Source: Euglena gracilis
Lineage: Eukaryota
Length of the DNA stretch: 64,000 nucleotides
Assembly: GCA_039621445.1 (NCBI GenBank)
Contig: CP154954.1
Span: 36,069,703 to 36,133,702 of the forward strand
Reading direction: 5' to 3'
Translations under genes and position numbers: made by a program
Notes under the pieces: model-generated
What the model was told of the DNA's origin: nothing
Database searches by the model: none
What the model saw: only the letters and a program-made list of their open reading frames with translations
Shown here: positions 1 through 64,000 of the stretch, in pieces
Layout of the letters: every line of letters begins with the position of its first letter
How positions within the stretch are numbered: position 1 is the stretch's first letter

Positions 1-457
1 CATTTAGATGGGTGCGTTCGACCGTTCCGGGGGACATTTACCAGGTCAGCCAAGGTTACAATGTAAAAATGGACCAAAATGGGCCTTACTCCGAGTAACC
101 GAATGGGTGTTCCAGGAGGCCTCCAAAGTCAGGGGACCCGTTGGTTTCATGATTTTTGTGGTTTAATGGTAAGAAAAACATGCAGCGGGAATGTTGGTTG
201 CAAGAAATGAGCACATTTAGATGGGTGCGTTCGACCGTTCCGGGGGACATTTACCAGGTCAGCCAAGGTTACAATGTAAAAATGGACCAAAATGGGCCTT
301 ACTCCGAGTAACCGAATGGGTGTTCCAGGAGGCCTCCAAAGTCAGGGGACCCGTTGGTTTCATGATTGTCGTGGTTTAATGGTAAGAAACACACGCAGCG
401 GGAATGTTGGTTGCAAGAAACCAGCACATTTAGATGGGTGCGTTCGACCGTTCCGGG
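1..457 (+). repeat. Satellite A (213-bp tandem repeat), left flank of element 1
   Basis: About two copies of the unit (...catttagatgggtgcgttcgaccgttccgggggacatttaccagg...ttactccgagtaaccgaatggg...) with 213-bp period; the array is cut inside ttcc-ggggg by element 1. Confidence 0.95.
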
Positions 458-937
458 TGTGAGTCAGGGGTGCTGAGTGCCCAAAACAACATAACCTAAC
501 CCAACCCAACCTGATGACTCTGCAGTTAGGATTAGGAAAATCTTATTAGGAATTATTAGCAGCTGACCCCATTTGTCTGCACAGGGCTCTGTCTTGTGTT
601 TGTCTGTTTCAAGTTCAAGAATTGAATTATATTGGTGGCAATTATCATTCTTACCTGGACATTTCGTGGTTCATTACATTGGTGCTGGATTTGGAATTGC
701 TGAATTGCTTGTATTGTGCTATTGGTCTTGTGGATTTTTTTATCAAAAAGGAAAGGTGTGAGCCAACCAACCCACCTGTTTTCATCAAAAAAACCCACCA
801 AAAACAAAGAAAATGCAATTTTTGAAACAGGCCGCGAGGGGAATTGAAAACACCCTGGGCAGGGCTAAAGATCCTACGCAACGGGGTGCCGGCCCCGAGG
901 AACTGGAAACCCCAGGGCGGGCACCACGAATACAACA
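458..937 (+). repeat. Element 1 5' LTR (480 bp)
   Basis: TGTGAGTCAG...TACAACA; matches 20005-20484 with one substitution noticed (gggCtaaag vs gggTtaaag). Confidence 0.95.
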
Positions 938-3900
938 TGGTCGCAGAGGTAGACTGCCCATTTTTGATTCCCCTCCGACATGCGGCTACGAACAAGAAAC
1001 TGAAAAACGACAAGAAACTGCAAAAACTGACGCTGACATGCCTGCTGCCTCAACTGCCATCGCTAGGATGGTGGAGCCGGCGGATGGCTGCCCAGCCCCG
1101 AACCAAACACTGGATGTGCCAACTGCCTTAACCGCCATCGTTAGGGTGGTGGAGCAGGCGGATGGCTTCCCAGCCCTGAACCAAACACTGGAAATGCCAG
1201 CTGCCTTAACCGCCATCGTTAGGGTGGTGGAGCCGGCAGATGGTTTTGCCGCCATGTACCAATCACTGGACAGCAACAGGTGGACTGAAACTGAACAAAA
1301 CGGCACAGACATTACAGTGCCACAGACATGCAATGACAGCCCACGTGTCATTGCCATGGTGCACATGGACCAGGACGACACCGAACAGACCGGTCCAGCA
1401 CCAGATTACACAGAACTGGACGAAAACAACGAACCGTACTTCGACGAACAGGTGTTTGCACCACAAAACTGGTACCAACAGCCAGAAACGGACACTCAGA
1501 ACGACCAAAGCTGGCAAACCGCAACAGCACAGCAACCAGGAACCCAGAGTTTTGCACTGGTGGCGGTACGACAGAGCCCGGAACAACCAGACCGCCTCCA
1601 GGGTGAAACTGAAACTTCGTACCAGGAACCGTCGTACAGCTCGTACGAGATTCCAGAGCCGGAACCACAGAACCAGAACACTGACTGGGACTGGTGGTCA
1701 AACTTTGCGTACGAAACTGGACAGCTGACCCAGGAATTTCAACAGTTCAGACACAACACTGAACAGACGAATCAGCAAACGGCAGAAACACTGCAGCAGC
1801 TGCAACAAACAACGACGGAGTGGGTCAGCGAACTGCACGCAACAGTCAACAGACAGGGTGAAGCACTCATGTCAGAAATAAACGGCAGACACGAAGAACT
1901 GACGACAGTCCTGGCAACAACCCAAGCAAACATGGAACAGGTGACCGTCAACCAGAACAGGCTGTACCAGGAACATTTTAACGGAATGTCACAGCAGATC
2001 ACAGAAATCAGGGAAATGTCTGGCTCACTGGGTGAAAAACTCAGGGAATTTCACAGTTTTCTGCAGATGGCAGGTGGAAACGCACAGAACCATGGTGAAC
2101 ATCTGGTTGGTTTACTACACCGACAGCGAGAAAACGAAAAAACAACTGCAGAACTGCAACAGAGATTGGCTGTGGCAGAAGAACGGGTCGCAGGAATCAC
2201 AGGCGGAGTCCAAACGGTGAACAGCAAAGTGGACGAAACTGTGGCAACAGTGTCCAGAAAAGTTGAAAACCTCAGAGGCGAAATCAGCAGTGTGGTGGAA
2301 AAAATTCAGAAGGACATGGGCAGTGAAATCGGAAATCTGGCAGGACGGGTTCAGCAGCAGGAAACAAAAACGACAACAACCATTCAAAACTGTGATTACC
2401 TGCACAAAAAACTGGTCGAACTGCAGAAAATCCCAGATCAGCAGCAGCAGATTACACAGCTGAACGAGGAAATCGGCAGACTGAAACGACAAGTGGAAAC
2501 CCTGACCTCCAACGAAGAAAAACACAAACAACGCACTGAACGTCTGAACCTGGAGGTCGGCAACCTGGGTCACAGGGTGGACGAAACAGCCCAAACGACT
2601 CAAAAACTGCTGGGTGAACTACAAAAAGGGACCATTAAAACAGGAACACATGACACATCTGAACATGCCAAATGGCTGGAAATGACATCTGCCATTGGCT
2701 CAATGACAACCAGGGTCGGTCAACTGGAAGCAAAACTGGCTGGTCTGACAACAAAAACTGCAGAACGAGAAACACATGACAACGGCATCCGGCAGCATTT
2801 ACATTCTCTGACCACGGAACTGCAAACACAGCAGAAACGGTGGACAGAACAGCTGGTGACCCTGGACAGAAAACTCAGTGCAGTGACAAAAACGACTGAA
2901 AACCTGACCGAAAAACTGGAAAGGCAAAACACCCAGCAAATTACAACCCCCAGCCCTAGCCTGGCTGAAATACCCAAACTTTTTGAAAATCTTTGCATTT
3001 CCTCTCGCCCAGCCTGCACAGGGGCCTTCGGGCCAGAGTCAGGGGCCAGCCCCCTGGCCAGTGGGCCTCCCTCGAGGACCCAGGCTGGACAGCCAGGGGC
3101 AGCCACAACGGCCCAACGGACTGAACAACCCCCCCAGGGGGCAGACAGGGCCGCGGGCCAACGGGGATCGGGGACCCCACAACCCCAGAACCAGCCCCCG
3201 GCAGCCCTGAGGGGCCAACCCACAGGACAACACGGGACGGGGACCCTAGAACCCCAGGCCTGGCCAAAGGGGATGGGGACCCCACAACCCCTGGCCCAGC
3301 CACGGCCAGCCCTGAGGGGCCAGCCCGCAGGAATCCAAGGGACGGGGACCCCAGAACCCCAGGCCTGTCAAACGGGGACGGGGACCCCACAACCCCTGAC
3401 AGGTATGTTCAGCCAGAGCAGCCAGCAGTGGGGGGACGAAACACCACACCCAAAAATGGAAGGAGGAGCTGCAGCACTGGGGACCGTTAACTCGGCTTCC
3501 CTGGTGGGGCAGCTCATCCAGCAAGAACTAAAAACTGCCTTGACACCGTTAATTGCCCAACTGACTCGACAAACAGAACGACCGACTGCAGTCCCGATCA
3601 GCCCAGCACTTACGACAAACCCGACAAGCCCAGCACCACAGCCAACCCAGCCGACTCAACAGCCAGTGACGACACAACAAAACCCACAGTCCCGGACTCG
3701 GGGCTTGTTCATGTGGGCAGACGAAACCGAAACTCAGAACACAGCCATAACAACCTGGGTGGGACCCCAGATGGGGTCTACCCAAACTGCCATCCACCAC
3801 ATAGGAGAGGAAACAGTGGTGGCACCCGTGGCAACGGCCCCGGCAGCATCCTTCGGGCTGCTGCTGGGTCCAGTGGGCGCGGCGATGACAAAAGACCTGG

Positions 3901-5264
3901 TAAGACCAACACTGCAGGGGAATTTCGCAGATTTTGCCGTGAAATTTCCAATGTACCTGCAACGTGTGTCAGCCGGTCAGGGGTCCCTGACCGACGACCT
4001 GAAACTGTCACTGCTGGAGGGCAGCCTGGACAGTGCCAGCAAACTGGAACTACAACGCAGACAGGAACGCGGTGAGAAAATAAAATACCAGGAATTTTGG
4101 AACTGGATGTGCCAGAAATACGGTGGAGACACACAATCAGCCATCAAAGACGAACTGAAAAACCTGAGACCAAAAACGGAAGGAAAACTGACACTGGAAG
4201 CGTGGAGGGAGTTTGAGGCCCATTTCAAACTCCTCTACAGCAGGCTGGAAAATCCATCAGAGGAAGACGCTTACAACCTGGTGGCTGAAAAAATGCCTGA
4301 AACGCAACGCAGAAGCTGCATCAGGGAACAGGACCGCAGAAATCAGGACAGACCGACACTGAAACTGAAGGGGGTCACGAACATTACAAACGTCCCAGAT
4401 GCAACAACGGAAGACGTTCGTGACCTGGTGGCAGCAACAGTGGGCACAGGTGAGAATTTTCAGGTGGCACGAGACGGACAAAACTTCAGGATCCAACTGC
4501 ACAGCAGCAGAGCTGCTGAACTGCTCCTGATGAAAAACGGTTCAACGCTGCTGACTGGACACAAGCCACAATTCACACAGGTACAGGCCAAACTGACTCT
4601 GGACGAACTGTTCCAACGGGTGGAAACCGAACTCAGGTGCCAACAACAGTCAGACTCCCTGGGTAGGGGGTACAACGGCTGGCAGAACCAACCTCGTGAA
4701 AACAGATCACGGTCGATGGACCGCAGGGGTTACGTCAGGGAAGTCAAGGAGGAGGAGAAAACAAAATCCAGAAGTCGGACACCACCTTCCAGATCCCGAC
4801 CCAACTCCCCTGGACCTCGAACCCCAACACCTGAAAAACCCAGACCCCCTTCTCCACGCCAGCAGGTGCCCATGGCAGTTTCAGAACAGCCTGGCCAGGG
4901 ACGGTACACCAACTGGTCAGACTGGGGACAAAACGACTGGGGCAAAGGCAAAGGAAAGGGGAAAGGTCAAAACTGGGGTTCAACCCAAAACTGGAACCAG
5001 AACCAGAACTGGAATCAGAATTACGGCAAAGGCCACGATTCAGGAAAGGGATACAACTCTGGGAAAGGATACGAGTCTGGGAAGGGGAGCGGGAAAGGAA
5101 AAGGCAAAGGGCAGCCACAGCCACAGCCAGCAGCAACGAAAACTGAACCACAGCCGCAGCAAACCAATTCACAGGAGCCAGCCAACCAGCCACAGGGACA
5201 GCCAAAGGCAGAAGCATCTTCCAGCAATCGCTGGCAGCCAGTTCAAAACACAGAACGGAAGTGA
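813..5264 (+). CDS. gag: Element 1 Gag-like protein (1483 aa): N-terminal repeats, long coiled coil, capsid-like region, GK/NW-rich C-terminus
   Basis: Uninterrupted ORF in gag position, starting inside the LTR; Q/E/L heptad-rich segment; capsid-like segment (FAVKFPMYLQ...LLEGSLD...FWNWMCQKYG...WREFEAHF); no CCHC knuckle seen. Confidence 0.8.
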   Translation: MQFLKQAARGIENTLGRAKDPTQRGAGPEELETPGRAPRIQHGRRGRLPIFDSPPTCGYEQETEKRQETAKTDADMPAASTAIARMVEPADGCPAPNQTLDVPTALTAIVRVVEQADGFPALNQTLEMPAALTAIVRVVEPADGFAAMYQSLDSNRWTETEQNGTDITVPQTCNDSPRVIAMVHMDQDDTEQTGPAPDYTELDENNEPYFDEQVFAPQNWYQQPETDTQNDQSWQTATAQQPGTQSFALVAVRQSPEQPDRLQGETETSYQEPSYSSYEIPEPEPQNQNTDWDWWSNFAYETGQLTQEFQQFRHNTEQTNQQTAETLQQLQQTTTEWVSELHATVNRQGEALMSEINGRHEELTTVLATTQANMEQVTVNQNRLYQEHFNGMSQQITEIREMSGSLGEKLREFHSFLQMAGGNAQNHGEHLVGLLHRQRENEKTTAELQQRLAVAEERVAGITGGVQTVNSKVDETVATVSRKVENLRGEISSVVEKIQKDMGSEIGNLAGRVQQQETKTTTTIQNCDYLHKKLVELQKIPDQQQQITQLNEEIGRLKRQVETLTSNEEKHKQRTERLNLEVGNLGHRVDETAQTTQKLLGELQKGTIKTGTHDTSEHAKWLEMTSAIGSMTTRVGQLEAKLAGLTTKTAERETHDNGIRQHLHSLTTELQTQQKRWTEQLVTLDRKLSAVTKTTENLTEKLERQNTQQITTPSPSLAEIPKLFENLCISSRPACTGAFGPESGASPLASGPPSRTQAGQPGAATTAQRTEQPPQGADRAAGQRGSGTPQPQNQPPAALRGQPTGQHGTGTLEPQAWPKGMGTPQPLAQPRPALRGQPAGIQGTGTPEPQACQTGTGTPQPLTGMFSQSSQQWGDETPHPKMEGGAAALGTVNSASLVGQLIQQELKTALTPLIAQLTRQTERPTAVPISPALTTNPTSPAPQPTQPTQQPVTTQQNPQSRTRGLFMWADETETQNTAITTWVGPQMGSTQTAIHHIGEETVVAPVATAPAASFGLLLGPVGAAMTKDLVRPTLQGNFADFAVKFPMYLQRVSAGQGSLTDDLKLSLLEGSLDSASKLELQRRQERGEKIKYQEFWNWMCQKYGGDTQSAIKDELKNLRPKTEGKLTLEAWREFEAHFKLLYSRLENPSEEDAYNLVAEKMPETQRRSCIREQDRRNQDRPTLKLKGVTNITNVPDATTEDVRDLVAATVGTGENFQVARDGQNFRIQLHSSRAAELLLMKNGSTLLTGHKPQFTQVQAKLTLDELFQRVETELRCQQQSDSLGRGYNGWQNQPRENRSRSMDRRGYVREVKEEEKTKSRSRTPPSRSRPNSPGPRTPTPEKPRPPSPRQQVPMAVSEQPGQGRYTNWSDWGQNDWGKGKGKGKGQNWGSTQNWNQNQNWNQNYGKGHDSGKGYNSGKGYESGKGSGKGKGKGQPQPQPAATKTEPQPQQTNSQEPANQPQGQPKAEASSSNRWQPVQNTERK
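938..949 (+). promoter_or_regulatory. Element 1 primer-binding site TGGTCGCAGAGG (tRNA-iMet-like)
   Basis: Begins with TGG directly after the LTR; one mismatch to TGGTAGCAGAGG, the complement of a typical eukaryotic initiator tRNA 3' end. Confidence 0.75.
1038..1271 (+). repeat. Three 78-bp (26-aa) tandem repeats in element 1 gag
   Basis: MPAASTAIARMVEPADGCPAPNQTLD / VPTALTAIVRVVEQADGFPALNQTLE / MPAALTAIVRVVEPADGFAAMYQSLD. Confidence 0.9.
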
Positions 5265-5583
5265 AGGGGCTGCGGCCTGAGGGTAGGGGACGAGAGGGGC
5301 GACTCTCTGCAGACACAACCGAAACAACCAAACAAAACAAGGGAACCAGGTCCAGAGCCGCAGCGGTCATACACACTGGGTAAGGGAGGTAAGAAAAAAC
5401 CCCAAAAGAAAAACATCCTGACAAAAAAACGACTCCACAGCCCAGAACCGAAAAGGGAACAGGTCAGCTGCAGGTTCGGCAGAGCAGCTTCACGGTGGGT
5501 GTCTGAAAACTACCACGTGAAGGAAGAAAAAATGACAGAAATTATCTCACACTTCGGGGTCCAGCCCCAGCTGGATGCCTTTG
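5265..5583 (+). CDS. pol: Element 1 pol, N-terminal part up to motif I of the Dam-like MTase (interrupted by element 2)
   Basis: Stop-free and in the gag frame after TGA 5262-5264: RGCGLRVGDE...WVSENYHVKEEKMTEIISHFGVQPQLDAF. It joins 12636 in frame once element 2 and one TSD copy are removed. Confidence 0.8.
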
Positions 5584-5774
5584 TGGACGTCTCAGAATAT
5601 TCTTTTGTTTTTATTGAAATCCTCGGATTCCCAATTTTTCTTGATATCCCAATTGTCCCCAAAGACGTAACACAATCAATGTTGAGACATAACCAGAGCC
5701 AGCAGTCTGCACAGGAGGAAAGGTTCGAATTAGGAATACAAAGTTCGGTTCAGGCGGTTAGTAAATAGTCCGCA
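5584..5774 (-). repeat. Element 2 3' LTR (191 bp)
   Basis: Direct repeat of 12440-12630; preceded on the minus strand by G-rich GGCATGGGGGGCGTG (imperfect PPT). Confidence 0.93.
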
Positions 5775-6060
5775 CACGCCCCCCATGCCGGAGGACGCGG
5801 CGCCACAGGCACAGGACGAAACGGCATCACACCACAAACAAAATGGCTTTACTATGGTTCAAGCACGAATGAATGGTGTTCAACACGAATTGTCCACAAA
5901 AAAGGTTCAGAACGACAAATGTCAACACAAAGGAAGGTAAAAGAGGTTACTTCCGACGTTCACCGTGGTCCCTTCACTTCGTGGTTGGCTTGCCATTCAA
6001 AAGTAACACAAACCTGGGCGAAACTCCTCGCATCAATGGCAGGTTTGTGACTGAAAGCCT

Positions 6061-9000
6061 TCAAACGTTAGACAACAATCCACCCATGGCGAGGCGGGTT
6101 GGTGTCTCCTGACCCGAAAAACCATCCAAAAGGCCCCCTGGGGGGCTTGACTTTCCTCCCGCGTGACTGAAAGCACGATCAAAACATTTGGGGGGAGGCC
6201 AGGCTGTCTCTTGAGATGCCAACCCCCATTCGCATTCTGAAACGTCGCAAAACATTCTGAGCGCCTGGCGTAGGATCGATTGTAAATTGTGATCCACACA
6301 ATAATTCTTGAAAACCTCATTCATTCTGCCTCCTGGTTGCACAAAGGAAGCCACAGGCTCCCATGTACTGCTGCTTGCCGGAAAATTCTCCCACCAAACC
6401 AAAAATTTCCATCCCCCTTGGTACTTGTGCTTCAAAATCTTGTAAACATTGTAAAAACCCAATTGTGCTTGTTCTTCTTCTGACATCTGAAGGCGGTGGT
6501 CCCCTCCCTGGTCTGGCATGGGGGTGTCACCCTCCACTGGGTCTCCCACAACCACATCACCGGTCAAAAGGTCTGGGTCTTCTTCCAAAAGGCTTTCTTC
6601 ATGCAAAGCAACCTCCCACCTTTTGCACAAACCCAAAGAGACATCAATGACCCCTCCCAAAGATGGACTGCTTGCAATTTGCACTGAATTGAACCTCGAT
6701 TTGAGAACCCGAAAAGGTCCTTGCCAGGGGGGGGAAAGCTTGGGCCATGATTTGTTTGGCCATCTTTTGTTGTGCACCAAAACATAGTCATCTTCTTCAA
6801 TTTTTGCTGGTACCCTCCCTTTGTTGGCACTCTCAAAATCCTTTTTCCTCAATTCTTTCAATCTCTGGGAAGCTCTTTCTTGAATTTCCATCTGGGTCAA
6901 AAGCCAAGAATGGGTTTCTGGATTTGTCACCGGTTCTGGGGGTAATTCCAACCTCCAAGCTGGTCTGCCCAAAAACATTTCATGGGGTGACAACATTGTT
7001 GTGGGGGAAATCTGCGAATTCATCAAAAATGTGCAATACGGGATCAGCTGCACCCAATTTTTGTCCTTGGAAGACAGACTCAATGCTCGCATATTCTGCA
7101 AGAACATTTTATTGACATTTTCAACCAAACCGTTTGATCGGGGGTTCCGGGGCAGAGAAAACGATAATTTCACGTCGAGAGCTTTCAGGGCTGTCTGGTA
7201 AAAACCACTGGGCTGTCTGAATCGCACGTCGTTGTCAGACCTCACAACAGACGGTTTTCCAAAAACAGAAATCCACCGGTCCAAAATAAGCCTCAAAACA
7301 CCTTCTCCGGTTACCGTTTTCTGTGTGGGGATGAATTGGCAAAAATGGGACAAATTGTCGACCAAAGTCAGCACATAGTCAAAACCATTGTAGGGGTCCA
7401 TTTGCACAAAATCCAAACACAAAACTTCATTGCTCACTGTTGGAATCGGTAAAGAACCCACCTTTCCACGGTCACTGGGGCGGTTTTGTTTTGAAAGGGT
7501 GCAAATTTCACATGTCATCACAATGGCCCTGCAAATTTCCAACATGTCTTTCTTGGAAACCTTGGACTGAAAATGGCTCAAAAAGAACAACAAAGTCCTT
7601 TCAGCACCAACATGGTTGCTTGCCTTGTGACATTCATCCAAACAAACCTTCAACAAATGAGATGGAACAACCAATTTTCCTTCACAATACATGGCCTTGG
7701 CAGATCTGAACCAAAACTCATTGTCAATGAAACAGGGTTTTGAAACCTCCACTTTTTCCCAAAAATCCTTCAGCTCTGAATTCAAATAATCCTTTTCTGA
7801 CACTTGCACTCTGTGGGACAAACTGAAAATCTTCTGCAAAAACAGGTCAAGCTGCACATCCATTTTCTGAAAAGCGTTCCTTGCTTCTTCCTCAAAATGA
7901 ATTTCAAATTTGTTCTCAAAATCAGCACGAGACAAAAAATCACACAATTCATTTTTGCAACCTGCCACATGAACGATATTCAGTTTGAACTGGTGCAAAA
8001 ACACATACATCCTTCTCAATCTTTTGTTGAGGGGGGGTTCACCCTTCAGGAAAGAGGTGGCTGCCTCATTGTCTGTCATCCACACAATTGGCAGATTTTG
8101 CAAAATCCTTGTTTGTGAAGCAATGGTCAGCACACCACTCAAAATTTCCTTTTCCCAGGTAGTGTATTTTTTTCTTGCCTCACTCCATTTCCAGTTGTAG
8201 TGGCCCAGGGGCACCAACCTCATTTCACTGGGGTAGTTGTTTTTCAGGGTCCCATCCACCTTCACACCACTTGTTCGAAAATTCTCAGGAATTTGTGTTT
8301 GTTGGAGGGTTTGCCACTGAAACAATGCTGAACCACCTCCCAAATCCGAACTGTCAGTCACCAAAACAATCTCTCCTGAACTCCTGGGGGTACCCAAAAC
8401 ATCAAGAGAAGACAATTTCCTTTTCAATGCATTCAAACAACTCTCCTCCTTTTCAGTCCACCTCCATTTCACATTCTTTTTCAGCAGATCTGTGAGCGGG
8501 GCTGAGTCAAAAGTAAAACCTTTCACGTGTCTGCGGTAGAAATTCATGGCTCCCAAAATTCGCCTCAAATCCCTTTGATTCTGAACTCGAAAACTCAGAA
8601 TTGGTTCAATGTTTCTTTTGTTTGCCTGCCACATTCCCCATCCCAACGAGAAACCCAAATAGTCAATGGACTGATTCAGAAAGGAACATTTGCTCAATTT
8701 TATTCTCACTTGGTTCTTTCTGCAAACTTCAAACCACTTTTCCAAAAGATACAAATGATCCTCCTCAGAGTTTGCACCAACCCCTGTGTCATCAAAAAAA
8801 GAAGCCAGGTGTCCATCCTTCAAAATCTCTCTCACCCTCAAATCCGTTTTGCATTGGGAGGTTAGAATTTCCATCAGCTCCTGAAAAATACCCGGTGCAT
8901 TACTTAGGCCAAACATCATCCTTTTGGGACGAAAACACCTCCCAGAAGGAATGCAAAATGCAGACAAATTTGCTGCTCTTTTTGTGATTGGGATTTGCCA

Positions 9001-9390
9001 ATACCCACTCCTCATGTCCAGGGTACTTTTCCAGCGACATTTGGCCAAACTTTCAATCAAAACCTCCATGCTTGGCAAATAACCTGCATGTGCCTTGCTT
9101 CTGGCATTCAATTTTCCATAATGGATGACCATCCTTCTGGTACTTGACCCTTTTTTGTCCACCAAAAATGTGGGGCTGCACACCTGGGGGATTTCACCAA
9201 CTGGGAATTGCTCAATCAACCCTGACTTTAGCAATTCTTCACACTGAAGGTCAATTTCTTTTTCATCCTCCTGGGGCATGGGCCAACACTTTTGCCTTAG
9301 GGGTTTACCTTCCCATTCAGGCTTTAGCTCAATGTCCATCAAAACTGGCAGTGGGGACTCGAGAAATTGTGGGCAATGGTCCAAAAACAT
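6061..9390 (-). CDS. pol: Element 2 pol: reverse transcriptase, RNase H, integrase, chromodomain
   Basis: RT: CSPTFLVDKK, LDMRSGYWQ, MMFGLSNAP, FFDD. RNase H: VTDSS...EKE...TDNEA...CDFLSR. IN: H..H..CEIC, LDF, RSDND, NGLVE, WQGPF. Chromodomain: YNVYKILKHK...FLVWWENF...STWEP. Confidence 0.93.
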   Translation of the reverse strand: MFLDHCPQFLESPLPVLMDIELKPEWEGKPLRQKCWPMPQEDEKEIDLQCEELLKSGLIEQFPVGEIPQVCSPTFLVDKKGSSTRRMVIHYGKLNARSKAHAGYLPSMEVLIESLAKCRWKSTLDMRSGYWQIPITKRAANLSAFCIPSGRCFRPKRMMFGLSNAPGIFQELMEILTSQCKTDLRVREILKDGHLASFFDDTGVGANSEEDHLYLLEKWFEVCRKNQVRIKLSKCSFLNQSIDYLGFSLGWGMWQANKRNIEPILSFRVQNQRDLRRILGAMNFYRRHVKGFTFDSAPLTDLLKKNVKWRWTEKEESCLNALKRKLSSLDVLGTPRSSGEIVLVTDSSDLGGGSALFQWQTLQQTQIPENFRTSGVKVDGTLKNNYPSEMRLVPLGHYNWKWSEARKKYTTWEKEILSGVLTIASQTRILQNLPIVWMTDNEAATSFLKGEPPLNKRLRRMYVFLHQFKLNIVHVAGCKNELCDFLSRADFENKFEIHFEEEARNAFQKMDVQLDLFLQKIFSLSHRVQVSEKDYLNSELKDFWEKVEVSKPCFIDNEFWFRSAKAMYCEGKLVVPSHLLKVCLDECHKASNHVGAERTLLFFLSHFQSKVSKKDMLEICRAIVMTCEICTLSKQNRPSDRGKVGSLPIPTVSNEVLCLDFVQMDPYNGFDYVLTLVDNLSHFCQFIPTQKTVTGEGVLRLILDRWISVFGKPSVVRSDNDVRFRQPSGFYQTALKALDVKLSFSLPRNPRSNGLVENVNKMFLQNMRALSLSSKDKNWVQLIPYCTFLMNSQISPTTMLSPHEMFLGRPAWRLELPPEPVTNPETHSWLLTQMEIQERASQRLKELRKKDFESANKGRVPAKIEEDDYVLVHNKRWPNKSWPKLSPPWQGPFRVLKSRFNSVQIASSPSLGGVIDVSLGLCKRWEVALHEESLLEEDPDLLTGDVVVGDPVEGDTPMPDQGGDHRLQMSEEEQAQLGFYNVYKILKHKYQGGWKFLVWWENFPASSSTWEPVASFVQPGGRMNEVFKNYCVDHNLQSILRQALRMFCDVSECEWGLASQETAWPPPKCFDRAFSHAGGKSSPPGGLLDGFSGQETPTRLAMGGLLSNV

Positions 9391-10975
9391 CAGAAAATTT
9401 CACCAAAAGCTCATACAACCTGGGGTGGTCTCTGAATTTCTCAACTTCTTTTTCAAATTCTCCACTCAGATTCTCAGTAAACAATTTGCTGCTTTTTTCA
9501 TCAGCCTTTTTCTGGGCCTCCAAAGTCCAAATCTTTTCATGCAAAACTTGGGAAATGCTTTTGAGTTCATCCATCTTGATTGTTGCCTTGGGAGTTTTCA
9601 CAGGTTTTGCAAACTGAACATCTTCCACAGGCTGGGCCAGCTGGAAAAACATCACCTCCACATCTTTTCTCACCTCCTGAAAAAGACTCAGCTCACTTTC
9701 AATGTCCTTGGTCAACTCAGCCAAAAAATTGATGTTTTCATGCTCATTCATTGGTTCAAACACCACCACATTGTCCAACCATTCTTTCACTTTTTCATCT
9801 GATTCCTTGGGGGGAACATTCTCCAAAGGAAAACTTGGACTTTCAAAAACTTGCTTGTCTGCAGGTGGGCTGGCAGGCTGGGTTGCCTGCTGCAGGGGGG
9901 GAACATCAGGAACATCTGGGATATCCACTTGAATTCCATCATCCACTGTGGGATACTTCCTGATCTCACCTCTCAGTTCATCCAAACTCCAATTCCTTGA
10001 AACTTTTCTGAGCCAACTGACAATTTTGGGGTCCAAAAGCTCAAAATCCACTTTGAATTGCACAGTGTCCACCACACTCACAAAAGTGTTCCACAGGGGG
10101 GAGGGCAGCACCTTTTTGCACCTGTCACCCACAAACAAGGGAACCCCACTTGAAATTTTCACCCTGGCCACAGTCACCCTTTCCAGCAGGGGGGACCAGT
10201 ACTGGTCCACCCAGTCTGGGTGCACCAGGACCATTTTTGTTTCTTCAATGCACAACTTTGTCACCACTTTGCTTAGTTGGCTGAAGGGGGGGTTTGCCCA
10301 CAGAAACTTGGAAGCACCAATGTCACACAACAACCTTTCCCATGAATACCTGTAGGCTGAATTCCCTTTTGTCATGTACAAAGACTGGGTGTGGTTCAGG
10401 TGGTTTGCAAAAAGATCAATGCAAATCTGACCCTCAGAAATCTTCAATTCATCCAAAGCTTTTGACTTCACTGGCTTCACCAAAGTGTAGCTTTCTGTCT
10501 TGAAAAGTCTGAAAATTCTTTTGATGGTGTGGTCCCCATCATGGCTCTGAAGTAAAAACTCCTCACCATCAATGATGATTCTGGGGGGTCTGGTCAGCAA
10601 CCCACCAAAAAATTCACTTTCAGTAAAGTCAGTCCCCAAAACTGCCTCGAAGGCATTTGTTTCAACCACAACCGCTTTAAGTCTTAGTGTTTTTCGCCCC
10701 AACTCCAAACTCACCTCACACACTCCTTCGGAAAAGATGTACTCACCGTTGCCGATCTGCAGGGGTACCGCAGCACTTCGCTGAATTTTATTCTCTGGAA
10801 CACATTTCTTAGAAACTGCAGTTATGGTGGCCCCAGTGTCCAAAATAGCTTGAATTTCCTTTCCATAAACCTTCACTGGCAAAAGATAAGTTTTACACAC
10901 CATCTGGAGCAACTGCAAAGCATCAGCTTTTCTCTTTTTGGGGTTCTCACCCGGGGGGGTAACCTGGGTTTGCAC
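9329..10975 (-). CDS. Element 2 aspartic protease plus Dam-like N6-adenine DNA methyltransferase
   Basis: ILDTGA and AVLGTDF (protease); TESYTL...IDLFANHLN...LWANPPFSQLSKVVTKL...LVHPDW...W (amino-MTase; NPPF at 10283-10294). Joined to its neighbours by single-base frameshifts. Confidence 0.85.
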   Translation of the reverse strand: MQTQVTPPGENPKKRKADALQLLQMVCKTYLLPVKVYGKEIQAILDTGATITAVSKKCVPENKIQRSAAVPLQIGNGEYIFSEGVCEVSLELGRKTLRLKAVVVETNAFEAVLGTDFTESEFFGGLLTRPPRIIIDGEEFLLQSHDGDHTIKRIFRLFKTESYTLVKPVKSKALDELKISEGQICIDLFANHLNHTQSLYMTKGNSAYRYSWERLLCDIGASKFLWANPPFSQLSKVVTKLCIEETKMVLVHPDWVDQYWSPLLERVTVARVKISSGVPLFVGDRCKKVLPSPLWNTFVSVVDTVQFKVDFELLDPKIVSWLRKVSRNWSLDELRGEIRKYPTVDDGIQVDIPDVPDVPPLQQATQPASPPADKQVFESPSFPLENVPPKESDEKVKEWLDNVVVFEPMNEHENINFLAELTKDIESELSLFQEVRKDVEVMFFQLAQPVEDVQFAKPVKTPKATIKMDELKSISQVLHEKIWTLEAQKKADEKSSKLFTENLSGEFEKEVEKFRDHPRLYELLVKFSDVFGPLPTISRVPTASFDGH

Positions 10976-11996
10976 TCCCTGGGGTTGAACCGAAGGGGTC
11001 CCTTTCCTGCCCCCTTCTGGGCTTGCTGCCTTCTTTTTTCAAACTTTTCTTTTGACCAACATCTGTCTTCATAATGCCCTTTTTGTGACAAAATCGACAG
11101 AAAATTGTGGCTCCAAATCGTGGGGCTGGGGTGTCATCAACTTTTCTTTCACCCTTGCCTTTGCCTTTTCCTTTGCCTTTTCCTTTTCCACCAGATTTTC
11201 CACCTTTTCCAGATTCTGGGACATTTTCACCAACTTTTTCAGATTGATCAGGGGGTCTTTCAATCAATGGTCTGAGATTTTCTTTTTTCAGCAAATTCCT
11301 CTCCAACCAATCTTCAGAACTTTTCTCCAAAATTGTTTTTCTCAAATCTGTGAATGTCTCAGAACGATGTTTGTAAAATCTGTCTGCCCTGATGTCTGCA
11401 TACATTCTGGGGTGTAATTTCCTCAGCAAAACCAAAAACTTTTCCTGTTCACTCATGGCCTGGGGGCTCAACCTGGCCATCAAATTGTCCAAGTCAATGA
11501 AAAGTTTTTTGATGTCTTGGGGTTCAGGGTTCTGGGAAAGTGCTGGCAATTTGTCAATGGCAGACCTCAAAGTCATGTCATTTTCCAGTGTTGGGAACAA
11601 ATTTGCAATTTCCAACAGCACTTTTTCAAAATCATCATTCTCATCCATCACTTTTTCAACCAGTTTTTTCACCTTGGGGGTGCAACATTCCAACAGCCAA
11701 TCCTTTTTCTGGACATTTCCAAATGCAACTGCACCAGTTAACCTCAACCATCTGCCAAAATCTTTCAAAAACTCTGGCCAATTTGTGCCATCAAACTCAG
11801 GCAATTTCACAGGGGGTAATCTTGAACTTTGGGTTGAACTTTGGCTGGGGTTGCTGGAATTTGGTTCCACAATTTGCTTCAGAAATGTTTCAACCTGGGT
11901 GATGGGGTTCACAGGGGTAAACACAGACTGACTGCTGCTGGCTGATTTGATTTCCAATTCTTGCAACCTTCTTTCCAAATCTTCAATGGAGGACAT
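10873..11996 (-). CDS. gag: Element 2 Gag with CCHC zinc knuckle (split by a frameshift)
   Basis: KLPEFDGTNWPEF capsid-like start; GKGKGKG tract; CRFCHKKG|HYEDRC forms a CX2CX4HX4C knuckle when one base is restored in the A/G run near 11080. Confidence 0.85.
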
Positions 11997-12423
11997 TTCT
12001 GCAGATCACTTTCAAAAAACTCAACCACTGGCTCTGAAAACTGGGAGAAACAGAAACACTGGCCAACCCAAAAAACAAACAAAAACTGAAGAAACCAGAA
12101 CAGAAAACCAACCACTGGGTTCAGGACCAGGTCAGCAAGATGATGAAGATCTTGCCTCAACCAGGATCTTGTTCTGGACAGCAAGGTGAACAGCACCACT
12201 TACAAACTTCCTCAACCAGGTAACCAATACAACAACTGTTGACAAACTCTCCACTGTGAACTTGTTCACCACAGCCTCAATGTCAACTTCCTGTTGAAGG
12301 TGTTGTTCTGTACCAGCAACTCGGTTAACCTTGCCTTCAGGAACACCAACTTCTGGAACTTCAATAACCAGTGAAACAATGTTGAATCTCCTCGAAGACG
12401 TCTTGGACGATTGGAACAACAAA

Positions 12424-12435
12424 CCTCTGCGACCA
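12424..12435 (-). promoter_or_regulatory. Element 2 primer-binding site TGGTCGCAGAGG
   Basis: Lies 4 nt after the 5' LTR on the minus strand; identical to the element 1 PBS. Confidence 0.75.
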
Positions 12436-12439
12436 ACTT

Positions 12440-12630
12440 TGGACGTCTCAGAATATTCTTTTGTTTTTATTGAAATCCTCGGATTCCCAATTTTTCTTGA
12501 TATCCCAATTGTCCCCAAAGACGTAACACAATCAATGTTGAGACATAACCAGAGCCAGCAGTCTGCACAGGAGGAAAGGTTCGAATTAGGAATACAAAGT
12601 TCGGTTCAGGCGGTTAGTAAATAGTCCGCA
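12440..12630 (-). repeat. Element 2 5' LTR (191 bp)
   Basis: Direct repeat of 5584-5774. Confidence 0.93.
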
Positions 12631-12635
12631 CTTTG

Positions 12636-14473
12636 CAACGGAAAAAAACAAAAGATTCCCGCAGTGGTGGGGATCTGGCAGCCCTGAGGGCACAGACGAA
12701 TTTGAAAGAGACTGGCACGGAAAACTGCTGTGGATGAACCCACCATTCAGCAAAATTTCACAGGTGGTGAGAAAAATTCAAACAGATGAGGCCCATGCAC
12801 TCCTCATGGTACCCAGATGGGTTCACAGAAAATGGTACGGAGAAATCAAAAAACTGGCAGTGATGTCAATGTTCATCCCAGCGGGAACAAAACTGTTTGG
12901 ACAGGGTGACAAGAACTGCAGGAATACACCGTGGCATGTGGAAGTGTTTTTGGTATGCGGACACAAAACACGGTGCAAGTACCTACCAGGTTTCCACAAA
13001 CACTTCACCCCCCTACATCCGACATCCAAGGTGAGGTTCGGCACAGCCCACGAGTACCCGCCAGTGGAGGACGAGGTGGAGGGTGGTGAACAAAAAACCG
13101 ACTTGGGGACAGAAAAACCACAGAAACACATCAGAAAACTGCAGGAGGCAGCCACAGCGACACCAGAACGGGCCACAGTAGAAAAACCAAAACCAAAAAT
13201 GCTGGACCTGTTCTGTGGAACAAAATCGGTCAGCAAGGTGTATGAAAAAATGGGCTTCGAGGTGGTGACGGTGGACTCAGACCCCAGGTGGAAAGCGGAT
13301 TACCAGGTGGACGTACTGGACTGGGACTTCAGAAAACATTTCAAACCTGGCGAATTCCACACGGTGGTTTGTGGGGTTCCCTGCACAGAATTCAGCATTG
13401 CCCTGACGACAAGACCCAGAAACCTGGAAAAAGGAGACAGCCTTGCAAAGAAAGCCCTGGAAATTGTGAAATTTCTGCAACCGCAGAAATGGTGGTTGGA
13501 AAACCCAAGGTACGGATACCTGGGAAAACGAGATTACATGAAACCGTACCCGTACATTGATGTGGATTACTGTCAATACACAGACTGGGGTTACAAAAAA
13601 CCAACACGAATCTGGGGCAGCCCTGACATCCTGCAGGTACCAGCCAAACGGTGTGACGGGAAAACGTGCAAAAACCTGGACCCGAACGGTGGAGGTCACC
13701 TGGTGAAACTCAGCAACAAACACAACATCCCAGCCTTCAAAAAATTCAGGATCCCAGAACAACTGATTCAGGACCTGGCGGGGTTCCACGAACGGCTACG
13801 GCAAACCAGCCAAGCCCAGGCCGCGCAGCAACAACCGCTGCAGCAGCCCAGCCCTGCCCGGACTGCGCGACAAAACATGCTCTCACAGCCCAGCCCAGAA
13901 CTGACAGGTCAACAGCCAAACCCAGATTCAACTGACAAAACAGAACCAGACCAAAACATTCGGCTTCCAAAACGCCTGTGTGAACCGGTGTCCAAACTCC
14001 TGCTGGGGCAGGTCATCAGCAGAAAGAAGGCTAAACAACTCCTCATCGAAGTCCGTGCTGTGTTGCCGGACGGCAAAAAAATGTTCCTACAGGCCCTGAT
14101 CGACACGGGAGCACAGGCAAACCTGGTGAAAAAGAACCTGATTCCCCAACAAAATTTCAGACGTTCACAAAAACCCTTGGCACTGATCACAGCGGACGGA
14201 ACAAGGATGGAAGGAGGACTACACGAAGTTACACTGGAACTGCAGTTTTCATCACGGGTGCACAACACGGACAGAACAGGGGAATGGTCCACCATTGGAA
14301 CATTCCATGACGCCGACATCCAGGTTGATGCCATCCTCGGGTATCCGTGGATGGAACAACACCAACTGGGGGTTTTCCCACACCTACAATCATTGGCCCT
14401 CATAGATGAACCACTGCGGCTGCTGTCCAGTTGGCCCCAACTGAAGGAACAAAACACAGGGAACGGAAAATAA
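12636..14473 (+). CDS. Element 1 pol continued: rest of Dam-like adenine MTase, C5-cytosine DNA methyltransferase, aspartic protease
   Basis: ATEKNKRFPQWW...LLWMNPPFSKI...LMVPRW (NPPF 12737-12748). C5-MTase ~13199-13790: MLDLFCG (motif I), VDSD, DVLDWD, GVPCTEFS (catalytic PC, 13379-13384), WLENP (13499-13507), DYCQY..KKPTRIW. Protease LIDTGA (DTG 14102-14110) and AILGYPW. Confidence 0.9.
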
Positions 14474-16809
14474 ACCAACTTCAGAAAAAAATTTCGGAAG
14501 TGCGGGCCATGAATTTGCAGATTCCTGCTGAAGCGGGCCAGGACGATGAAAAACTGTCCGAAGACGAAACAACGCTGGAAGCACTGGCCAAACAACTTCA
14601 GAAATCGGCAAAGAAATCCGACAGGGTTCACGGTGTGGTAGTGATGCCAGAAGGACAAGAAACACAAGGCGAAAGGGTGGCTGAACTGGTGAAAAAATTG
14701 CGGCAGGACTACGAAGGAGCGGTCTTGCGAGACAAAATCTACCCAGACCCCCCAGAACGCGGACGACTGGGTTATGGGAAAATCGACCTGAAACCTGGAA
14801 CAGTGGCGAAAAAGCAAAGACCCGTCCACATGACAGGAGAACGCCGACAGGCACTCATCGACATGATGGACGAATGGGTTAGGGACCTGAAAGTGGAAGA
14901 CGGAAGGAGTGACTGGTCCAGCCCCACGTTCGTGGTGGCCAAAAAAGGTGGAAAATGGAGACGGGTGGTGGATTTAAGAGCATTGAACGAGGCAACAATC
15001 ACAGACGCCCATCCCCTCCCTAGGATAGAAGACATCTTAGCTAAACAAGGACAACGGGCCATATACAGTGTACTGGACCTCAAAGATGCCTTCCACCAGG
15101 TGCCACTGAGAACAGAGTCCAGACCCTACACCTGCTGCAGCACACCTAAGGGAACAAAACAGTGGAGAGTGGTGGTCATGGGAATGAAAAACGGGGTACC
15201 GATTTTCCAGAGGGTGATCGAGTACAGCCTGGAGGAGGTACAGGACATTGCAAACCCCTACGTGGACGACATCATCGTAGGAACCGTTTGGCAGGGGTCA
15301 GAAGACAAAACCCTCGAACAACACGACAAGGACATCAGAAGGGTGATGGAGGCACTGAAAAAACAGCAGCACGTGGCAGACATCAAGAAATGCAAATTTT
15401 TCGTGAAAGAGGTGGAATTCTGTGGACACGTGCTGGGTGGTGGACAACGGAAACCCGCACCTGGGAAACTGATGGCCTTGGAAAAATGGGAGGAACCGAA
15501 AACGGTCACAGCCCTACGGGCATTCCTGGGATTCACAAACTATTATGCCTCATACATCCCAGGGTATGCGGAATTGGCTGCAGACCTGATGGAAAAAAAA
15601 AAAAAAAAAAAAGGACAGGGGAAGAAAGGAAGCCTGACACCTGTGTTTTTCGGTGAAAGGGAAAGAACAGCCTTCCAGACCATCAAAGAAAAACTGCTCG
15701 GAAGCCTGAAACTGCAAACGGTGAACCCAGACAAACCGTTCATACTCAGGGTGGATGCAAGTGGCAGAGCCGTAGGTGCGGCTCTGGAACAATTTGCGGA
15801 GGACACTGCAGAAAAACCAGACCCAACAACAGCCATGACCAAAAAAACAGTACCCGTAGCTTTCTGTTCACGAAAACTGACACCTGGGCAGGTTCGCTCG
15901 TGGTCTCCTAGGGAGAAGGAGACCTACGCAGTGATCCTGGCCCTGCAAAAATGGGCTTCCTGGATAGGAATGCAACCGGTACTGGTGTTGACGGACCACA
16001 AGTCCATTGAGGCATGGGCAACGGAGGCGCTGGACACCCCCAGTGGACCAGCTGGACGTAGGGCTAGGTGGCACGAACTGCTTTCGCGGTTCGACATAAC
16101 CGTTGCATACGTACCTGGCAAAGACAACACGGTCGCCGATGCCTTGAGTAGGTGGGCCTACCCCGCCTCACAGGCATTCGCCGACGTGAGTATCCACGGG
16201 AGTGAGGAGGACGACCGACTCATGAAAGAAATCATCAAACAGGAGGAAAAGGAACAGAAAACTTGTATGGTGATCAACGTGGCAGACCTGACACAGGCAC
16301 AAAAACAACTTCAAGAACCCGTCACTGTGGCCGTCACAACAAGGGGGGGAGCCAAAACGGGTGAAGATTCGCCCACAGTGCCTGGTTCAACGGAAAATGA
16401 TGACACCCCTCAAAAAATTTCAAAAACGCCTCAAAAACCTGCAAAAACGACAAAGAAATGGGTTGTGAAGGAAACGATTGTGGTGGAACCAAGCAAAAAA
16501 CTGGCAGGGGCAACCCCAAGGGAGACCACGGATGAGGCAGGAAACCTGATCCGACCAGACCAACCAAAAAACAAAACCCCAGAAAATTCAAACACGGCCG
16601 AGGGACCATCCACTGAGGAAGACCCACCAAGGCGAAGACCCCTGGAAGAGGACCCTGTGGAACCCCTAACAACAACAGACTCAACAAAACAACAGGACGC
16701 GCAAGGTGCGTCATCCTCAACGGGGACACCCGTTGGACCTCCATCAAGGGGAGTGCACGCCCCGGAGCTTCAACAGGGGGAACTGAAAGGGGTGATGGAC
16801 AGGGAATAA
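14431..16809 (+). CDS. pol: Element 1 pol: reverse transcriptase and RNase H
   Basis: WSSPTFVVAKK, WRRVVDLRALN, LDLKDAFHQ, MGMKNG, YVDD (15259-15270), RVDASGRAVGAALEQ, EKETYA, TDHKS, VADALSR. Shifted -1 from the upstream ORF at a C-run near 14435. Confidence 0.93.
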   Translation: MAPTEGTKHRERKINQLQKKISEVRAMNLQIPAEAGQDDEKLSEDETTLEALAKQLQKSAKKSDRVHGVVVMPEGQETQGERVAELVKKLRQDYEGAVLRDKIYPDPPERGRLGYGKIDLKPGTVAKKQRPVHMTGERRQALIDMMDEWVRDLKVEDGRSDWSSPTFVVAKKGGKWRRVVDLRALNEATITDAHPLPRIEDILAKQGQRAIYSVLDLKDAFHQVPLRTESRPYTCCSTPKGTKQWRVVVMGMKNGVPIFQRVIEYSLEEVQDIANPYVDDIIVGTVWQGSEDKTLEQHDKDIRRVMEALKKQQHVADIKKCKFFVKEVEFCGHVLGGGQRKPAPGKLMALEKWEEPKTVTALRAFLGFTNYYASYIPGYAELAADLMEKKKKKKGQGKKGSLTPVFFGERERTAFQTIKEKLLGSLKLQTVNPDKPFILRVDASGRAVGAALEQFAEDTAEKPDPTTAMTKKTVPVAFCSRKLTPGQVRSWSPREKETYAVILALQKWASWIGMQPVLVLTDHKSIEAWATEALDTPSGPAGRRARWHELLSRFDITVAYVPGKDNTVADALSRWAYPASQAFADVSIHGSEEDDRLMKEIIKQEEKEQKTCMVINVADLTQAQKQLQEPVTVAVTTRGGAKTGEDSPTVPGSTENDDTPQKISKTPQKPAKTTKKWVVKETIVVEPSKKLAGATPRETTDEAGNLIRPDQPKNKTPENSNTAEGPSTEEDPPRRRPLEEDPVEPLTTTDSTKQQDAQGASSSTGTPVGPPSRGVHAPELQQGELKGVMDRE

Positions 16810-18238
16810 AAGAACGAGTACGAAAGTTGCCCAAGGTGGGGACCTGTGCTCAAGAACCTGAAGGAAACGGGGTTCAAAAAATGGCCTGACGGGTACCGAA
16901 TCGACAACGGCAGGCTCTACAAAAACGGTCTCCTGTGTGTACCAAGTGGGTTGACTGGAAACGTAATTCGGGAACATCACGAAACAGCCGGGCACCCAGG
17001 GTCAGCCCGACTGTGGGACCAGATGGGAAGGTGGTTTGCGTTTGCGGACCATCAGGATGCAAAAAAACTGACAGGCAAAATGATGACCATGTGTGAAACC
17101 TGCCAAGCCACAGAACCGACACCGATTCCTGCACACCTGATGGACAGTGTTGCTATCGACTTGTTCTCTCTACCTGAAACCACCTTTGAAGGGAAAAAAT
17201 ACGACACGTTGGCGTTATGTGTGGACAGGCTGAGTGGGTGGATGGTTGCAACCCCCCACCTGGCCAAGGGACTCACAGCAGAAAAGGTTGGAAAGGAAAT
17301 GTACAAACAGTGGGGAATTTTTGGGATACCCTCGCTTGTGAGCTCCGACCGGGGCTCCCACTTCACAGCCGGTTGGTGGAAAACACTGTGTGCTGCCCAC
17401 GGGGTCCGTGTGGCGTACGGGCAGGCATACCACCACCAAGCCAACGGACGGGCTGAGGTAGCGGGTCAACAAGTCCTCCGAAAACTGGCAAAACTGGCTG
17501 CTGAAAAAGGGGTACCCCGGGTTGAGCTCCTACCGAACGCCTTGAGGGCCCTACACGACGTCCCAGGTGAAACGGGATTGTCACCGTACGAAATTGTGTT
17601 TGGCAGGCACAGACCGTTGGCGGGATTGCCACACCAACCACAAAAGGAAGCGGAAGGGGCCACAACGTTCTTGGAAAGGATGAAAGAACAAGACCAGTGG
17701 GTGAGCCTGGTCCTGAACGAAAAACAGCGTGAACGGGCTGAAACTGAACCGAAAACGCAGAGAACCACCTGCCTTGGAAATCGGCTCCAAAGTCTGGTAT
17801 CAACCCGAAAGACAACCCGGCAGCGACAAACTCGAACCGAAGTGGAAAGGACCTGCAGTGGTGTTGGAACGGGTAGGACAACACTCCTACGTGGTTGAAC
17901 TACGACTTGGAAACCGACAACCTGCCCACCGTTCACAACTCAAACCCCACGTGGAGGACCTCTACAACACAACTCCTGTCCCCCTCTACTTTTGGTCGGG
18001 CAAAGCACAGGAGTTGGAGGTCGGACCTGACGAGTGGGAGGTTGAAAAAGTGCTGAACCACCGCAGAAAAGACGGAAAACTTCAATTTTTGATTCAGTGG
18101 AAAAACTGGGACCCATCTGATACTCAGTGGGAACCCCTGAACCACTTCTTCCTCCGAACAAACAAGGATGTGGTCCAATATTGCAAGAAACGGGACCTGG
18201 CTGTGGATGTGAGAGAGTTGCTCGATGGGATGGAGTGA
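16810..18238 (+). CDS. Element 1 integrase plus chromodomain (after an in-frame TAA; frameshift near 17740)
   Basis: HHETAGHPG...CETC, AIDLF, SSDRGSHF, NGRAE, LSPYEIVFG, PKWKGP; chromodomain WEVEKVLNHRRKDGKLQFLIQWKNWDPSDTQWEP. Confidence 0.9.
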
Positions 18239-19993
18239 CACATGTCGCATACCCCTGCACTCTCTCACAGATGCCGCCACGGCGCCACCCCCAACGACCC
18301 CGTCGCCAACCCCAACCCTACCACCCACACCAACCTCGAACAGTACCCTTCACCATCCCCACAATACTACCCCCACCCCTACGTGCCCTTGAGGCCCAAC
18401 TTCCTTCCCCCCTATGCCTCCGAACTTCAACACCAACGCAAACGAGGCCACCCCCACCACCATACCGCCCCCCACCGCCATACCAACCCCCACGACAACC
18501 CTCACTCAACCCCTCACGAGCCCCCACAGCCACCCCCACAGCGGAGCCCCAGCCCGAACCCCCCACAGCCGGAGCCACCGAGCCCTCCGCGGCGGCGGAG
18601 ACGCTCAGTCTGCTCCAGCCCGGGCAGTTTCCGGGGGGTATCGCTGCCCCTGGACAGCCCCCCAGCAACACCCCCCCGCAGTCCACGACCACCCTCACCG
18701 CAACCCAAGCCCCCCACCGACGACAACCTCCCCAAGAAACAGTGGTGGGTAGCGGAGCTGCTGGATCTGTGACGGGTGAACCCCCCTTCGCAAGGCGCGG
18801 GTGCCCCCACGGGCCCCGCCTGTATGCTCAGAGCCTTGCGGTGGGACCCGAAAACACTTGACAAACCTGAAAGAGATTTCACGACCGAACTTCCGAGCTG
18901 ATTTACGACCCTGACCGAATTCTCAAGCTGCTCACCCAAGTCCGACATGAACCTGTACGCCACTGACAATACCAGCCGAACCAAAACGACAAAACGGGCC
19001 TGGGCAGCCCCCCTGGCCAGCCCACCTGAACCTGAACCGCTGGCCAGCTCAACTCGACCCAGCCCAACTGTCCCGTACAAGACCCGATCCGACCCGACTT
19101 GACTGACCTCAAGTGCCTCTCTTCAGCCAATCAATCCATTCTTCAATTCTCCATCGTTGTTGTTGTGGGTTGGGACCCCCCCCCCGTGGAGAACGAACCT
19201 TCACCCCTGAACTTGGGCAGCCTACCTGTAAAACAAAAAACAACAAAACACAGCCCCCAACCCCAACCGTGGCAGCCAGCCAAAACTGGGCAAACGGTGG
19301 AAGGGGAACCTGACTTTGACCCAAAAACGCAGACCTGGCCGACCCCGGGCCACCCGCCTGGGGGGGGGGGGGCGGGGACCCTCCTCAGCACCTGACCTCG
19401 CACAAACCAGCCTACCCCCAGAAAAACATCAAAAATACAAAAAAAACCATTGTCCCTGACCCAGCCTGATTTTTAACCGAAACCCAGCCTGCACCTGATT
19501 TTTATTAAAATTCGTCCCCGGCCGGAGCCTGACCGCTTGGCCTGGGGGGGGGGGGGGCTGGAAGACCCCAGCTGGACCCACCCCCCACCGAACAGACACC
19601 AAGCCTAGACACCGAATTGGCTAACCGAACAGAAAACGGCTGTCTAGGACCCGGACCGTGACAAAACAACTCACCTGACCTGGGAATAAGAATTTCCTGA
19701 AAATTTTAACCGTGGCTGGCGCTTGGTTCACAACGGCGCCGCCCCCCCCCCAACGACAAACAGCCCTAGGCGGGCTGGGGGGGGGGGCAACACACCAGCC
19801 CCGCACAGACCCAACAACCCAAAGGAGAACAGTTGACTCAGCCCCCCGGCCATAAAACGAACCTGAACGGCACAGCCCCCTGAGGGGGGGGGACCCTGAA
19901 CCACAACGGTCCCCTCGCTCGCCCCCTCCTCACAACGAGTGCACTCCGCACCCCTTCCTGTTGGAGTCGTGAAGAGTTGTAAACAACTCCTTC

Positions 19994-20004
19994 GGGAAGG
20001 GGAG
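19994..20004 (+). promoter_or_regulatory. Element 1 polypurine tract GGGAAGGGGAG
   Basis: 11 purines abutting the 3' LTR. Confidence 0.9.
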
Positions 20005-20484
20005 TGTGAGTCAGGGGTGCTGAGTGCCCAAAACAACATAACCTAACCCAACCCAACCTGATGACTCTGCAGTTAGGATTAGGAAAATCTTATTAGGAAT
20101 TATTAGCAGCTGACCCCATTTGTCTGCACAGGGCTCTGTCTTGTGTTTGTCTGTTTCAAGTTCAAGAATTGAATTATATTGGTGGCAATTATCATTCTTA
20201 CCTGGACATTTCGTGGTTCATTACATTGGTGCTGGATTTGGAATTGCTGAATTGCTTGTATTGTGCTATTGGTCTTGTGGATTTTTTTATCAAAAAGGAA
20301 AGGTGTGAGCCAACCAACCCACCTGTTTTCATCAAAAAAACCCACCAAAAACAAAGAAAATGCAATTTTTGAAACAGGCCGCGAGGGGAATTGAAAACAC
20401 CCTGGGCAGGGTTAAAGATCCTACGCAACGGGGTGCCGGCCCCGAGGAACTGGAAACCCCAGGGCGGGCACCACGAATACAACA
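20005..20484 (+). repeat. Element 1 3' LTR (480 bp)
   Basis: Direct repeat of 458-937. Confidence 0.95.
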
Positions 20485-23400
20485 CGGGGGACATTTACCA
20501 GGTCAGCCCAGGTTACCGTGTAAAAATGCACCAAAAAGGGCCTTACTCCGAGTAACCGAATGGGTGTTCCAGGAGGCCTCCAAAGTCAGGGGACCCGTTG
20601 GTTTCATGATTGTCGTGGTTTAATGGTAAGAAAAAACAGACAGAGGGGCGGCTCGCTTGGCCGGGGCATGCTGCCAGGACGACCCCCATTCGGCACAAGC
20701 CATCAGGAGCAGGCAGAAGTTGGTTACAAGAAATGAGCACATTTAGATGGGTGCATTCGACCATTCCGGGGGACATTTACCAGGTCAGCCCAGGTTACCA
20801 TGTAAAAATGGACCAAATTGGGCCTTACTCCGAGTAACCGAATGGGTGTTCCAGGAGGCCTCCAAAGTCAGGGGACCCGTTGGTTTCATGATTGTCGTGG
20901 TTTAATGGTAAGAAAAACATGCAGCGGGAATGTTGGTTGCAAGAAATGAGCACATTTAGATGGGTGCATTCGACCATTCCGGGGGACATTTACCAGGTCA
21001 GCCCAGGTTACCATGTAAAAATGGACCAAATTGGGCCTTACTCCGAGTAACCGAATGGGTGTTCCAGGAGGCCTCCAAAGTCAGGGGACCCGTTGGTTTC
21101 ATGATTGTCGTGGTTTAATGGTAAGAAAAACATGCAGCGGGAATGTTGGTTGCAAGAAATGAGCAGATTTAGATGGGTGCATTCGACCATTCCGGGGGAC
21201 ATTTACCAGGTCAGCCCAGGTTACCATGTAAAAATGGACCAAATTGGGCCTTACTCCGAGTAACCGAATGGGTGTTCCAGGAGGCCTCCAAAGTCAGGGG
21301 ACCCGTTGGTTTCATGATTGTCGTGGTTTAATGGTAAGAAAAACATGCAGCGGGAATGTTGGTTGCAAGAAATGAGCACATTTAGATGGGTGCATTCGAC
21401 CATTCCGGGGGACATTTACCAGGTCAGCCCAGGTTACCATGTAAAAATGGACCAAATTGGGCCTTACTCCGAGTAACCGAATGGGTGTTCCAGGAGGCCT
21501 CCAAAGTCAGGGGACCCGTTGGTTTCATGATTGTCGTGGTTTAATGGTAAGAAAAACATGCAGCCGGAAGGTTGGTTGCAAGAAATGAGCAGATTTAGAT
21601 GGGTGCATTCGACCATTCCGGGGGACATTTACCAGGTCAGCCCAGGTTACCATGTAAAAATGGACCAAATTGGGCCTTACTCCGAGTAACCGAATGGGTG
21701 TTCCAGGAGGCCTCCAAAGTCAGGGGACCCGTTGGTTTCATGATTGTCGTGGTTTAATGGTAAGAAAAACATGCAGCCGGAAGGTTGGTTGCAAGAAATG
21801 AGCAGATTTAGATGGGTGCATTCGACCATTCCGGGGGACATTTACCAGGTCAGCCCAGGTTACCATGTAAAAATGGACCAAATTGGGCCTTACTCCGAGT
21901 AACCGAATGGGTGTTCCAGGAGGCCTCCAAAGTCAGGGGACCCGTTGGTTTCATGATTGTCGTGGTTTAATGGTAAGAAAACATGCAGCCGGAAGGTTGG
22001 TTGCAAGAAATGAGCACATTTAGATGGGTGCATTCGACCATTCCGGGGGACATTTACCAGGTCAGCCCAGGTTACCATGTAAAAATGGACCAAATTGGGC
22101 CTTACTCCGAGTAACCGAATGGGTGTTCCAGGAGGCCTCCAAAGTCAGGGGACCCGTTGGTTTCATGATTGTCGTGGTTTAATGGTAAGAAAAACATGCA
22201 GCCGGAAGGTTGGTTGCAAGAAATGAGCAGATTTAGATGGGTGCATTCGACCATTCCGGGGGACATTTACCAGGTCAGCCCAGGTTACCATGTAAAAATG
22301 GACCAATTGGGCCTTACTCCGAGTAACCGAATGGGTGTTCCAGGAGGCCTCCAAAGTCAGGGGACCCGTTGGTTTCATGATTGTCGTGGTTTAATGGTAA
22401 GAAAAACATGCAGCCGAAAGGTTGGTTGCAAGAAATGAGCAGATTTAGATGGGTGCATTCGACCATTCCGGGGGACATTTACCAGGTCAGCCCAGGTTAC
22501 CATGTAAAAATGGACCAAATTGGGCCTTACTCCGAGTAACCGAATGGGTGTTCCAGGAGGCCTCCAAAGTCAGGGGACCCGTTGGTTTCATGATTGTCGT
22601 GGTTTAATGGTAAGAAAAACATGCAGCGGGAATGTTGGTTGCAAGAAATGAGCACATTTAGATGGGTGCATTCGACCATTCCGGGGGACATTTACCAGGT
22701 CAGCCCAGGTTACCATGTAAAAATGGACCAAATTGGGCCTTACTCCGAGTAACCGAATGGGTGTTCCAGGAGGCCTCCAAAGTCAGGGGACCCGTTGGTT
22801 TCATGATTGTCGTGGTTTAATGGTAAGAAAAACATGCAGCGGGAATGTTGGTTGCAAGAAATGAGCACATTTAGATGGGTGCATTCGACCATTCCGGGGG
22901 ACATTTACCAGGTCAGCCCAGGTTACCATGTAAAAATGGACCAAATTGGGCCTTACTCCGAGTAACCGAATGGGTGTTCCAGGAGGCCTCCAAAGTCAGG
23001 GGACCCGTTGGTTTCATGATTGTCGTGGTTTAATGGTAAGAAAAACATGCAGCCGGAAGGTTGGTTGCAAGAAATGAGCAGATTTAGATGGGTGCATTCG
23101 ACCATTCCGGGGGACATTTACCAGGTCAGCCCAGGTTACCATGTAAAAATGGACCAAATTGGGCCTTACTCCGAGTAACCGAATGGGTGTTCCAGGAGGC
23201 CTCCAAAGTCAAAGGACCCCTTGGTTTCATGATTGTCGTGGTTTAATGGTAAGAAAGACATGCAGCGGGAATGTTGGTTGCAAGAAATGAGCAGATTTAG
23301 ATGGGTGCATTCGACCATTCCGGGGGACATTTACCAGGTCAGCCCAGGTTACCATGTAAAAATGGACCAAATTGGGCCTTACTCCGAGTAACCGAATGGG

Positions 23401-26400
23401 TGTTCCAGGAGGCCTCCAAAGTCAGGGGACCCGTTGGTTTCATGATTGTCGTGGTTTAATGGTAAGAAAAACATGCAGCCGGAAGGTTGGTTGCAAGAAA
23501 TGAGCAGATTTAGATGGGTGCATTCGACCATTCCGGGGGACATTTACCAGGTCAGCCCAGGTTACCATGTAAAAATGGACCAAATTGGGCCTTACTCCGA
23601 GTAACCGAATGGGTGTTCCAGGAGGCCTCCAAAGTCAGGGGACCCGTTGGTTTCATGATTGTCGTGGTTTAATGGTAAGAAAAACATGCAGCCGGAAGGT
23701 TGGTTGCAAGAAATGAGCAGATTTAGATGGGTGCATTCGACCATTCCGGGGGACATTTACCAGGTCAGCCCAGGTTACCATGTAAAAATGGACCAAATTG
23801 GGCCTTACTCCGAGTAACCGAATGGGTGTTCCAGGAGGCCTCCAAAGTCAGGGGACCCGTTGGTTTCATGATTGTCGTGGTTTAATGGTAGAAAAAACAT
23901 GCAGCCGGAAGGTTGGTTGCAAGAAATGAGCAGATTTAGATGGGTGCATTCGACCATTCCGGGGGACATTTACCAGGTCAGCCCAGGTTACCATGTAAAA
24001 ATGGACCAAATTGGGCCTTACTCCGAGTAACCGAATGGGTGTTCCAGGAGGCCTCCAAAGTCAGGGGACCCGTTGGTTTCATGATTGTCGTTGTTTAATG
24101 GTAAGAAAAACATGCAGCCGGAAGGTTGGTTGCAAGAAATGAGCAGATTTAGATGGGTGCATTCGACCATTCCGGGGGACATTTACCAGGTCAGCCCAGG
24201 TTACCATGTAAAAATGGACCAAATTGGGCCTTACTCCGAGTAACCGAATGGGTGTTCCAGGAGGCCTCCAAAGTCAGGGGACCCGTTGGTTTCATGATTG
24301 TCGTGGTTTAATGGTAAGAAAACATGCAGCGGGAATGTTGGTTGCAAGAAATGAGCACATTTAGATGGGTGCATTCGACCATTCCGGGGGACATTTACCA
24401 GGTCAGCCCAGGTTACCATGTAAAAATGGACCAAATTGGGCCTTACTCCGAGTAACCGAATGGGTGTTCCAGGAGGCCTCCAAAGTCAGGGGACCCGTTG
24501 GTTTCATGATTGTCGTGGTTTAATGGTAAGAAAGACATGCAGCGGGAATGTTGGTTGCAAGAAATGAGCAGATTTAGATGGGTGCATTCGACCATTCCGG
24601 GGGACATTTACCAGGTCAGCCCAGGTTACCATGTAAAAATGGACCAAATTGGGCCTTACTCCGAGTAACCGAATGGGTGTTCCAGGAGGCCTCCAAAGTC
24701 AGGGGACCCGTTGGTTTCATGATTGTCGTGGTTTAATGGTAAGAAAGACATGCAGCGGGAATGTTGGTTGCAAGAAATGAGCAGATTTAGATGGGTGCAT
24801 TCGACCATTCCGGGGGACATTTACCAGGTCAGCCCAGGTTACCATGTAAAAATGGACCAAATTGGGCCTTACTCCGAGTTACCGAATGGGTGTTCCAGGA
24901 GGCCTCCAAAGTCAGGGGACCCGTTGGTTTCATGATTGTCGTGGTTTAATGGTAAGAAAAACATGCAGCGGGAGTGTTGGTTGCAAGAAATGAGCACATT
25001 TAGATGGGTGCATTCGACCATTCCGGGGGACATTTACCAGGTCAGCCCAGGTTACCATGTAAAAATGGACCAAATTGGGCCTTACTCCGAGTAACCGAAT
25101 GGGTGTTCCAGGAGGCCTCCAAAGTCAGGGGACCCGTTGGTTTCATGATTGTCGTGGTTTAATGGTAAGAAAAACATGCATCCGGAAGGTTGGTTGCAAG
25201 AAATGAGCAGATTTAGATGGGTGCATTCGACCATTCCGGGGGACATTTACCAGGTCGGCCTACTCCGAGAAACCGAATGGGTGCTCCAGGAGGCCTCCAA
25301 AGTTAGGGGACCCGTTGGTTTCATGATTGTCGTGGTTTAATGGTAAGAAAAACATGCGTGAATGTTGGTTGCAAGAAATGAGCAGATTTAGATGGGTGCA
25401 TTCGACCATTCCGGGGGACATTTACCAGGTCAGCCCAGGTTACCATGTAAAAATGGACCAAATTGGGCCTTACTCCGAGTTACCGAATGGGTGTTCCAGG
25501 AGGCCTCCAAAGTCAGGGGACCCGTTGGTTTCATGATTGTCGTGGTTTAATGGTAAGAAAAACATGCAGCGGGAAGGTTGGTTGCAAGAAATGAGCAGAT
25601 TTAGATGGGTGCATTCGACCATTCCGGGGGACATTTACCAGGTCAGCCCAGGTTACCATGTAAAAATGGACCAAATTGGGCCGTACTCCGAGTTACCGAA
25701 TGGGTGTTCCAGGAGGCCTCCAAAGTCGGGGGGGCCGTTCGTTTCATGATTGTCGTGGTTTAATGGTAAGAAAAAAATGCGGCGGGAAGGTTGGTTGCAA
25801 GAAATGAGCAGATTTAGATGGGTGCATTCGACCATTCCGGGGGACATTTACCAGGTCAGCCCAGGTTACCATGTAAAAATGGACCAAATTGGGCCTTACT
25901 CCGAGTTACCGAATGGGTGTTCCAGGAGGCCTCCAAAGTCAGGGGACCCGTTGGTTTCATGATTGCCGTGGATTAATGGTAAGAAAAACAGACAGCTGGG
26001 CCTGCCTTAGCTTGGCCGTGGGCATTGCTTCCAGGACCGACCTCTCGGACACCCAGCCCATCAGGAGCAGCCAGAATGTTGGTTGCAAGAAATGAGCAGA
26101 TTTAGATGGGTGCATTCGACCATTCCGGGGGACATTTACCAGGTCAGCCCAGGTTACCATGTAAAAATGGACCAAATTGGGCCTTACTCCGAGTTACCGA
26201 ATGGGTGTTCCAGGAGGCCTCCAAAGTCAGGGGACCCGTTGGTTTCATGATTGTCGTGGTTTAATGGTAAGAAAAACATGCAGCAGGAATGTTGGTTGCA
26301 AGAAATGAGCAGATTTAGATGGGTGCATTCGACCATTCCGGGGGACATTTACCAGGTCAGCCCAGGTTACCATGTAAAAATTGACCAAATTGGGCCTTAC

Positions 26401-29400
26401 TCCGAGTTACCGAATGGGTGTTCCAGGAGGCCTCCAAAGTCAGGGGACCCGTTGGTTTCATGATTGTCGTGGTTTAATGGTAAGAAAAACATGCAGCGGG
26501 AATGTTGGTTGCAAGAAATGAGCACATTTAGATGGGTGCATTCGACCATTCCGGGGGACATTTACCAGGTCAGCCCAGGTTACCATGTAAAAATGGACCA
26601 AATTGGGCCTTACTCCGAGTAACCGAATGGGTGTTCCAGGAGGCCTCCAAAGTCAGGGGACCCGTTGGTTTCATGATTGTCGTGGTTTAATGGTAAGAAA
26701 GACATGCAGCCGGAAGGTTGGTTGCAAGAAATGAGCAGATTTAGATGGGTGCATTCGACCATTCCGGGGGACATTTACCAGGTCAGCCCAGGTTACCATG
26801 AAAAAATGGACCAAATTGGGCCTTACTCCGAGTTACCGAATGGGTGTTCCAGGAGGCCTCCAAAGTCAGGGGACCCGTTGGTTTCATGATTGTCGTGGTT
26901 TAATGGTAAGAAAAACATGCAGCCGGAAGGTTGGTTGCAAGAAATGAGCAGATTTAGATGGGTGCATTCGACCATTCCGGGGGACACTTACCAGGTCAGC
27001 CCAGGTTACCATGTAAAAATGGACCAAATTGGGCCTTACTCCGAGTTACCGAATGGTTGTTCCAGGAGGCCTCCAAAGTCAGGGGACCCATTGGTTTCAT
27101 GATTGTTGTGGTTTAATGGTAAGAAAAACATGCAGCGGGAATGTTGGTTGCAAGAAATGAGCAGATTTAGATGGGTGCATTCGACCATTCCGGGGGACAT
27201 TTACCAGGTCAGCCCAGGTTACCATGTAAAAATGGACCAAATTGGGCCTTACTCCGAGTAACCGAATGGGTGTTCCAGGAGGCCTCCAAAGTCAGGGGAC
27301 CCGTTGGTTTCATGATTGTCGTGGTTTAATGGTAAGAAAAACATGCAGCGGGAAGGTTGGTTGCAAGAAATGAGCAGATTTAGATGGGTGCATTCGACCA
27401 TTCCGGGGGACATTTACCAGGTCAGCCCAGGTTACCATGTAAAAATGGACCAAATTGGGCCTTACTCCGAGTTACCGAATGGGTGTTCCAGGAGGCCTCC
27501 AAAGTCGGGGGGCCCGTTCGTTTCATGATTGTCGTGGTTTAATGGTAAGAAAAACATGCAGCGGGAAGGTTGGTTGCAAGAAATGAGCAGATTTAGATGG
27601 GTGCATTCGACCATTCCGGGGGACATTTACCAGGTCAGCCCAGGTTACCATGTAAAAATGGACCAAATTGGGCCTTACTCCGAGTTACCGAATGGGTGTT
27701 CCAGGAGGCCTCCAAAGTCAGGGGACCCGTTGGTTTCATGATTGTCGTGGATTAATGATAAGAAAAACAGACAGCTGGGCCTGCCTTAGCTTGGCCGTGG
27801 GCATCGCTTCCAGGACCGACCTCTCGGACACGCAGCCCATCAGGAGCAGCCAGAATGTTGGTTGCAAGAAATGAGCAGATTTAGATGGGTGCATTCGGTA
27901 AGAAAAACAGGCAGCGGGAAGGTTTGCTGCAATAAATCAGCACAACTAGCAGGGTGCACTCGACCATTCCGGGGGACATTTACCCAGTCAACCCACGTTA
28001 CCATGTAAAAATGGACCAAAATGGGCCTTACTCCGAGTAACTGAATGGGTGTTCCAGGAGGCCTCCAAAGTCAGGGGACCCGTTGGTTTCATGATGGTCG
28101 TGGTTTAATGGTAAGAAAAACATGCGGCGGGAATGTTGGTTGCAAGAAATGAGCACATTTAGATGGGTGCGTTCGACCGTTCCGGGAGACATTTTCCAGG
28201 TCAGCCCAGGTTACCATGTAAAAATGGACCAAATTGGGCCTTACTCCGAGTAACCGAATGGGTGTTCCAGGAGGCCTCCAAAGTCAGGGGACCCGTTGGT
28301 TTCATGATTGTCGTGGTTTAATGGTAAGGAAAATATGCAGCGGGAGTGTTGGTTTACTAGAAGTGAACACATTTAGACGGGTGCATTCGACCATTCCGGG
28401 GGACATTCACCAGGTCAGCACAGGTTACCATGTAAAAATGGACCAAAATGGGCCTTACTCCGAGTAACCGAATGGGTGTTCCAGGAGGCCTCCAAAGTCA
28501 GGGTACCCGTTGATTTCATGATTTTCGTGGTTTAATTGTAAAAAAAACATGCAGCAGGAGTGTTGGTTGCAAGAAATGAGCACATTTAGATGGGTGCATT
28601 CGACCTTTCCGGGGAACATTTACCAGGTCAGCCCAGGTTACCCTGTAAAAATGGACCAAATTGGGCCTTACTCCGACTAACCGAATGGGTGTACCAGGAG
28701 GCCACCAAAGTCAGGGGACCCGTTGGTTTCATGACTGTCCTGGTTTAATGGTAAGAAAAACATGCAGCGGGAATGTTGGTTGCAGGAAATGAGCACATTT
28801 AGATGTGTGAATTCGACCATTCCGGGGGACATTTTCCAGGTCAGCCCAGGTTACCATGTAAAAATGGAGCAAATTGGGACTTACTCCGAGTAACCGAATG
28901 GGTGTTCCAGGAGGCCTCCAAAGTCAAGGGATCCGCTGGTTTCATGATTGCCGTGGTTTAATGGTAAAAAAAACATGCAGCGGGAATGTTGGTTGCAAGA
29001 AATGAGCACATTTAGATGGGTGCATTCGACAATACCGCGGGATATTTACCAGGCCACCCCGGGTTACCATGTAATAATGGACCAAAATGGGCCTTACTCC
29101 GAGTAACCGAATGAGTGTTCCAGGAGGCCTACAAAGCCAAGGGAGCCCGTTGGTTTCACGATTGTCGTGTTTAAATGGTAAGAGAAACACGCAGCGGGAA
29201 TGTTGCTGACAAGAAATGAGCACAATTAGCTGGGTGCATTCGACCATTCCGGGGGACATTTACCAGGTCAGCCCAGGTTACCATGTAAAAACGGACCAAA
29301 ATGGGCCTTACTCGGAGTAACCGAATGGGTGTTCCGGGAGGCCTCCAAAGCCAGGGGACCCGTTGGTTTCATGGATGTCGTGTTTAATGGTAAGAAAAAC

Positions 29401-32400
29401 ACGCAGCGGGAAGGTTTGTTGCAAGAAATGAGCACAATTAGCAGGGTGCATTCGACCATTCCGGGGGACATTTACCCAGTCAGCCCAGGTTACCATGTAA
29501 AGATGGACCAAAATGGGCCTTACTCCGAGTAACCGAATGGGTGTTCCAGGAGGCCTCCAAAGTCAGGGGACCCGTTGGTTTCATGATTGTCGTGGTTTAA
29601 TGGTAAGAAAAACATGCAGCGGGAATGTTGTTTGCAAGAAATGAGCACATTTAGGTGGGTGCATTCGACCATTCCGGGGGACATTTACCCAGTCAGCCCA
29701 GGTTACCATGTAAAGATGGACCAAAATGGGCCTTACGCCGAGTAACCGATTGGGTGTTCCAGGAGGCCTCCAAAGTCAGGGGACCCGCTGGTTTCATGAT
29801 TGTCGTCGTTTAATGGGAAGAAAAACATGCAGCGGGAATGTTGGTTGCAAGAAATGAGCACATTTAGATGGGTGCATTGGACCATTCCGGGAGACATTTT
29901 CCAAGTCAGCCCAGGTTACCGTGTAAAAATGGACCAAAATGGGCCTTACTCCGAGTAACCGAATGGGTGTTCCAGGAGGCCTCCAAAGTCAGGGGACCCG
30001 TTGGTTTCGTGATTGTCGTGGTTTAATGGTAAGAAAAACATGCAGCGGGAATGTTGGTTGCAAGAAATGAGCACATTTAGATGGGTGCATTGGACCATTC
30101 CGGGAGACATTTTCCAAGTCAGCCCAGGTTACCGTGTAAAAATGGACCAAAATGGGCCTTACTCCGAGTAACCGAATGGGTGTTCCAGGAGGCCTCCAAA
30201 GTCAGGGGACCCGTTGGTTTCATGATTGTCGTGGTTTAATGGTAAAAAAAACATGCAGCGGGAAGGTTTATTGCAAGAAATGAGCACATTTAGAAGGGTG
30301 CATTCGACACTTCCGCGGGATATTTACCAGGTCAGCCCACGTTACCGTGTAAAAACGGACCAAAATGGGCCTTACTCGGAGTAACCGAATGGGTGTTCCA
30401 GGAGGCCTCCAAAGCCAGGGGACCCGTTGGTTTCATGGATGTCGTGGTTTAATGGTAAGAGAAACACGCAGCGGGAATGTTGCTGACAAGAAATGAGCAC
30501 AATTAGCTGGGTGCATTCGACCATTCCGGGGGACATTTACCAAGTCAGCCCAGGTTACCATGTAAAAATGGACCAAAATGGGCCTTACTCCGAGTAACCG
30601 AATATGTGCTCCAGGAGGCCTCCAAAGTCAGGGGGACCCGTTGGTTTCATGGATGTCTTGGTTTAATGGTAAAAAAAACATGCAGCGGGAAGGTTTGTTG
30701 CAAGAAATGAGCACATTTAGAAGGGTGCATTCGACACTTCCGCGGAATATTTACCAGGTCAGCCCACGTTACCGTGTAAAAACGGACCAAAATGGGCCTT
30801 ACTCGGAGTAACCGAATGGGTGTTCCAGGAGGCCTCCAAAGCCAGGGGACCCGTTGGTTTCATGGATGTCGTGGTTTAATGGTAAGAAAAACATGCAGCG
30901 GGAAGGTTTGTCGCAAGAAATGAGCACAATTAGCAGGGTGCATTCGACCATTCCGGGGGACATTTACCCAGTCAACACAGGTTACCATGTAAAAATGGAC
31001 CAAAATGGGCCTTACTCCGAGTAACTGTATGGGTGTTCCAGGAGGCATCCAAAGTCAGGGGACCCGTTGGTTTCATGAATGTCGTGGTTTAATGGTAAGA
31101 AAAACATGCCGCGGGAATGTTGGTTGCAAGAAATGAGCACACTTATGTGGATGCATTCGACCAATCCGGGGGACATTTACCAGGTCAGCCCAGGTTACCA
31201 TGTAAAGATGGACAAAAATTGGCCTTACTCCGAGTAACCGAATGGGTGTTCCAGGAGGCCTCCAAAGTCAGGGGACCCGTTGGTTTCATGATTGTCGTGG
31301 TTTAATGGTAAGAAAAACATGCAGCGGGAATGTTGGTTGCAAGAAATGAGCACATTTAGATGGGTGCATTGGACCATTCCGGGAGACATTTTCCAAGTCA
31401 GCCCAGGTTACCGTGTAAAAATGGACCAAAATGGGCCTTACTCCGAGTAACCGAATGGGTGTTCCAGGAGGCCTCCAAAGTCAGGGGACCCTTTGGTTTC
31501 ATGATTGTCGTGGTGTAATGGTAAGAAAAACATGCAGCGGGAATGTTGGTTGCAAGAAATGAGCACATTTAGATGGGTGCATTGGACCATTCCGGGGGAC
31601 ATTTTCCAGGTCAGCCCAGGTTACCATGTAAAGATGGACCAAAATGGGCCTTACTCCGAGTAACCGAATGGGTGTTCCAGGAGGCCTCCAAAGTCAGGGG
31701 ACCCGTTGGTTTCATGATTGTCGTGGTTTAATGGTAAGAAAAACATGCAGCGGGAATGTTGGTTGCAAGAAATGAGCACATTTAGATGGGTGCATTGGAC
31801 CATTCCGGGAGACATTTTCCAAGTCAGCCCAGGTTACCGTGTAAAAATGGACCAAAATGGGCCTTACTCCGAGTAACCGAATGGGTGTTCCAGGAGGCCT
31901 CCAAAGTCAGGGGACCCGTTGGTTTCGTGATTGTCGTGGTTTAATGGTAAGAAAAACATGCAGCGGGAACGTTGGTTGCAAGAAATGAGCACATTTAGGT
32001 GGGTGCATTCGACCATTCCGGGGGACATTTTCTAGGTCAGCCCAGGTTACCATGTAAAGATGGACCAAAATGGGCCTTACTCCGAGTAACCGAATGGGTG
32101 TTCCAGGAGGCCTCCAAAGTCAGGGGACCCGTTGGTTTCATGATTTTCGTGGTTTAATGGTAAGAAAAACACGCAGCGGGAATGTTGGTTGCAGTGAATG
32201 AGCACATTTAGCTGGTTGCATTCGACCATTCCGGGGGACATTTACCAGGTCAACCCAGGTTACCATGTAAAAACGGACCAAAATGGGCCTTACTCCGAGT
32301 AACCGAATGGGTGTTCCAGGAGGCCTACAAAGCCAAGGGAGCCCGTTGGTTTCACGATTGTCGTGTTTAAATGGTAAGAGAAACACGCAGCGGGAATGTT

Positions 32401-34379
32401 GCTGACAAGAAATGAGCACAATTAGCTGGGTGCATTCGACCATTCCGGGGGACATTTACCAGGTCAGCCCAGGTTACCATGTAAAAATGCACCAAAATGA
32501 GCCTTTCTCCGAGTAACCGAATGTGTGCTCAAGGAGGCCACCAAAGCCAGGGGACCTGTTGGTTTCATGGATGTCGTGGTTTAATGGTAAGAAAAACATG
32601 CAGCGGGAAGGTTTATTGCAAGAAATGAGCACATTTAGAAGGGTGCATTCGACCATTCCGCGGGATATTTACCCAGTCAGCCCAGTTTACCGTGTAAAAA
32701 TGGACCAAAATGGGCCTTACTCCGAGTAACTGAATGGGTGTTCCAGGAGGCCTCCAAAGTCAGGGGACACGTTGGTTTCATGATTGTCGTGTTTTAATGG
32801 TAAGAAAAACATGCAGCGGGAATGTTGGTTGCAAGAAATGAGCACATTTAGATGGGTGCATTCGACCATTCCGGGGGACATTTACCAGGTCAACCCAGGT
32901 TACCATGTAAAAGTGGACCAAAATGGGCCTTACTCCGAGTAACCGAATGGGTGTTCCAGGAGGCCTCCAAAGTCAGGGGACCCGTTGGTTTCATGATTGT
33001 CGTGGTTTAATGGTAAGAGAAACACGCAGCGGGAATGTTGCTGACAAGAAATGAGCACAATTAGCTGGGTGCATTCGACCATTCCGGGGGACATTTACCA
33101 GGTCAGCCCAGGTTACCATGTAAAAATGGACCAAAATGGGCCTTACTCCGAGTAACCGAATGTGTGCTCCAGGAGGCCTCCAAAGCCAGGGGACCCGTTG
33201 GTTTCATGGATGTCGTGGTTTAATGGTAAGAAAAACATGCAGCGGGAAGGTTTTTTGCAAGGAATCAGCACAATTAGCAGGGTGCATTCGACCATTCTGG
33301 GGGACATTTGACCAGTCAACCCAGGTTACCATGTAAAAATGGACCAAAATGGGCCTTACTCCGAGTAACTGAATGGGTGTTCCAGGAGGCCTCCAAAGTC
33401 AGGGGACCCGTTGGTTTCATGATTGTCGTGGTTTAATGGTAAGAAATACATGCAGCGAGGATTTTGGTTGCAAGAAATGAGCACATTTAGCTGGGTGCAT
33501 TCGACCATTCCGGGGGACATTTACCAGGTCAGCCCAGGTTACCATGTAAAGATGGACCAAAATGGGCCTTACTCCGAGTAACCGAATGGGTGTTCCAGGA
33601 GGCCTCCAAAGTCAGGGGACCCTTTGGTTTCATGATTGTCGTGGTTTAATGGTAAGAAACACATGCAGCGGGAACGTTGGTTGCAAGAAATGAGCACATT
33701 TAGATGGGTGCATTGGACCATTCCGGGAGACATTTTCCAGGTCAGCCCAGGTTACCATGTAAAAATGGACCAAAACGGGCCTTACTCCGAGTAACCGAAT
33801 GGGTGTTCCAGGAGGCCTCCAAAGTCAGGGGACCCGTTGGTTTCATGATTGTCGTGGTTCAATGGTAAGAAAAACATGCAGCGGGAATGTTGGTTGCAGG
33901 GAATGAGCACATTTAGATGGGTGCATTCGACCATTCCGGGGGACATTTACCAGGTCAACCCAGGTTACCATGTAAAAGTGGACCAAAATGGGCCTTACTC
34001 CGGGTAACCGAATGGGTGTTCCAGGAGGCCTCCAAAGCCAGGCGAGCCCGTTGGTTTCACGATTGTCGTGTTTGAATGGTAAGACAATCATGCAGCGGGA
34101 ATGTTGCTGACAATACATGAGCACAATTAGCTGGGTGCATTCGACCATTCCGGGTGACATTTACCAGGTCAGCCCAGGTTACCATGTAAAAACGGACTAA
34201 AATGGGCCTTACTCCGAGTAACCGAATGGGTGTTCCAGGAGGCCTCCAAAGTCGGGGGACACGTTGGTTTCATGATTGTCGTGGTTTAATGGTAAGAAAA
34301 ACATGCAGCAGGAATGTTGGTTGCAAGAAATGAGGACACTTAGATGGGTGCATTGGACCATTCCGGGAGACATTTTCCA
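20485..34379 (+). repeat. Satellite A array (~65 x 213 bp)
   Basis: Head-to-tail units with 213-bp period; very homogeneous to ~27897, a mosaic of variants after that. Confidence 0.97.
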
Positions 34380-35184
34380 CTTCGCAACAGTTACGTAAAG
34401 GAGCGCCGAACTCTAGCCGGGGCAGAGCGCTCGTTTTTGGAGCGCTGGCGCAGCCGATTCCGCCGAAAACGGCCGAAAATGACGTTTCTGGGGGCGTCCG
34501 TCACTTACGTGCTATTTTGTGCCTCCCGGGCGGTAACGGCTGCGTTTTCTGCACGCCCGCCGCGAGCAAAATTGCGGCTATCCGCCCGCCGCCATTCACA
34601 ACAGTTAGTTGAAGGATCGTCGACATCTAGCCGGGGCAGAGCGCTCGTTTTTGGAGCGCCGGCGCAGCCGATTTCGGCCGAAAACGGCCGAAAAATGACG
34701 TTTCTTGGGGCGTCCGTTTACTTACGTGCTATTTTGCGCCTCCCGGGCGGTAACGGCTGCGTTTTCTGCACGCCCGCCGCGAGCAAAATTGCGGCTATCC
34801 GCCCGCCGCCATTCGCAACAGTTAGGTAAAGGATCGTCGACATCTAGCCGGGGCAGAGCGCTCGTTTTTGGAGCGCCGGCACAGCCCATTTCGGCCGAAG
34901 ACGGCCGAAAAAATGACGGTTCTGGGGGCGTCCGTTACTTACGAGCTATTTTGCGCCTCCCGGGCGGTAACGGCTGCGTTTTACGCAAGCCCGCAGCGGG
35001 CAAAATTGCGGCTATCCGCCCGCCGCCCTTCGCAACTGTTAGGTCAAGGATCGCCGACCTCTAGCCGGGGCAGAGCGCTCGTTTTTGAAGCGCCGGCGCA
35101 GCCGATTTCGGCTGAAAACGGCCGAAAAATGACTTTTTTCGGGGCGTCCGTTACTTACGTGCTATTTTGCACCTCCCGGGCGGT

Positions 35185-36520
35185 TGAGGGCGGGGACCCT
35201 GGCCCAGATGGCCTTTTCCTTGGCATTGCAAACTCGAATCTGGACTTTTTCAGTGATATCTGAACTTGTCAAAAACTTGATCTTTTCTGCCTTCCAACCT
35301 TCCCAGATCACTGGCAACGTAAAATAAACGCAGTACTCATACTCCACGCAAACAGTACATGACCCTTGCCACCTGCAAAGTAAGGCAGCAGGTGTATTTA
35401 GGAATCTGCGCGAACATACACCCCCCTGCTTCAAGAACTTGTCAACGACAAGGTCACACAACACCGTAGGCCAGTGAGCGCTGGGAGCCCCCGGGTGTCG
35501 TTGGGGTGCCCTTGCCATCATTGATGCCTCAATGACAGAAAAGGAATCCCAACCGCCCAGGGCATCCCCCCAGAGCCTTTGGAAAAACTGTCGCAAACTG
35601 GTCCTTCCCTCATTTTTCGACCAGCTTACCACAGTAGTCTCCAAAGGGTAGGGAGATGGACAACAAACAAACAAAACGGGAGAGAATTGTGCTTCGGAGG
35701 GGAAAAATTACAAAGCAGAAATGCAAAGCGAACCGACGCGATTGTCCACAGCCAAGGCCAATTACCACCACCTCGACGCCAAATCACACACGGCGGAGGG
35801 TTTCTGCGTAAACGCTCGGATAACCCACAACCAGAGGGGCAGCAGCCAGCGGCATTGCCACAGCCGTACGCGGCGATGACCGCATTCGACCACCAGTAAT
35901 TGAAATTGCGCGGCCATCCACAGCCACAGCAGCAGCAGCCTGCAATGTAAAATCTCCCCACGAATATGTCAAATCTTACTCCTGCTGGCGGCTGGCGGCT
36001 GCAATCTGCTGCCGCCTCCTCCGTCTCTGGAGTGTTCTGGGCTTGGGCTTGACTCCATATGTCTGAACTTCCCTGTCCACAGTGGTAATCCCAGATGATG
36101 GTTCCAATCTTGGAGATTGTGATGTCACATGTGTGGCCATGTCAGACACATCCTTTGACATTTTCTCTCCTTTCAGACTTGACTTCTGAGGTTTGCTGGC
36201 CGGATTCCAATTGCTCTTCTCAGGCCATTGGCGCCCTTGGTGGTAATCTTGGCTTGTCTGTTTGTACGGGAGTTGTACTGTTTGTGAGGGCGGGGCCCTG
36301 GCCCAGATGGCCTTTTCCTTGGCATTGCAATCTCCAATCTGGACTTTTTCATTGATATCTGAACTTGTCAAAAACTTGATCTTTTCTGCCTTTCAAACCT
36401 TCCCAGATCACTGGCAAGGAAAAATAAAAGCAGTAATCATACTCCACGCAAACAGTACATGACCCTTGCCACCTGCAAAGTAAGGCAGCAGGTGTAATTA
36501 GGAATCTGCGCGAACCCACA
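35185..36520 (-). mobile_element. Non-autonomous small LTR element (TRIM-like, 1336 bp)
   Basis: 236-bp TG...CA direct repeats at 35185-35420 and 36285-36520 (about a dozen differences); TSD CGGT (35181-35184, 36521-36524); minus-strand G-tract next to 35420; no pol motifs inside. Confidence 0.9.
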
Positions 36521-39500
36521 CGGTAACGGCTGCGTTTTACGCACGCCCGCCGCGGGCAAAATTGCGGCTATCGGCCCGCCGCCCTTCGCCACAGTTAGGT
36601 AAAGGATCGCCGACCTCTGACCAGGGCAGAGCGCTCGTTTTTGGAGCGCCGGCACAGCTGATTTCGGCCGAAAACGGCCGAAAAATGACGTTTCTGGTCC
36701 GTTACTTACGTGCTATTTTGCGCCTCCCGGGCGGTAACGGCTGCGTTTTACGCACGCCCCCCGCGGGCAAAATTGCGGCTATCGGCCCGCCGCCCTTCGC
36801 AACAGTTAAGTAAAGGAGCGCTGACCTCTAGCCGGGGCAGAGCGCTCGTTTTTGGAGCGCCGGCGCAGCCGATTTCGGCAGAAAACGGCCGAAAATGACG
36901 TTTCTGGGGGCGTCCGTTTCTTACGTGCTATTTTGCACCTCCCGGGCGGTAACGGCCGCGTTTTACGCACGCCCGCCGCGTGCGAAATTGCGGCTATCCG
37001 CCCGCCGCCCTTCGCAACATTTAGTTAGGTAAATGGTCGCCGACCTCTAGCCGGGGAAGAGCGCTCGTTTTGGGAGCGCCGGCGCAGCCGATTTCGGCCG
37101 AAAACGGCCGAAAAATGACGTTTCTTGGGGCGTCCGTTACTTACGTGCTATTTTGCGCCTCCCGGGCGGTAACAGCTGTGTTTTACGCACGCCCGCCGCG
37201 GGCAAAAATTGCGGCTATCCGCCCGCCGCCCTTCACAACAGTTAGTTAAAGGATCGCCGACCTCTAGCCGGGGCACAGCGCTCGTTTTTGGAGCGCCGGC
37301 GCAGCCGATTTCGGCTGATAACGGCCGAAAAATGACGTTTTGGGGGCGTCCGTTACTTACGTGCTATTTTGCGCCTCCCGGGCGGTGACGGCTGCGTTTT
37401 ACGCACGCCCGCCGCGGGCAAAACGTGCGGCTATCCGCCCGCCACCCTTCGCAGCAGTTAGTTGAAGGAGCTCCGACCTCTAGCCGGGGCCGAGCGCTCG
37501 TTTTTGGAGCGCGGGCGCAGCCGATTTCGGCCGAAAACGGCAGAAAAATGACGTTTCTGGGGGGCGTCGGTTACTTACGTGCTATTTGGCACCTCCCGGG
37601 CGGTAACGGCTGCGTTTTACGCACGCCCGCCGCGGGCAAAGTTGCGGCTATCCGCCTGCCGCCCTTCGCAACATTTAGGTAAAGGATCGCCGACCTCTAG
37701 CCGGGGCAGAGCGCTGTTTTTCGGAGCGCCGGCGCAGCCGATTTCGGCCGAAAACGGCCAAGAAACGACGTTTCTTGGGGCGTCCGTTACTTACGTGCTA
37801 TTTTGCACCTCCCGGACAGTAACGGCTGCGTTTTACGCACGCCCGCTGCAGGCAAAGTTGCGGCCATCCGCCCGCCGCACTTCGCAACAGTTATGTAAAG
37901 GATCGTCGACCTCTAGCCGGGGCTGAGCGCTCGTTTTTGGAGCGCCGGCGCAGCCGATTTCGGCTGAAAACGGCCGGTAAATGACGTTTCTGGGGGCGTG
38001 CGTTACTTACGTGCTATTTTGCGCCTCCCGGGCGGTAACGGCTGCGTTTTACGCACGCCCGCCGCGGGCAAAATTGCGGCTTTCCGCCCGCCGCCCTTCG
38101 CAACAGTTAGGTAAAGGATCGCCGACCTCTGACCGGGGCAGAGCGCTCGTTCTTTGGAGCGCCGGCGCAGCCGATTTCGGTCGAAAACGGCCGAAAAATG
38201 ACGGTTCTGGGGGCGTCCGTTACATACGTGCTGTTTTGCGCCTCCCGGGCCGTAACGGCTGCGTTTTACGCACGCCGGCCGCGGGCAAAATTGCGGTTAT
38301 ACGCCCTCCGCCCTTCGCAAACAGTTAGGTAAAGGAGCGCCGACCTCTAGCCGGGGCAGAGCGCTCGTTATTGGACCGCCGGCGCCGCCGATTTCGGCCT
38401 AAAACGGCCGAAAAATAACGTTTTTTGGGGCGTCCGTTACTTACGTGCTATTTTGCGCGTCCCGGGCGGTAACGGCTGCGTTTAAAGCACGCCCGCCGCG
38501 GGCAAAGTTGTGCCTTTCCGCCCGCCGCCCTCCGCAACATCTAGGTAAAGGAGCGCATACCTCTAGCCGGGGCAGAGCGCTCGTTTTTGGAGCGCCGGCG
38601 CAGCCGATTTCGGCCCAAAACGGCCGAAAAATGACGTTTCTGGGGGCGTCCGTCACTTACGTGCTATTTTGCGCCTCCCGTGCGGTACGGCTGCGTTTTA
38701 CGCACGCCCGCCGCGGGCAAAATTGCGACTATACGCCCTCCGCCCTTCGCAAACAGTTGGGTAAAGGATCGCCGACCTCTAGCCGGGAATGAGCGCTCGT
38801 TTTTGGAGGGCCGGCGCAGCCAATTTCGGCGAAAACGGCCGAAAAATGACGTTTCTGGGGGCGTCCGTCACTTACGTCCTATTTTGCACCTCCCGGGCGG
38901 TAACAGCTGCGTTTTACGCACGCCCGCCGCAGGCAAAATTGCGACTATCCGCCCGCCGCCCTTCGCAACTGTTAGGTCAAGGATCGCCTACCTCTAGCCG
39001 GGGCAGAGCGCTCGTTTTTGGAGCGCCGCCGCAGCCGATTTAGGCCGAAAACGGCCGAAAAATGACGTTTCTGGGGGGCGTCCGTTACTTACGAAATATT
39101 TTGTGCCTCCTGGGCGGTAACGGCTGCGTTTTATGCACGCCCGCCGCGGTCAGAATTGCGGCTATCCGCCCGCCGCCCTTCGCAACAGTTAGGTAAAGGA
39201 TCGCCGACCTCTAGCCGGAGCAGAGCGCTCGTTTTTGGAGCGCCGGCGCAGCCGATTTCGGCCAAAGACGGCCGAAAAATGACGTTTTAGGGGGGCGTCG
39301 GTTACTTACGTGCTATTTTGCGCCTCCCGGGCGGTAACGGCTGCGTTTTACGCTCGCCCGCCGCGAGCAAAATTGCGGCTATCCGCCCCCCGCCCTTCGC
39401 AACAGTTGGGTAAAGGATCGCCGACCTCTAGTCCGGGCAGAGCGCTCGTTTTTGGAGCGCCGGCGCAGCCGATTCCGGCCGAAAACGGCCGAAAAATGAC

Positions 39501-39895
39501 GTTTCTGGGGGGCGTGAGTCACTTACGTGCTATTTTGCGCCTCCCGGGCGGTAACGTCTGCGTTTTACGCACGCCCGACGCGGGCAAATTTGCAGCTATC
39601 CGCCCGCCGCCCTTCGCAACAAGTAAGTAAAGGAGCGCCAACCTCTAGCCGGGGCAGGGCGCTCGTTTTTGGAGCGCCGGCGCAGCCGATTTCGGCCGAA
39701 AACGGCCGGAAAATGACGTTTTTCGGGGGCGTCGGTTACCTACGTGCTATTTTGCGCCTCCCGGCGGTAACGGCTGCGTTTTACGCACGCCCGCCGCGAG
39801 CAAAATTGCCGCTATCCGCCCGCCGCCCTTCGATAGTTGGGTAAAGGATCGCCGACCAGCCGGGAGTCATGGCACAAAGTGAAGCCCCCTTACCA

Positions 39896-40134
39896 CCCCC
39901 TTACCCCTTACCCACCCCTTACCCACCCCTTACCCACCCCTTACCCACCCCTTACCCACCCCTTACCCACCCCTTACCCACCCCTTACCCACCCCTTACC
40001 CACCCCTTACCCACCCCTTACCCACCCCTTACCCCCCCCTTACCCACCCCTTACCCACCCCTTACCCCCCCCCTCCCCACCCCTTACCCCCCCCTTACCC
40101 ACCCCTTACCCACCCCTTACCCACCCCTTACCCC
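39896..40134 (+). repeat. (CCCCTTACCCA)n minisatellite, block 1
   Basis: About 21 copies of an 11-mer. Confidence 0.95.
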
Positions 40135-40168
40135 AAGTCATGTGGGACAAAAAAATTTTCGGATGCAT

Positions 40169-40401
40169 CATTTTGATGGCAAGTAGCGGGACCCATTGAA
40201 CTGCTCTATTGCCCGGGGGGGGGGCTCCCTCCCCCCCCCCCCCCGGACCCACCCGGCAAAAAAATAAACCTCATCCTCGTCTCTGCCCCATTTTGATGGC
40301 AAGTAGCGGGACCCATTGAACTGCTGCACTGCCCGGGTGGGGGGGGGCTCCCGCCCCCCCCCGGACCCCCCCGGCAAAAAAATAAACCTCATCCTCGTCT
40401 T
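40169..40401 (+). repeat. 120-bp direct duplication in the core of the TIR element
   Basis: cattttgatggcaagtagcgggacccattgaactgct...aaataaacctcatcctcgtct at 40169 and 40289. Confidence 0.9.
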
Positions 40402-40484
40402 TGGCAGATTTTGAGGGCAAAGAGCAGATTTTGTCAACAAACATAATAAACAAAATCCCCATACACTTCATTCTCACCCCCCCA

Positions 40485-40720
40485 ACCCACCCCTTACCCA
40501 CCCCTTCCCCCCCCCCTTACCCACCCCTTACCCCCCCCCTTACCCACCCCTTACCCCCCCCTTACCCACCCCTTACCCACCCCTTACCCACCCCTTACCC
40601 ACCCCTTACCCACCCCTTACCCACCCCTTACCCACCCCTTACCCACCCCTTACCCACCCCTTACCCACCCCTTTCCCACCCCTTACCCACCCCTTACCCA
40701 CCCCTTACCCACCCCTTACC
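40485..40720 (+). repeat. (CCCCTTACCCA)n minisatellite, block 2
   Basis: Same 11-mer and same orientation as block 1. Confidence 0.95.
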
Positions 40721-43700
40721 TGGGTAAGGGGGCCTGACTTTATGCCATATGTGCTAGCCGGGGCAAAGCGCTCGTTTTTGGAGCGCCGGCGCAGCCGATT
40801 TCGGCCCAAAACGGCCGAAAAATGACGTTTCTGGGGGGCGTCCGTCACGTACGTGCTATTTTGTGCCTCCCGGGCGCTAACGGCGGCATTTTACGCACGC
40901 CCGCCGCGGGCAAAATTGCGGCTATACGCCCTACGCCCTTCGCAAACAGTTAGGTAAAGGATCGCCGACCTCTAGCCAGGGCAGGGCGCTCGTTTTTGGA
41001 GCGCCGGCGCAGCCGATTTCGGCCGAAAACGGCCGAAAAATGACGTTTCTGGGGGGCGTCCGTCACTTACGTGCTATTTTGCGCCTCCCGGGCGGTAACG
41101 GCTGCGTTTTACGCACGCCCGCCGCGGGCAAAATTGCGGCTATACGCCTTCCGTCCTTCGCAAACAGTTAGGTAAAGGATCGCCGACCTCTAGCCGGGGC
41201 AGAGCGCTCGTTTTCGGAGTGCCGGCGCAGCCGATTGCGGCCGAAAACGGCCGATAAGTGACGTTTCTGGGGGCGTCCGTTACTTACGTGCTATTTTGCG
41301 CCTCCCGGGCGGTAACGGCTGCGTTTTACGCACGCCCGCCGCGGGCAAATTGCGACTATTCGCCTGCCGCCCTTCGCAACAGTTAGGTAAAGGAGCGCCG
41401 ACCTCTAGCCGGGGCAGAGCGCTCGTTTTTGGAGCGCCGGCGCAGCTGATTTCGGTCGAAAACGGCCGAAAAATGAAGTTTTTGGGGGCGACGGTCACTT
41501 ACGTGCTATTTTGCGCCTCCCGGGCGGTAACGGCTGCGTTTCACGCACGCCCGCCGCGGGCAAAATTGCGGCCATCCGCCCGCCGCCCTTCGCAACAGTT
41601 AGGTAAAGGGTCGCCGACCTCTAGCCGGGGCAGAGCGCTCGTTTTTGGGGCGCCGGCGCAGCCGATTTCGGCCGAAAACGGCCGAAAAATGACGTTTCTG
41701 GGGCGTCCTTTACTTACGTGCTATTTTGCGCCTCCCGGGCGGTAACGGCTGCGTTTCATGCACGCCCGCCGCGGGTAAAATTGCGGGCATCCGCCCGCCG
41801 CCATTCGCAACAGTTAGGTAAAGGGTCGCCGACCTCTAGCCGGGGCAGAGCGCTCGTTTTTGGAGCGCCGGCGCAGCCGATTTCGCCGAAAACGGCCGAA
41901 AAATGACGTTTCTGGGGGCGTCCGTTACTTACGTGCTATTTTGCGCCTCCCGGGCGGTAACGGCTGCGTTTTACGCACGCCCGCCGCGGGCAAAATTGCG
42001 GCTATCCGCCCGCCGCCCTTCACAGCAGTTAGGTAAAGGGTCACCGACCTCTAGCCGGGGAAGAGTGCGCGTTTTTGGGGCGCCGGCGCAGCCGATTTCG
42101 GCCGAAAACGGCCGAAAAATGACGTTTCTGGGGGCGACCGTCACTTACGTGCTATTTTGCGCCTCCCGGGCGGTAACGGCTGCGTTTTACGCACGCCCGC
42201 CGCGGGCAAAATTGCGGCTATCCGCCCGCCGCCTTTCGCAACAGTTAGGTAAAGGATCGCCGACCTCTAGCCGGGGCAGAGCGCTCGTTTTTGGAGCGCC
42301 GGCGCAGCCGATTTCGCCGAAAACGGCCGAAAAATGACGTTTCTGGGGGCGACCGTCACTTACGTGCTATTTTGCGCCTCCCGGGCGGTAACGGCTGCGT
42401 TTTACGCACGCCCGCCGCGGGCAAATTGCGGCTATTCGCCCGCCGCCCTTCGCAACAGTTAGATTCCAGGTTAGGCTCCAAAAACGAGCGCTCTGCCCCG
42501 GCTAGAGGTCGGCGCTCCTTTACCTAACTGTTGCGAAGGGCGGCGGGCGGATAGCCGCAATTTTGCCCGCGGCGGGCGTGCGTAAAACGCAGCCGTAACC
42601 GCCCGGGAGGCGCAAAATAGCACGTAAGTAACGGACGCCCCCAGAAACGTCATTTTTCGGCCGTTTTCGGCCGAAATCGGCTGCGCCGGCGCTCAAAAAA
42701 CGAGCGCTCTGCCCCGGCTAGAGGTCGGCGATCCTTTACCTAACTGTTGCGAAGGGCGGTGGGCGGGGCGTGTTTAAAACGCAGCCGTTACCGCCCGGGA
42801 GGCACAAAATAGCACGTAAGTAACGGACGCCCCCAGAAACGTCATTTTTCGGCCGTTTTCGGCCGAAATCGGCTGCGCCGGCGCTCCAAAAACGAGCGCC
42901 CTGCCCCGGCTAGAGGTCGGCGATCCTTTACCTAACTGTTGCGAAGGGCGGCGGGCGGATAGCCGCAAATTTGCAAGCGGCGGGCGTGCGTAAAACGCAG
43001 CCGTTACCGCCCGGGAGGCGCAAAATAGCACGTAAGTGACGGACGCCCCCAGAAACGTCATTTTTCGGCCGTTTTCGGCCGAAATCGGCTGCGCCGGCGC
43101 TCCAAAAACGAGCGCTCTGCCCCGGCTAGAGGTCGGCGATCCTTTACCTAACTGTTGCGTAGGGCGGCGGGCGGATAACCGCAATTTTGTCCGCGGAGGG
43201 CGTGCGTAAAACGCAGCGGTTACCGCCCGGGAGGCGCAAAATAGCACGTAAGTAACGGACGCCCCCAGAAACGTCATTTTTCGGCCGTTTTCGGCCGAAA
43301 TCGGCTGCACCGGCGCTCCAAAAACGAGCGCTCTGCCCCGGCTAGAGGTCGGCGATCCTTTACCTAACTGTTGCGAAGGGCGGCGGGCGGATAGCCGCAA
43401 TTTTGACCGCGCGGGCGTGCGTAAAACGCAGCCGTTACCGCCCGGGAGGCGCAAAATAGCACGTAAGTGACGGACGCCCCTAAAAACGTCATTTTTTGGC
43501 CGTTTTCGGCCGAAATCGGCTGCGCCGGCGCTCCAAAACGAGCGCTCTGCCCCGGCTAGAGGTCGGCGCTCCTTTACCTAACTGTTGCGAGGGGCGGCGG
43601 GCGGATAGCCGCAATTTTGCCCGCGGGGGGCGTGCGTAAAACGCAGCCGTTACCGCCCGGGAGGCGCAAAATAGCACGTAAGTAACGGACGCCCCCAGAA

Positions 43701-45706
43701 ACGTCATTTTTTGGCCGTTTTCGGCCAACATCGGCTGCGCCGGCGCTCCAAAAACGAGCGCTCTGCCCCGGCTAGAGGTTGGCCATCCTTTACCTAGCTG
43801 TTGCGAAGGGCGGCGGGCGGATAGCCGCTATTTTGCCCGCGGCGGGCGTGTGTAAAACGCAGCCGTTACCGCCCGGGAGGCGCAAAATAGCACGTAAGTA
43901 ACGGACGCCCCCAGAAACGTCATTTTTCGGCCGTTTTCGGCGAAATCGGCTGCGCCGGCGCTCCAAAAACGAGCGCTCTGCCCCGGCTAGAGGTCGGCGA
44001 TCCTTTACCTAACTGTTGCGCAGGGCGGCGGGCGGATAGCCGCAATTTTGACCGCGCGGGCGTGCGTAAAACGCAGCCGTTACCGCCCGGGAGGCGCAAA
44101 ATAGCACGTGAGTAACGGACCCCCCCCATAAACGTCATTTTTCGGCCGTTCTGGCCGAAATCGGCTGCGCCGGCGCTCCAAAAACGAGCGCTCTGCCCCG
44201 GCTAGAGGTCGGCGATCCTTTACCTAACTGTTGCGCAGGGCGGCGGGCGGATAGCCGCAATTTCGCCCGCGGCGGGCGTGCGTAAAACGCAGCCGTTACC
44301 GCCCGGGAGGCGCAAAATAGCACGTGAGTAACGGACCCCCCCCAGAAACGTCATTTTTCCGCCGTTTCGGCCGAAATCGGCTGCGCCGGCGCTCCAAAAA
44401 CGAGCGCTCTGCCCCGGCTAGAGGTCGGCGCTGCTTTACCTAACTGCTGCGAAGGGCGGCGGGCGGATAGCTGCAATTTTGCCCGCGGCGGGCGTGCGTA
44501 AAATGCCGCCGTTACCGCCCGGGAGGCGCAAAATAGCACGTACGTAACGGACGCACCCAGAAACGTCATTTTTCGGCCGTTTTCGGCCGAAATCGGCTGC
44601 GCCGGCGCTCCAAAAACGAGCGCTCTGCCCCGGCTAGAGGTCGGCGATCCTTTACCAAACTGTTGCGAAGGGCGGCGGGCGGATAGCCGCTATTTTGCCC
44701 GCGGCGGGCGTGCGTAAAACTCAGCCGTTACCGCCCGGGAGGCGCAAAATAGCACGTAAGTAACGGACGCCCCCAGAAACTTCATTTTTCGGCCGTTTTC
44801 GGCCGAAATCGGCTGCGCCGGCGCTCCAAAAACGAGCGCTCTGCCCCGGCTAGAGGTCGGCGATCCTTTACCTAACTGTTGCGAAGGGCGGCGGGCGGAT
44901 AGCCGCAATTTTGCCCGCGGAAGGCGTGCGTAGTACGCAGCCGTTACCGCCCGGGAGGCGCAAAATAGCACGCCCGCGCAGCCGATTTCGGCCGAAAACG
45001 GCCGAAAAATGACGTTTCTGGGGGCGTCCGCTACTTACGTGCTATTTTGCGCCTCCCGGGCGGTAACGGCTGCGTTTTACGCACGCCCGCCGCGGGCAAA
45101 ATTGCGGCTATCCGCCCGCCGCCCTTCGCAACAGTTAGGTAAAGGGTCGCCGACCTCTAGCCGGGGCAGTGCTCGTTTTTGGAGCGCCGGCGCAGCCGAT
45201 TTCGCCGAAAACGGCCGAAAAATGACGTTTCTGGGGGCGTCCGTTACTTATGAGCTTTTTTGCACCTCCCGGGCGGTAACGGCTGCGTTTTACGCACGCC
45301 CGCGCGGGCAAAATTGCGGCTATCAGCCCGCCGCCCTTCGCAACAGTTAGGTAAAGGATCGCCGACCCCTAGCCGGGGCAGAGCGCTCGTTTTTGGAGCG
45401 CCGGCGCAGCCGATTTCGCCGAAAACGGCCGAAAATGACGTTTCTGGGGGCGTCCGTTACTTACGTGCTATTTTGCGCCTCCCGGGCGGTAACGGCTGCG
45501 TTTCACGCACGCCCGCCGCGGGCAAAATTGCGGCAATCCGCCCGCCGCCCTTCGCAACAGCTAGGCAAAGGGTCGCCGACCTCTAGCCGGGGCAGAGCGC
45601 TCGTCTTTGGAGCGCCGGCGCAGCCGATTTCGCCGAAAACGGCCGAAAAATGACGTTTCTGGGGGCGTCCGTTACTTATGTGCTATTTTGCGCCTCCCGG
45701 GCGGTA

Positions 45707-48700
45707 CATTGCCGTTACCAAAACCTACCCCCACACTCCTAAAAACACACTTGGACCAGATTTGCGCTGACATGCGCGCGGAAATCACCAAATCATGCAA
45801 GGATTTTGTGACAGTCTCATGAACACCGAGAAAACGGTGAAGCAGGATGTCACAAAACTGCAAAATGACATTACCGCGCTATCCGCGCAAGTTTCTGTCT
45901 TGATGGAACAGCCAATGGCTGAAAAAGTCAAAAGTCCGCATTCGGACCAACCCTCCACGCCATCTCCACAATTGGAGGCCATATTCCAGTGCGATGCGCA
46001 CTTTGGTGACAAGAGTACAGGAATTGGACACTGGTTCTGGTGCAATTTCGCACGATTTTCAGTCAATTTCTGACAAAATCCCGCTTTTGGATGAGCTACC
46101 CTCATACCGTAGGCGGATTAAGCGTTTGCAGGATGATGTGGGTCGGATAACCGACAATTGGCAGGTTGTTGACCATTTGGAGCAAAGTGTGCATGAATTT
46201 GCAACAACTTTGGACCAAATTCACGCACAATTGTGTTCCATCCACCAAAACCCGCAATCGGGTATGGTAGGCACACTTGCAGCATCTTCCAGCTCCAAAA
46301 GCGCTATTCGCGCACCAATTCCCGAGTCAACAGGCACATTGCCACCAAATCGCGTTTTCGCTCATGCGGTGGTTCTCCCACTAGCATTACCAGTCCCAAT
46401 GGACGAGTTTTTGGATGATGAGTCGGGTTTTCAAGCGAAAACCAGACACACCCCCTCTTAAATCAAGAGATTCGGGAATTCGAACTTATTCGTGGTATGA
46501 TCCGCACCCCCACACCAGGTATTGGTCATACCTCCCAAATTCGCTTAGTAGCACCAATGGTGCAACCATGTGATACCTCACCCCCACATGCGCAACCGCA
46601 TCACCATTTGCGCAATCGCGATTCCCCAAATTGGCATGGTACCCATGGTACACTAAGTGGTATGTTCCACGCGCAATCGCAAAATAACCCGAACAATACC
46701 CTTGGTGTAACCACCGGAGTACCTGCAAATGGTGCGATTTCGCACCCGGGCCCACACCCTTGGAATACCACCGAAGGGCCACGGGTTTCTCAGAACGATT
46801 TCAAAGGCACCATCGCGATAGCGAACAAGGTGAAATTACAATGGGACGGTGACCACACAACATGGAAACAATTTTTCCACGATTGGGAATATTACTGGGA
46901 TTTGAAGGGACCCACCCAAGATGACAACCCGGAGGTAATCAAGATGGAATTCATCAATCGCCTCCCCAGGGATGAAAAAGAACGCGCCAGACAATTGGTT
47001 ATTGGCAGGCGCATTTCTTCTGAAGAATTGGTCGAGCAATATGCTTCCTCGTGCTCCAGTTTGGTTTCGAGAATCAGTCTGGAAAACAAATGGCGCCAAT
47101 TCACCCCCCCGGACCGCAAATGGATGTCGATAGACTTGTGGTACTCCAAGTGGCTTGCATTAGCAGCCGAGGATGAAAGAGTTCGGGGAAAAGCAAATCA
47201 AAGAACAATTTGACGCGGTATTACTGCGCTACATCCCCAAACTCATCAAGGAAATTCACCGCGAGGAACTCGCGGGACACATTTTGACTCTCGATGAGAG
47301 ATGTAATTATATTTCCAAACAAATGAAGTTATCACAACTTCTTGGACTGATTGAATCGGCATATCACCACCACCCTACCGCGGGTGTACCCACCGGTTCA
47401 GTCCATGCAGTCCAAAGGACTACCTCCCCTAAATCACCAAAATCACCATCGAGTGATTCCAAAACGCGCTATCCGCGCTCAAACCCCAAATCCCCGACAC
47501 GGGAATCCAAACCGCTCTATTCGTGCTCTTCTGACCAAGTTTCGGACAAATTGTGCTTTTTGTGTAATCAACCGGGACAATTGTCTTGCGAATGTCCGAA
47601 CCCCCAAACGCAAAAGCGCAGTAGTAGCCCCCGAGGATCCCTCTCTTCCTGGAGTTCGCGTTCCTCACGATCTGCGCATTCGCAGCGGTCGGGATACCAA
47701 TCGGGTGATGGAAGACCGCGTTCCCGTTCACCCCACCGCAATAGCGGACGTGGTTTTATACCGCGTGGTCGGTCCCCCCGCCTACGCGCAATCGGGATTC
47801 GAATCGCGATTCTTCGCGATCTCGGTCGCGAAGTGGGTCATCCTCTTCGCGATCCGACCGCGGTCGAGCGGATAACCGCTCCCCGCGTCGGTATGATGCC
47901 AAAAGGCAATCACATTCGCGAAACGGTTGTTCCCTTTGTGGGTCTAAAGACCTCCATTCATCCAAGTGCCCCCGTTCCCGCTCTCCCCGCCCTAGCCATG
48001 GTCGTCGCGATTACAATCGCGGTTCTGCCAATAGGCAGCGGGTTGGTTTCAAAATATTCCTCTATCGAGGAAAAAGACCTGGCTTCTGGCAGGGAGGAGG
48101 ATGAGAGCACCGAGGATGAGCTGGTGGAAGATAGGAATGCCAGTCGCGCGATACGCGCAATTTATTCTAGGAAGTCTACCATAGGCCAAAAGACCGACTC
48201 CGATATGGAGTGGGGGAGCCCGAGGTCTGAGGGCACGGACCTCTGGGCTGATGAACAGATGGAGGTAGGAACTGATCACCCCTGCCCCCCCTTCCCATCC
48301 GTCTTTTTGGTCGGTACCCAGAACATTTTCGGGTCCCCCACTCCCCGCGCCAAGTTTTTGCATGGAATGTTGAGCAAAGTAAGCCAAGGGTCATGGAACA
48401 GTTGGCGCAACAACAATTTTACACCCGACCCTTCGCTTTGCGTACCCCCCATGGAACTTTTGGTCCAAGCGAAAATCAAAACTCAAAATTTCTGTGCACA
48501 AGCCAAAATTTTAGTCGACGCAGGGTGTCGAATCTCCCTTCTTTTCCGCAAAGGACTTATACCCACCCCCCTCTTGGTTCATGCCAAGAATCCCATCAAA
48601 ATTATGACTGCAGACAACAGCCCCATGTGCGGTGGTGACTTGGGATGCATTTTGGACATAGTCCTCCCCATTATCCCGAAGCACCACACACAGCCCCCAC

Positions 48701-51700
48701 AATTCCAAAATCTTCTGGGTACTTGGGCATTCGAGGCGAATATCGCCGGTTCAGATGTCATACTCGGTTTTCCGTTCCTCCGGCAACGCCGACTGGTGGT
48801 GGATTGTCCTTCGCACGGTTTGCGCACTACCCCCCGCACACACACCACACCCCCGAACTTGTTCCCCGTGACATCCCCCAGGATGTCCCCCCGCATTTCC
48901 ACAACGTTTTCAACAACCGAAAACACCGTTTCCTACCCTAGGGGTAAAGAGAAAGCTGCCCCCCTACCCACCGCACTTTTACCGCTCGTTTCCCATGCGG
49001 TAGGGAAAGCCAGTAGCTTAACCCCGCACGTTTCGCTGGGTTCCCAGGCGAAAGCCCAAAGGCCTGAAGAAATTTCGGTGTCAAGTAGCCGCCCAGCTAA
49101 ACAACTTTTACGTTTTTCACCAGGTGTGTCGATTTCAGACACCCCTATACACCCCCCAGCAGCTACCCCAACCGACACCAACTTATGCACCGACACCCAC
49201 ACAAACGCGCACCACTGGCACCAACCCTCCTACCAATGCGCTCACTGTTCGGAGAATCTCCGCTTACGATGATTTTGATTGTGGATCTCTAGTTGAAACT
49301 TCCAAACTAATCCGATTGGATCCCGCAACCGGGAATTCCCCCCCCCCTACACCTGGTAGTGGTACCTATACACTTGGTACGGATTTAATAGATAACCAAA
49401 AGGTACACAGCCTTGGTACAGGGGGTGATACACCCAGCAGTACACTTGGCAGTTTTTCACAGTTCACAAATCCACTTGGCAGTTTTTCGCAATTCGCGAA
49501 AGGGAGTCAAGCACTACAATGCAAAGGCATAGCCTCTCTCTTCGGATTTGCGCATAGCGCTCCTCATGCGCCTATGGCGCTCTCCAACACCCCCGCGCAT
49601 ATCGCGCTTGCCGCACATAGTGCGAATACCGCGCATATCGCGCATTCCGCGCTATCGCGCAGCACCGATGACCGGGTATATGCCCAACCCCCCCCATGCA
49701 CCACCTGGATTCAGTCCTACGGACACGTGTGTGGATGATTCACAATTCCGTTGTTCTGTGTTACAGCGTGTTCCCCCGCTTCAGGATGTTGAGCTGATCT
49801 CCAAGTACACCAAGATTACCTGGAATGCTTCTCATTTTGGTCAATATCGAATTTTGAAACATTAGTTTTCAAAAATCGCCGATATGGCGGATTCATTTGA
49901 TTTGACCTTGGAAATTGACACATTCTCCTCCGACGCTTATTCGCGATTACCGCGACATTGGTGGCAACATTCTAACGCTTTTGATAAGTTTTGGGGAGAC
50001 ACTATCCTCTGGATGCATCCCGCCCTAAAACTTATGCCGCTTGTTGTAGATAAGATTTTCAAGGATCAAGCGCAAGCGCGAGGCGCATTACTTGTTCCTG
50101 TGAATCCCGAAGCGGAATGGTTTCAAAATTTGACTTATGTCACATTTTATTGGTGGGACCTACCAAACGATGTTCCTCTATTCGAGGATTTCCGTGGTGT
50201 GGTATTACCACATTTTCAAGAAATCATTTTCCGTGTCTGTTTCTTTGATGCTTTCCATGTTTCTCAATCTCCACCCCTGAATGTTAGTGTACTGGATCAT
50301 ACCGACCATGTGAGAGCCGATACGGCTTTTATCCACAATGCCGATAGGCATCACCGTTCTGCCCCCCCCCCTATGGTTGATATGACCCATAAACAGGTTT
50401 CCGCTGTCATTGAAAGTGCAGGACAGCTCCCTAATTCAGCAGAATTTTGTACGCGCATCAGTCGCGAATTTTCTGGTGTTTTGGAAAATCCAGTTTACGC
50501 TTGCGATATAGATCCCGCTATTCGCGGACCTTTTGGAGTTTGTAAGATCGAGCTTAAGGAAGGGGCAAAGCCAATGCATCGGAAATTTTTCCGTTAGTCA
50601 GGAGAAAGAGAGATAGCTCTCAATGAAATGATTGAAAAGCTCATAGAGCGGAAGTGGATCATCCCTTCCAAGAGTGAATGGACCTCCCAAGCTTTTGTGG
50701 TTCCTAAGCCCCCAGACCCATAAGGTCAGAAAAAGTGGAGGCTAGTACTGGATTATCGGTACTTAAGTTCACAGACTAAGGATGACCCATTCCCGTTACC
50801 TCTAATAGAGGACCTCATCACCAAACAAGCGGAAAACCGCTTGTGGTTAATTTTCGACCTGGAGGATGGTTTCCACCAAATGCATCTGGATCCCGATTCG
50901 CAAGCCTACACGGCTTTTGTAACATCCAAAGGTGTTTACCAATGGACGGTTTTACCAATGGGTGTTAAGAATGGACCAGCAATGTTTCAGCGCATGATCC
51001 AATGGGACTTACGGGATTTACCGTTTGTGCTAGTGTACATTGATGATGTTTTGGTTGGTACCCCCCCTCCTTCAACGAATACACACGACAATATTCTCGA
51101 CATTCACTATCGTGATGTTCGCGCGGTATAAGCCGCATTTCCCAAGCATAGACTTTTTGTCAAAGGTGCTAAAATGCACTCATTTCGCGAAACGATAAAG
51201 TTTTGCGGTCACATGGCCAACGCCGAGCGGCGCCTGGCAAACTAGAGGCCATTAAGAAATGGACACCTGAGGTCATTTAAGACCATCACCCATTTGAAAG
51301 GATTTTTGGGATTAGCCCAATATTACGCGATTTACATGAAAGATTTCGCGAAAATAGCGGTACCTCTATCGAGGCAACTCAAAAATTGCGCACCCGAAAG
51401 TACCAAAATCAAATGGGACACAGATATGTGTCAAGCTCTAGAGAGCATTAAAAAGCTAATGCTTGAAAATGTCGTACTCGACATCGCGGATCCCTACAAG
51501 CCTTATGTGTTAGAAGTAGCTGTAGGCGGAGTTCTAAGCCAGCATAACGCGGCTAACGATTTACGCCCTGTGGCATTCTTCAGTAGAAAGCTACAAGGTG
51601 AAGATGGCAAAGGCCAAGTCAAATGGAGTATCCGTGAGAAGGAAACGTACGCAATCGTACTTATTTTACAAAAATTACGTAGCTGGGTCGCCAGTTCCTT

Positions 51701-52659
51701 GGTACAAGTACTGGTATTGACTGACCATGAGAGTCTTCAACACTGGTATACCGAGGATCTGAACAAAGCCATGTCATCCGTAGGCCGAAGATGCCGATGG
51801 CCTAAATTTTTGAGCCAGTTCAACCTAGTGGTTGTATATACCCCTGGCCATACACAAAAAGTAGCAGACCCGCTCAGTCGAGCACCCCGGCATTACCCCG
51901 GTAACCCGGATGAATGTGATTCCACCTTTCATGGAAGCCAAGAGGCTGATGAATTCGCACGTCGCTATGACGCAGCCGACGATATATTGGAGTCTTTTCC
52001 CGTTTCATCGATTTTTCGTTCATTGCCAGTCTCTCCTATACGGGGGAGAAGGCGGCGAGGCCGCACACCTGGTCCCCGTCGCATTACGCGCCTTCCCCCC
52101 TCTTCTTTCGCGAATTAGATTATTCCCATGACCCTGTATATAGCACGATAGTGCACAGACTGCGCAATGGCGAGGTTGTACGCAATTATTCACTTTCCCC
52201 TTTACGGTTGGTTTACCGCGATGATGCGGGATATAAATATTGTATACCCCGTGACTTGGTTGACGAAGTACTTTTGTGTTAACACAACCAAGGTCACCCT
52301 GGGGCCCCCAAACTTCTTTCTTTGGTGGGTCGCGTGTATTGTACAACCCTGAAAGAAAAAGATTTGTTTTCGCGCTGCTTGCAAATTTTGCAACGGTGCC
52401 AAATTTGTCAAGCGGTGAAACCGCGCAGAGGTACCCCCCCTGGTACGCTTGATTTTCTCCCCGTGCCACCTGACATTTTTACGTCCCTCTGCATGGATTT
52501 TCTGTAATTAGAACCTTGCAATCGATCAGACGGCAAAGTTTACGATTATGTTTTTTTGTCGTCTGTGGGATGAGTGGTTACATAGTAGCCATTCCATGCC
52601 AAAAGGCAGGGTCGACCGCGCAAATTTTAGCGCAGACGTTTATGGAGAAGTGCATATGC
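45707..52659 (+). pseudogene. Decayed inverted copy of element 3 gag-pol (5'-truncated)
   Basis: Reverse-complement homolog of ~53752-60771 with many stops and frameshifts; remnants of the knuckle (CFLCNQPGQ), PR (LVDAG), MTase (IDTFSS...WMHPA), RT (YIDD), RH and IN. Confidence 0.92.
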
Positions 52660-52921
52660 TGTGTACCAGGCAGCATTGGACATGGCACTGTGCATAGCAG
52701 CAGACTGCAGAATGTACAATGCCATGTCAGATAGTACTATTCCAAGTTCTTCAATACAAGTTGCAGAATTAGGAATAGCCTATCCTATCTCGGATCTGCC
52801 TTCTCTTTGCACAGGTGGTATTATTGTTTTGTTTTGTGTTTCACAAGCCCAAAAGGGCAAATCAAGGATTTGAAGACTTGAACTCCGATAGGAGATCACA
52901 ACTGTCCAAAATACCAACTGG
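52660..52921 (+). repeat. First 262 bp of the element 4 LTR (inverted copy of 53490-53751)
   Basis: Starts TGTGTACCAGGCAGC at the same integrase junction (...MEKCIC|) as in the other arm. Confidence 0.85.
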
Positions 52922-53751
52922 AGCTGGAAACCACTGGGGTGGGGAGATGCTCAATAGAGCTGAAATTTTGACGTGGGGATGCTCTATAGAGCTTGGGGTA
53001 TACCTGGACTGGAGCATATACGCCTCTTGCAACAATTCATGACAAGTGCTTATCAATTCTTGTAATCAATGAGTGTGTGGTTGCTTGAGCTCTGCATATT
53101 TTTATTTGCAGAAACAAACACAAGAAACCCCAAAAAGTAAGCGAAGGAACAAACTTAGAAGGATGTGGCAGCGTATACTGCCCAGAGCCTCCTGAAGCTC
53201 GTACCTGTGCTTAGAAGTTGGCTTCAAACAGCTCGTGGACGCTTTGTAGCCTATAGGCTCAGCACCACTCACTGTTTGAATTCACCTGTTTAGAAGGGGG
53301 GGGGAGAAGGGGCGTAGGAAAGAAACCTAATCTGCTACCAAGTTTACGTCCCCTGACTCTATTCCCACTGCCTGTCGGCCTACTTACACCCTCCCGTGGG
53401 AACAGAACCAGGAGAGTAACAAAAAAGAAAGTCTTTCACTTAACTATTAGTTTTTATTGCCTTTGGGCTTACGCAGAGCACAAGGCAAACCAGTTGGTAT
53501 TTTGGACAGTTGTGATCTCCTATCGGAGTTCAAGTCTTCAAATCCTTGATTTGCCCTTTTGGGCTTGTGAAACACAAAACAAAACAATAATACCACCTGT
53601 GCAAAGAGAAGGCAGATCCGAGATAGGATAGGCTATTCCTAATTCTGCAACTTGTATTGAAGAACTTGGAATAGTACTATCTGACATGGCATTGTACATT
53701 CTGCAGTCTGCTGCTATGCACAGTGCCATGTCCAAAGCTGCCTGGTACACA
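52922..53751 (-). mobile_element. Element 4 remnant: 5' LTR (53343-53751), PBS TGGTAGCAG (53332-53340), leader and gag start of an element-3 sibling
   Basis: Shares the LTR start TGTGTACCAGGCAGC, the LTR-end/PBS block and leader motifs (gcagcgtatactg, gcctataggc) with 62460-63084; gag start MQSS...LIDY and SSIEHPH resemble MQST..IDY and SSIEQPH. Confidence 0.8.
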
Positions 53752-55566
53752 GCATATGCACTTCTCCATAAACGTCTGCGCTAAAATTTGCGCGATCGAC
53801 CCTGCCTTTTGGCATGGAATGGCTACTATGAAACCACTCATCCTACAGACGACAAAAAAAAACATAATCGTAAACTTTGCCGTCTGATCCTTTGCAATGT
53901 TCTAATTACAGAAAATCCATGCAGAGGGACGTAAAAATGTCAGGTGGCACGGGGAGAAAATCAAGCGTACCAGGGGGGGTACCTCTGCGCGGTTTCACCG
54001 CTTGATAAATTTGGCACCGTTGCAAAATTTGCAAGCAGCGCGAAACAAATCTTTTTCTTTCAGGGTTGTACAATACCCGCGACCCACCAAAGAAAGAAGT
54101 TTGGGGGCCCCAGGGTGACCTTGGTTGTGATAACACAAAAGTACTTCATCAACCAAGTCACGGGGTATACAATATTTATATCCCGCATCATCGCGGTAAA
54201 CCAACCGTAAAGGGGAAAGGGAATAATTATGTACAACCTCGCCATTGCGCAGTCTGTGCACTATCGTGCTATATACAGGGTCATGGGAATAATCCCATTC
54301 GCGAAAGAAGAGGGGGGAAGGAGATTCAGATCGCGTAATGCGACGGGGACCAGGTGTGCGGCCTCGCCGCCTTCTCCCCCGTATAGGAGAGACTGGCAAC
54401 GAACGAAAAATCGATGAAACGGGAAAAGAATCCAACATATCGTCGGCTGCGTCATATCGACGTGCAAATTCATCAGCCTCTTGGCTTCCATGAAAGGTGG
54501 CATCACCTTCATCCGGGTTACCGGGGTAATGCCAGGGTGCTCGACTGAGCGGGTCTGCTACTTTTTGTGTATGGCCAGGGGTATATACAACCACTAGGTT
54601 GAACTGGCTCAAAAATTCATGCCATCGGCATCTTCGGCCTACGGATGACATGGCTTTGTTCAGATCCTCGGTATACCAGTGTTGAAGACTCTCATGGTCA
54701 GTCAACACCAGTATTTGCACCAAGGAGCTGGCGACCCAGCTACGGAATTTTTGTAAAATAAGTACGATTGCGTACGTTTCCTTCTCACGGATACTCCATT
54801 TAACTTGGCCTTTGCCATCTTCACCTTGTAGCTTTCTACTGAAGAATGCTACAGGGCGTAATTCGTTAGCCGCGTTATGCTGGCTTAGAACTCCGCCTAC
54901 AGCATAATCGCTGCTATCGACTTCTAGCACATAAGGCTTGTAGGGATCCGCGATGTCGAGTACGACATTTTCAAGCATTAGCTTTTTAATGCTCTCTAGA
55001 GCTTCACGCATATCTGCGTCCCATTTGACTTTGGTATTTTCGGGTGCGCGATTTTTGAGTTGCCTCGATAGAGGTACCGCGATTTTCGCGAAATCTTTCA
55101 TGTAAATCGCGTAATATTGGGCTAATCCCAAAAATCCTTTCAAATGGGTGATGGTCTTGATGACCTCAGGTGTCCATTTCTTAATGGCCTCTAGTTTGCT
55201 AGGCGCCGCTCGGCGTTGGCCATTATTGAGAATGTGACCGCAAAACTTTATCGTTTCGCGAAATAAGTGCATTTTGGCACCTTTGACAAAGAGTCTGTGT
55301 TTGAGAAATGCGGCTAATACCGCGCGAACATCACGATAGTGAATGTCGAGAATATTCTCGTGTGTATTCGCTGAAGGAGGGGGGGTACCAACCAAAACAT
55401 CATCAATGTATACCAGCGCAAACGGTAAATCCCGTAAGACCCATTGGATCATGCGCTGAAACATTGCTGGTCCATTCTTAACACCCATTGGTAAAACCGT
55501 CCATTGGTAAACACCTTTGGATGTTACAAAAGCCGTATAGGCTTGCGAATCGGGATCCAGATGCAT
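53752..55566 (-). pseudogene. pol: Element 3 RT C-terminal half, RNase H and partial integrase
   Basis: LPMGVKNGP, YIDD, LEVDSSDYAVGGVLSQ, EKETYA, TDHES, VADPLSR, HNQGHPG, SLCMDF; frameshifts and stops near 54040-53860. Confidence 0.9.
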
Positions 55567-55596
55567 TTGGTGGAAACCATCCTCCAGGTCGAAAAT

Positions 55597-58212
55597 TTAC
55601 CACAAGCGGTTATCCGCTTGTTTTGTGATAAGGTACTCTATTAGAGGTAACGGGAATGGGTCATCCTTAGTCTGCGAATTTAAGTACCGATAATCCAGTA
55701 CTAGCCTCCACTTTTTCTGACCTGATGGGTCTGGGGGCTTAGGAACCACAAAGGCTTGGGAGGTCCATTCACTCTTGGAAGGGATGATCCACTTCCGCTC
55801 TATGAGCTTTTCAATCATTTCATTGAGAGCTATCTCTCGTTCTCCGGAACAACGGAAAAATTTCCGATGCATTGGCTTTGCGCCTTCCTTAAGCTCTATC
55901 TTACAAACTCCAAAAGGTCCGCGAATAGCGGGATCTATATCGCAAGCGTAAACAGGATTTTCCAAAACACCAGAAAATTCGCGACTGATGCGCGTACAGA
56001 ATTCTGCTGATTTTGGATGCTGTCCTGCACTTTCAATGACAGCGGAAACCTGTTTATGGGTCATATCGACCATAGGGGATTCCGAACGGGGATGCCTATC
56101 GGCATTATGCACAAAAGCCGTATCGGCTCCCACATAGTCGGTATGATCCAACACACTTACATTCAGGGGTGGAGATTGAGAAACATGAAAAGCATCAAAG
56201 AAACAAACACGGAAAATGATTTCTTGAAAAGGTGGTAATACCACTCCACGGAAATCCTCGAATAGAGGAACGTCGTTTGGTAGGTCCCACCAATAAAATG
56301 TGACATAAGTCAAATTTTGAAACCATTCCGCTTCGGGATTCACAGGAACAAGTAATGCGCCTCGCGCTTGATCCTGGAAAATTTTATCTACAACAAGCGG
56401 GATAAGTTTCAGGGGGGGATGCATCCATAGGATAGTGTCTCCCCAAAACTTATCAAAAGCATTAGAATGTTGCGACCAATGTCGCGGTAATCGCGAATGC
56501 GCGTTGGAGGAGAATGCATCAATTTCCAAGGTCAAATCAAAAGAATCCGCCATATCGGCGATTTTTGAAAACCAATGTTTCAAAATTCGATATTGACCAA
56601 ATTGAAAAGCATTCCAGGTATCCTTGGTGTACTTGGACATTTGCTCAACATCCTGAAGGGGGGGAACACGCTGTAACACAGAACAACGAAATTGTGAATC
56701 ATCCACATACATGTCCATAGGACTCAATCCAGGTGGGTCATGGGTGGGTTGGGCATATACCCAATCATCGGTGATGCGCGATAGCGCGGAATGCGCGATA
56801 TGCGCGGGATTCGCACTATGTGCGGCAAGCGCGATATGCGCGGAATTCGCACCATGTGCGGAAAGCGCGATATGCGCGGGGGTGTTGGAGAGCGCCATAG
56901 GCGCATAGGGAGCGCTATGCGCAAATCCGAAGAGGGAGGCTATGTCTTTGCACTGTAGTGCTCGATTCACTTTCGCGAATTGCGAAAAACTGCCAAGTGG
57001 ATTTGTGATCTGTGCATAATTATCAAGTGTGCTGATGGGTGTATCACCCATGGTATCAAGGCTGTGTACCTTTTGGTTGTCTATTAAATCCGTACCAGGT
57101 GTATAGGTATCACTACCAGGTGTAGGGGGGGGAAAATTCCCGGTTGCGGGATCCAATCGGATTAGTTTGGAAGTTTCAACAAGACATCCACAATCAAAAT
57201 CATGGTAAGCGGAGATTCTCCGACAGTGAGCACATTGGTAGGAGGGTTGGTGCATGTGGTGCGCGTCTGTGTGGGTGTCAGTGCATAAGTTGGTGTCGGT
57301 TGGGGTAGCTGCTGGGGGGTGTACAGGGGTGTCTGAAATCGACACACCTGGTGGAAAACGTAAAAGTTGTGCAGCTGGGCGGCTACTCGACACCGTTATA
57401 ACTTCAGGCCTTTGGGCTTTCGCCTGGGAACCCAGCGAAACGTGCGGGGTTAAGCTACTGGCTTTCCCTACCACATGGGAAACGAGCGGTAAAAGTGCGG
57501 TGGGTAGGGGGGCAGCTTTCTCTTTACCCCTAGGGTAGGAAACGGTGTTTTCGGTTGTGGAAAACGTTGTGGAAATGCGGGGGGACATCCTGGGGGATGT
57601 CACGGGGAACAAGTTCGGGGGTGTGGTGTGTGTGCGGGGGGTAGTGCGCAAACCGTGCGAAGGACAATCCACCACCAATCGGTGTTGCCGGAGGAACAGA
57701 AAACCGAGTATGACATCTGACCCGGCGATATTCGCCTCGAATGCCCAAGTACCCAGAAAATTTTGGAATTGTGGGGGGTGTGTGTGGTGCTTCGGGATAA
57801 TGGGGAGGACTATGTCCAAAATGCATCCCAAGTCACCACCGCACATGGGGCTGTTGTCAGCGGTCATAATTTTGATGGGATTCTTGGCATGAACCAAAAG
57901 GGGGGTGGGTATAAGTCCTTTGCAGAAAAGAAGGGGGATTCGACACCCTGTGTCGACTAAAATTTTGGCTTGTGCACAGAAATTTTGAGTTTTGATTTTC
58001 GCTTGGACCAAACTTTCCATGGGGGGTACGCAAAGCGAAGGGTCGGGTGTAAAATTGTTGTTGCGCCAACTGTTCCATGACCCTTGGCTTACTTTGCTCA
58101 ACATTCCAAGCAAAAATTTGGCGCGGGGAGTGGGGGACCCGAAAATTTTCCGGGTACCGACCAAAAAGACCGATGGGCAGGGGGGGCAGGGGTGATCAGT
58201 TCCTACCTCCAT
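55597..58212 (-). CDS. pol: Element 3 pol: protease, long low-complexity linker, Dam-like MTase (HPP), RT N-terminus
   Basis: ILVDTGC, VILGF; IDAFSSNAH...NAFDKFWGDTILWMHPPLKLIPLVVDKI...LLVP..W; WTSQAFVVPK, WRLVLDYRYLN. Confidence 0.85.
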   Translation of the reverse strand: MEVGTDHPCPPCPSVFLVGTRKIFGSPTPRAKFLLGMLSKVSQGSWNSWRNNNFTPDPSLCVPPMESLVQAKIKTQNFCAQAKILVDTGCRIPLLFCKGLIPTPLLVHAKNPIKIMTADNSPMCGGDLGCILDIVLPIIPKHHTHPPQFQNFLGTWAFEANIAGSDVILGFLFLRQHRLVVDCPSHGLRTTPRTHTTPPNLFPVTSPRMSPRISTTFSTTENTVSYPRGKEKAAPLPTALLPLVSHVVGKASSLTPHVSLGSQAKAQRPEVITVSSSRPAAQLLRFPPGVSISDTPVHPPAATPTDTNLCTDTHTDAHHMHQPSYQCAHCRRISAYHDFDCGCLVETSKLIRLDPATGNFPPPTPGSDTYTPGTDLIDNQKVHSLDTMGDTPISTLDNYAQITNPLGSFSQFAKVNRALQCKDIASLFGFAHSAPYAPMALSNTPAHIALSAHGANSAHIALAAHSANPAHIAHSALSRITDDWVYAQPTHDPPGLSPMDMYVDDSQFRCSVLQRVPPLQDVEQMSKYTKDTWNAFQFGQYRILKHWFSKIADMADSFDLTLEIDAFSSNAHSRLPRHWSQHSNAFDKFWGDTILWMHPPLKLIPLVVDKIFQDQARGALLVPVNPEAEWFQNLTYVTFYWWDLPNDVPLFEDFRGVVLPPFQEIIFRVCFFDAFHVSQSPPLNVSVLDHTDYVGADTAFVHNADRHPRSESPMVDMTHKQVSAVIESAGQHPKSAEFCTRISREFSGVLENPVYACDIDPAIRGPFGVCKIELKEGAKPMHRKFFRCSGEREIALNEMIEKLIERKWIIPSKSEWTSQAFVVPKPPDPSGQKKWRLVLDYRYLNSQTKDDPFPLPLIEYLITKQADNRLW

Positions 58213-58261
58213 CTGTTCATCAGCCCAGAGGTCCGTGCCCTCAGACCTCGGGCTCCCTCCC

Positions 58262-61200
58262 CTACTCCATATCGGAGTCGGCCTTTTGGCCTATGGTGGA
58301 CTTCCTAGAGTAAATTGCGCGTATCGTGCGAATGGCATTCCTGTCTTCCACCAACTCATCCTCGGTGCTCTCATCCCCCTCCCTTCCCGAAGCCAGGTCT
58401 TTTTCCTCGATAGAGGATATTTTGAAACCAACCCGCCGCCTATTGGCAGAACCGCGATTGGAATCGCGACGACCATGGCTAGGGCGGGGAGAGCAGGAAC
58501 GGGGGCAATTGGATGAATGGTGGTCTTTAGACCCACAAAGGGAACAACGGGTTCGCGATTGCGATTGCCTTTTGGCATCATACTGACGCGGGGAGCGGTT
58601 ATCCGCTCGACCGCGGTTGGATTGCGAAGAGGATGACCCACTTCGCGACCGAGATCGCGAAGAATCGCGATTGGCATCCCGATTGCGGGTAGGGGGGCGG
58701 GGGGACCGACCTCGCGGTTTGAAACCATGTCCGCTATTGCGGTGGGGTGAACAGGAACGCGGTCTTCCATCACCCGATCGGTATCCCGACCGCTGCGAAT
58801 GCGCAGATCGTGGGGAACGCGAACTCCAGGAAGAGAGGGATCCTCGGGGGCTCTTACTGCGCTTTCGCGCTTGGGGGTTCGGACATTCGCGAGACATATG
58901 TCCCGGTTGATTACATAAAAAGCACACTTTGTCCGAAACTTAGTCAGAAGAGCGCGAATAGCGCGGTTTGGATTCCCGTGTCGGGGATTTGGGGTTTGAG
59001 CGCGGATAGCGCGTTTTGGAATCAGTCGATGGTGATTTTGGTGATTTTGGAGGGGTAGTCCTTTGGACTGCATGGACTGAACCGGTGGGTACACCCGCGG
59101 TAGGGTGGTGGTGATATGCCGATTCAATTTGTCCCAGAAGTTGTGATAACTTCATTTGTTTGGAAATATAATTCCATCTCTGATCGAGAGTCAAAATGTA
59201 TCCCGCGAGTTCCTCGCGGTGAATTTCCTTGATGAGTTTGGGGATGTAGCGCAGTAATACCGCATCAAATTGTTCTTTGATTTGCTCTTCCCCTAACTCA
59301 TCAACCTCGGCTGCTAATGCAAGCCACTTGGAGAACCATAAGTCTATCGACTTCCATTTACGGTCCGGGGGGGTGAATTGCCGCCATTTGTTTTCCAGAC
59401 TGATTCTGGAAACCAAACTGGAGCATGAGGAAGCATATTGCTCAACCAACTCTTCAAAAGAAATGCGCCTGCCAATGACCAATTGTCTGGCGCGTTCTTT
59501 TTCATCCCTTGGGAGGCAATCGATGAGTTCCATCTTGATTACCTCCGGGTTGTCATCTTGGGTGGGTCCCTTCAAATCCCAATAATATTCCCAATCGCGG
59601 AAAAATAGTTTCCACGTGGTGGGGTCACCGTCCCATTGGGGCTTCACCTTGTTCGCTATCGCGATGGTGCCTTTGAAATCTTTCTGAGAAACCCGTGGCC
59701 CTTCGGTGGTATTCCAGGGGTGTGGGCCCGGGCGCGAAATCGCACCTTGTGCAGGTACTCCGGTGGTTGCACCAAGGGTATTGTTCAGGTTATTTTGCGA
59801 TTGCGCATGGAACATACCACTTAGTGTACCATAGGTACCATGCAAATTAGGGAATCGCGATTGCGCGAATGGTGATGCGGTTGCGCATGTGGGGGTGAGG
59901 TATCACATGGTTGCACCATTGGTGCTATTAAGCGAATTTGGGAGGTATGACCAATACCCGGTGTGCGGGTGCGGATCATACCACGAATAAGTTCGGATTC
60001 CCGAATCTCTTGATTTAAGAGGGGGGTGGGTCTGGTTTTCGCTTGAAAACCTGACTCATCATCCGAAAACGCGTCCATTGGGACTGGTAATGCCAGTGGG
60101 GGAACCACCGCATGAGCGGAAACGCGATTTGGTGGCAATGTGCCTATGGGCTCGGGAATTGGTGCGCGAATGGCGCTTTTGGAGCTGGAAGATGCGGCAA
60201 GTGTGCCAACCGTACCCGATTGCGGGTTTTGGTGGATGGAACGCAGTTGTGCATGAATTTGGTCCAAATTTGTTGCAAATTCATGCACACTTTGCTCCAA
60301 ATGGTCAACAACCTGCCAATTGTCGGTTATCTGACCCACATCCTCCTGCAAACGCTTAATCCGCCTACGGTATGAGGGTAGTTCATCCAAAAGCGGGATT
60401 TTGTCAGAAATTGACTGAAAATCGTGCGAAATCGCACCAAACGCAGTGTCCAATTCCTGTACTCTTGTCACCAAAGTGCGCATCGCACTGGAAATGGCCT
60501 CCAATTGTGGAGATGGCTTGGTGGGGTGGTCCGAATGCGGACTTTTGACTTTTTCAGCCATTGGCTGTTCCATCAAGACAAAAACTTGCGCGGATAGCGC
60601 GATAATGTCATTTTGCAGTTTTGTGACATCCTGCTTCACCGTTTTCTCGGTGTTCATGAGACTGTCACAAAATCCTTGCATAATTTGGTGATTTTCCGCG
60701 CGCATTTCAGCGCTAATCTTGTCCAAGTGTGTTTTTGGGAGTGTGGGGGTAGGTGTTGGTAACGGCAATGTGCCTTGGTGTGGTGATTGCACCTGAAGCA
60801 TTTTTGTGCTCATTTCTTGCATGCGTGTGTGCAAATCCGCTATCGCGGTTTGAATGCCGGTAACATCCGGAATCCTACCAGCTACTTCCGCATAGCGGGT
60901 GTGCAACTTAGCCAATGAGGCTTCAATGTTACCAACATCTTGTTGTAACTGTTTGTGCAAATCGGACATGGTGGCCTTGAGTCCACTAATATCCGGTGTT
61001 GGTGCACGGGTTACCGCATTGCGGTTTTGCAAATCCGCGATTGCGGTTCGGAATTCCATTGTGTCATTCTGCCACTGTTGTTGCAAATTCTCAATCCTAC
61101 TCGCGATATTCGCGATTTGGGTGTGAAAACTTGCAATTTCAGCGGGAATATCACCACAATGGCAAGATTTCTGCTCCAATCGGGAAAGTCTTTCCTCCAA

Positions 61201-62388
61201 TTGTTGCACATACGTGCGGGGGACAAAACTTTCATTGGCTTGGGCAGAAAAGTGGGTAAAATTCGCGGAATCACAGCTCAACTGGAAAATGCGCTGTTGC
61301 GCTTCCTGAAATGCGGTTGCAAGGGTGGAGAATTGCTCCATTGTAATAAATTGTCCCAAATCGGGATTTTTGATGGGGGGCTCATGCAACTTTTGCTGCA
61401 ATTGTGGAAAAATTGCCGTAATTGGCTCCAATTGATGAGACAAAGCTTGCAAACTATGTTGCATGTTGGAGAAAATCGCAACATTGCGGGATTGTGTTTC
61501 ACACATGGCTTCACTCACTTTTTGGAAGTGTTGTGGCAAATATGCCTGCAAATGTGTGTCCAAACCTTGTCGCAAGGTTGCTAGGTCCACATTGGTGGAT
61601 TGAAAGTTTGTTTGGCAATATTGGCCAACATCACGCACATAACTCCAAAGGTAATTCAGCTTGTGTTCTACAACCTTTTGGTTGTTTTCATCAAAATCCA
61701 AAACCTTGTTAAGTGTCATAGCGCAATCCGCTACACAAGTGTGGACATGGGAAATTTGCCGCGTTAGCGGGTGGTCCACTGGAAGATTTGCGACTATGCG
61801 CTGAATCACGGTGATGGGTTGAGGGGAAATATTTTCCAACTCTTCCGCATCACTGCTCATGGACTCTGTGGGACTTGTATAAGCCGGAACTGTCAAACGC
61901 ATCTCCGGATGCCATGGCAATGCCGGAAAAGAACCCGTATCGGGTGGTGCGGGCAATTGTCCAATCGGACTTGTGGGGGGAAGCATAGGGGGGGGGCTGA
62001 AAGAAACATGGTGTTTCTAATCCACCCTCACCAAAATTTGCCGTGGCGTATCCGCCTCAGAGTCAAATGTGCCTATCGGCACCAGTGCGAGATCTCGCTG
62101 GGGGGAATGGGTGTTAGCCGATCGGCTTTCCAACAAAAGGGGTTGTGCCTGTTGGGCATGGGGTTGCTCTATAGAGCTTGACACCGATAGGTGTGGGGGT
62201 GCCCATTGGGCGGGGGGAGGATTACTCGACACACGCGGAGAAGGAGGATTACCTTTGGAATGAGTCAATGTGTGAATACCCCTATGGGGTTGTGAATGCT
62301 CATTAGAGCTAGACAATGATACCGCAGGTTCAAGTCCACGAAGTGATCCAATCAATGCTGCGTAGTCGATGGGAGTTGTGCTCTGCAT
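58262..62388 (-). pseudogene. gag: Element 3 Gag (~1370 codons; coiled coil, capsid-like region, CCHC knuckle, RS-rich tail), disrupted
   Basis: Collinear ORFs 62388-62017, 61986-59821, 59845-58940 and 58927-58262, separated by two in-frame stops and one frameshift; WDGDPTTWKLFF; CFLCNQPGHMSREC and CSLCGSKDHHSSNC knuckles. Confidence 0.85.
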
Positions 62389-62639
62389 TTTTAAGGCAAA
62401 AACGCAAAAACCAAGTGTAGATTGTGGGGTAAAATGCAGGAACAAGTGCAAAAAGAGGGGATAGTATAAAAAGTAAGCAGAGACCCGATCTCTGAGGTTT
62501 GAAGCAGCGTATACTGCGAACCGTCAGAGGACGTGTCCGTGCGTACGGCTTTGGCCGGAAACGGCTTGTAGTGCCTGTGGTCGCCTATAGGCGGGGCACC
62601 ACACGATCGTTTGCGGTCAAACGGATCGAAAAACCTAAA

Positions 62640-62648
62640 CTGCTACCA
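62640..62648 (-). promoter_or_regulatory. Element 3 PBS TGGTAGCAG (initiator tRNA-Met type)
   Basis: Lies 2 nt after the LTR end ...GGACGTACA. Confidence 0.8.
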
Positions 62649-62650
62649 AG

Positions 62651-63084
62651 TGTACGTCCAACCTTTCCTCGCTTTCGCCCTTTGGTGCGCAAAAGGAAAA
62701 AGGTGGAGTAACAGGAAAAATTGAAAAGAATAATATAAAAGTTCTTTGCCCTTTTCCCCAATTAAGAGGCAGAGCACGAGACAGGGGAGGAGCCCTATGG
62801 GCTACGGACCAGGAAAGTGACAAATGTCCTTTCAGGACTTCAAAATGTGAAAAAGCAAACTTGGAAATCAAGTCTTGCAAAGACAAAATGGAAAGAAAAG
62901 AATAGAGAATACCACCTGTGGAGAGGAGAAGAAGAATTAGGCTTTGGTATTCCTAATTCAGGCCGTTGGCCATCTGTAGGAATACCACCTAGCATAGTAC
63001 TGTGTATGGGGCTCAGAGCTATAATTGGCCGTAGGCTTATACCTACATACACTGTACCATGGCCCTACGGCTGCCTGGTACACA
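62651..63084 (-). repeat. Element 3 5' LTR (434 bp)
   Basis: TGTGTAC...GTACA termini, bounded by satellite B and the PBS; only one copy is present, so the ends are inferred. Confidence 0.8.
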
Positions 63085-64000
63085 CGATCCTTTAACTAAC
63101 TGTTGCGAAGGGCGGCGGGCGGACAGACGCAATTTTGCCCCCGCCGGGCGTGCACAAAACGCAGCAGTTACCGTCCGGGAGGCGCAAAATAGCACGTTGG
63201 TAACGGACGCCCCAAAAAAAACGTCATTTTACGGCCGTTTTTGGCCGAAATCCGCTGCGCCGGCTCTCCAAAAACGAGCGCTCTGCCCCGGCTAGAGGTC
63301 GGCGATCCTTTAACTAACTGTTGCGAAGGGCGGCGGGCGGACAGGCGCAATTTTGCCCGCGCCGGGCGTGCGCAAAACGCAGCAGTTACCGTCCGGGAGG
63401 CGCAAAATAGCACGTTGGTAACGGACGCCCCCAAAAAACGTCATTTTTCGGCCGTTTTTGGCCGAAATCCGCTGCGCCGGCGCTCCAAAAACGAGCGCTC
63501 TGCCCCGGCTAGAGGTCGGCGATCCTTTAACTAACTGTTGCGAAGGGCGGCGGGCGGACAGGCGCAATTTTGCCCCCGCCGGGCGTGCACAAAACGCAGC
63601 AGTTACCGTCCGGGAGGCGCAAAATAGCACGTTGGTAACGGACGCCCCAAAAAATCCGCTGCGCCGGCGCTCCAAAAACGAGCGCTCTGCCCCGGCTAGA
63701 GGTCGGCGATCCTTTAACTAACTGTTGCGAAGGGCGGCGGGCGGACAGGCGCAATTTTGCCCCCGCCGGGCGTGCGCAAAACGCAGCAGTTACCGTCCGG
63801 GAGGCGCAAAATAGCACGTTGGTAACGGACGCCCCAAAAAACGTCATTTTTCGGCCGTTTTTGGCCAAAATCCGCTGCGCCGGCGCTCCAAAAACGAGCG
63901 CTCTGCCCCGGCTAGAGGTCGGCGATCCTTTAACTAACTGTTGCGAAGGGCGGCGGGCGGACAGGCGCAATTTTGCCGGCGCCGGGCGTGCGCAAAACGC
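63085..64000 (-). repeat. Satellite B, distinct subtype, reverse orientation
   Basis: Same unit with fixed differences (tttaactaac, cggacaggcgc, gcagcagttaccgtcc, cacgttggtaac, aaatccgctgcg); one unit near 63650 lacks the CGGCCG segment. Confidence 0.93.

What the first reader, a model, noticed from the sequence alone, without database searches (positions are those of the whole stretch)
5265..18238. Gypsy retrotransposon whose Pol carries two DNA methyltransferases (Dam-like amino-MTase and C5-cytosine MTase) plus a chromodomain
Seen: with element 2 removed, pol reads [SENY..LDAFATEKN..WMNPPF..VPRW]-[LDLFCG..DVLDWD..GVPCTEFS..WLENP..DYCQY..KPTRIW..RIP]-PR-RT-RH-IN-chromodomain, with both catalytic motifs (NPPF; PC and ENP) intact and both MTases placed before the protease. 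Established: DIRS elements carry a phage Dam-like domain, and C5-DNMT-bearing retrotransposons are reported from dinoflagellates and charophyte algae. Inference: I know of no LTR element combining both writer types with a chromatin reader. It could methylate its own cDNA in the particle (6mA or 4mC, plus 5mC) to mimic host marks or evade surveillance, then target heterochromatic satellite.
Basis: partly seen in the sequence, partly recalled or inferred. Interest (0 to 1): 0.92.

Follow-up and report, generated by a model that had tools for sequence, protein, structure and literature searches.

The report
Retrotransposon carrying two DNA methyltransferase domains
This is a jumping gene of the Ty3/gypsy type whose enzyme protein also carries an adenine-methylase-like domain, a cytosine-methylase domain and a chromatin-reading domain; the combination is real, but a 2026 preprint has already described such elements.

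Summary
Window 458-20484 is a Ty3/gypsy chromovirus-type LTR retrotransposon. Its 480-bp LTRs differ at 1 of 480 bases, it has a 4-bp target duplication, and it sits in a 213-bp satellite. Its pol reads Dam-like MTase, C5-cytosine MTase, PR, RT, RNase H, IN, chromodomain.

Both methylase calls are supported by Pfam, by intact motifs (NPPF; PC, ENP) and by confident models. The C5 model matches DNMT3/DNMT1/M.HhaI. The Dam-like model matches phage Dam models and PCIF1.

A second LTR element (5584-12630, minus strand) splits the Dam-like core. Contigs in four public runs, and a 96%-identical protein, show the uninterrupted form.

This copy is defective. Besides the nested insertion it has two frame breaks (near 14450 and 17744) and an in-frame TAA (16807-16809).

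The novelty claim fails. A May 2026 bioRxiv preprint names Dam + DNMT + chromodomain LTR elements "EpiLTRs" (Euglena gracilis, Cymbomonas tetramitiformis). The host here is unnamed, so identity with the Euglena family cannot be tested.

New here:
- The C5 domain is a compact (~200 aa) virus/phage-type methylase.
- It occupies several different positions in related elements.
- gag and pol share a frame across a single stop.

The mechanism (self-marking of new cDNA) remains inference.

The parts
454..457 (+). Target-site duplication CGGG (left copy) in the 213-bp satellite
   Evidence: CGGG directly before the 5' LTR and again at 20485-20488. The satellite unit reads ...GTTCCGGGGGACATT... across the empty site (consensus).
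458..937 (+). 5' LTR (480 bp, TG...CA)
   Evidence: matches 20005-20484 with 1 mismatch in 480 (position 865, C versus T).
938..954 (+). Primer-binding-site-like sequence starting TGG, directly after the LTR
   Evidence: 72 sequence. Position and TGG start only; the tRNA was not identified.
762..5264 (+). gag-like ORF (stop to stop 1500 aa; coiled-coil and Q/P-rich, internal 78-nt and 105-nt tandem repeats), ending in TGA 5262-5264. The ORF is open from inside the LTR; the true start was not determined.
   Evidence: Pfam gives only weak coiled-coil-type matches and no gag family.
5265..5583 (+). Start of pol in the gag frame. 5500-5583 encodes the first 28 residues of the Dam-like domain (VSENY...QLDAF).
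   Evidence: Aligns with the N-termini of P0003-P0006.
5584..12630 (-). Nested second LTR retrotransposon (PR, Dam-like, RT, RNase H, IN, chromodomain; no C5 MTase). It interrupts the Dam-like core of element 1. Target duplication CTTTG at 5579-5583 and 12631-12635.
   Evidence: LTRs 191/191 identical; domains; NPPF present. table 5: contigs skipping it in 4 of 4 runs.
12636..13060 (+). Rest of the Dam-like N6-adenine-MTase-type domain (ATEKN...WMNPPFS...VPRW...VRFG)
   Evidence: Pfam PF05869; TIGR01712, E 1.5e-5; phrog_111, 7.6e-9. Model of the uninterrupted P0003 part: pLDDT 89.1. Fold matches.
13187..13789 (+). Compact C5-cytosine DNA methyltransferase domain (motifs LDLFCG, GVPCTEFS, WLENPR, KPTRIW, FRIP)
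   Evidence: PF00145, 23.9 bits; phrog_757, 1e-13. Model pLDDT 90.6. Foldseek PDB top hits DNMT1/DNMT3, E about 1e-8. VIA Z 14.7 to DNMT3B, 13.3 to M.HhaI.
14048..14389 (+). Aspartic protease (DTG)
   Evidence: weak Pfam matches (Peptidase_A3, gag-asp_proteas, RVP), all below cut-off. Conserved in relatives.
14410..14473 (+). Overlap of the two reading frames: frame break between PR and RT in this copy
   Evidence: table 4: other copies differ in length by one base at 14450 (X1 depth 103132 of 189547; X2 138588 of 282671; the single X15 contig and the single X20 contig).
14938..15432 (+). Reverse transcriptase
   Evidence: RVT_1, 94.8 bits; best solved relatives are Ty3 Gag-Pol and Ty3 RT (E 2e-53).
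15652..16092 (+). RNase H
   Evidence: RT_RNaseH 76 bits, RT_RNaseH_2 67 bits.
16807..16809 (+). In-frame TAA between the RNase H linker and the integrase
   Evidence: The relative P0052 is open from DNMT through chromodomain.
16939..17433 (+). Integrase zinc-binding and catalytic core
   Evidence: Integrase_H2C2 25.1 bits, rve 26.9 bits; both just under cut-off.
17717..17898 (+). Overlap of frames: second frame break, in the integrase C-terminal part
   Evidence: table 4: some other copies differ in length by two bases at 17744 (X1 7413 of 56487; X2 15185 of 75447; the single X15 contig).
18035..18139 (+). Chromodomain (aromatic positions W, W, W aligned to the CBX7 cage), preceded by an SH3-like IN C-terminal domain at 17819-17944. 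pol stop at 18236-18238.
   Evidence: (Chromo 41.5 bits; SH3_Tf2-1 22.3 bits), (CBX7, CDY, MPP8, HP1; alignment shown).
18239..19993 (+). 1.75-kb GC-rich (0.61) region between pol stop and polypurine tract. It holds only low-complexity, proline-rich frames. Not assigned.
19994..20004 (+). Polypurine tract GGGAAGGGGAG
20005..20484 (+). 3' LTR, followed by target duplication CGGG at 20485-20488

Best explanation
Window 458-20484 is a very recently inserted but defective copy of a high-copy Ty3/gypsy chromovirus-type LTR retrotransposon. It belongs to the kind lately named EpiLTR.

Shown:
- Intact relatives encode a Pol whose N-terminus carries a Dam-like (phage Dam/PCIF1-type, NPPF) amino-methyltransferase domain and a compact C5-cytosine DNA methyltransferase domain.
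- These are followed by PR, RT, RNase H, IN and a methyl-lysine-reader-type chromodomain.
- gag and pol share one frame across a single stop.

Inferred:
- Pol, and with it the two methylase domains, is made by occasional read-through of the gag stop.
- The methylase module travels in the particle.
- The C5 domain methylates the newly made cDNA or new insertion at cytosines. The Dam-like domain adds N6-methyl to adenine in the cDNA or in the RNA:DNA intermediate. The new copy then carries host-like marks.
- The chromodomain steers integration into heterochromatic satellite.

This particular copy cannot do any of this by itself. A second Dam-bearing LTR element has landed between motif I (LDAF) and motif IV (NPPF) of its Dam-like domain. 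Its pol also has two frame breaks and an in-frame stop.

My odds: identity and architecture about 0.9. C5 domain catalytically competent in intact copies about 0.6. Self-marking of cDNA as the function about 0.35. The single confidence figure given (0.55) is for the explanation as a whole.
For: LTR element:
- LTRs, target duplication, PBS and PPT.
- Ty3 is the nearest solved RT-RH.
- PR-RT-RH-IN-chromo order.

Both methylase domains are real:
- Pfam, PHROG and NCBIfam matches.
- Confident models: pLDDT 90.6 and 89.1.
- In the VIA search the first 17 rows for the C5 model are all C5 methyltransferases. DNMT3B has Z 14.7 with 191 of 201 residues aligned.
- The Dam-like model matches phage N6-adenine MTase models at E 8e-10 and PCIF1 at Z 11.8.

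They are part of pol, not a chimera:
- Dam-like remainder, C5 MTase and PR lie in one open frame, 12590-14473.
- The same order occurs in P0003 (96% identical) and in P0004, P0005, P0006 (43-47% identical) from independent contigs.
- RNA-library and DNA contigs bridge the empty site and the Dam-to-DNMT junction (tables 5 and 8).

Constraint on catalysis:
- Among 18 aligned relatives (37-99% identical to the window's domain), PC is kept in 18 of 18, ENP in 17 of 18 and KPTR in 18 of 18.
- NPP[FYW] is kept in 20 of the 23 rows that cover it.

Read-through layout: gag and pol are in one frame with a single stop both here (TGA) and in the distant relative L004 (a 1255-aa ORF, TAG, then pol in the same frame).

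Activity of the family:
- LTRs differ at 1 of 480 bases.
- 22549 and 26139 contigs of runs X1 and X2 lay on the stretch.
- Contigs of an RNA-seq metatranscriptome (X20) cover gag end, Dam, DNMT, RT, RH and IN.

Targeting: the element sits in a 213-bp satellite array.

Published support for the kind and the model: the 2026 preprint and de Mendoza et al. 2018, where retrotransposon DNMTs methylate CG de novo (abstract).
Against: - No methylation data were examined, so every functional step is inference.
- The preprint reports that representative eukaryotic DAM domains added no 6mA in dam-deficient E. coli.
- Iyer, Zhang and Aravind judged the related DIRS1 domains inactive.
- Two other elements in this window have the Dam-like motif degenerated to HPPL and HPAL. 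The domain can therefore persist without the catalytic Asn.
- No RNA structure stands out after the gag TGA (z 0.54), and no Rfam read-through element matched.
- CpG depletion is not specific to the DNMT-bearing element. CpG observed/expected is 0.55-0.66 here but 0.30 in the nested element, which has no DNMT.
- X20 is an RNA library, but DNA carry-over cannot be excluded (notes).
- The share of copies that lack the two-base length difference at 17744 is large. Many copies may therefore share this defect.
Confidence: 0.55

Rival explanations
1. The Dam-like domain is not a DNA 6mA writer. It is a PCIF1-type module that methylates RNA (for instance a cap-adjacent adenosine of the element's own transcript). 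Alternatively it acts without catalysis, by binding the template RNA or mimicking PCIF1. Only the C5 domain would write on DNA.
For: - The nearest solved structure is the cap-specific adenosine methyltransferase PCIF1/CAPAM. Foldseek gives E 8e-6. VIA gives Z 11.8 with 145 residues aligned, about 3 Z units above the next rows.
- The next rows are RNA adenine methylases (Erm, KsgA/DIMT1, METTL5). T4 Dam scores 8.3 and E. coli Dam 8.1.
- Iyer, Zhang and Aravind place the DIRS1 methylase domains in the PCIF1 clade and suggest RNA binding or PCIF1 mimicry (passages read).
- Heterologous expression of eukaryotic DAMs gave no 6mA in E. coli (preprint section 9).
- Degenerate HPPL and HPAL versions persist in two other elements of this window.
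Against: - By sequence the domain matches Pfam Dam, TIGR01712 and phage adenine-methylase PHROGs. PCIF1_WW was not among the Pfam families listed for P0003 at E up to 0.01.
- Predicted phage Dam models match better (E 8e-10 to 1e-6, TMq 0.63-0.69) than giant-virus PCIF1-WW proteins (E 6e-6 to 3e-4).
- No member of Pfam Dam PF05869 appeared among the solved structures matched, so the PCIF1 lead in PDB may only reflect what has been solved.
- The preprint reports more 6mA on DAM-LTR insertions than on other LTRs in three species.
Confidence: 0.25
2. The methylases act mainly on the host genome rather than on the element's own cDNA. A very abundant family expressing a C5 methylase would then contribute to, or maintain, a globally CG-methylated host genome in which methylation does not silence the element.
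For: - de Mendoza et al. 2018 raise this for Symbiodinium (abstract).
- The preprint notes that the Euglena genome is methylated at most CGs.
- The family is very abundant.
- CpG is depleted in elements 1 and 2 and in the 213-bp satellite: observed/expected 0.30-0.66.
Against: - The host is not identified and no methylome was examined.
- Two other LTR elements and the 216-bp satellite in the same window show no CpG depletion (0.93-1.34).
- Pol made by read-through and packaged in particles would be a poor genome-wide enzyme.
Confidence: 0.15
3. The two methylase domains are decaying passengers with no function for the element.
For: - This copy is broken.
- P0014 has lost the Dam motif: EPPV, with a poorly aligned domain.
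- Only 8 of the 165 retrieved proteins carry both motifs by pattern match, although most are short fragments.
Against: - Catalytic motifs are kept in relatives that are only 37-61% identical.
- The module is found in 716 cluster representatives at E up to 1e-30.
- The same Dam-DNMT-PR order is kept at 43-47% identity.
Confidence: 0.05
4. The architecture is an artefact: an assembly chimera, or a further nested insertion that only looks like part of pol.
For: The preprint warns of nested insertions and assembly artefacts in Euglena (section 7). This window does contain one nested insertion.
Against: - One open frame runs from the Dam-like remainder through the C5 MTase into PR.
- No LTR, target duplication or repeat flanks the methylase block.
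- Independent contigs from other sources give the same order.
Confidence: 0.03

Closest known systems
EpiLTRs (Fernandez-Moreno et al., bioRxiv 10.64898/2026.05.21.726589, May 2026)
   Same: An LTR retrotransposon encoding a DAM-type adenine methylase domain, a C5 DNMT domain and a chromodomain in one element. The asparagine-proline-proline catalytic triplet is kept. The setting, with several Dam-bearing LTR elements and nested insertions, is as described for Euglena.
   Different: In Cymbomonas the DNMT is appended to the 3' end of pol; here both methylases precede the protease. The text I could read does not give the Euglena domain order, and figures and supplements were not available. The preprint places the DNMT sister to DNMT4. 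Here it aligns end to end with ~200-220-aa phage methylases, and I could not test DNMT4.
DAM-LTRs and DIRS elements with a Dam-like domain (same preprint; Iyer, Zhang and Aravind 2015, PMC4738411)
   Same: The same Dam-like domain family (Pfam PF05869-type, NPP[FY]) embedded in a retroelement polyprotein.
   Different: DIRS elements use a tyrosine recombinase. Most DAM-LTRs lack a C5 methylase. In the other three Dam-bearing elements of this window the domain lies after the protease, not before it.
DNMT-bearing retrotransposons of Symbiodinium and charophytes (de Mendoza et al. 2018, PMC5890265; abstract read)
   Same: A C5 methyltransferase inside the coding region of a retrotransposon, with self-methylation of cDNA proposed.
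   Different: According to the 2026 preprint those are separate acquisitions (DNMT3-type and others) in other element classes, without a Dam-like domain. The domain here is a compact ~200-aa enzyme with phage-type relatives.
Chromoviruses (Ty3/gypsy elements with a C-terminal chromodomain)
   Same: LTRs, PR-RT-RH-IN order, chromodomain after the integrase with three aromatic cage positions, insertion in satellite.
   Different: About 420 extra residues with two methylase domains at the Pol N-terminus. A very long (about 1500 aa) gag-like ORF. gag and pol in one frame across a stop.
Compact phage and virus C5 methylases (phrog_757, phrog_363; e.g. the gene annotated 'C-5 cytosine-specific DNA methylase I' of Bacillus phage Deep Blue)
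   Same: Collinear over 97-98% of the 201-aa domain at 29-30% identity, E down to 7e-15. PHROG E 1e-13. Stand-alone ORFs of median 215 aa occur on AT-rich, gene-dense metagenome contigs at 33-44% identity.
   Different: Those are free-standing genes of DNA viruses or unassigned contigs. Here the domain is fused into a retrotransposon polyprotein.
PCIF1/CAPAM cap-specific adenosine N6-methyltransferase
   Same: Nearest solved fold to the Dam-like domain (Z 11.8). That PCIF1 shares the NPPF motif is recalled, not taken from a call.
   Different: No significant sequence match to PCIF1 (Pfam). No WW or helical domains. Phage Dam models match somewhat better.

Membership tests
Ty3/gypsy (Metaviridae) chromovirus-type LTR retrotransposon | Direct LTRs (TG...CA) with target-site duplication, and PBS and PPT next to the LTRs | tested here: met
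   480-bp LTRs identical at 479 of 480 bases, CGGG duplication, TGG... after the 5' LTR, purine tract before the 3' LTR.
Ty3/gypsy (Metaviridae) chromovirus-type LTR retrotransposon | pol order PR-RT-RNase H-IN, with an RT of Ty3 type | tested here: met
   for domain order. Ty3 Gag-Pol and Ty3 RT are the best solved matches (E 2e-53). No RT phylogeny was made.
Ty3/gypsy (Metaviridae) chromovirus-type LTR retrotransposon | Chromodomain C-terminal to the integrase | tested here: met
   (Chromo, 41.5 bits above cut-off 25.1). (CBX7, CDY, MPP8, HP1; aromatic cage positions occupied by W, W, W).
EpiLTR (DAM + DNMT + chromodomain LTR element) | DAM-type adenine methylase domain inside the element's polyprotein | tested here: met
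   Pfam Dam is 21.9 bits in the split window copy (below cut-off 28.1). It is 31.9 bits in the uninterrupted 96%-identical P0003. NPPF is present. The fold matches phage Dam models.
EpiLTR (DAM + DNMT + chromodomain LTR element) | C5 DNMT domain in the same polyprotein | tested here: met
   Pfam 23.9 bits above cut-off 22. Fold searches. Same open frame as the Dam-like remainder and PR.
EpiLTR (DAM + DNMT + chromodomain LTR element) | DNMT belongs to the clade shared by the Euglena and Cymbomonas EpiLTRs (reported sister to DNMT4); RT and DAM fall in the published lineages | not testable with these tools
   The reference sequences are in the preprint's supplements, which were closed. No DNMT4 sequence was at hand.
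C5-cytosine DNA methyltransferase | Motifs I (FxGxG-like), IV (PC), VI (ENV-like), VIII and X in canonical order on the C5-MTase fold | tested here: met
   LDLFCG, GVPCTEFS, WLENPR, KPTRIW, FRIP. Conserved in 17-18 of 18 relatives. Model pLDDT 90.6, aligned over 191 of 201 residues to DNMT3B (Z 14.7) and 188 to M.HhaI (Z 13.3).
C5-cytosine DNA methyltransferase | Catalytic activity on DNA and its sequence specificity | not testable with these tools
   No assay or methylome was available.
Phage-type Dam (Pfam PF05869 / TIGR01712) | Score above the curated cut-off of the family model | tested here: inconclusive
   PF05869 is met in P0003 (31.9 bits against 28.1) but not in the window piece (21.9). 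TIGR01712 scores 24.6 bits, far below its equivalog cut-off of 97.
Phage-type Dam (Pfam PF05869 / TIGR01712) | N6-adenine methylation of DNA | not testable with these tools
   The preprint reports a negative heterologous assay for representative eukaryotic DAMs.
Autonomous (intact) element | Uninterrupted gag and pol reading frames | tested here: not met
   Nested 7047-bp element in the Dam-like core, frame breaks near 14450 and 17744, and an in-frame TAA at 16807-16809.

The most novel reading that the evidence does not exclude
Both methylase modules of this element are of viral rather than cellular stock. The C5 domain would be a compact (~200 aa) virus/phage-type methylase, not a descendant of a eukaryotic DNMT family. 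It would behave as a mobile cassette inserted at four or more different points of related Ty3/gypsy polyproteins: before PR, between PR and RT, between RNase H and IN, and at the 3' end in Cymbomonas. With the Dam-like domain it would form at least two dual layouts (Dam-DNMT-PR here; Dam-PR-DNMT in L004). If the unnamed host is not Euglena or Cymbomonas, this is a further, independently assembled EpiLTR lineage.
Probability: 0.35. Interest if true: 0.6.

Novelty: new member of a known kind. Interest (0 to 1): 0.45.

Why it matters
Retrotransposons that carry their own writers of DNA methylation, plus a reader of histone marks, show that mobile elements can manipulate the host epigenome rather than merely suffer it. 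That idea is only just entering the literature, in one 2026 preprint.

This window gives a cleanly bounded, very young copy with LTRs, target duplication and an exact nested insertion. It shows that the family is very abundant and is found in an RNA library.

It also adds three testable points:
- The C5 module looks like a compact viral methylase.
- The module has moved between positions in pol.
- The methylases would be made by read-through of the gag stop.

The structural link of the Dam-like domain to PCIF1 sharpens an open question: does this domain write on DNA at all?

Tried and rejected
- **Whole-genome search for other copies:** no genome is held for this window. Copy counts, per-domain dN/dS and host identification could not be done.
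- **Earlier findings of the scan:** nothing by place, words or sequence.
- **Rfam:** no family at gathering score in the window. Only chance-level rows appeared around the gag stop here and in L004.
- **Structured read-through signal after the TGA:** the fold is no better than shuffles (z 0.54).
- **Sequence search of the C5 domain against PDB:** one irrelevant weak row. Profiles of A3 and A2 against PDB gave only marginal rows: motif-I matches to unrelated SAM methylases (best E 1.3e-4) and DNMT1 at E about 0.01.
- **ESM Atlas:** best score 0.85 to viral DNA_methylase clusters, below the level the tool treats as more than a lead.
- **Comparing the stop-containing IN region with P0052:** I did not pursue it.
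- **The search for related loci with alignment A1:** failed for lack of a conserved stretch; A2 worked.
- **Nature of the AT-rich contigs with stand-alone relatives:** for L038 and L052, PHROG and Pfam named only the methylases, a primase-like protein and DUF5906. Whether they are phages or viruses of eukaryotes is open.
- **Host identity:**
  - Runs are coded.
  - One distant relative, P0026, is named in NCBI as a partial Genlisea aurea protein, which says nothing about this host.
  - The Euglena genome paper (passages) reports a 2.37-Gb genome with 22-33% LTRs and about 10% tandem repeats. That is compatible with this window but not diagnostic.
- **Depth:** summed over contigs, so it gives no copy number.
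- **Supplements of the preprint:** closed. They may hold the Euglena EpiLTR sequences and domain maps that would settle whether this family is already catalogued.

Full report
**1. What is at 5265-18238 and around it**

The window begins in a 213-bp satellite (1-457), which resumes at 20485 and runs to 34379. Between these lies an LTR retrotransposon, 458-20484.
- Its 480-bp LTRs (458-937 and 20005-20484, TG...CA) differ at 1 of 480 bases (position 865, C versus T).
- CGGG is duplicated at both ends (454-457 and 20485-20488).
- A TGG-initiated primer-binding-like site follows the 5' LTR. A purine tract (GGGAAGGGGAG) precedes the 3' LTR.
- A 1500-aa stop-to-stop frame (762-5264) is rich in coiled-coil and low-complexity sequence and matches no Pfam gag family. 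It ends in TGA (5262-5264), and pol continues in the same frame.

**2. The nested element and the join**

At 5584-12630 a second LTR retrotransposon lies on the minus strand.
- Its 191-bp LTRs are identical, and CTTTG is duplicated at 5579-5583 and 12631-12635.

Two independent lines show that this is the original state:
- Protein P0003, from a public metagenome contig, is 96% identical and reads LDAFATEKN without interruption.
- Contigs that skip exactly 5579-12630 are present in all four runs laid: 3 contigs in X1, 3 in X2, 1 in X15 and 1 in X20 (table 5).

**3. The domains**

Pfam on the window's own frames:

| Domain | Bits | Cut-off / note |
|---|---|---|
| DNA_methylase | 23.9 | 22 |
| Dam | 21.9 | 28.1 (domain split here) |
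| RVT_1 | 94.8 | above cut-off |
| RT_RNaseH | 76 | above cut-off |
| Integrase_H2C2 | 25.1 | just under cut-off |
| rve | 26.9 | just under cut-off |
| SH3_Tf2-1 | 22.3 | below cut-off |
| Chromo | 41.5 | above cut-off |
| Protease families | weak | all below cut-off, around a DTG motif |

In the uninterrupted P0003, Dam reaches 31.9 bits and DNA_methylase 22.6 bits, both above cut-off. The RT-RNase H part is closest to Ty3 among solved structures (E 2e-53). The chromodomain is closest to CBX7, CDY, MPP8 and HP1, with tryptophans at the three aromatic-cage positions of the CBX7 alignment.

The order is therefore Dam-like, C5 MTase, PR, RT, RNase H, IN, chromodomain, as claimed. The Dam-like remainder, the C5 domain and PR lie in one open frame (12590-14473), so the methylases are part of pol.

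**4. Are the methylase folds real?**

*C5 domain.* A model of the window's C5 domain (201 aa, 18-row alignment) has mean pLDDT 90.6.
- Foldseek against PDB returns DNMT1, DNMT3A/B, DIM-2 and M.HaeIII at E about 1e-8.
- An independent all-against-representatives search gives DNMT3B Z 14.7 (191 residues aligned), DNMT3A 14.3, M.HhaI 13.3 and a prophage methylase 12.8. The first 17 rows are all C5 methyltransferases.

*Dam-like domain.* A model was made from the first 164 residues of P0003, because the window's copy is split. It has pLDDT 89.1.
- Against PDB its best match is the cap-specific adenosine methyltransferase PCIF1/CAPAM (Foldseek E 8e-6; Z 11.8 with 145 residues aligned).
- RNA adenine methylases follow at Z 8-9. 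T4 Dam scores 8.3 and E. coli Dam 8.1.
- Against predicted viral structures, phage proteins named DNA N-6-adenine-methyltransferase score best (E 8e-10 to 1e-6, TMq 0.63-0.69). Giant-virus PCIF1-WW proteins follow (E 6e-6 to 3e-4).

So the domain sits in the phage-Dam/PCIF1 structural neighbourhood. This agrees with Iyer, Zhang and Aravind (PMC4738411, passages read), who placed the DIRS1 methylase domains in the PCIF1 clade.

**5. Conservation**

- In the 18-row alignment of the C5 domain (relatives 37-61% identical, besides P0003), the catalytic PC is kept in 18 of 18, ENP in 17 of 18 and KPTR in 18 of 18. Motif-I glycine and other positions are invariant.
- In the 26-row Dam alignment, 20 of the 23 rows that cover the motif read NPP[FYW].
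- P0004, P0005 and P0006 (43-47% identical) keep the same Dam-DNMT-PR order. P0014 has a decayed Dam part.
- A profile search of 1.84 billion cluster representatives found 9763 proteins at E up to 1e-3, 3225 at 1e-10 and 716 at 1e-30, mostly fragments.
- By simple pattern match, 8 of the 165 retrieved proteins carry both NPP[FYW] and the PC motif.

**6. This copy is defective; the family is not**

Besides the nested insertion inside the Dam-like core, between LDAF and NPPF, this copy has three further defects:
- The frame changes between PR and RT.
- A TAA interrupts the frame at 16807-16809.
- The frame changes again in the IN C-terminal part.

Both frame breaks coincide with places where other copies differ in length (table 4):
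- By one base at 14450: about half of the summed contig depth in X1 and X2, and the single contigs of X15 and X20.
- By two bases at 17744: 13% and 20% of depth in X1 and X2, and the single X15 contig.

The breaks are therefore copy- or subfamily-specific, not programmed shifts. The relative P0052 (2513 aa) is open from the DNMT through PR, RT, RH and IN to the chromodomain.

The family is very abundant. 22549 and 26139 contigs of X1 and X2 lay on the stretch. 14 DNA runs of one coded organism hold at least half of the sampled words. Contigs of an RNA-seq metatranscriptome labelled leaf litter cover gag end, Dam-like, DNMT, RT, RH and IN at 90-99% likeness. One of them bridges the empty site (table 8). 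DNA carry-over cannot be excluded.

**7. gag-stop-pol**

gag and pol share a frame across one stop here (TGA). The same holds in the distant metagenome relative L004: a 1255-aa ORF, then TAG, then pol in the same frame. This points to stop-codon read-through as the way Pol, and with it the methylases, is made.

I found no supporting RNA structure and no Rfam match. As I recall, the purine-rich stretch after the TAG of L004 resembles the spacer of gammaretroviral read-through sites. That is a recollection, not a test.

**8. Relatives and the origin of the C5 module**

By sequence the C5 domain has no significant match among solved structures, either alone or as a profile (DNMT1 at E about 0.01). 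By contrast:
- It matches phage methylase PHROGs: phrog_757 at 1e-13 and phrog_363 at 2.8e-12.
- tblastn against 50,697 phage records finds 62 records. In 27 of them the match covers at least 80% of the domain, at about 29-30% identity and E down to 7e-15. The matching genes span about 610-660 nt, roughly 205-220 aa.

A scan of metagenome contigs gave 502 pattern matches, 377 confirmed, of which the best 80 were kept. I screened these 80 for PR, RT-RH, IN, chromodomain and Dam-like matches:
- 6 have retroelement context.
- 1 (L035) has a Dam-like match after the methylase but no RT.
- 73 show the methylase only.
- Of the 74 without retroelement context, 8 have at least 2 kb on both sides. In these loci the methylase is a stand-alone frame (median 215 aa across the 74), and the 8 long contigs are AT-rich (GC 0.31-0.44), against 0.48-0.58 for the 6 retroelement loci.
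- L038 carries two such genes in tandem. L052 has a primase-like neighbour. What these contigs are remains open.

Within retroelements the module sits at different places:

| Position | Examples |
|---|---|
| Before PR | this window, P0052, L001, L002, L006 |
| Between PR and RT | L003, L013 |
| Between RNase H and IN | P0018, P0009, P0107 |
| 3' end of pol | Cymbomonas, per the preprint |

L004 combines Dam-like, PR, DNMT and RT, a second dual layout.

**9. What is known**

A full-text search found bioRxiv 10.64898/2026.05.21.726589 (Fernandez-Moreno et al., 22 May 2026). I read the abstract and sections 6-9, 11 and 19, plus passages. Figures and supplements were not available. The preprint reports:
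- DAM domains in LTR retrotransposons of several protist and algal lineages.
- 'EpiLTRs' with DAM, DNMT and chromodomain in Cymbomonas tetramitiformis and, in a 'structurally distinct configuration', in Euglena gracilis.
- A shared DNMT clade sister to DNMT4.
- More 6mA on DAM-LTR insertions.
- A negative 6mA assay for eukaryotic DAMs in E. coli.

It states that this combination had not been described before. de Mendoza et al. 2018 (PMC5890265, abstract read) described DNMT-bearing retrotransposons in Symbiodinium and charophytes and showed de novo CG methylation by such DNMTs.

Whether this very family is among the published Euglena elements cannot be decided.
- Compatible with the Euglena description and genome paper (passages): the DNA runs that hold it are 1.0-2.3 Gb of contigs; the window is all LTR elements and satellites; and four Dam-bearing LTR elements, one nested, lie in 64 kb.
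- None of this is diagnostic.

**10. How it most likely works**

*Shown:* the anatomy, the folds, the motif conservation, the gag-stop-pol layout in two distant members, the satellite insertion site, and the youth and abundance of the family.

*Inferred:* read-through yields a Gag-Pol whose N-terminal methylase module is carried into the particle. The C5 domain methylates the cDNA or the fresh insertion. The Dam-like domain methylates adenine in cDNA or in the RNA:DNA hybrid, so that the new copy carries host-like marks. The chromodomain steers integration to heterochromatin.

*The main rival* concerns the Dam-like domain. Its nearest solved relative methylates RNA caps, heterologous DNA assays were negative, and degenerate (HPPL, HPAL) versions persist in two other elements of this window. 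It may therefore act on RNA or without catalysis.

CpG is depleted in this element (observed/expected 0.55-0.66). It is even lower in the nested element without a DNMT (0.30) and not depleted in two other elements (0.93-0.97). Composition thus gives no specific support for self-methylation.

**11. Verdict**

The kind is known since May 2026, from a preprint only, and this is at most a further member.

The additions here are leads worth testing, not established results:
- the compact virus-type C5 cassette and its positional mobility;
- the gag-stop-pol layout;
- the PCIF1 structural link;
- the exact anatomy of a young nested copy.

Noticed in passing
window 5584-12630 (minus strand): The nested element is itself a Dam-bearing chromovirus-type LTR element, but with the Dam-like domain (NPPF intact) after the protease and no C5 methylase. 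Its LTRs are identical (191 of 191), and its CpG observed/expected is only 0.30.
   Followed up: partly
window 45900-52500 (+) and 53995-62523 (-): Two further LTR-element remnants with coiled-coil gag, PR, a Dam-like domain and RT/RNase H. Their Dam-like motif is degenerate (HPAL and HPPL instead of NPPF), and they are not CpG-depleted (observed/expected 0.93-0.97). That makes four Dam-bearing LTR elements in 64 kb.
   Followed up: partly
window 34381-45706 and 63085-63841: A second satellite of about 216 bp, GC 0.62 and CpG-rich (observed/expected 1.34). It is present in both orientations. It is interrupted at 39886-40133 and 40485-40720 by arrays of an 11-bp unit (CCCCTTACCCA and its permutation).
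   Followed up: no
window 762-5264: The gag-like frame is unusually long (1500 aa stop to stop). It has a long coiled-coil part, 78-nt and 105-nt internal tandem repeats, G/K/N/Q-rich tails, no Pfam gag family and no zinc knuckle that I noticed. The frame is open from inside the 5' LTR.
   Followed up: no
window 18239-19993: 1.75 kb of GC-rich (0.61) sequence between the pol stop and the polypurine tract. It holds overlapping proline-rich frames on both strands and matches no family. It could be a long 3' UTR or an unrecognised extra gene.
   Followed up: no
L004 3700-3800: In this metagenome relative (Dam-like, PR, DNMT, RT), gag and pol are in one frame across a single TAG. The TAG is followed by a purine-rich stretch (GGGAGGTCAGGGACG...).
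   Followed up: partly
L038 7384-8642; L035 785-1661: L038 is an AT-rich, gene-dense contig with two compact C5-type methylase genes in tandem. In L035 a compact C5-type methylase is followed directly by a weak Dam-like match (E 6e-7), with no retroelement domains on the 2.4-kb contig.
   Followed up: partly
protein P0026: A 719-aa partial protein with both the Dam and DNA_methylase domains is deposited in NCBI as a hypothetical protein of the flowering plant Genlisea aurea, on a 2.5-kb contig. The preprint reports no DAM-LTRs in streptophytes, so this record may come from another organism in the sample.
   Followed up: no

What the first reader, a model, noticed from the sequence alone, without database searches (positions are those of the whole stretch)
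5499..56600. All three autonomous Gypsy families here carry a Dam-like MTase, at two different polyprotein positions
Seen: the pattern Y-x(n)-D(A/L)F(A/S)-x(n)-W-x-(N/H)PP-x(n)-P-x(n)-W occurs in element 1 (before PR), element 2 (~10070-10500, between PR and RT, NPPF) and element 3 (~56190-56600 and ~49884-50260, between PR and RT, HPPL). The elements differ in LTRs, Gag and base composition. Inference: lineage-wide retention or repeated capture of an adenine MTase by LTR elements in this host, suggesting selection linked to host 6mA biology. The HPP version may be an altered or inactive form.
Basis: partly seen in the sequence, partly recalled or inferred. Interest (0 to 1): 0.75.

Follow-up and report, generated by a model that had tools for sequence, protein, structure and literature searches.

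The report
Adenine-methylase domains in three Gypsy retrotransposons
Three different Gypsy-type retrotransposon families in this window each carry a small phage-like adenine-methyltransferase domain, a real feature of a kind that a 2026 preprint has already described.

Summary
A Dam-like (PF05869-type) domain of about 145 aa occurs at five places and nowhere else in a six-frame scan: element 1 (5472-5583 and 12636-12961, split by the nested element 2), element 2 (10067-10525, minus strand), and both copies of element 3 (56203-56619 minus; 49875-50240 plus). The segments align pairwise (BLASTP E 6e-7 to 4e-15) and hit Pfam Dam, PHROG phrog_111 and, for two of three, NCBIfam phage_N6A_met.

The domain order is gag-DAM-DNMT-PR-RT-RH-IN-chromo in element 1 and gag-PR-DAM-RT-RH-IN in elements 2 and 3.

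- Element 1 also carries a C5 cytosine methyltransferase and a chromodomain.
- Its DAM domain is cut in two by element 2.
- None of the copies is intact, so 'autonomous' is not shown.

DAM and RT trees sort the elements into the same three groups. This favours retention with domain shuffling over three separate captures.

The HPPL form is a trait of the element 3 lineage. It sits in a sub-clade whose catalytic motif decays while the rest of the domain stays conserved, so it is probably inactive.

DAM-carrying LTR elements, including DAM+DNMT+chromodomain 'EpiLTRs', are described in bioRxiv 10.64898/2026.05.21.726589. The host was not identified and enzyme activity is unproven.

The parts
458..937 (+). 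Element 1 5' LTR (TG...CA). The PBS TGGTCGCAGAGG follows at 938-949.
   Evidence: Self-BLAST 457-940 vs 20004-20487, 99.6% over 484 nt; sequence read. CGGG at 454-457 and 20485-20488 fits a target duplication in the 213-bp satellite.
762..5264 (+). Element 1 Gag-like ORF (1500 aa, coiled-coil-like, internal 78-bp and 105-bp repeats). It ends at an in-frame TGA; the pol frame continues at 5265.
   Evidence: Only weak coiled-coil type Pfam matches.
5472..5583 (+). Element 1 DAM domain, N-terminal part (...ENYHV...QLDAF), cut off by the element 2 insertion.
   Evidence: DAM HMM positions 2-38, E 2.2e-9 and positions 2-42. tblastn of P0005 residues 1-29 onto 5499-5585, 90% identity.
5584..12630 (-). 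Element 2, a nested Gypsy/chromovirus-like element: LTRs 5584-5774 and 12440-12630 (191 bp, identical), TSD CTTTG at 5579-5583 and 12631-12635, PBS TGGTCGCAGAGG.
10625..10879 (-). Element 2 aspartic protease.
   Evidence: Pfam gag-asp_proteas E 5e-11, residues 54-138 of P0002.
10067..10525 (-). Element 2 DAM domain (IDLFAN ... LWANPPFS), between PR and RT.
   Evidence: Pfam Dam E 3.9e-5, 23.8 bits; phrog_111 E 3.5e-6; TIGR01712 E 1.9e-4; DAM HMM E 2.7e-36.
6061..9399 (-). Element 2 RT-RNase H-integrase-chromodomain ORF. It is frameshifted relative to the PR-DAM ORF near 9400.
   Evidence: Pfam RVT_1 2.2e-21, RT_RNaseH_2 8e-11, rve 1.9e-7, Chromo 4e-5 (23.9 bits, under the cut-off of 25.1); junction read.
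12636..12961 (+). Element 1 DAM domain, C-terminal part (ATEKNKRF ... LWMNPPFS ...).
   Evidence: Pfam Dam E 2.1e-5, 24.7 bits; DAM HMM positions 37-147; 96.9% identity to P0005.
13190..13819 (+). Element 1 C5 cytosine DNA methyltransferase domain (DLFCGT, PCTEFS, ENP motifs).
   Evidence: Pfam DNA_methylase 23.9 bits, over the cut-off of 22. AF2 pLDDT above 95 across the domain. Foldseek hits to DNMT1, DNMT3A, M.HaeIII, M.HhaI and DIM2 at E about 1e-7, with 207 hits at E<=0.001.
14048..14224 (+). Element 1 aspartic protease (LIDTGA), downstream of DAM and DNMT.
   Evidence: Pfam Peptidase_A3 E 3e-4 and gag-asp_proteas E 4.8e-4.
14410..18139 (+). Element 1 RT, RNase H, integrase (H2C2 and core) and chromodomain (18035-18139), spread over several frames with an in-frame TAA at 16807.
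   Evidence: Pfam RVT_1 7.6e-27, RT_RNaseH 3e-21, rve 5.8e-6, Integrase_H2C2 1.9e-5; Chromo 1.3e-10.
20005..20484 (+). Element 1 3' LTR.
53490..63084 (-). Element 3 copy B: Gag-like coiled coil, CCHC knuckle, PR-like LVDTG (about 57841-58011), DAM, RT, RNase H, integrase zinc finger, then truncated. No LTR pair.
   Evidence: Pfam. tblastn of P0025 residues 1-1208 onto 57588-53764. Homology with copy A ends at 53490.
56203..56619 (-). Element 3 copy B DAM domain with HPPL in place of NPPF.
   Evidence: Pfam Dam E 3.5e-5, 24.0 bits; phrog_111 E 4.6e-6; no NCBIfam hit. AF2 pLDDT 85.9, pTM 0.79. Top Foldseek hit is PCIF1/CAPAM.
45703..52921 (+). Element 3 copy A: the 5'- and 3'-truncated inverted duplicate of copy B (94% identity).
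49875..50240 (+). Element 3 copy A DAM domain with HPAL.
   Evidence: Pfam Dam E 8.2e-3; DAM HMM E 1.6e-25, and this copy was not in the HMM's alignment; sequence.

Best explanation
The window holds three families of Ty3/Gypsy-type LTR retrotransposons inserted into two satellite arrays. Two of the three have a chromodomain; the C-terminus of the third is missing. Each encodes, inside its polyprotein, a domain of about 145 aa that is a distant homologue of the small phage N6-adenine DNA methyltransferases (Pfam PF05869, NCBIfam TIGR01712). These are therefore 'DAM-LTR' elements. Element 1 also carries a C5 cytosine methyltransferase and a chromodomain, which makes it an 'EpiLTR' in the terms of the 2026 preprint.

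Shown here:
- homology of the DAM segments to each other and to the phage-type family
- the domain orders
- the nesting of element 2 inside element 1
- the decay of every copy
- the same three-way grouping by DAM and by RT

Inferred, about 0.6: the DAM domain was inherited along with RT in this Gypsy radiation. PR-DAM-RT is the older order, because it occurs in both deep DAM clades. The DAM-DNMT-PR order of element 1 is a later rearrangement tied to the gain of the DNMT.

Inferred, about 0.35, following the preprint's model: the NPPF forms are made as part of Gag-Pol and methylate adenines on the element's own reverse-transcribed DNA. New insertions then enter chromatin pre-marked with 6mA.

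Inferred, about 0.6: the HPPL form of element 3 no longer methylates adenine but is kept for another role.
For: Homology of the DAM segments:
- Pairwise BLASTP E 6e-7 to 4e-15.
- Pfam Dam is the best family for each segment.
- The intact sister copy P0005 scores 31.9 bits against a gathering score of 28.1.
- Relatives above the gathering score: 8 of 25 and 4 of 19 (P0110 is in both sets).
- phrog_111 hits all 3 window segments. TIGR01712 hits 2 of 3.

Fold:
- The AF2 model of the E3 domain has pLDDT 85.9.
- Every top Foldseek hit is a class I SAM methyltransferase, led by the N6-adenosine enzymes PCIF1/CAPAM (E 2.7e-3, probability 1.00, TM 0.53) and KsgA/DIMT1.

LTR-element nature:
- LTR pairs, target duplications, PBS, and the RT-RH-IN(-chromo) order for E1 and E2.
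- E3's relative P0025 carries DAM(HPPL)-RT-RH-Integrase_H2C2.

Element 1 DNMT.

Co-inheritance of DAM and RT:
- DAM tree of 80 rows: the E2 clade (19 rows, SH-aLRT 100) stands against a clade of 61 rows (100). The latter splits into an E3 group (13 rows, 92) and an E1 group (48 rows, 85).
- RT-RH identity is 39-40% for E1-E3, 23% for E1-E2 and 22-24% for E2-E3.
- RT tree of 11 rows: E1 groups with the DNMT-bearing P0048, P0068 and P0055 (92). E3 groups with P0025, P0038, P0060 and P0081 (91). E2 sits on a long branch.

Domain order: PR-DAM is seen in both deep clades (P0172, P0144, P0039 and P0032; weak PR matches at E 3e-3 to 7e-3 in P0150 and P0131).

HPPL as a lineage trait:
- P0025 is 74% identical and also has HPPL.
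- Between E3B and P0025 the DAM domain is 76% identical (110 of 144). The spacer before it is 33% identical and RT is 87%.
- In the 13-row sub-clade only 4 rows keep NPPF. The others read NAPF, NPPI (twice), NPPV, NPHY, HPMF, HPPL (twice) and HPAL.

Precedent: METTL14's EPPL lacks the aromatic residue needed to stack on adenine and is inactive (PMC5023411, passage read).

Preprint (Results, Discussion and Methods read): DAM-LTRs carry more 6mA than other LTR elements in three species.
Against: - No window segment reaches Pfam's gathering score for Dam (23.8-24.7 against 28.1). None comes near the TIGR01712 equivalog cut-off (33 bits at most, against 97). The E3 segment has no NCBIfam hit at all.
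- Foldseek gave 0 matches at E<=0.001 for the DAM model, and TM is only about 0.5.
- A profile search of PDB sequences found no methyltransferase. That profile had 765 positions including flanks.
- Activity is unproven. The preprint reports that DIRS, DAM-LTR and adintovirus DAMs expressed in dam-deficient E. coli did not raise 6mA.
- Both trees are quick IQ-TREE searches on 149 and 217 columns, rooted at the midpoint, and contain no DIRS or prokaryotic DAMs. They cannot exclude old transfers between lineages. Inside the E3 group, P0060 and P0081 are placed differently by the two trees.
- The preprint itself favours repeated transfers and singles out Euglena as complex.
- The 150 relatives were chosen by score to a profile built from these elements, so they are a biased sample.
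- The constraint argument for HPPL rests on two sequences.
Confidence: 0.75

Rival explanations
1. Each of the three families captured its DAM domain separately, from DIRS-like elements or from one another by recombination. The two polyprotein positions are the scars of separate captures.
For: - The window shows two positions: before PR and after PR.
- Among relatives the methylase modules are shuffled in other ways too: DNMT before DAM (P0027, P0045, P0110, P0161), DAM far upstream of DNMT (P0033), and DNMT between RNase H and integrase with no DAM (P0019).
- DAM upstream of PR turns up in both deep DAM clades, each time together with a DNMT (P0110 in the E2 clade, the E1 type in the other).
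- The preprint infers at least four DIRS-to-LTR transfers and a more complex picture in Euglena.
Against: - DAM and RT sort E1, E2 and E3 and their relatives into the same three groups.
- The PR-DAM-RT order is shared by the two deepest DAM clades.
- The Pfam scans of 44 selected long relatives (25 and 19; P0110 is in both) listed no tyrosine-recombinase (DIRS-type) family.
Confidence: 0.2
2. The domain is a methyltransferase relic in all three families. It is kept as a structural, nucleic-acid-binding or protein-binding module of the polyprotein and makes no 6mA at all.
For: - Heterologous expression in E. coli gave no 6mA (preprint).
- The domain is small and has no glycine-rich SAM loop that can be read in the alignment; it has D-A/L-F-A/S instead.
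- The catalytic motif decays in the E3 sub-clade while the rest of the domain stays conserved. This shows that the fold can be retained without the motif.
Against: - The Asn of the motif is conserved in at least 90% of the 41 aligned relatives and the first Pro is invariant.
- LW-x-NPP-F/Y recurs in most of the 91 DAM-bearing proteins listed, which argues for selection on the catalytic loop outside the E3 sub-clade.
- Phage enzymes of this family are themselves only about 165 positions long, judging by the profile lengths of 165 and 169.
- The preprint reports more 6mA on DAM-LTRs.
Confidence: 0.2
3. The domain methylates RNA rather than DNA, for example the element's genomic RNA or its cap-adjacent adenosine.
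For: - The nearest solved structures are the cap-specific adenosine methyltransferase PCIF1/CAPAM and the rRNA adenine dimethyltransferases KsgA/DIMT1.
- There is a weak PCIF1_WW Pfam match on relative P0150 at the DAM region (E 0.0071).
- The absence of DNA 6mA in E. coli is compatible with this.
Against: - Sequence profiles point to phage DNA methyltransferases.
- The structural matches are weak (TM about 0.5, none at E<=0.001).
- No PF05869-type structure appeared among the solved chains, so the ranking may only reflect what has been solved.
Confidence: 0.08
4. The shared pattern is a chance resemblance of short motifs and the segments are unrelated spacers.
For: Each window segment is under Pfam's gathering score.
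Against: - Pairwise E-values reach 4e-15.
- There were five hits and no others among 1650 six-frame pieces.
- Three independent libraries give the same answer.
- A confident common fold is predicted.
- Dozens of relatives share the same conserved columns.
Confidence: 0.01

Closest known systems
DAM-LTR retrotransposons and 'EpiLTRs' (Fernandez-Moreno et al., bioRxiv 10.64898/2026.05.21.726589; Results, Discussion and Methods read, supplements closed)
   Same: - A PF05869-type DAM domain sits inside Ty3/Gypsy-like LTR elements, often with chromodomains.
- A subset combines DAM, a C5 DNMT and a chromodomain.
- The DAM domain has an NPP core and a five-stranded sheet.
- Euglena gracilis is described there as having two strongly supported DAM clades and complex shuffling. 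This resembles the two deep clades.
   Different: - I could not show that the window comes from any species in that study.
- The main text does not state a DAM-DNMT-PR order upstream of the protease. Architectures are in figures I cannot see.
- The string 'HPP' does not occur in its main text, so the degenerate-motif sub-clade seen may not be described there.
- In Cymbomonas the DNMT is at the 3' end of pol, unlike element 1.
Methyltransferase domain of DIRS-group retrotransposons (recalled: Goodwin and Poulter; cited as known in the preprint and in PMC9940879, passage read)
   Same: Same Pfam family assignment. It is also a domain of a retroelement polyprotein.
   Different: DIRS elements use a tyrosine recombinase, lack a protease and an rve integrase, and place the domain after RNase H (recalled). 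Here the elements have direct LTRs, target duplications, a protease and an rve/H2C2 integrase, and the domain lies upstream of RT. No DIRS sequence was compared directly.
Small phage N6-adenine DNA methyltransferases (Pfam PF05869 Dam; NCBIfam TIGR01712 phage_N6A_met; PHROG phrog_111)
   Same: Best or only profile match for all the segments. Similar size. NPPF/Y catalytic motif in E1 and E2.
   Different: - Only profile positions of about 20-120 out of 165-169 align.
- Scores are far below the equivalog cut-off (33 bits at most, against 97).
- The domain is embedded in a eukaryotic retroelement polyprotein.
- E3 has HPPL.
METTL14, the inactive partner of METTL3 (PMC5023411, passage read)
   Same: An adenine-methyltransferase fold in which the catalytic tetrad has lost its aromatic residue (EPPL there, HPPL here) while the fold is conserved.
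   Different: This is an analogy only. METTL14 belongs to a different family (MT-A70), acts on RNA, and works as a heterodimer. No partner is known for the E3 domain.
Retrotransposons with captured C5 DNMTs (de Mendoza et al. 2018, PMC5890265; search listing and abstract seen, plus the preprint's summary)
   Same: Element 1 has a C5 DNMT inside a retrotransposon polyprotein.
   Different: According to the preprint, those earlier cases are DNMT3-type or LINE-associated and lack a DAM. Element 1's DNMT is short (about 210 aa). Its best profile and feature matches are phage-type methylases: phrog_757 at 1e-13, and Atlas leads at 0.87, which are leads only.

Membership tests
Pfam PF05869 Dam / phage N6-adenine methyltransferase | Profile score at or above the curated cut-off, window segments themselves | tested here: not met
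   Scores are 24.7 (E1 C-part), 23.8 (E2) and 24.0 (E3B) bits against 28.1. Dam is nevertheless the best family in each case, at E 2e-5 to 4e-5. TIGR01712 gives 21 bits or less against 97, and no hit for E3B.
Pfam PF05869 Dam / phage N6-adenine methyltransferase | Profile score at or above the curated cut-off, close relatives in the same clades | tested here: met
   P0005 (96% identical to E1, uninterrupted) scores 31.9 bits. Eight of 25 relatives and 4 of 19 (P0110 is in both sets) exceed 28.1, up to 42.2 bits.
Pfam PF05869 Dam / phage N6-adenine methyltransferase | Catalytic motif (D/N)PP(Y/F/W) (definition recalled; the NPP core is stated in the preprint) | tested here: met
   E1 reads LWMNPPFS and E2 reads LWANPPFS. 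Not met in E3: HPPL in copy B and HPAL in copy A.
Pfam PF05869 Dam / phage N6-adenine methyltransferase | SAM-dependent class I methyltransferase fold | tested here: inconclusive
   AF2 pLDDT is 85.9. The top Foldseek hits are all class I methyltransferases (PCIF1, KsgA, DIMT1, DOT1L), but none has E<=0.001 and TM is about 0.5.
Pfam PF05869 Dam / phage N6-adenine methyltransferase | Methylates adenine N6 in DNA | not testable with these tools
   The preprint's E. coli assay of related domains was negative.
DAM-LTR retrotransposon (2026 preprint) | DAM domain in the same polyprotein as RT in an element with LTRs and an rve-type integrase, and no tyrosine recombinase | tested here: met
   E1 and E2 have LTR pairs, target duplications, a PBS, RT, RNase H and rve. 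For E3 this is met only in part: RT, RNase H and an integrase zinc finger are present, but there is no LTR pair and no integrase core in the window.
DAM-LTR retrotransposon (2026 preprint) | DAM belongs to the single eukaryotic TE-associated DAM clade | not tested
   My tree holds no DIRS or prokaryotic sequences. The preprint's supplements were closed.
EpiLTR (DAM + C5 DNMT + chromodomain in one LTR element) | All three domains in one element | tested here: met
   Element 1 has a DAM, a DNMT at 23.9 bits against a cut-off of 22 with a DNMT fold at E 8.5e-8, and a Chromo domain at E 1.3e-10. In the six-frame scan, E2 and E3 gave no DNMT hit.
DIRS-group retrotransposon | Tyrosine recombinase instead of integrase; inverted or split terminal repeats; methyltransferase domain after RNase H (recalled) | tested here: not met
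   rve and Integrase_H2C2 were found, and no recombinase family was listed. E1 and E2 have direct LTRs. The DAM lies upstream of RT in all three.
Ty3/Gypsy chromovirus | PR-RT-RH-IN order with a C-terminal chromodomain | tested here: met
   E1 has Chromo at 41.5 bits. E2 has Chromo at 23.9 bits, just under the cut-off of 25.1. The C-terminus of E3 is absent from the window.

The most novel reading that the evidence does not exclude
The element 3 lineage has turned its adenine methyltransferase into a conserved pseudo-enzyme. The catalytic NPPF decays stepwise (NPPI/V, NPHY, HPMF, HPPL) while the fold stays under constraint. The domain now works without catalysis. It might read or bind 6mA-marked or single-stranded DNA, or it might pair with an active methylase supplied by the host or by co-resident NPPF families, much as METTL14 serves METTL3. 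If so, DAM-LTRs would contain both 'writer' and 'non-writer' lineages in one genome. That would give a natural experiment on what the domain is for.
Probability: 0.25. Interest if true: 0.6.

Novelty: new member of a known kind. Interest (0 to 1): 0.4.

Why it matters
Retrotransposons that carry their own DNA-modifying enzymes can set the epigenetic state of their new copies instead of merely suffering the host's. This window shows the idea in compact form. Three families with an adenine-methylase domain, one of them with a cytosine methylase and a chromodomain as well, are piled into satellite arrays and into each other.

The general phenomenon is already in a 2026 preprint, so this window is supporting material rather than a discovery. 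What it adds:
- a clear case of two domain orders side by side
- evidence that the domain travels with RT rather than being recaptured each time
- a lineage whose catalytic motif has decayed while the domain is kept

The last point gives a direct comparison for testing whether catalysis matters.

Tried and rejected
- **Host and accessions:** The listing of cluster members could not be made because the database was switched off. The source names and organisms of the relatives stayed unknown.
- **Other routes to the host:** Rfam (0 matches) and ARAGORN (0 tRNAs) gave no marker. The Atlas search returned only phage-type DNMT leads at 0.87 and no host information. The host therefore remains unidentified. 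'Euglena gracilis' is a guess based on the preprint's description.
- **PDB sequence search:** the A2 profile found no methyltransferase. The one hit was Cse4 at E 0.74, which is noise. The profile had 765 positions including PR and DNMT flanks.
- **Representative search:** it used the same broad profile, so its counts (11149 at E<=0.001) mix PR, DAM and DNMT relatives and are not a count of DAM proteins. Only the best 150 were seen.
- **The search for related loci:** a scan of bacterial genomes with A3 was not possible because no stretch was conserved enough.
- **Element 3 as a DIRS element:** considered because of the inverted arrangement. Rejected because P0025 and both copies carry a Gypsy-type integrase zinc finger, and the 'inverted repeat' is a 7.2-kb duplication of the element body.
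- **DAM tree:** the careful search did not finish in 300 s, so the quick tree is reported.
- **Closed or unseen sources:** The preprint's supplementary tables and figures, which may list these very families and their architectures, could not be seen.

Full report
**Layout of the window.** Two satellites frame everything. One has a 213-bp unit (1 to about 456 and about 20500-34379). The other has a 216-bp unit (34381-45706 and 63085-64000). A self-comparison with the satellites set aside gives three repeat pairs:
- 457-940 with 20004-20487: 484 nt, 99.6% identical
- 5584-5775 with 12440-12631: 192 nt, identical
- 45703-52921 with 60774-53490: inverted, 94% identical

**Boundaries of elements 1 and 2.** I read the junctions.
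- Element 1 has LTRs at 458-937 and 20005-20484. CGGG on both sides fits a duplication of the satellite target.
- Element 2 has TG...CA LTRs at 5584-5774 and 12440-12630 and a CTTTG target duplication. It codes on the minus strand and lies inside element 1.
- Both elements have the same primer-binding sequence, TGGTCGCAGAGG, next to the 5' LTR.

**Domain content.** Pfam scans of 22 long stop-to-stop translations, with follow-ups, give the following orders.
- Element 1:
  - A 1500-aa Gag-like ORF (762-5264) ends in an in-frame TGA.
  - Then come DAM, a C5 DNA_methylase domain (23.9 bits, cut-off 22) and a protease (LIDTG).
  - RT, RNase H, integrase and a chromodomain (E 1.3e-10) follow.
- Element 2: Gag with a CCHC knuckle, protease (E 5e-11), DAM, RT, RNase H, integrase, and a chromodomain at 23.9 bits, just under its cut-off.
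- Element 3, copy B:
  - A coiled-coil Gag-like ORF and a CCHC knuckle (E 5e-9) come first.
  - A protease-like stretch with LVDTG and ILG motifs follows, with only a weak profile match (E 0.045).
  - Then come DAM, RT and RNase H.

**Is the DAM-like pattern real?** Yes.
- The Pfam family 'Dam' (PF05869) appears in 4 of the 22 translations and for no other part of the window.
- On the trimmed segments it is the best family, at 24.7, 23.8 and 24.0 bits (E 2e-5 to 4e-5). These are below the gathering score of 28.1.
- The segments align with each other by BLASTP: E1 C-part with E2, 2e-13; E2 with E3B, 6e-7.
- A database protein 96% identical to element 1 (P0005) carries the domain uninterrupted. 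It aligns with E3B at 4e-15 and with E2 at 1e-12, and it scores 31.9 bits for Dam, above the gathering score.
- Two other libraries agree. PHROG phrog_111 'DNA methyltransferase' hits all three segments (E 3.5e-6 to 1.6e-5). NCBIfam TIGR01712 'phage N-6-adenine-methyltransferase' hits E2 (1.9e-4) and the E1 C-part (6e-3) but not E3B. All these scores are far below the equivalog cut-off of 97 bits.
- A DAM-only HMM run over 1650 six-frame pieces hits exactly the five expected places. Two of them were not in the alignment behind the HMM.

**Element 1's domain is split.**
- The HMM matches 5472-5583 with its positions 2-38 and 12636-12961 with positions 38-147.
- Element 2 plus its 5-bp duplication adds 7052 bases, which explains the change of frame.
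- P0005 reads LDAFATEKNKRF across the point where the window has ...LDAF, then element 2, then ATEKNKRF.
- So one DAM-carrying element has landed in the DAM domain of another.

**Structure.**
- With a 41-sequence alignment (A3), AlphaFold2 gives the E3B domain a confident model: pLDDT 85.9, pTM 0.79. It shows an N-terminal helix and alternating strands and helices.
- Foldseek against the PDB finds no match at E<=0.001.
- Its best matches are all class I SAM methyltransferases. First come the cap-specific adenosine N6-methyltransferase PCIF1/CAPAM (E 2.7e-3, probability 1.00, TM 0.53), then KsgA/DIMT1 and DOT1L.
- A profile search of PDB sequences found nothing relevant.
- The fold evidence is therefore consistent with an adenine methyltransferase but weak on its own.
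- For element 1's second domain the evidence is strong. pLDDT is above 95 over the domain. DNMT1, DNMT3A/B, M.HaeIII, M.HhaI and DIM2 match at E about 1e-7, with 207 matches at E<=0.001.
- The motifs DLFCGT, PCTEFS and ENP can be read directly.

**Relatives.**
- The word-indexed protein search found 17 relatives of the element 1 DAM-DNMT region. Four of them have DAM and DNMT (and, where long enough, PR) in the same order at 43-48% identity.
- It found three relatives of the element 2 domain at 48-64% identity.
- It found one relative of the element 3 domain, P0025, at 74% identity.
- P0025 carries DAM-RT-RNase H-Integrase_H2C2. The element 3 family is therefore an integrase-bearing Gypsy-type element, not a DIRS element.
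- The exhaustive profile search returned 150 proteins. Its profile also covered PR and DNMT, so its totals are not DAM counts.
- Of the 172 proteins then stored, 91 have a DAM domain by a local HMM.
- Pfam scans of 25 and 19 of the longer ones (P0110 is in both sets) show several things:
  - Dam is found in 14 and 16 of them, and above the gathering score in 8 and 4.
  - DAM is often upstream of RT and integrase; P0107 is an example.
  - No tyrosine-recombinase family is listed.

**Retention or capture?**
- A DAM tree of 80 domains (149 columns, quick IQ-TREE search, SH-aLRT support, midpoint root; the careful search did not finish) has two deep clades.
- One clade of 19 rows (support 100) holds element 2. 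The other, of 61 rows (100), splits into a 13-row group with element 3 (92) and a 48-row group with element 1 (85).
- RT-RNase H identity is 39-40% between E1 and E3, against 22-24% for either with E2.
- An RT tree of 11 rows puts E1 with three DNMT-bearing relatives (92) and E3 with P0025, P0038, P0060 and P0081 (91). E2 sits on a long branch and P0107 is unresolved.
- The two markers thus give the same three groups and the same nearest pair. Within the E3 group the positions of P0060 and P0081 differ, with weak support.
- The PR-DAM order occurs in both deep clades.
- DAM upstream of PR occurs only together with a DNMT, and it does so in both deep clades (the E1 type, and P0110).
- My reading is that the domain was inherited with RT and that PR-DAM-RT is the older order. 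The element 1 order would then have arisen when the DNMT module was added.
- The trees lack DIRS and prokaryotic sequences and rest on a biased sample. Older transfers are therefore not excluded.

**The HPPL variant.**
- Asn in the motif is conserved in at least 90% of the 41 aligned relatives.
- LW-x-NPP-F/Y recurs in most of the 91 DAM-bearing proteins.
- The exceptions cluster in element 3's sub-clade. Of its 13 rows, four have NPPF. The rest read NAPF, NPPI (two), NPPV, NPHY, HPMF, HPPL (E3B and P0025) and HPAL (E3A).
- The other conserved columns persist: D-A-F, A-F...W, LW, VV-x-KI, the P-x-W region and WWDLP.
- Between E3B and P0025 the DAM domain is 76% identical (110 of 144). The spacer before it is 33% identical, RT 87% and RNase H 94%.
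- HPPL is therefore a family trait in a domain that is still conserved, not decay of one copy. Copy A's HPAL is a later change in a dead copy.
- In METTL14 the equivalent EPPL lacks the aromatic residue that stacks on adenine, and the protein is inactive (PMC5023411, passage read). By analogy, loss of both Asn and Phe makes catalysis unlikely here.

**State of the copies.** None of them is shown to be autonomous.
- Element 1 is interrupted by element 2. It also has a frameshift between PR and RT near 14440-14470, where relative P0007 reads through in a single frame, and an in-frame TAA at 16807. This is despite LTRs that differ at one position within the LTR proper.
- Element 2 has identical LTRs. 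Its CCHC knuckle is split over two frames near 11100-11160, and the DAM-to-RT junction near 9400 is frameshifted. These may be real defects or assembly indels.
- The two element 3 copies share the same end point (52921 and 53490), about 270 nt past the integrase zinc finger, and then run into unrelated sequence. They are arms of one inverted duplication rather than two insertions. Copy B has one in-frame stop across DAM-RT-RNase H, and its Gag region is spread over several frames.

**What is known.**
- A preprint of May 2026 (bioRxiv 10.64898/2026.05.21.726589; I read Results, Discussion and Methods; figures and supplements were not available) reports PF05869-type DAM domains in non-DIRS LTR retrotransposons.
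- It finds them across several eukaryotic lineages and infers repeated transfers from DIRS elements.
- It describes 'EpiLTRs', which combine DAM, DNMT and chromodomain, in Cymbomonas and Euglena gracilis.
- It finds more 6mA on DAM-LTRs in three species.
- It reports no 6mA gain when such domains are expressed in dam-deficient E. coli.
- My literature searches found no other paper on adenine methylases in Gypsy-type elements. Two candidate papers mention only DIRS or unrelated methyltransferases.
- Element 1 fits the EpiLTR definition, and the two deep DAM clades resemble what the preprint says of Euglena.
- I could not identify the host. I therefore file the finding as new members of a known kind. 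If the window is from E. gracilis it is simply already known.
- The string 'HPP' does not occur in the preprint's main text. The decaying-motif sub-clade may be the one new point.

**Mechanism.**
- Shown: the domains, their order and their conservation.
- Inferred: the NPPF domains are released from or act within Gag-Pol in the particle and methylate the element's own cDNA, giving new insertions a 6mA mark. In element 1 the DNMT could add 5mC as well, and the chromodomains steer integration into heterochromatin.
- The last point fits the setting here, with elements 1 and 3 lying in satellite arrays. It is not tested.
- I put the self-marking model at about 0.35, a non-catalytic role for all three families at about 0.2, and an RNA substrate at under 0.1.

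Noticed in passing
13190-13819 (+): Element 1 carries a short C5 cytosine DNA methyltransferase between its DAM domain and its protease. Its best profile matches are phage-type methylases (phrog_757 at 1e-13). Relatives place the same module in other positions; in P0019, for example, it sits between RNase H and integrase.
   Followed up: yes
45703-52921 (+) and 53490-60774 (-), spacer 52922-53489: The two element 3 copies are arms of a 7.2-kb inverted duplication with their 3' ends facing each other. They share a truncation point just after the integrase zinc finger. The last 411 nt before the spacer are 97.8% identical, against 94% overall.
   Followed up: partly
34381-45706 and 63085-64000: The 216-bp satellite changes orientation near 42500 and again near 44970. 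Two 11-nt arrays (CCCCTTACCCA, 39886-40133 and 40485-40720) flank a 118-bp doublet inside it. Together with the inverted element 3 copies, this points to rearrangement by inversion in this array.
   Followed up: no
938-949 (+) and 12425-12436 (-): Elements 1 and 2 have RT domains only 23% identical, yet they share the same 12-nt primer-binding sequence, TGGTCGCAGAGG. From recall, this resembles the 3' end of an initiator-Met tRNA. No tRNA gene is in the window to check it against.
   Followed up: no
whole elements: Dinucleotide content differs sharply between the families. CpG observed/expected is 0.30 in element 2, 0.54-0.62 in element 1 and 0.90-0.95 in element 3. ApT is 0.65-0.72 in elements 1 and 2 and 1.07-1.10 in element 3. 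The two NPPF families are the CpG- and ApT-poor ones. With three families, this may be no more than base composition.
   Followed up: partly
5262-5264 (+): Gag and pol of element 1 are in the same frame, separated by a single TGA. This could be a read-through signal or a mutation. In relative P0008, 263 residues continue upstream of the DAM domain in one ORF without a stop.
   Followed up: no
762-5264 (+): Element 1's Gag-like ORF is unusually long (1500 aa). It contains tandem repeats of 78 bp (x3, 1038-1270) and 105 bp (x2.3, 3156-3396), and no recognised Gag or zinc-knuckle family was found.
   Followed up: no
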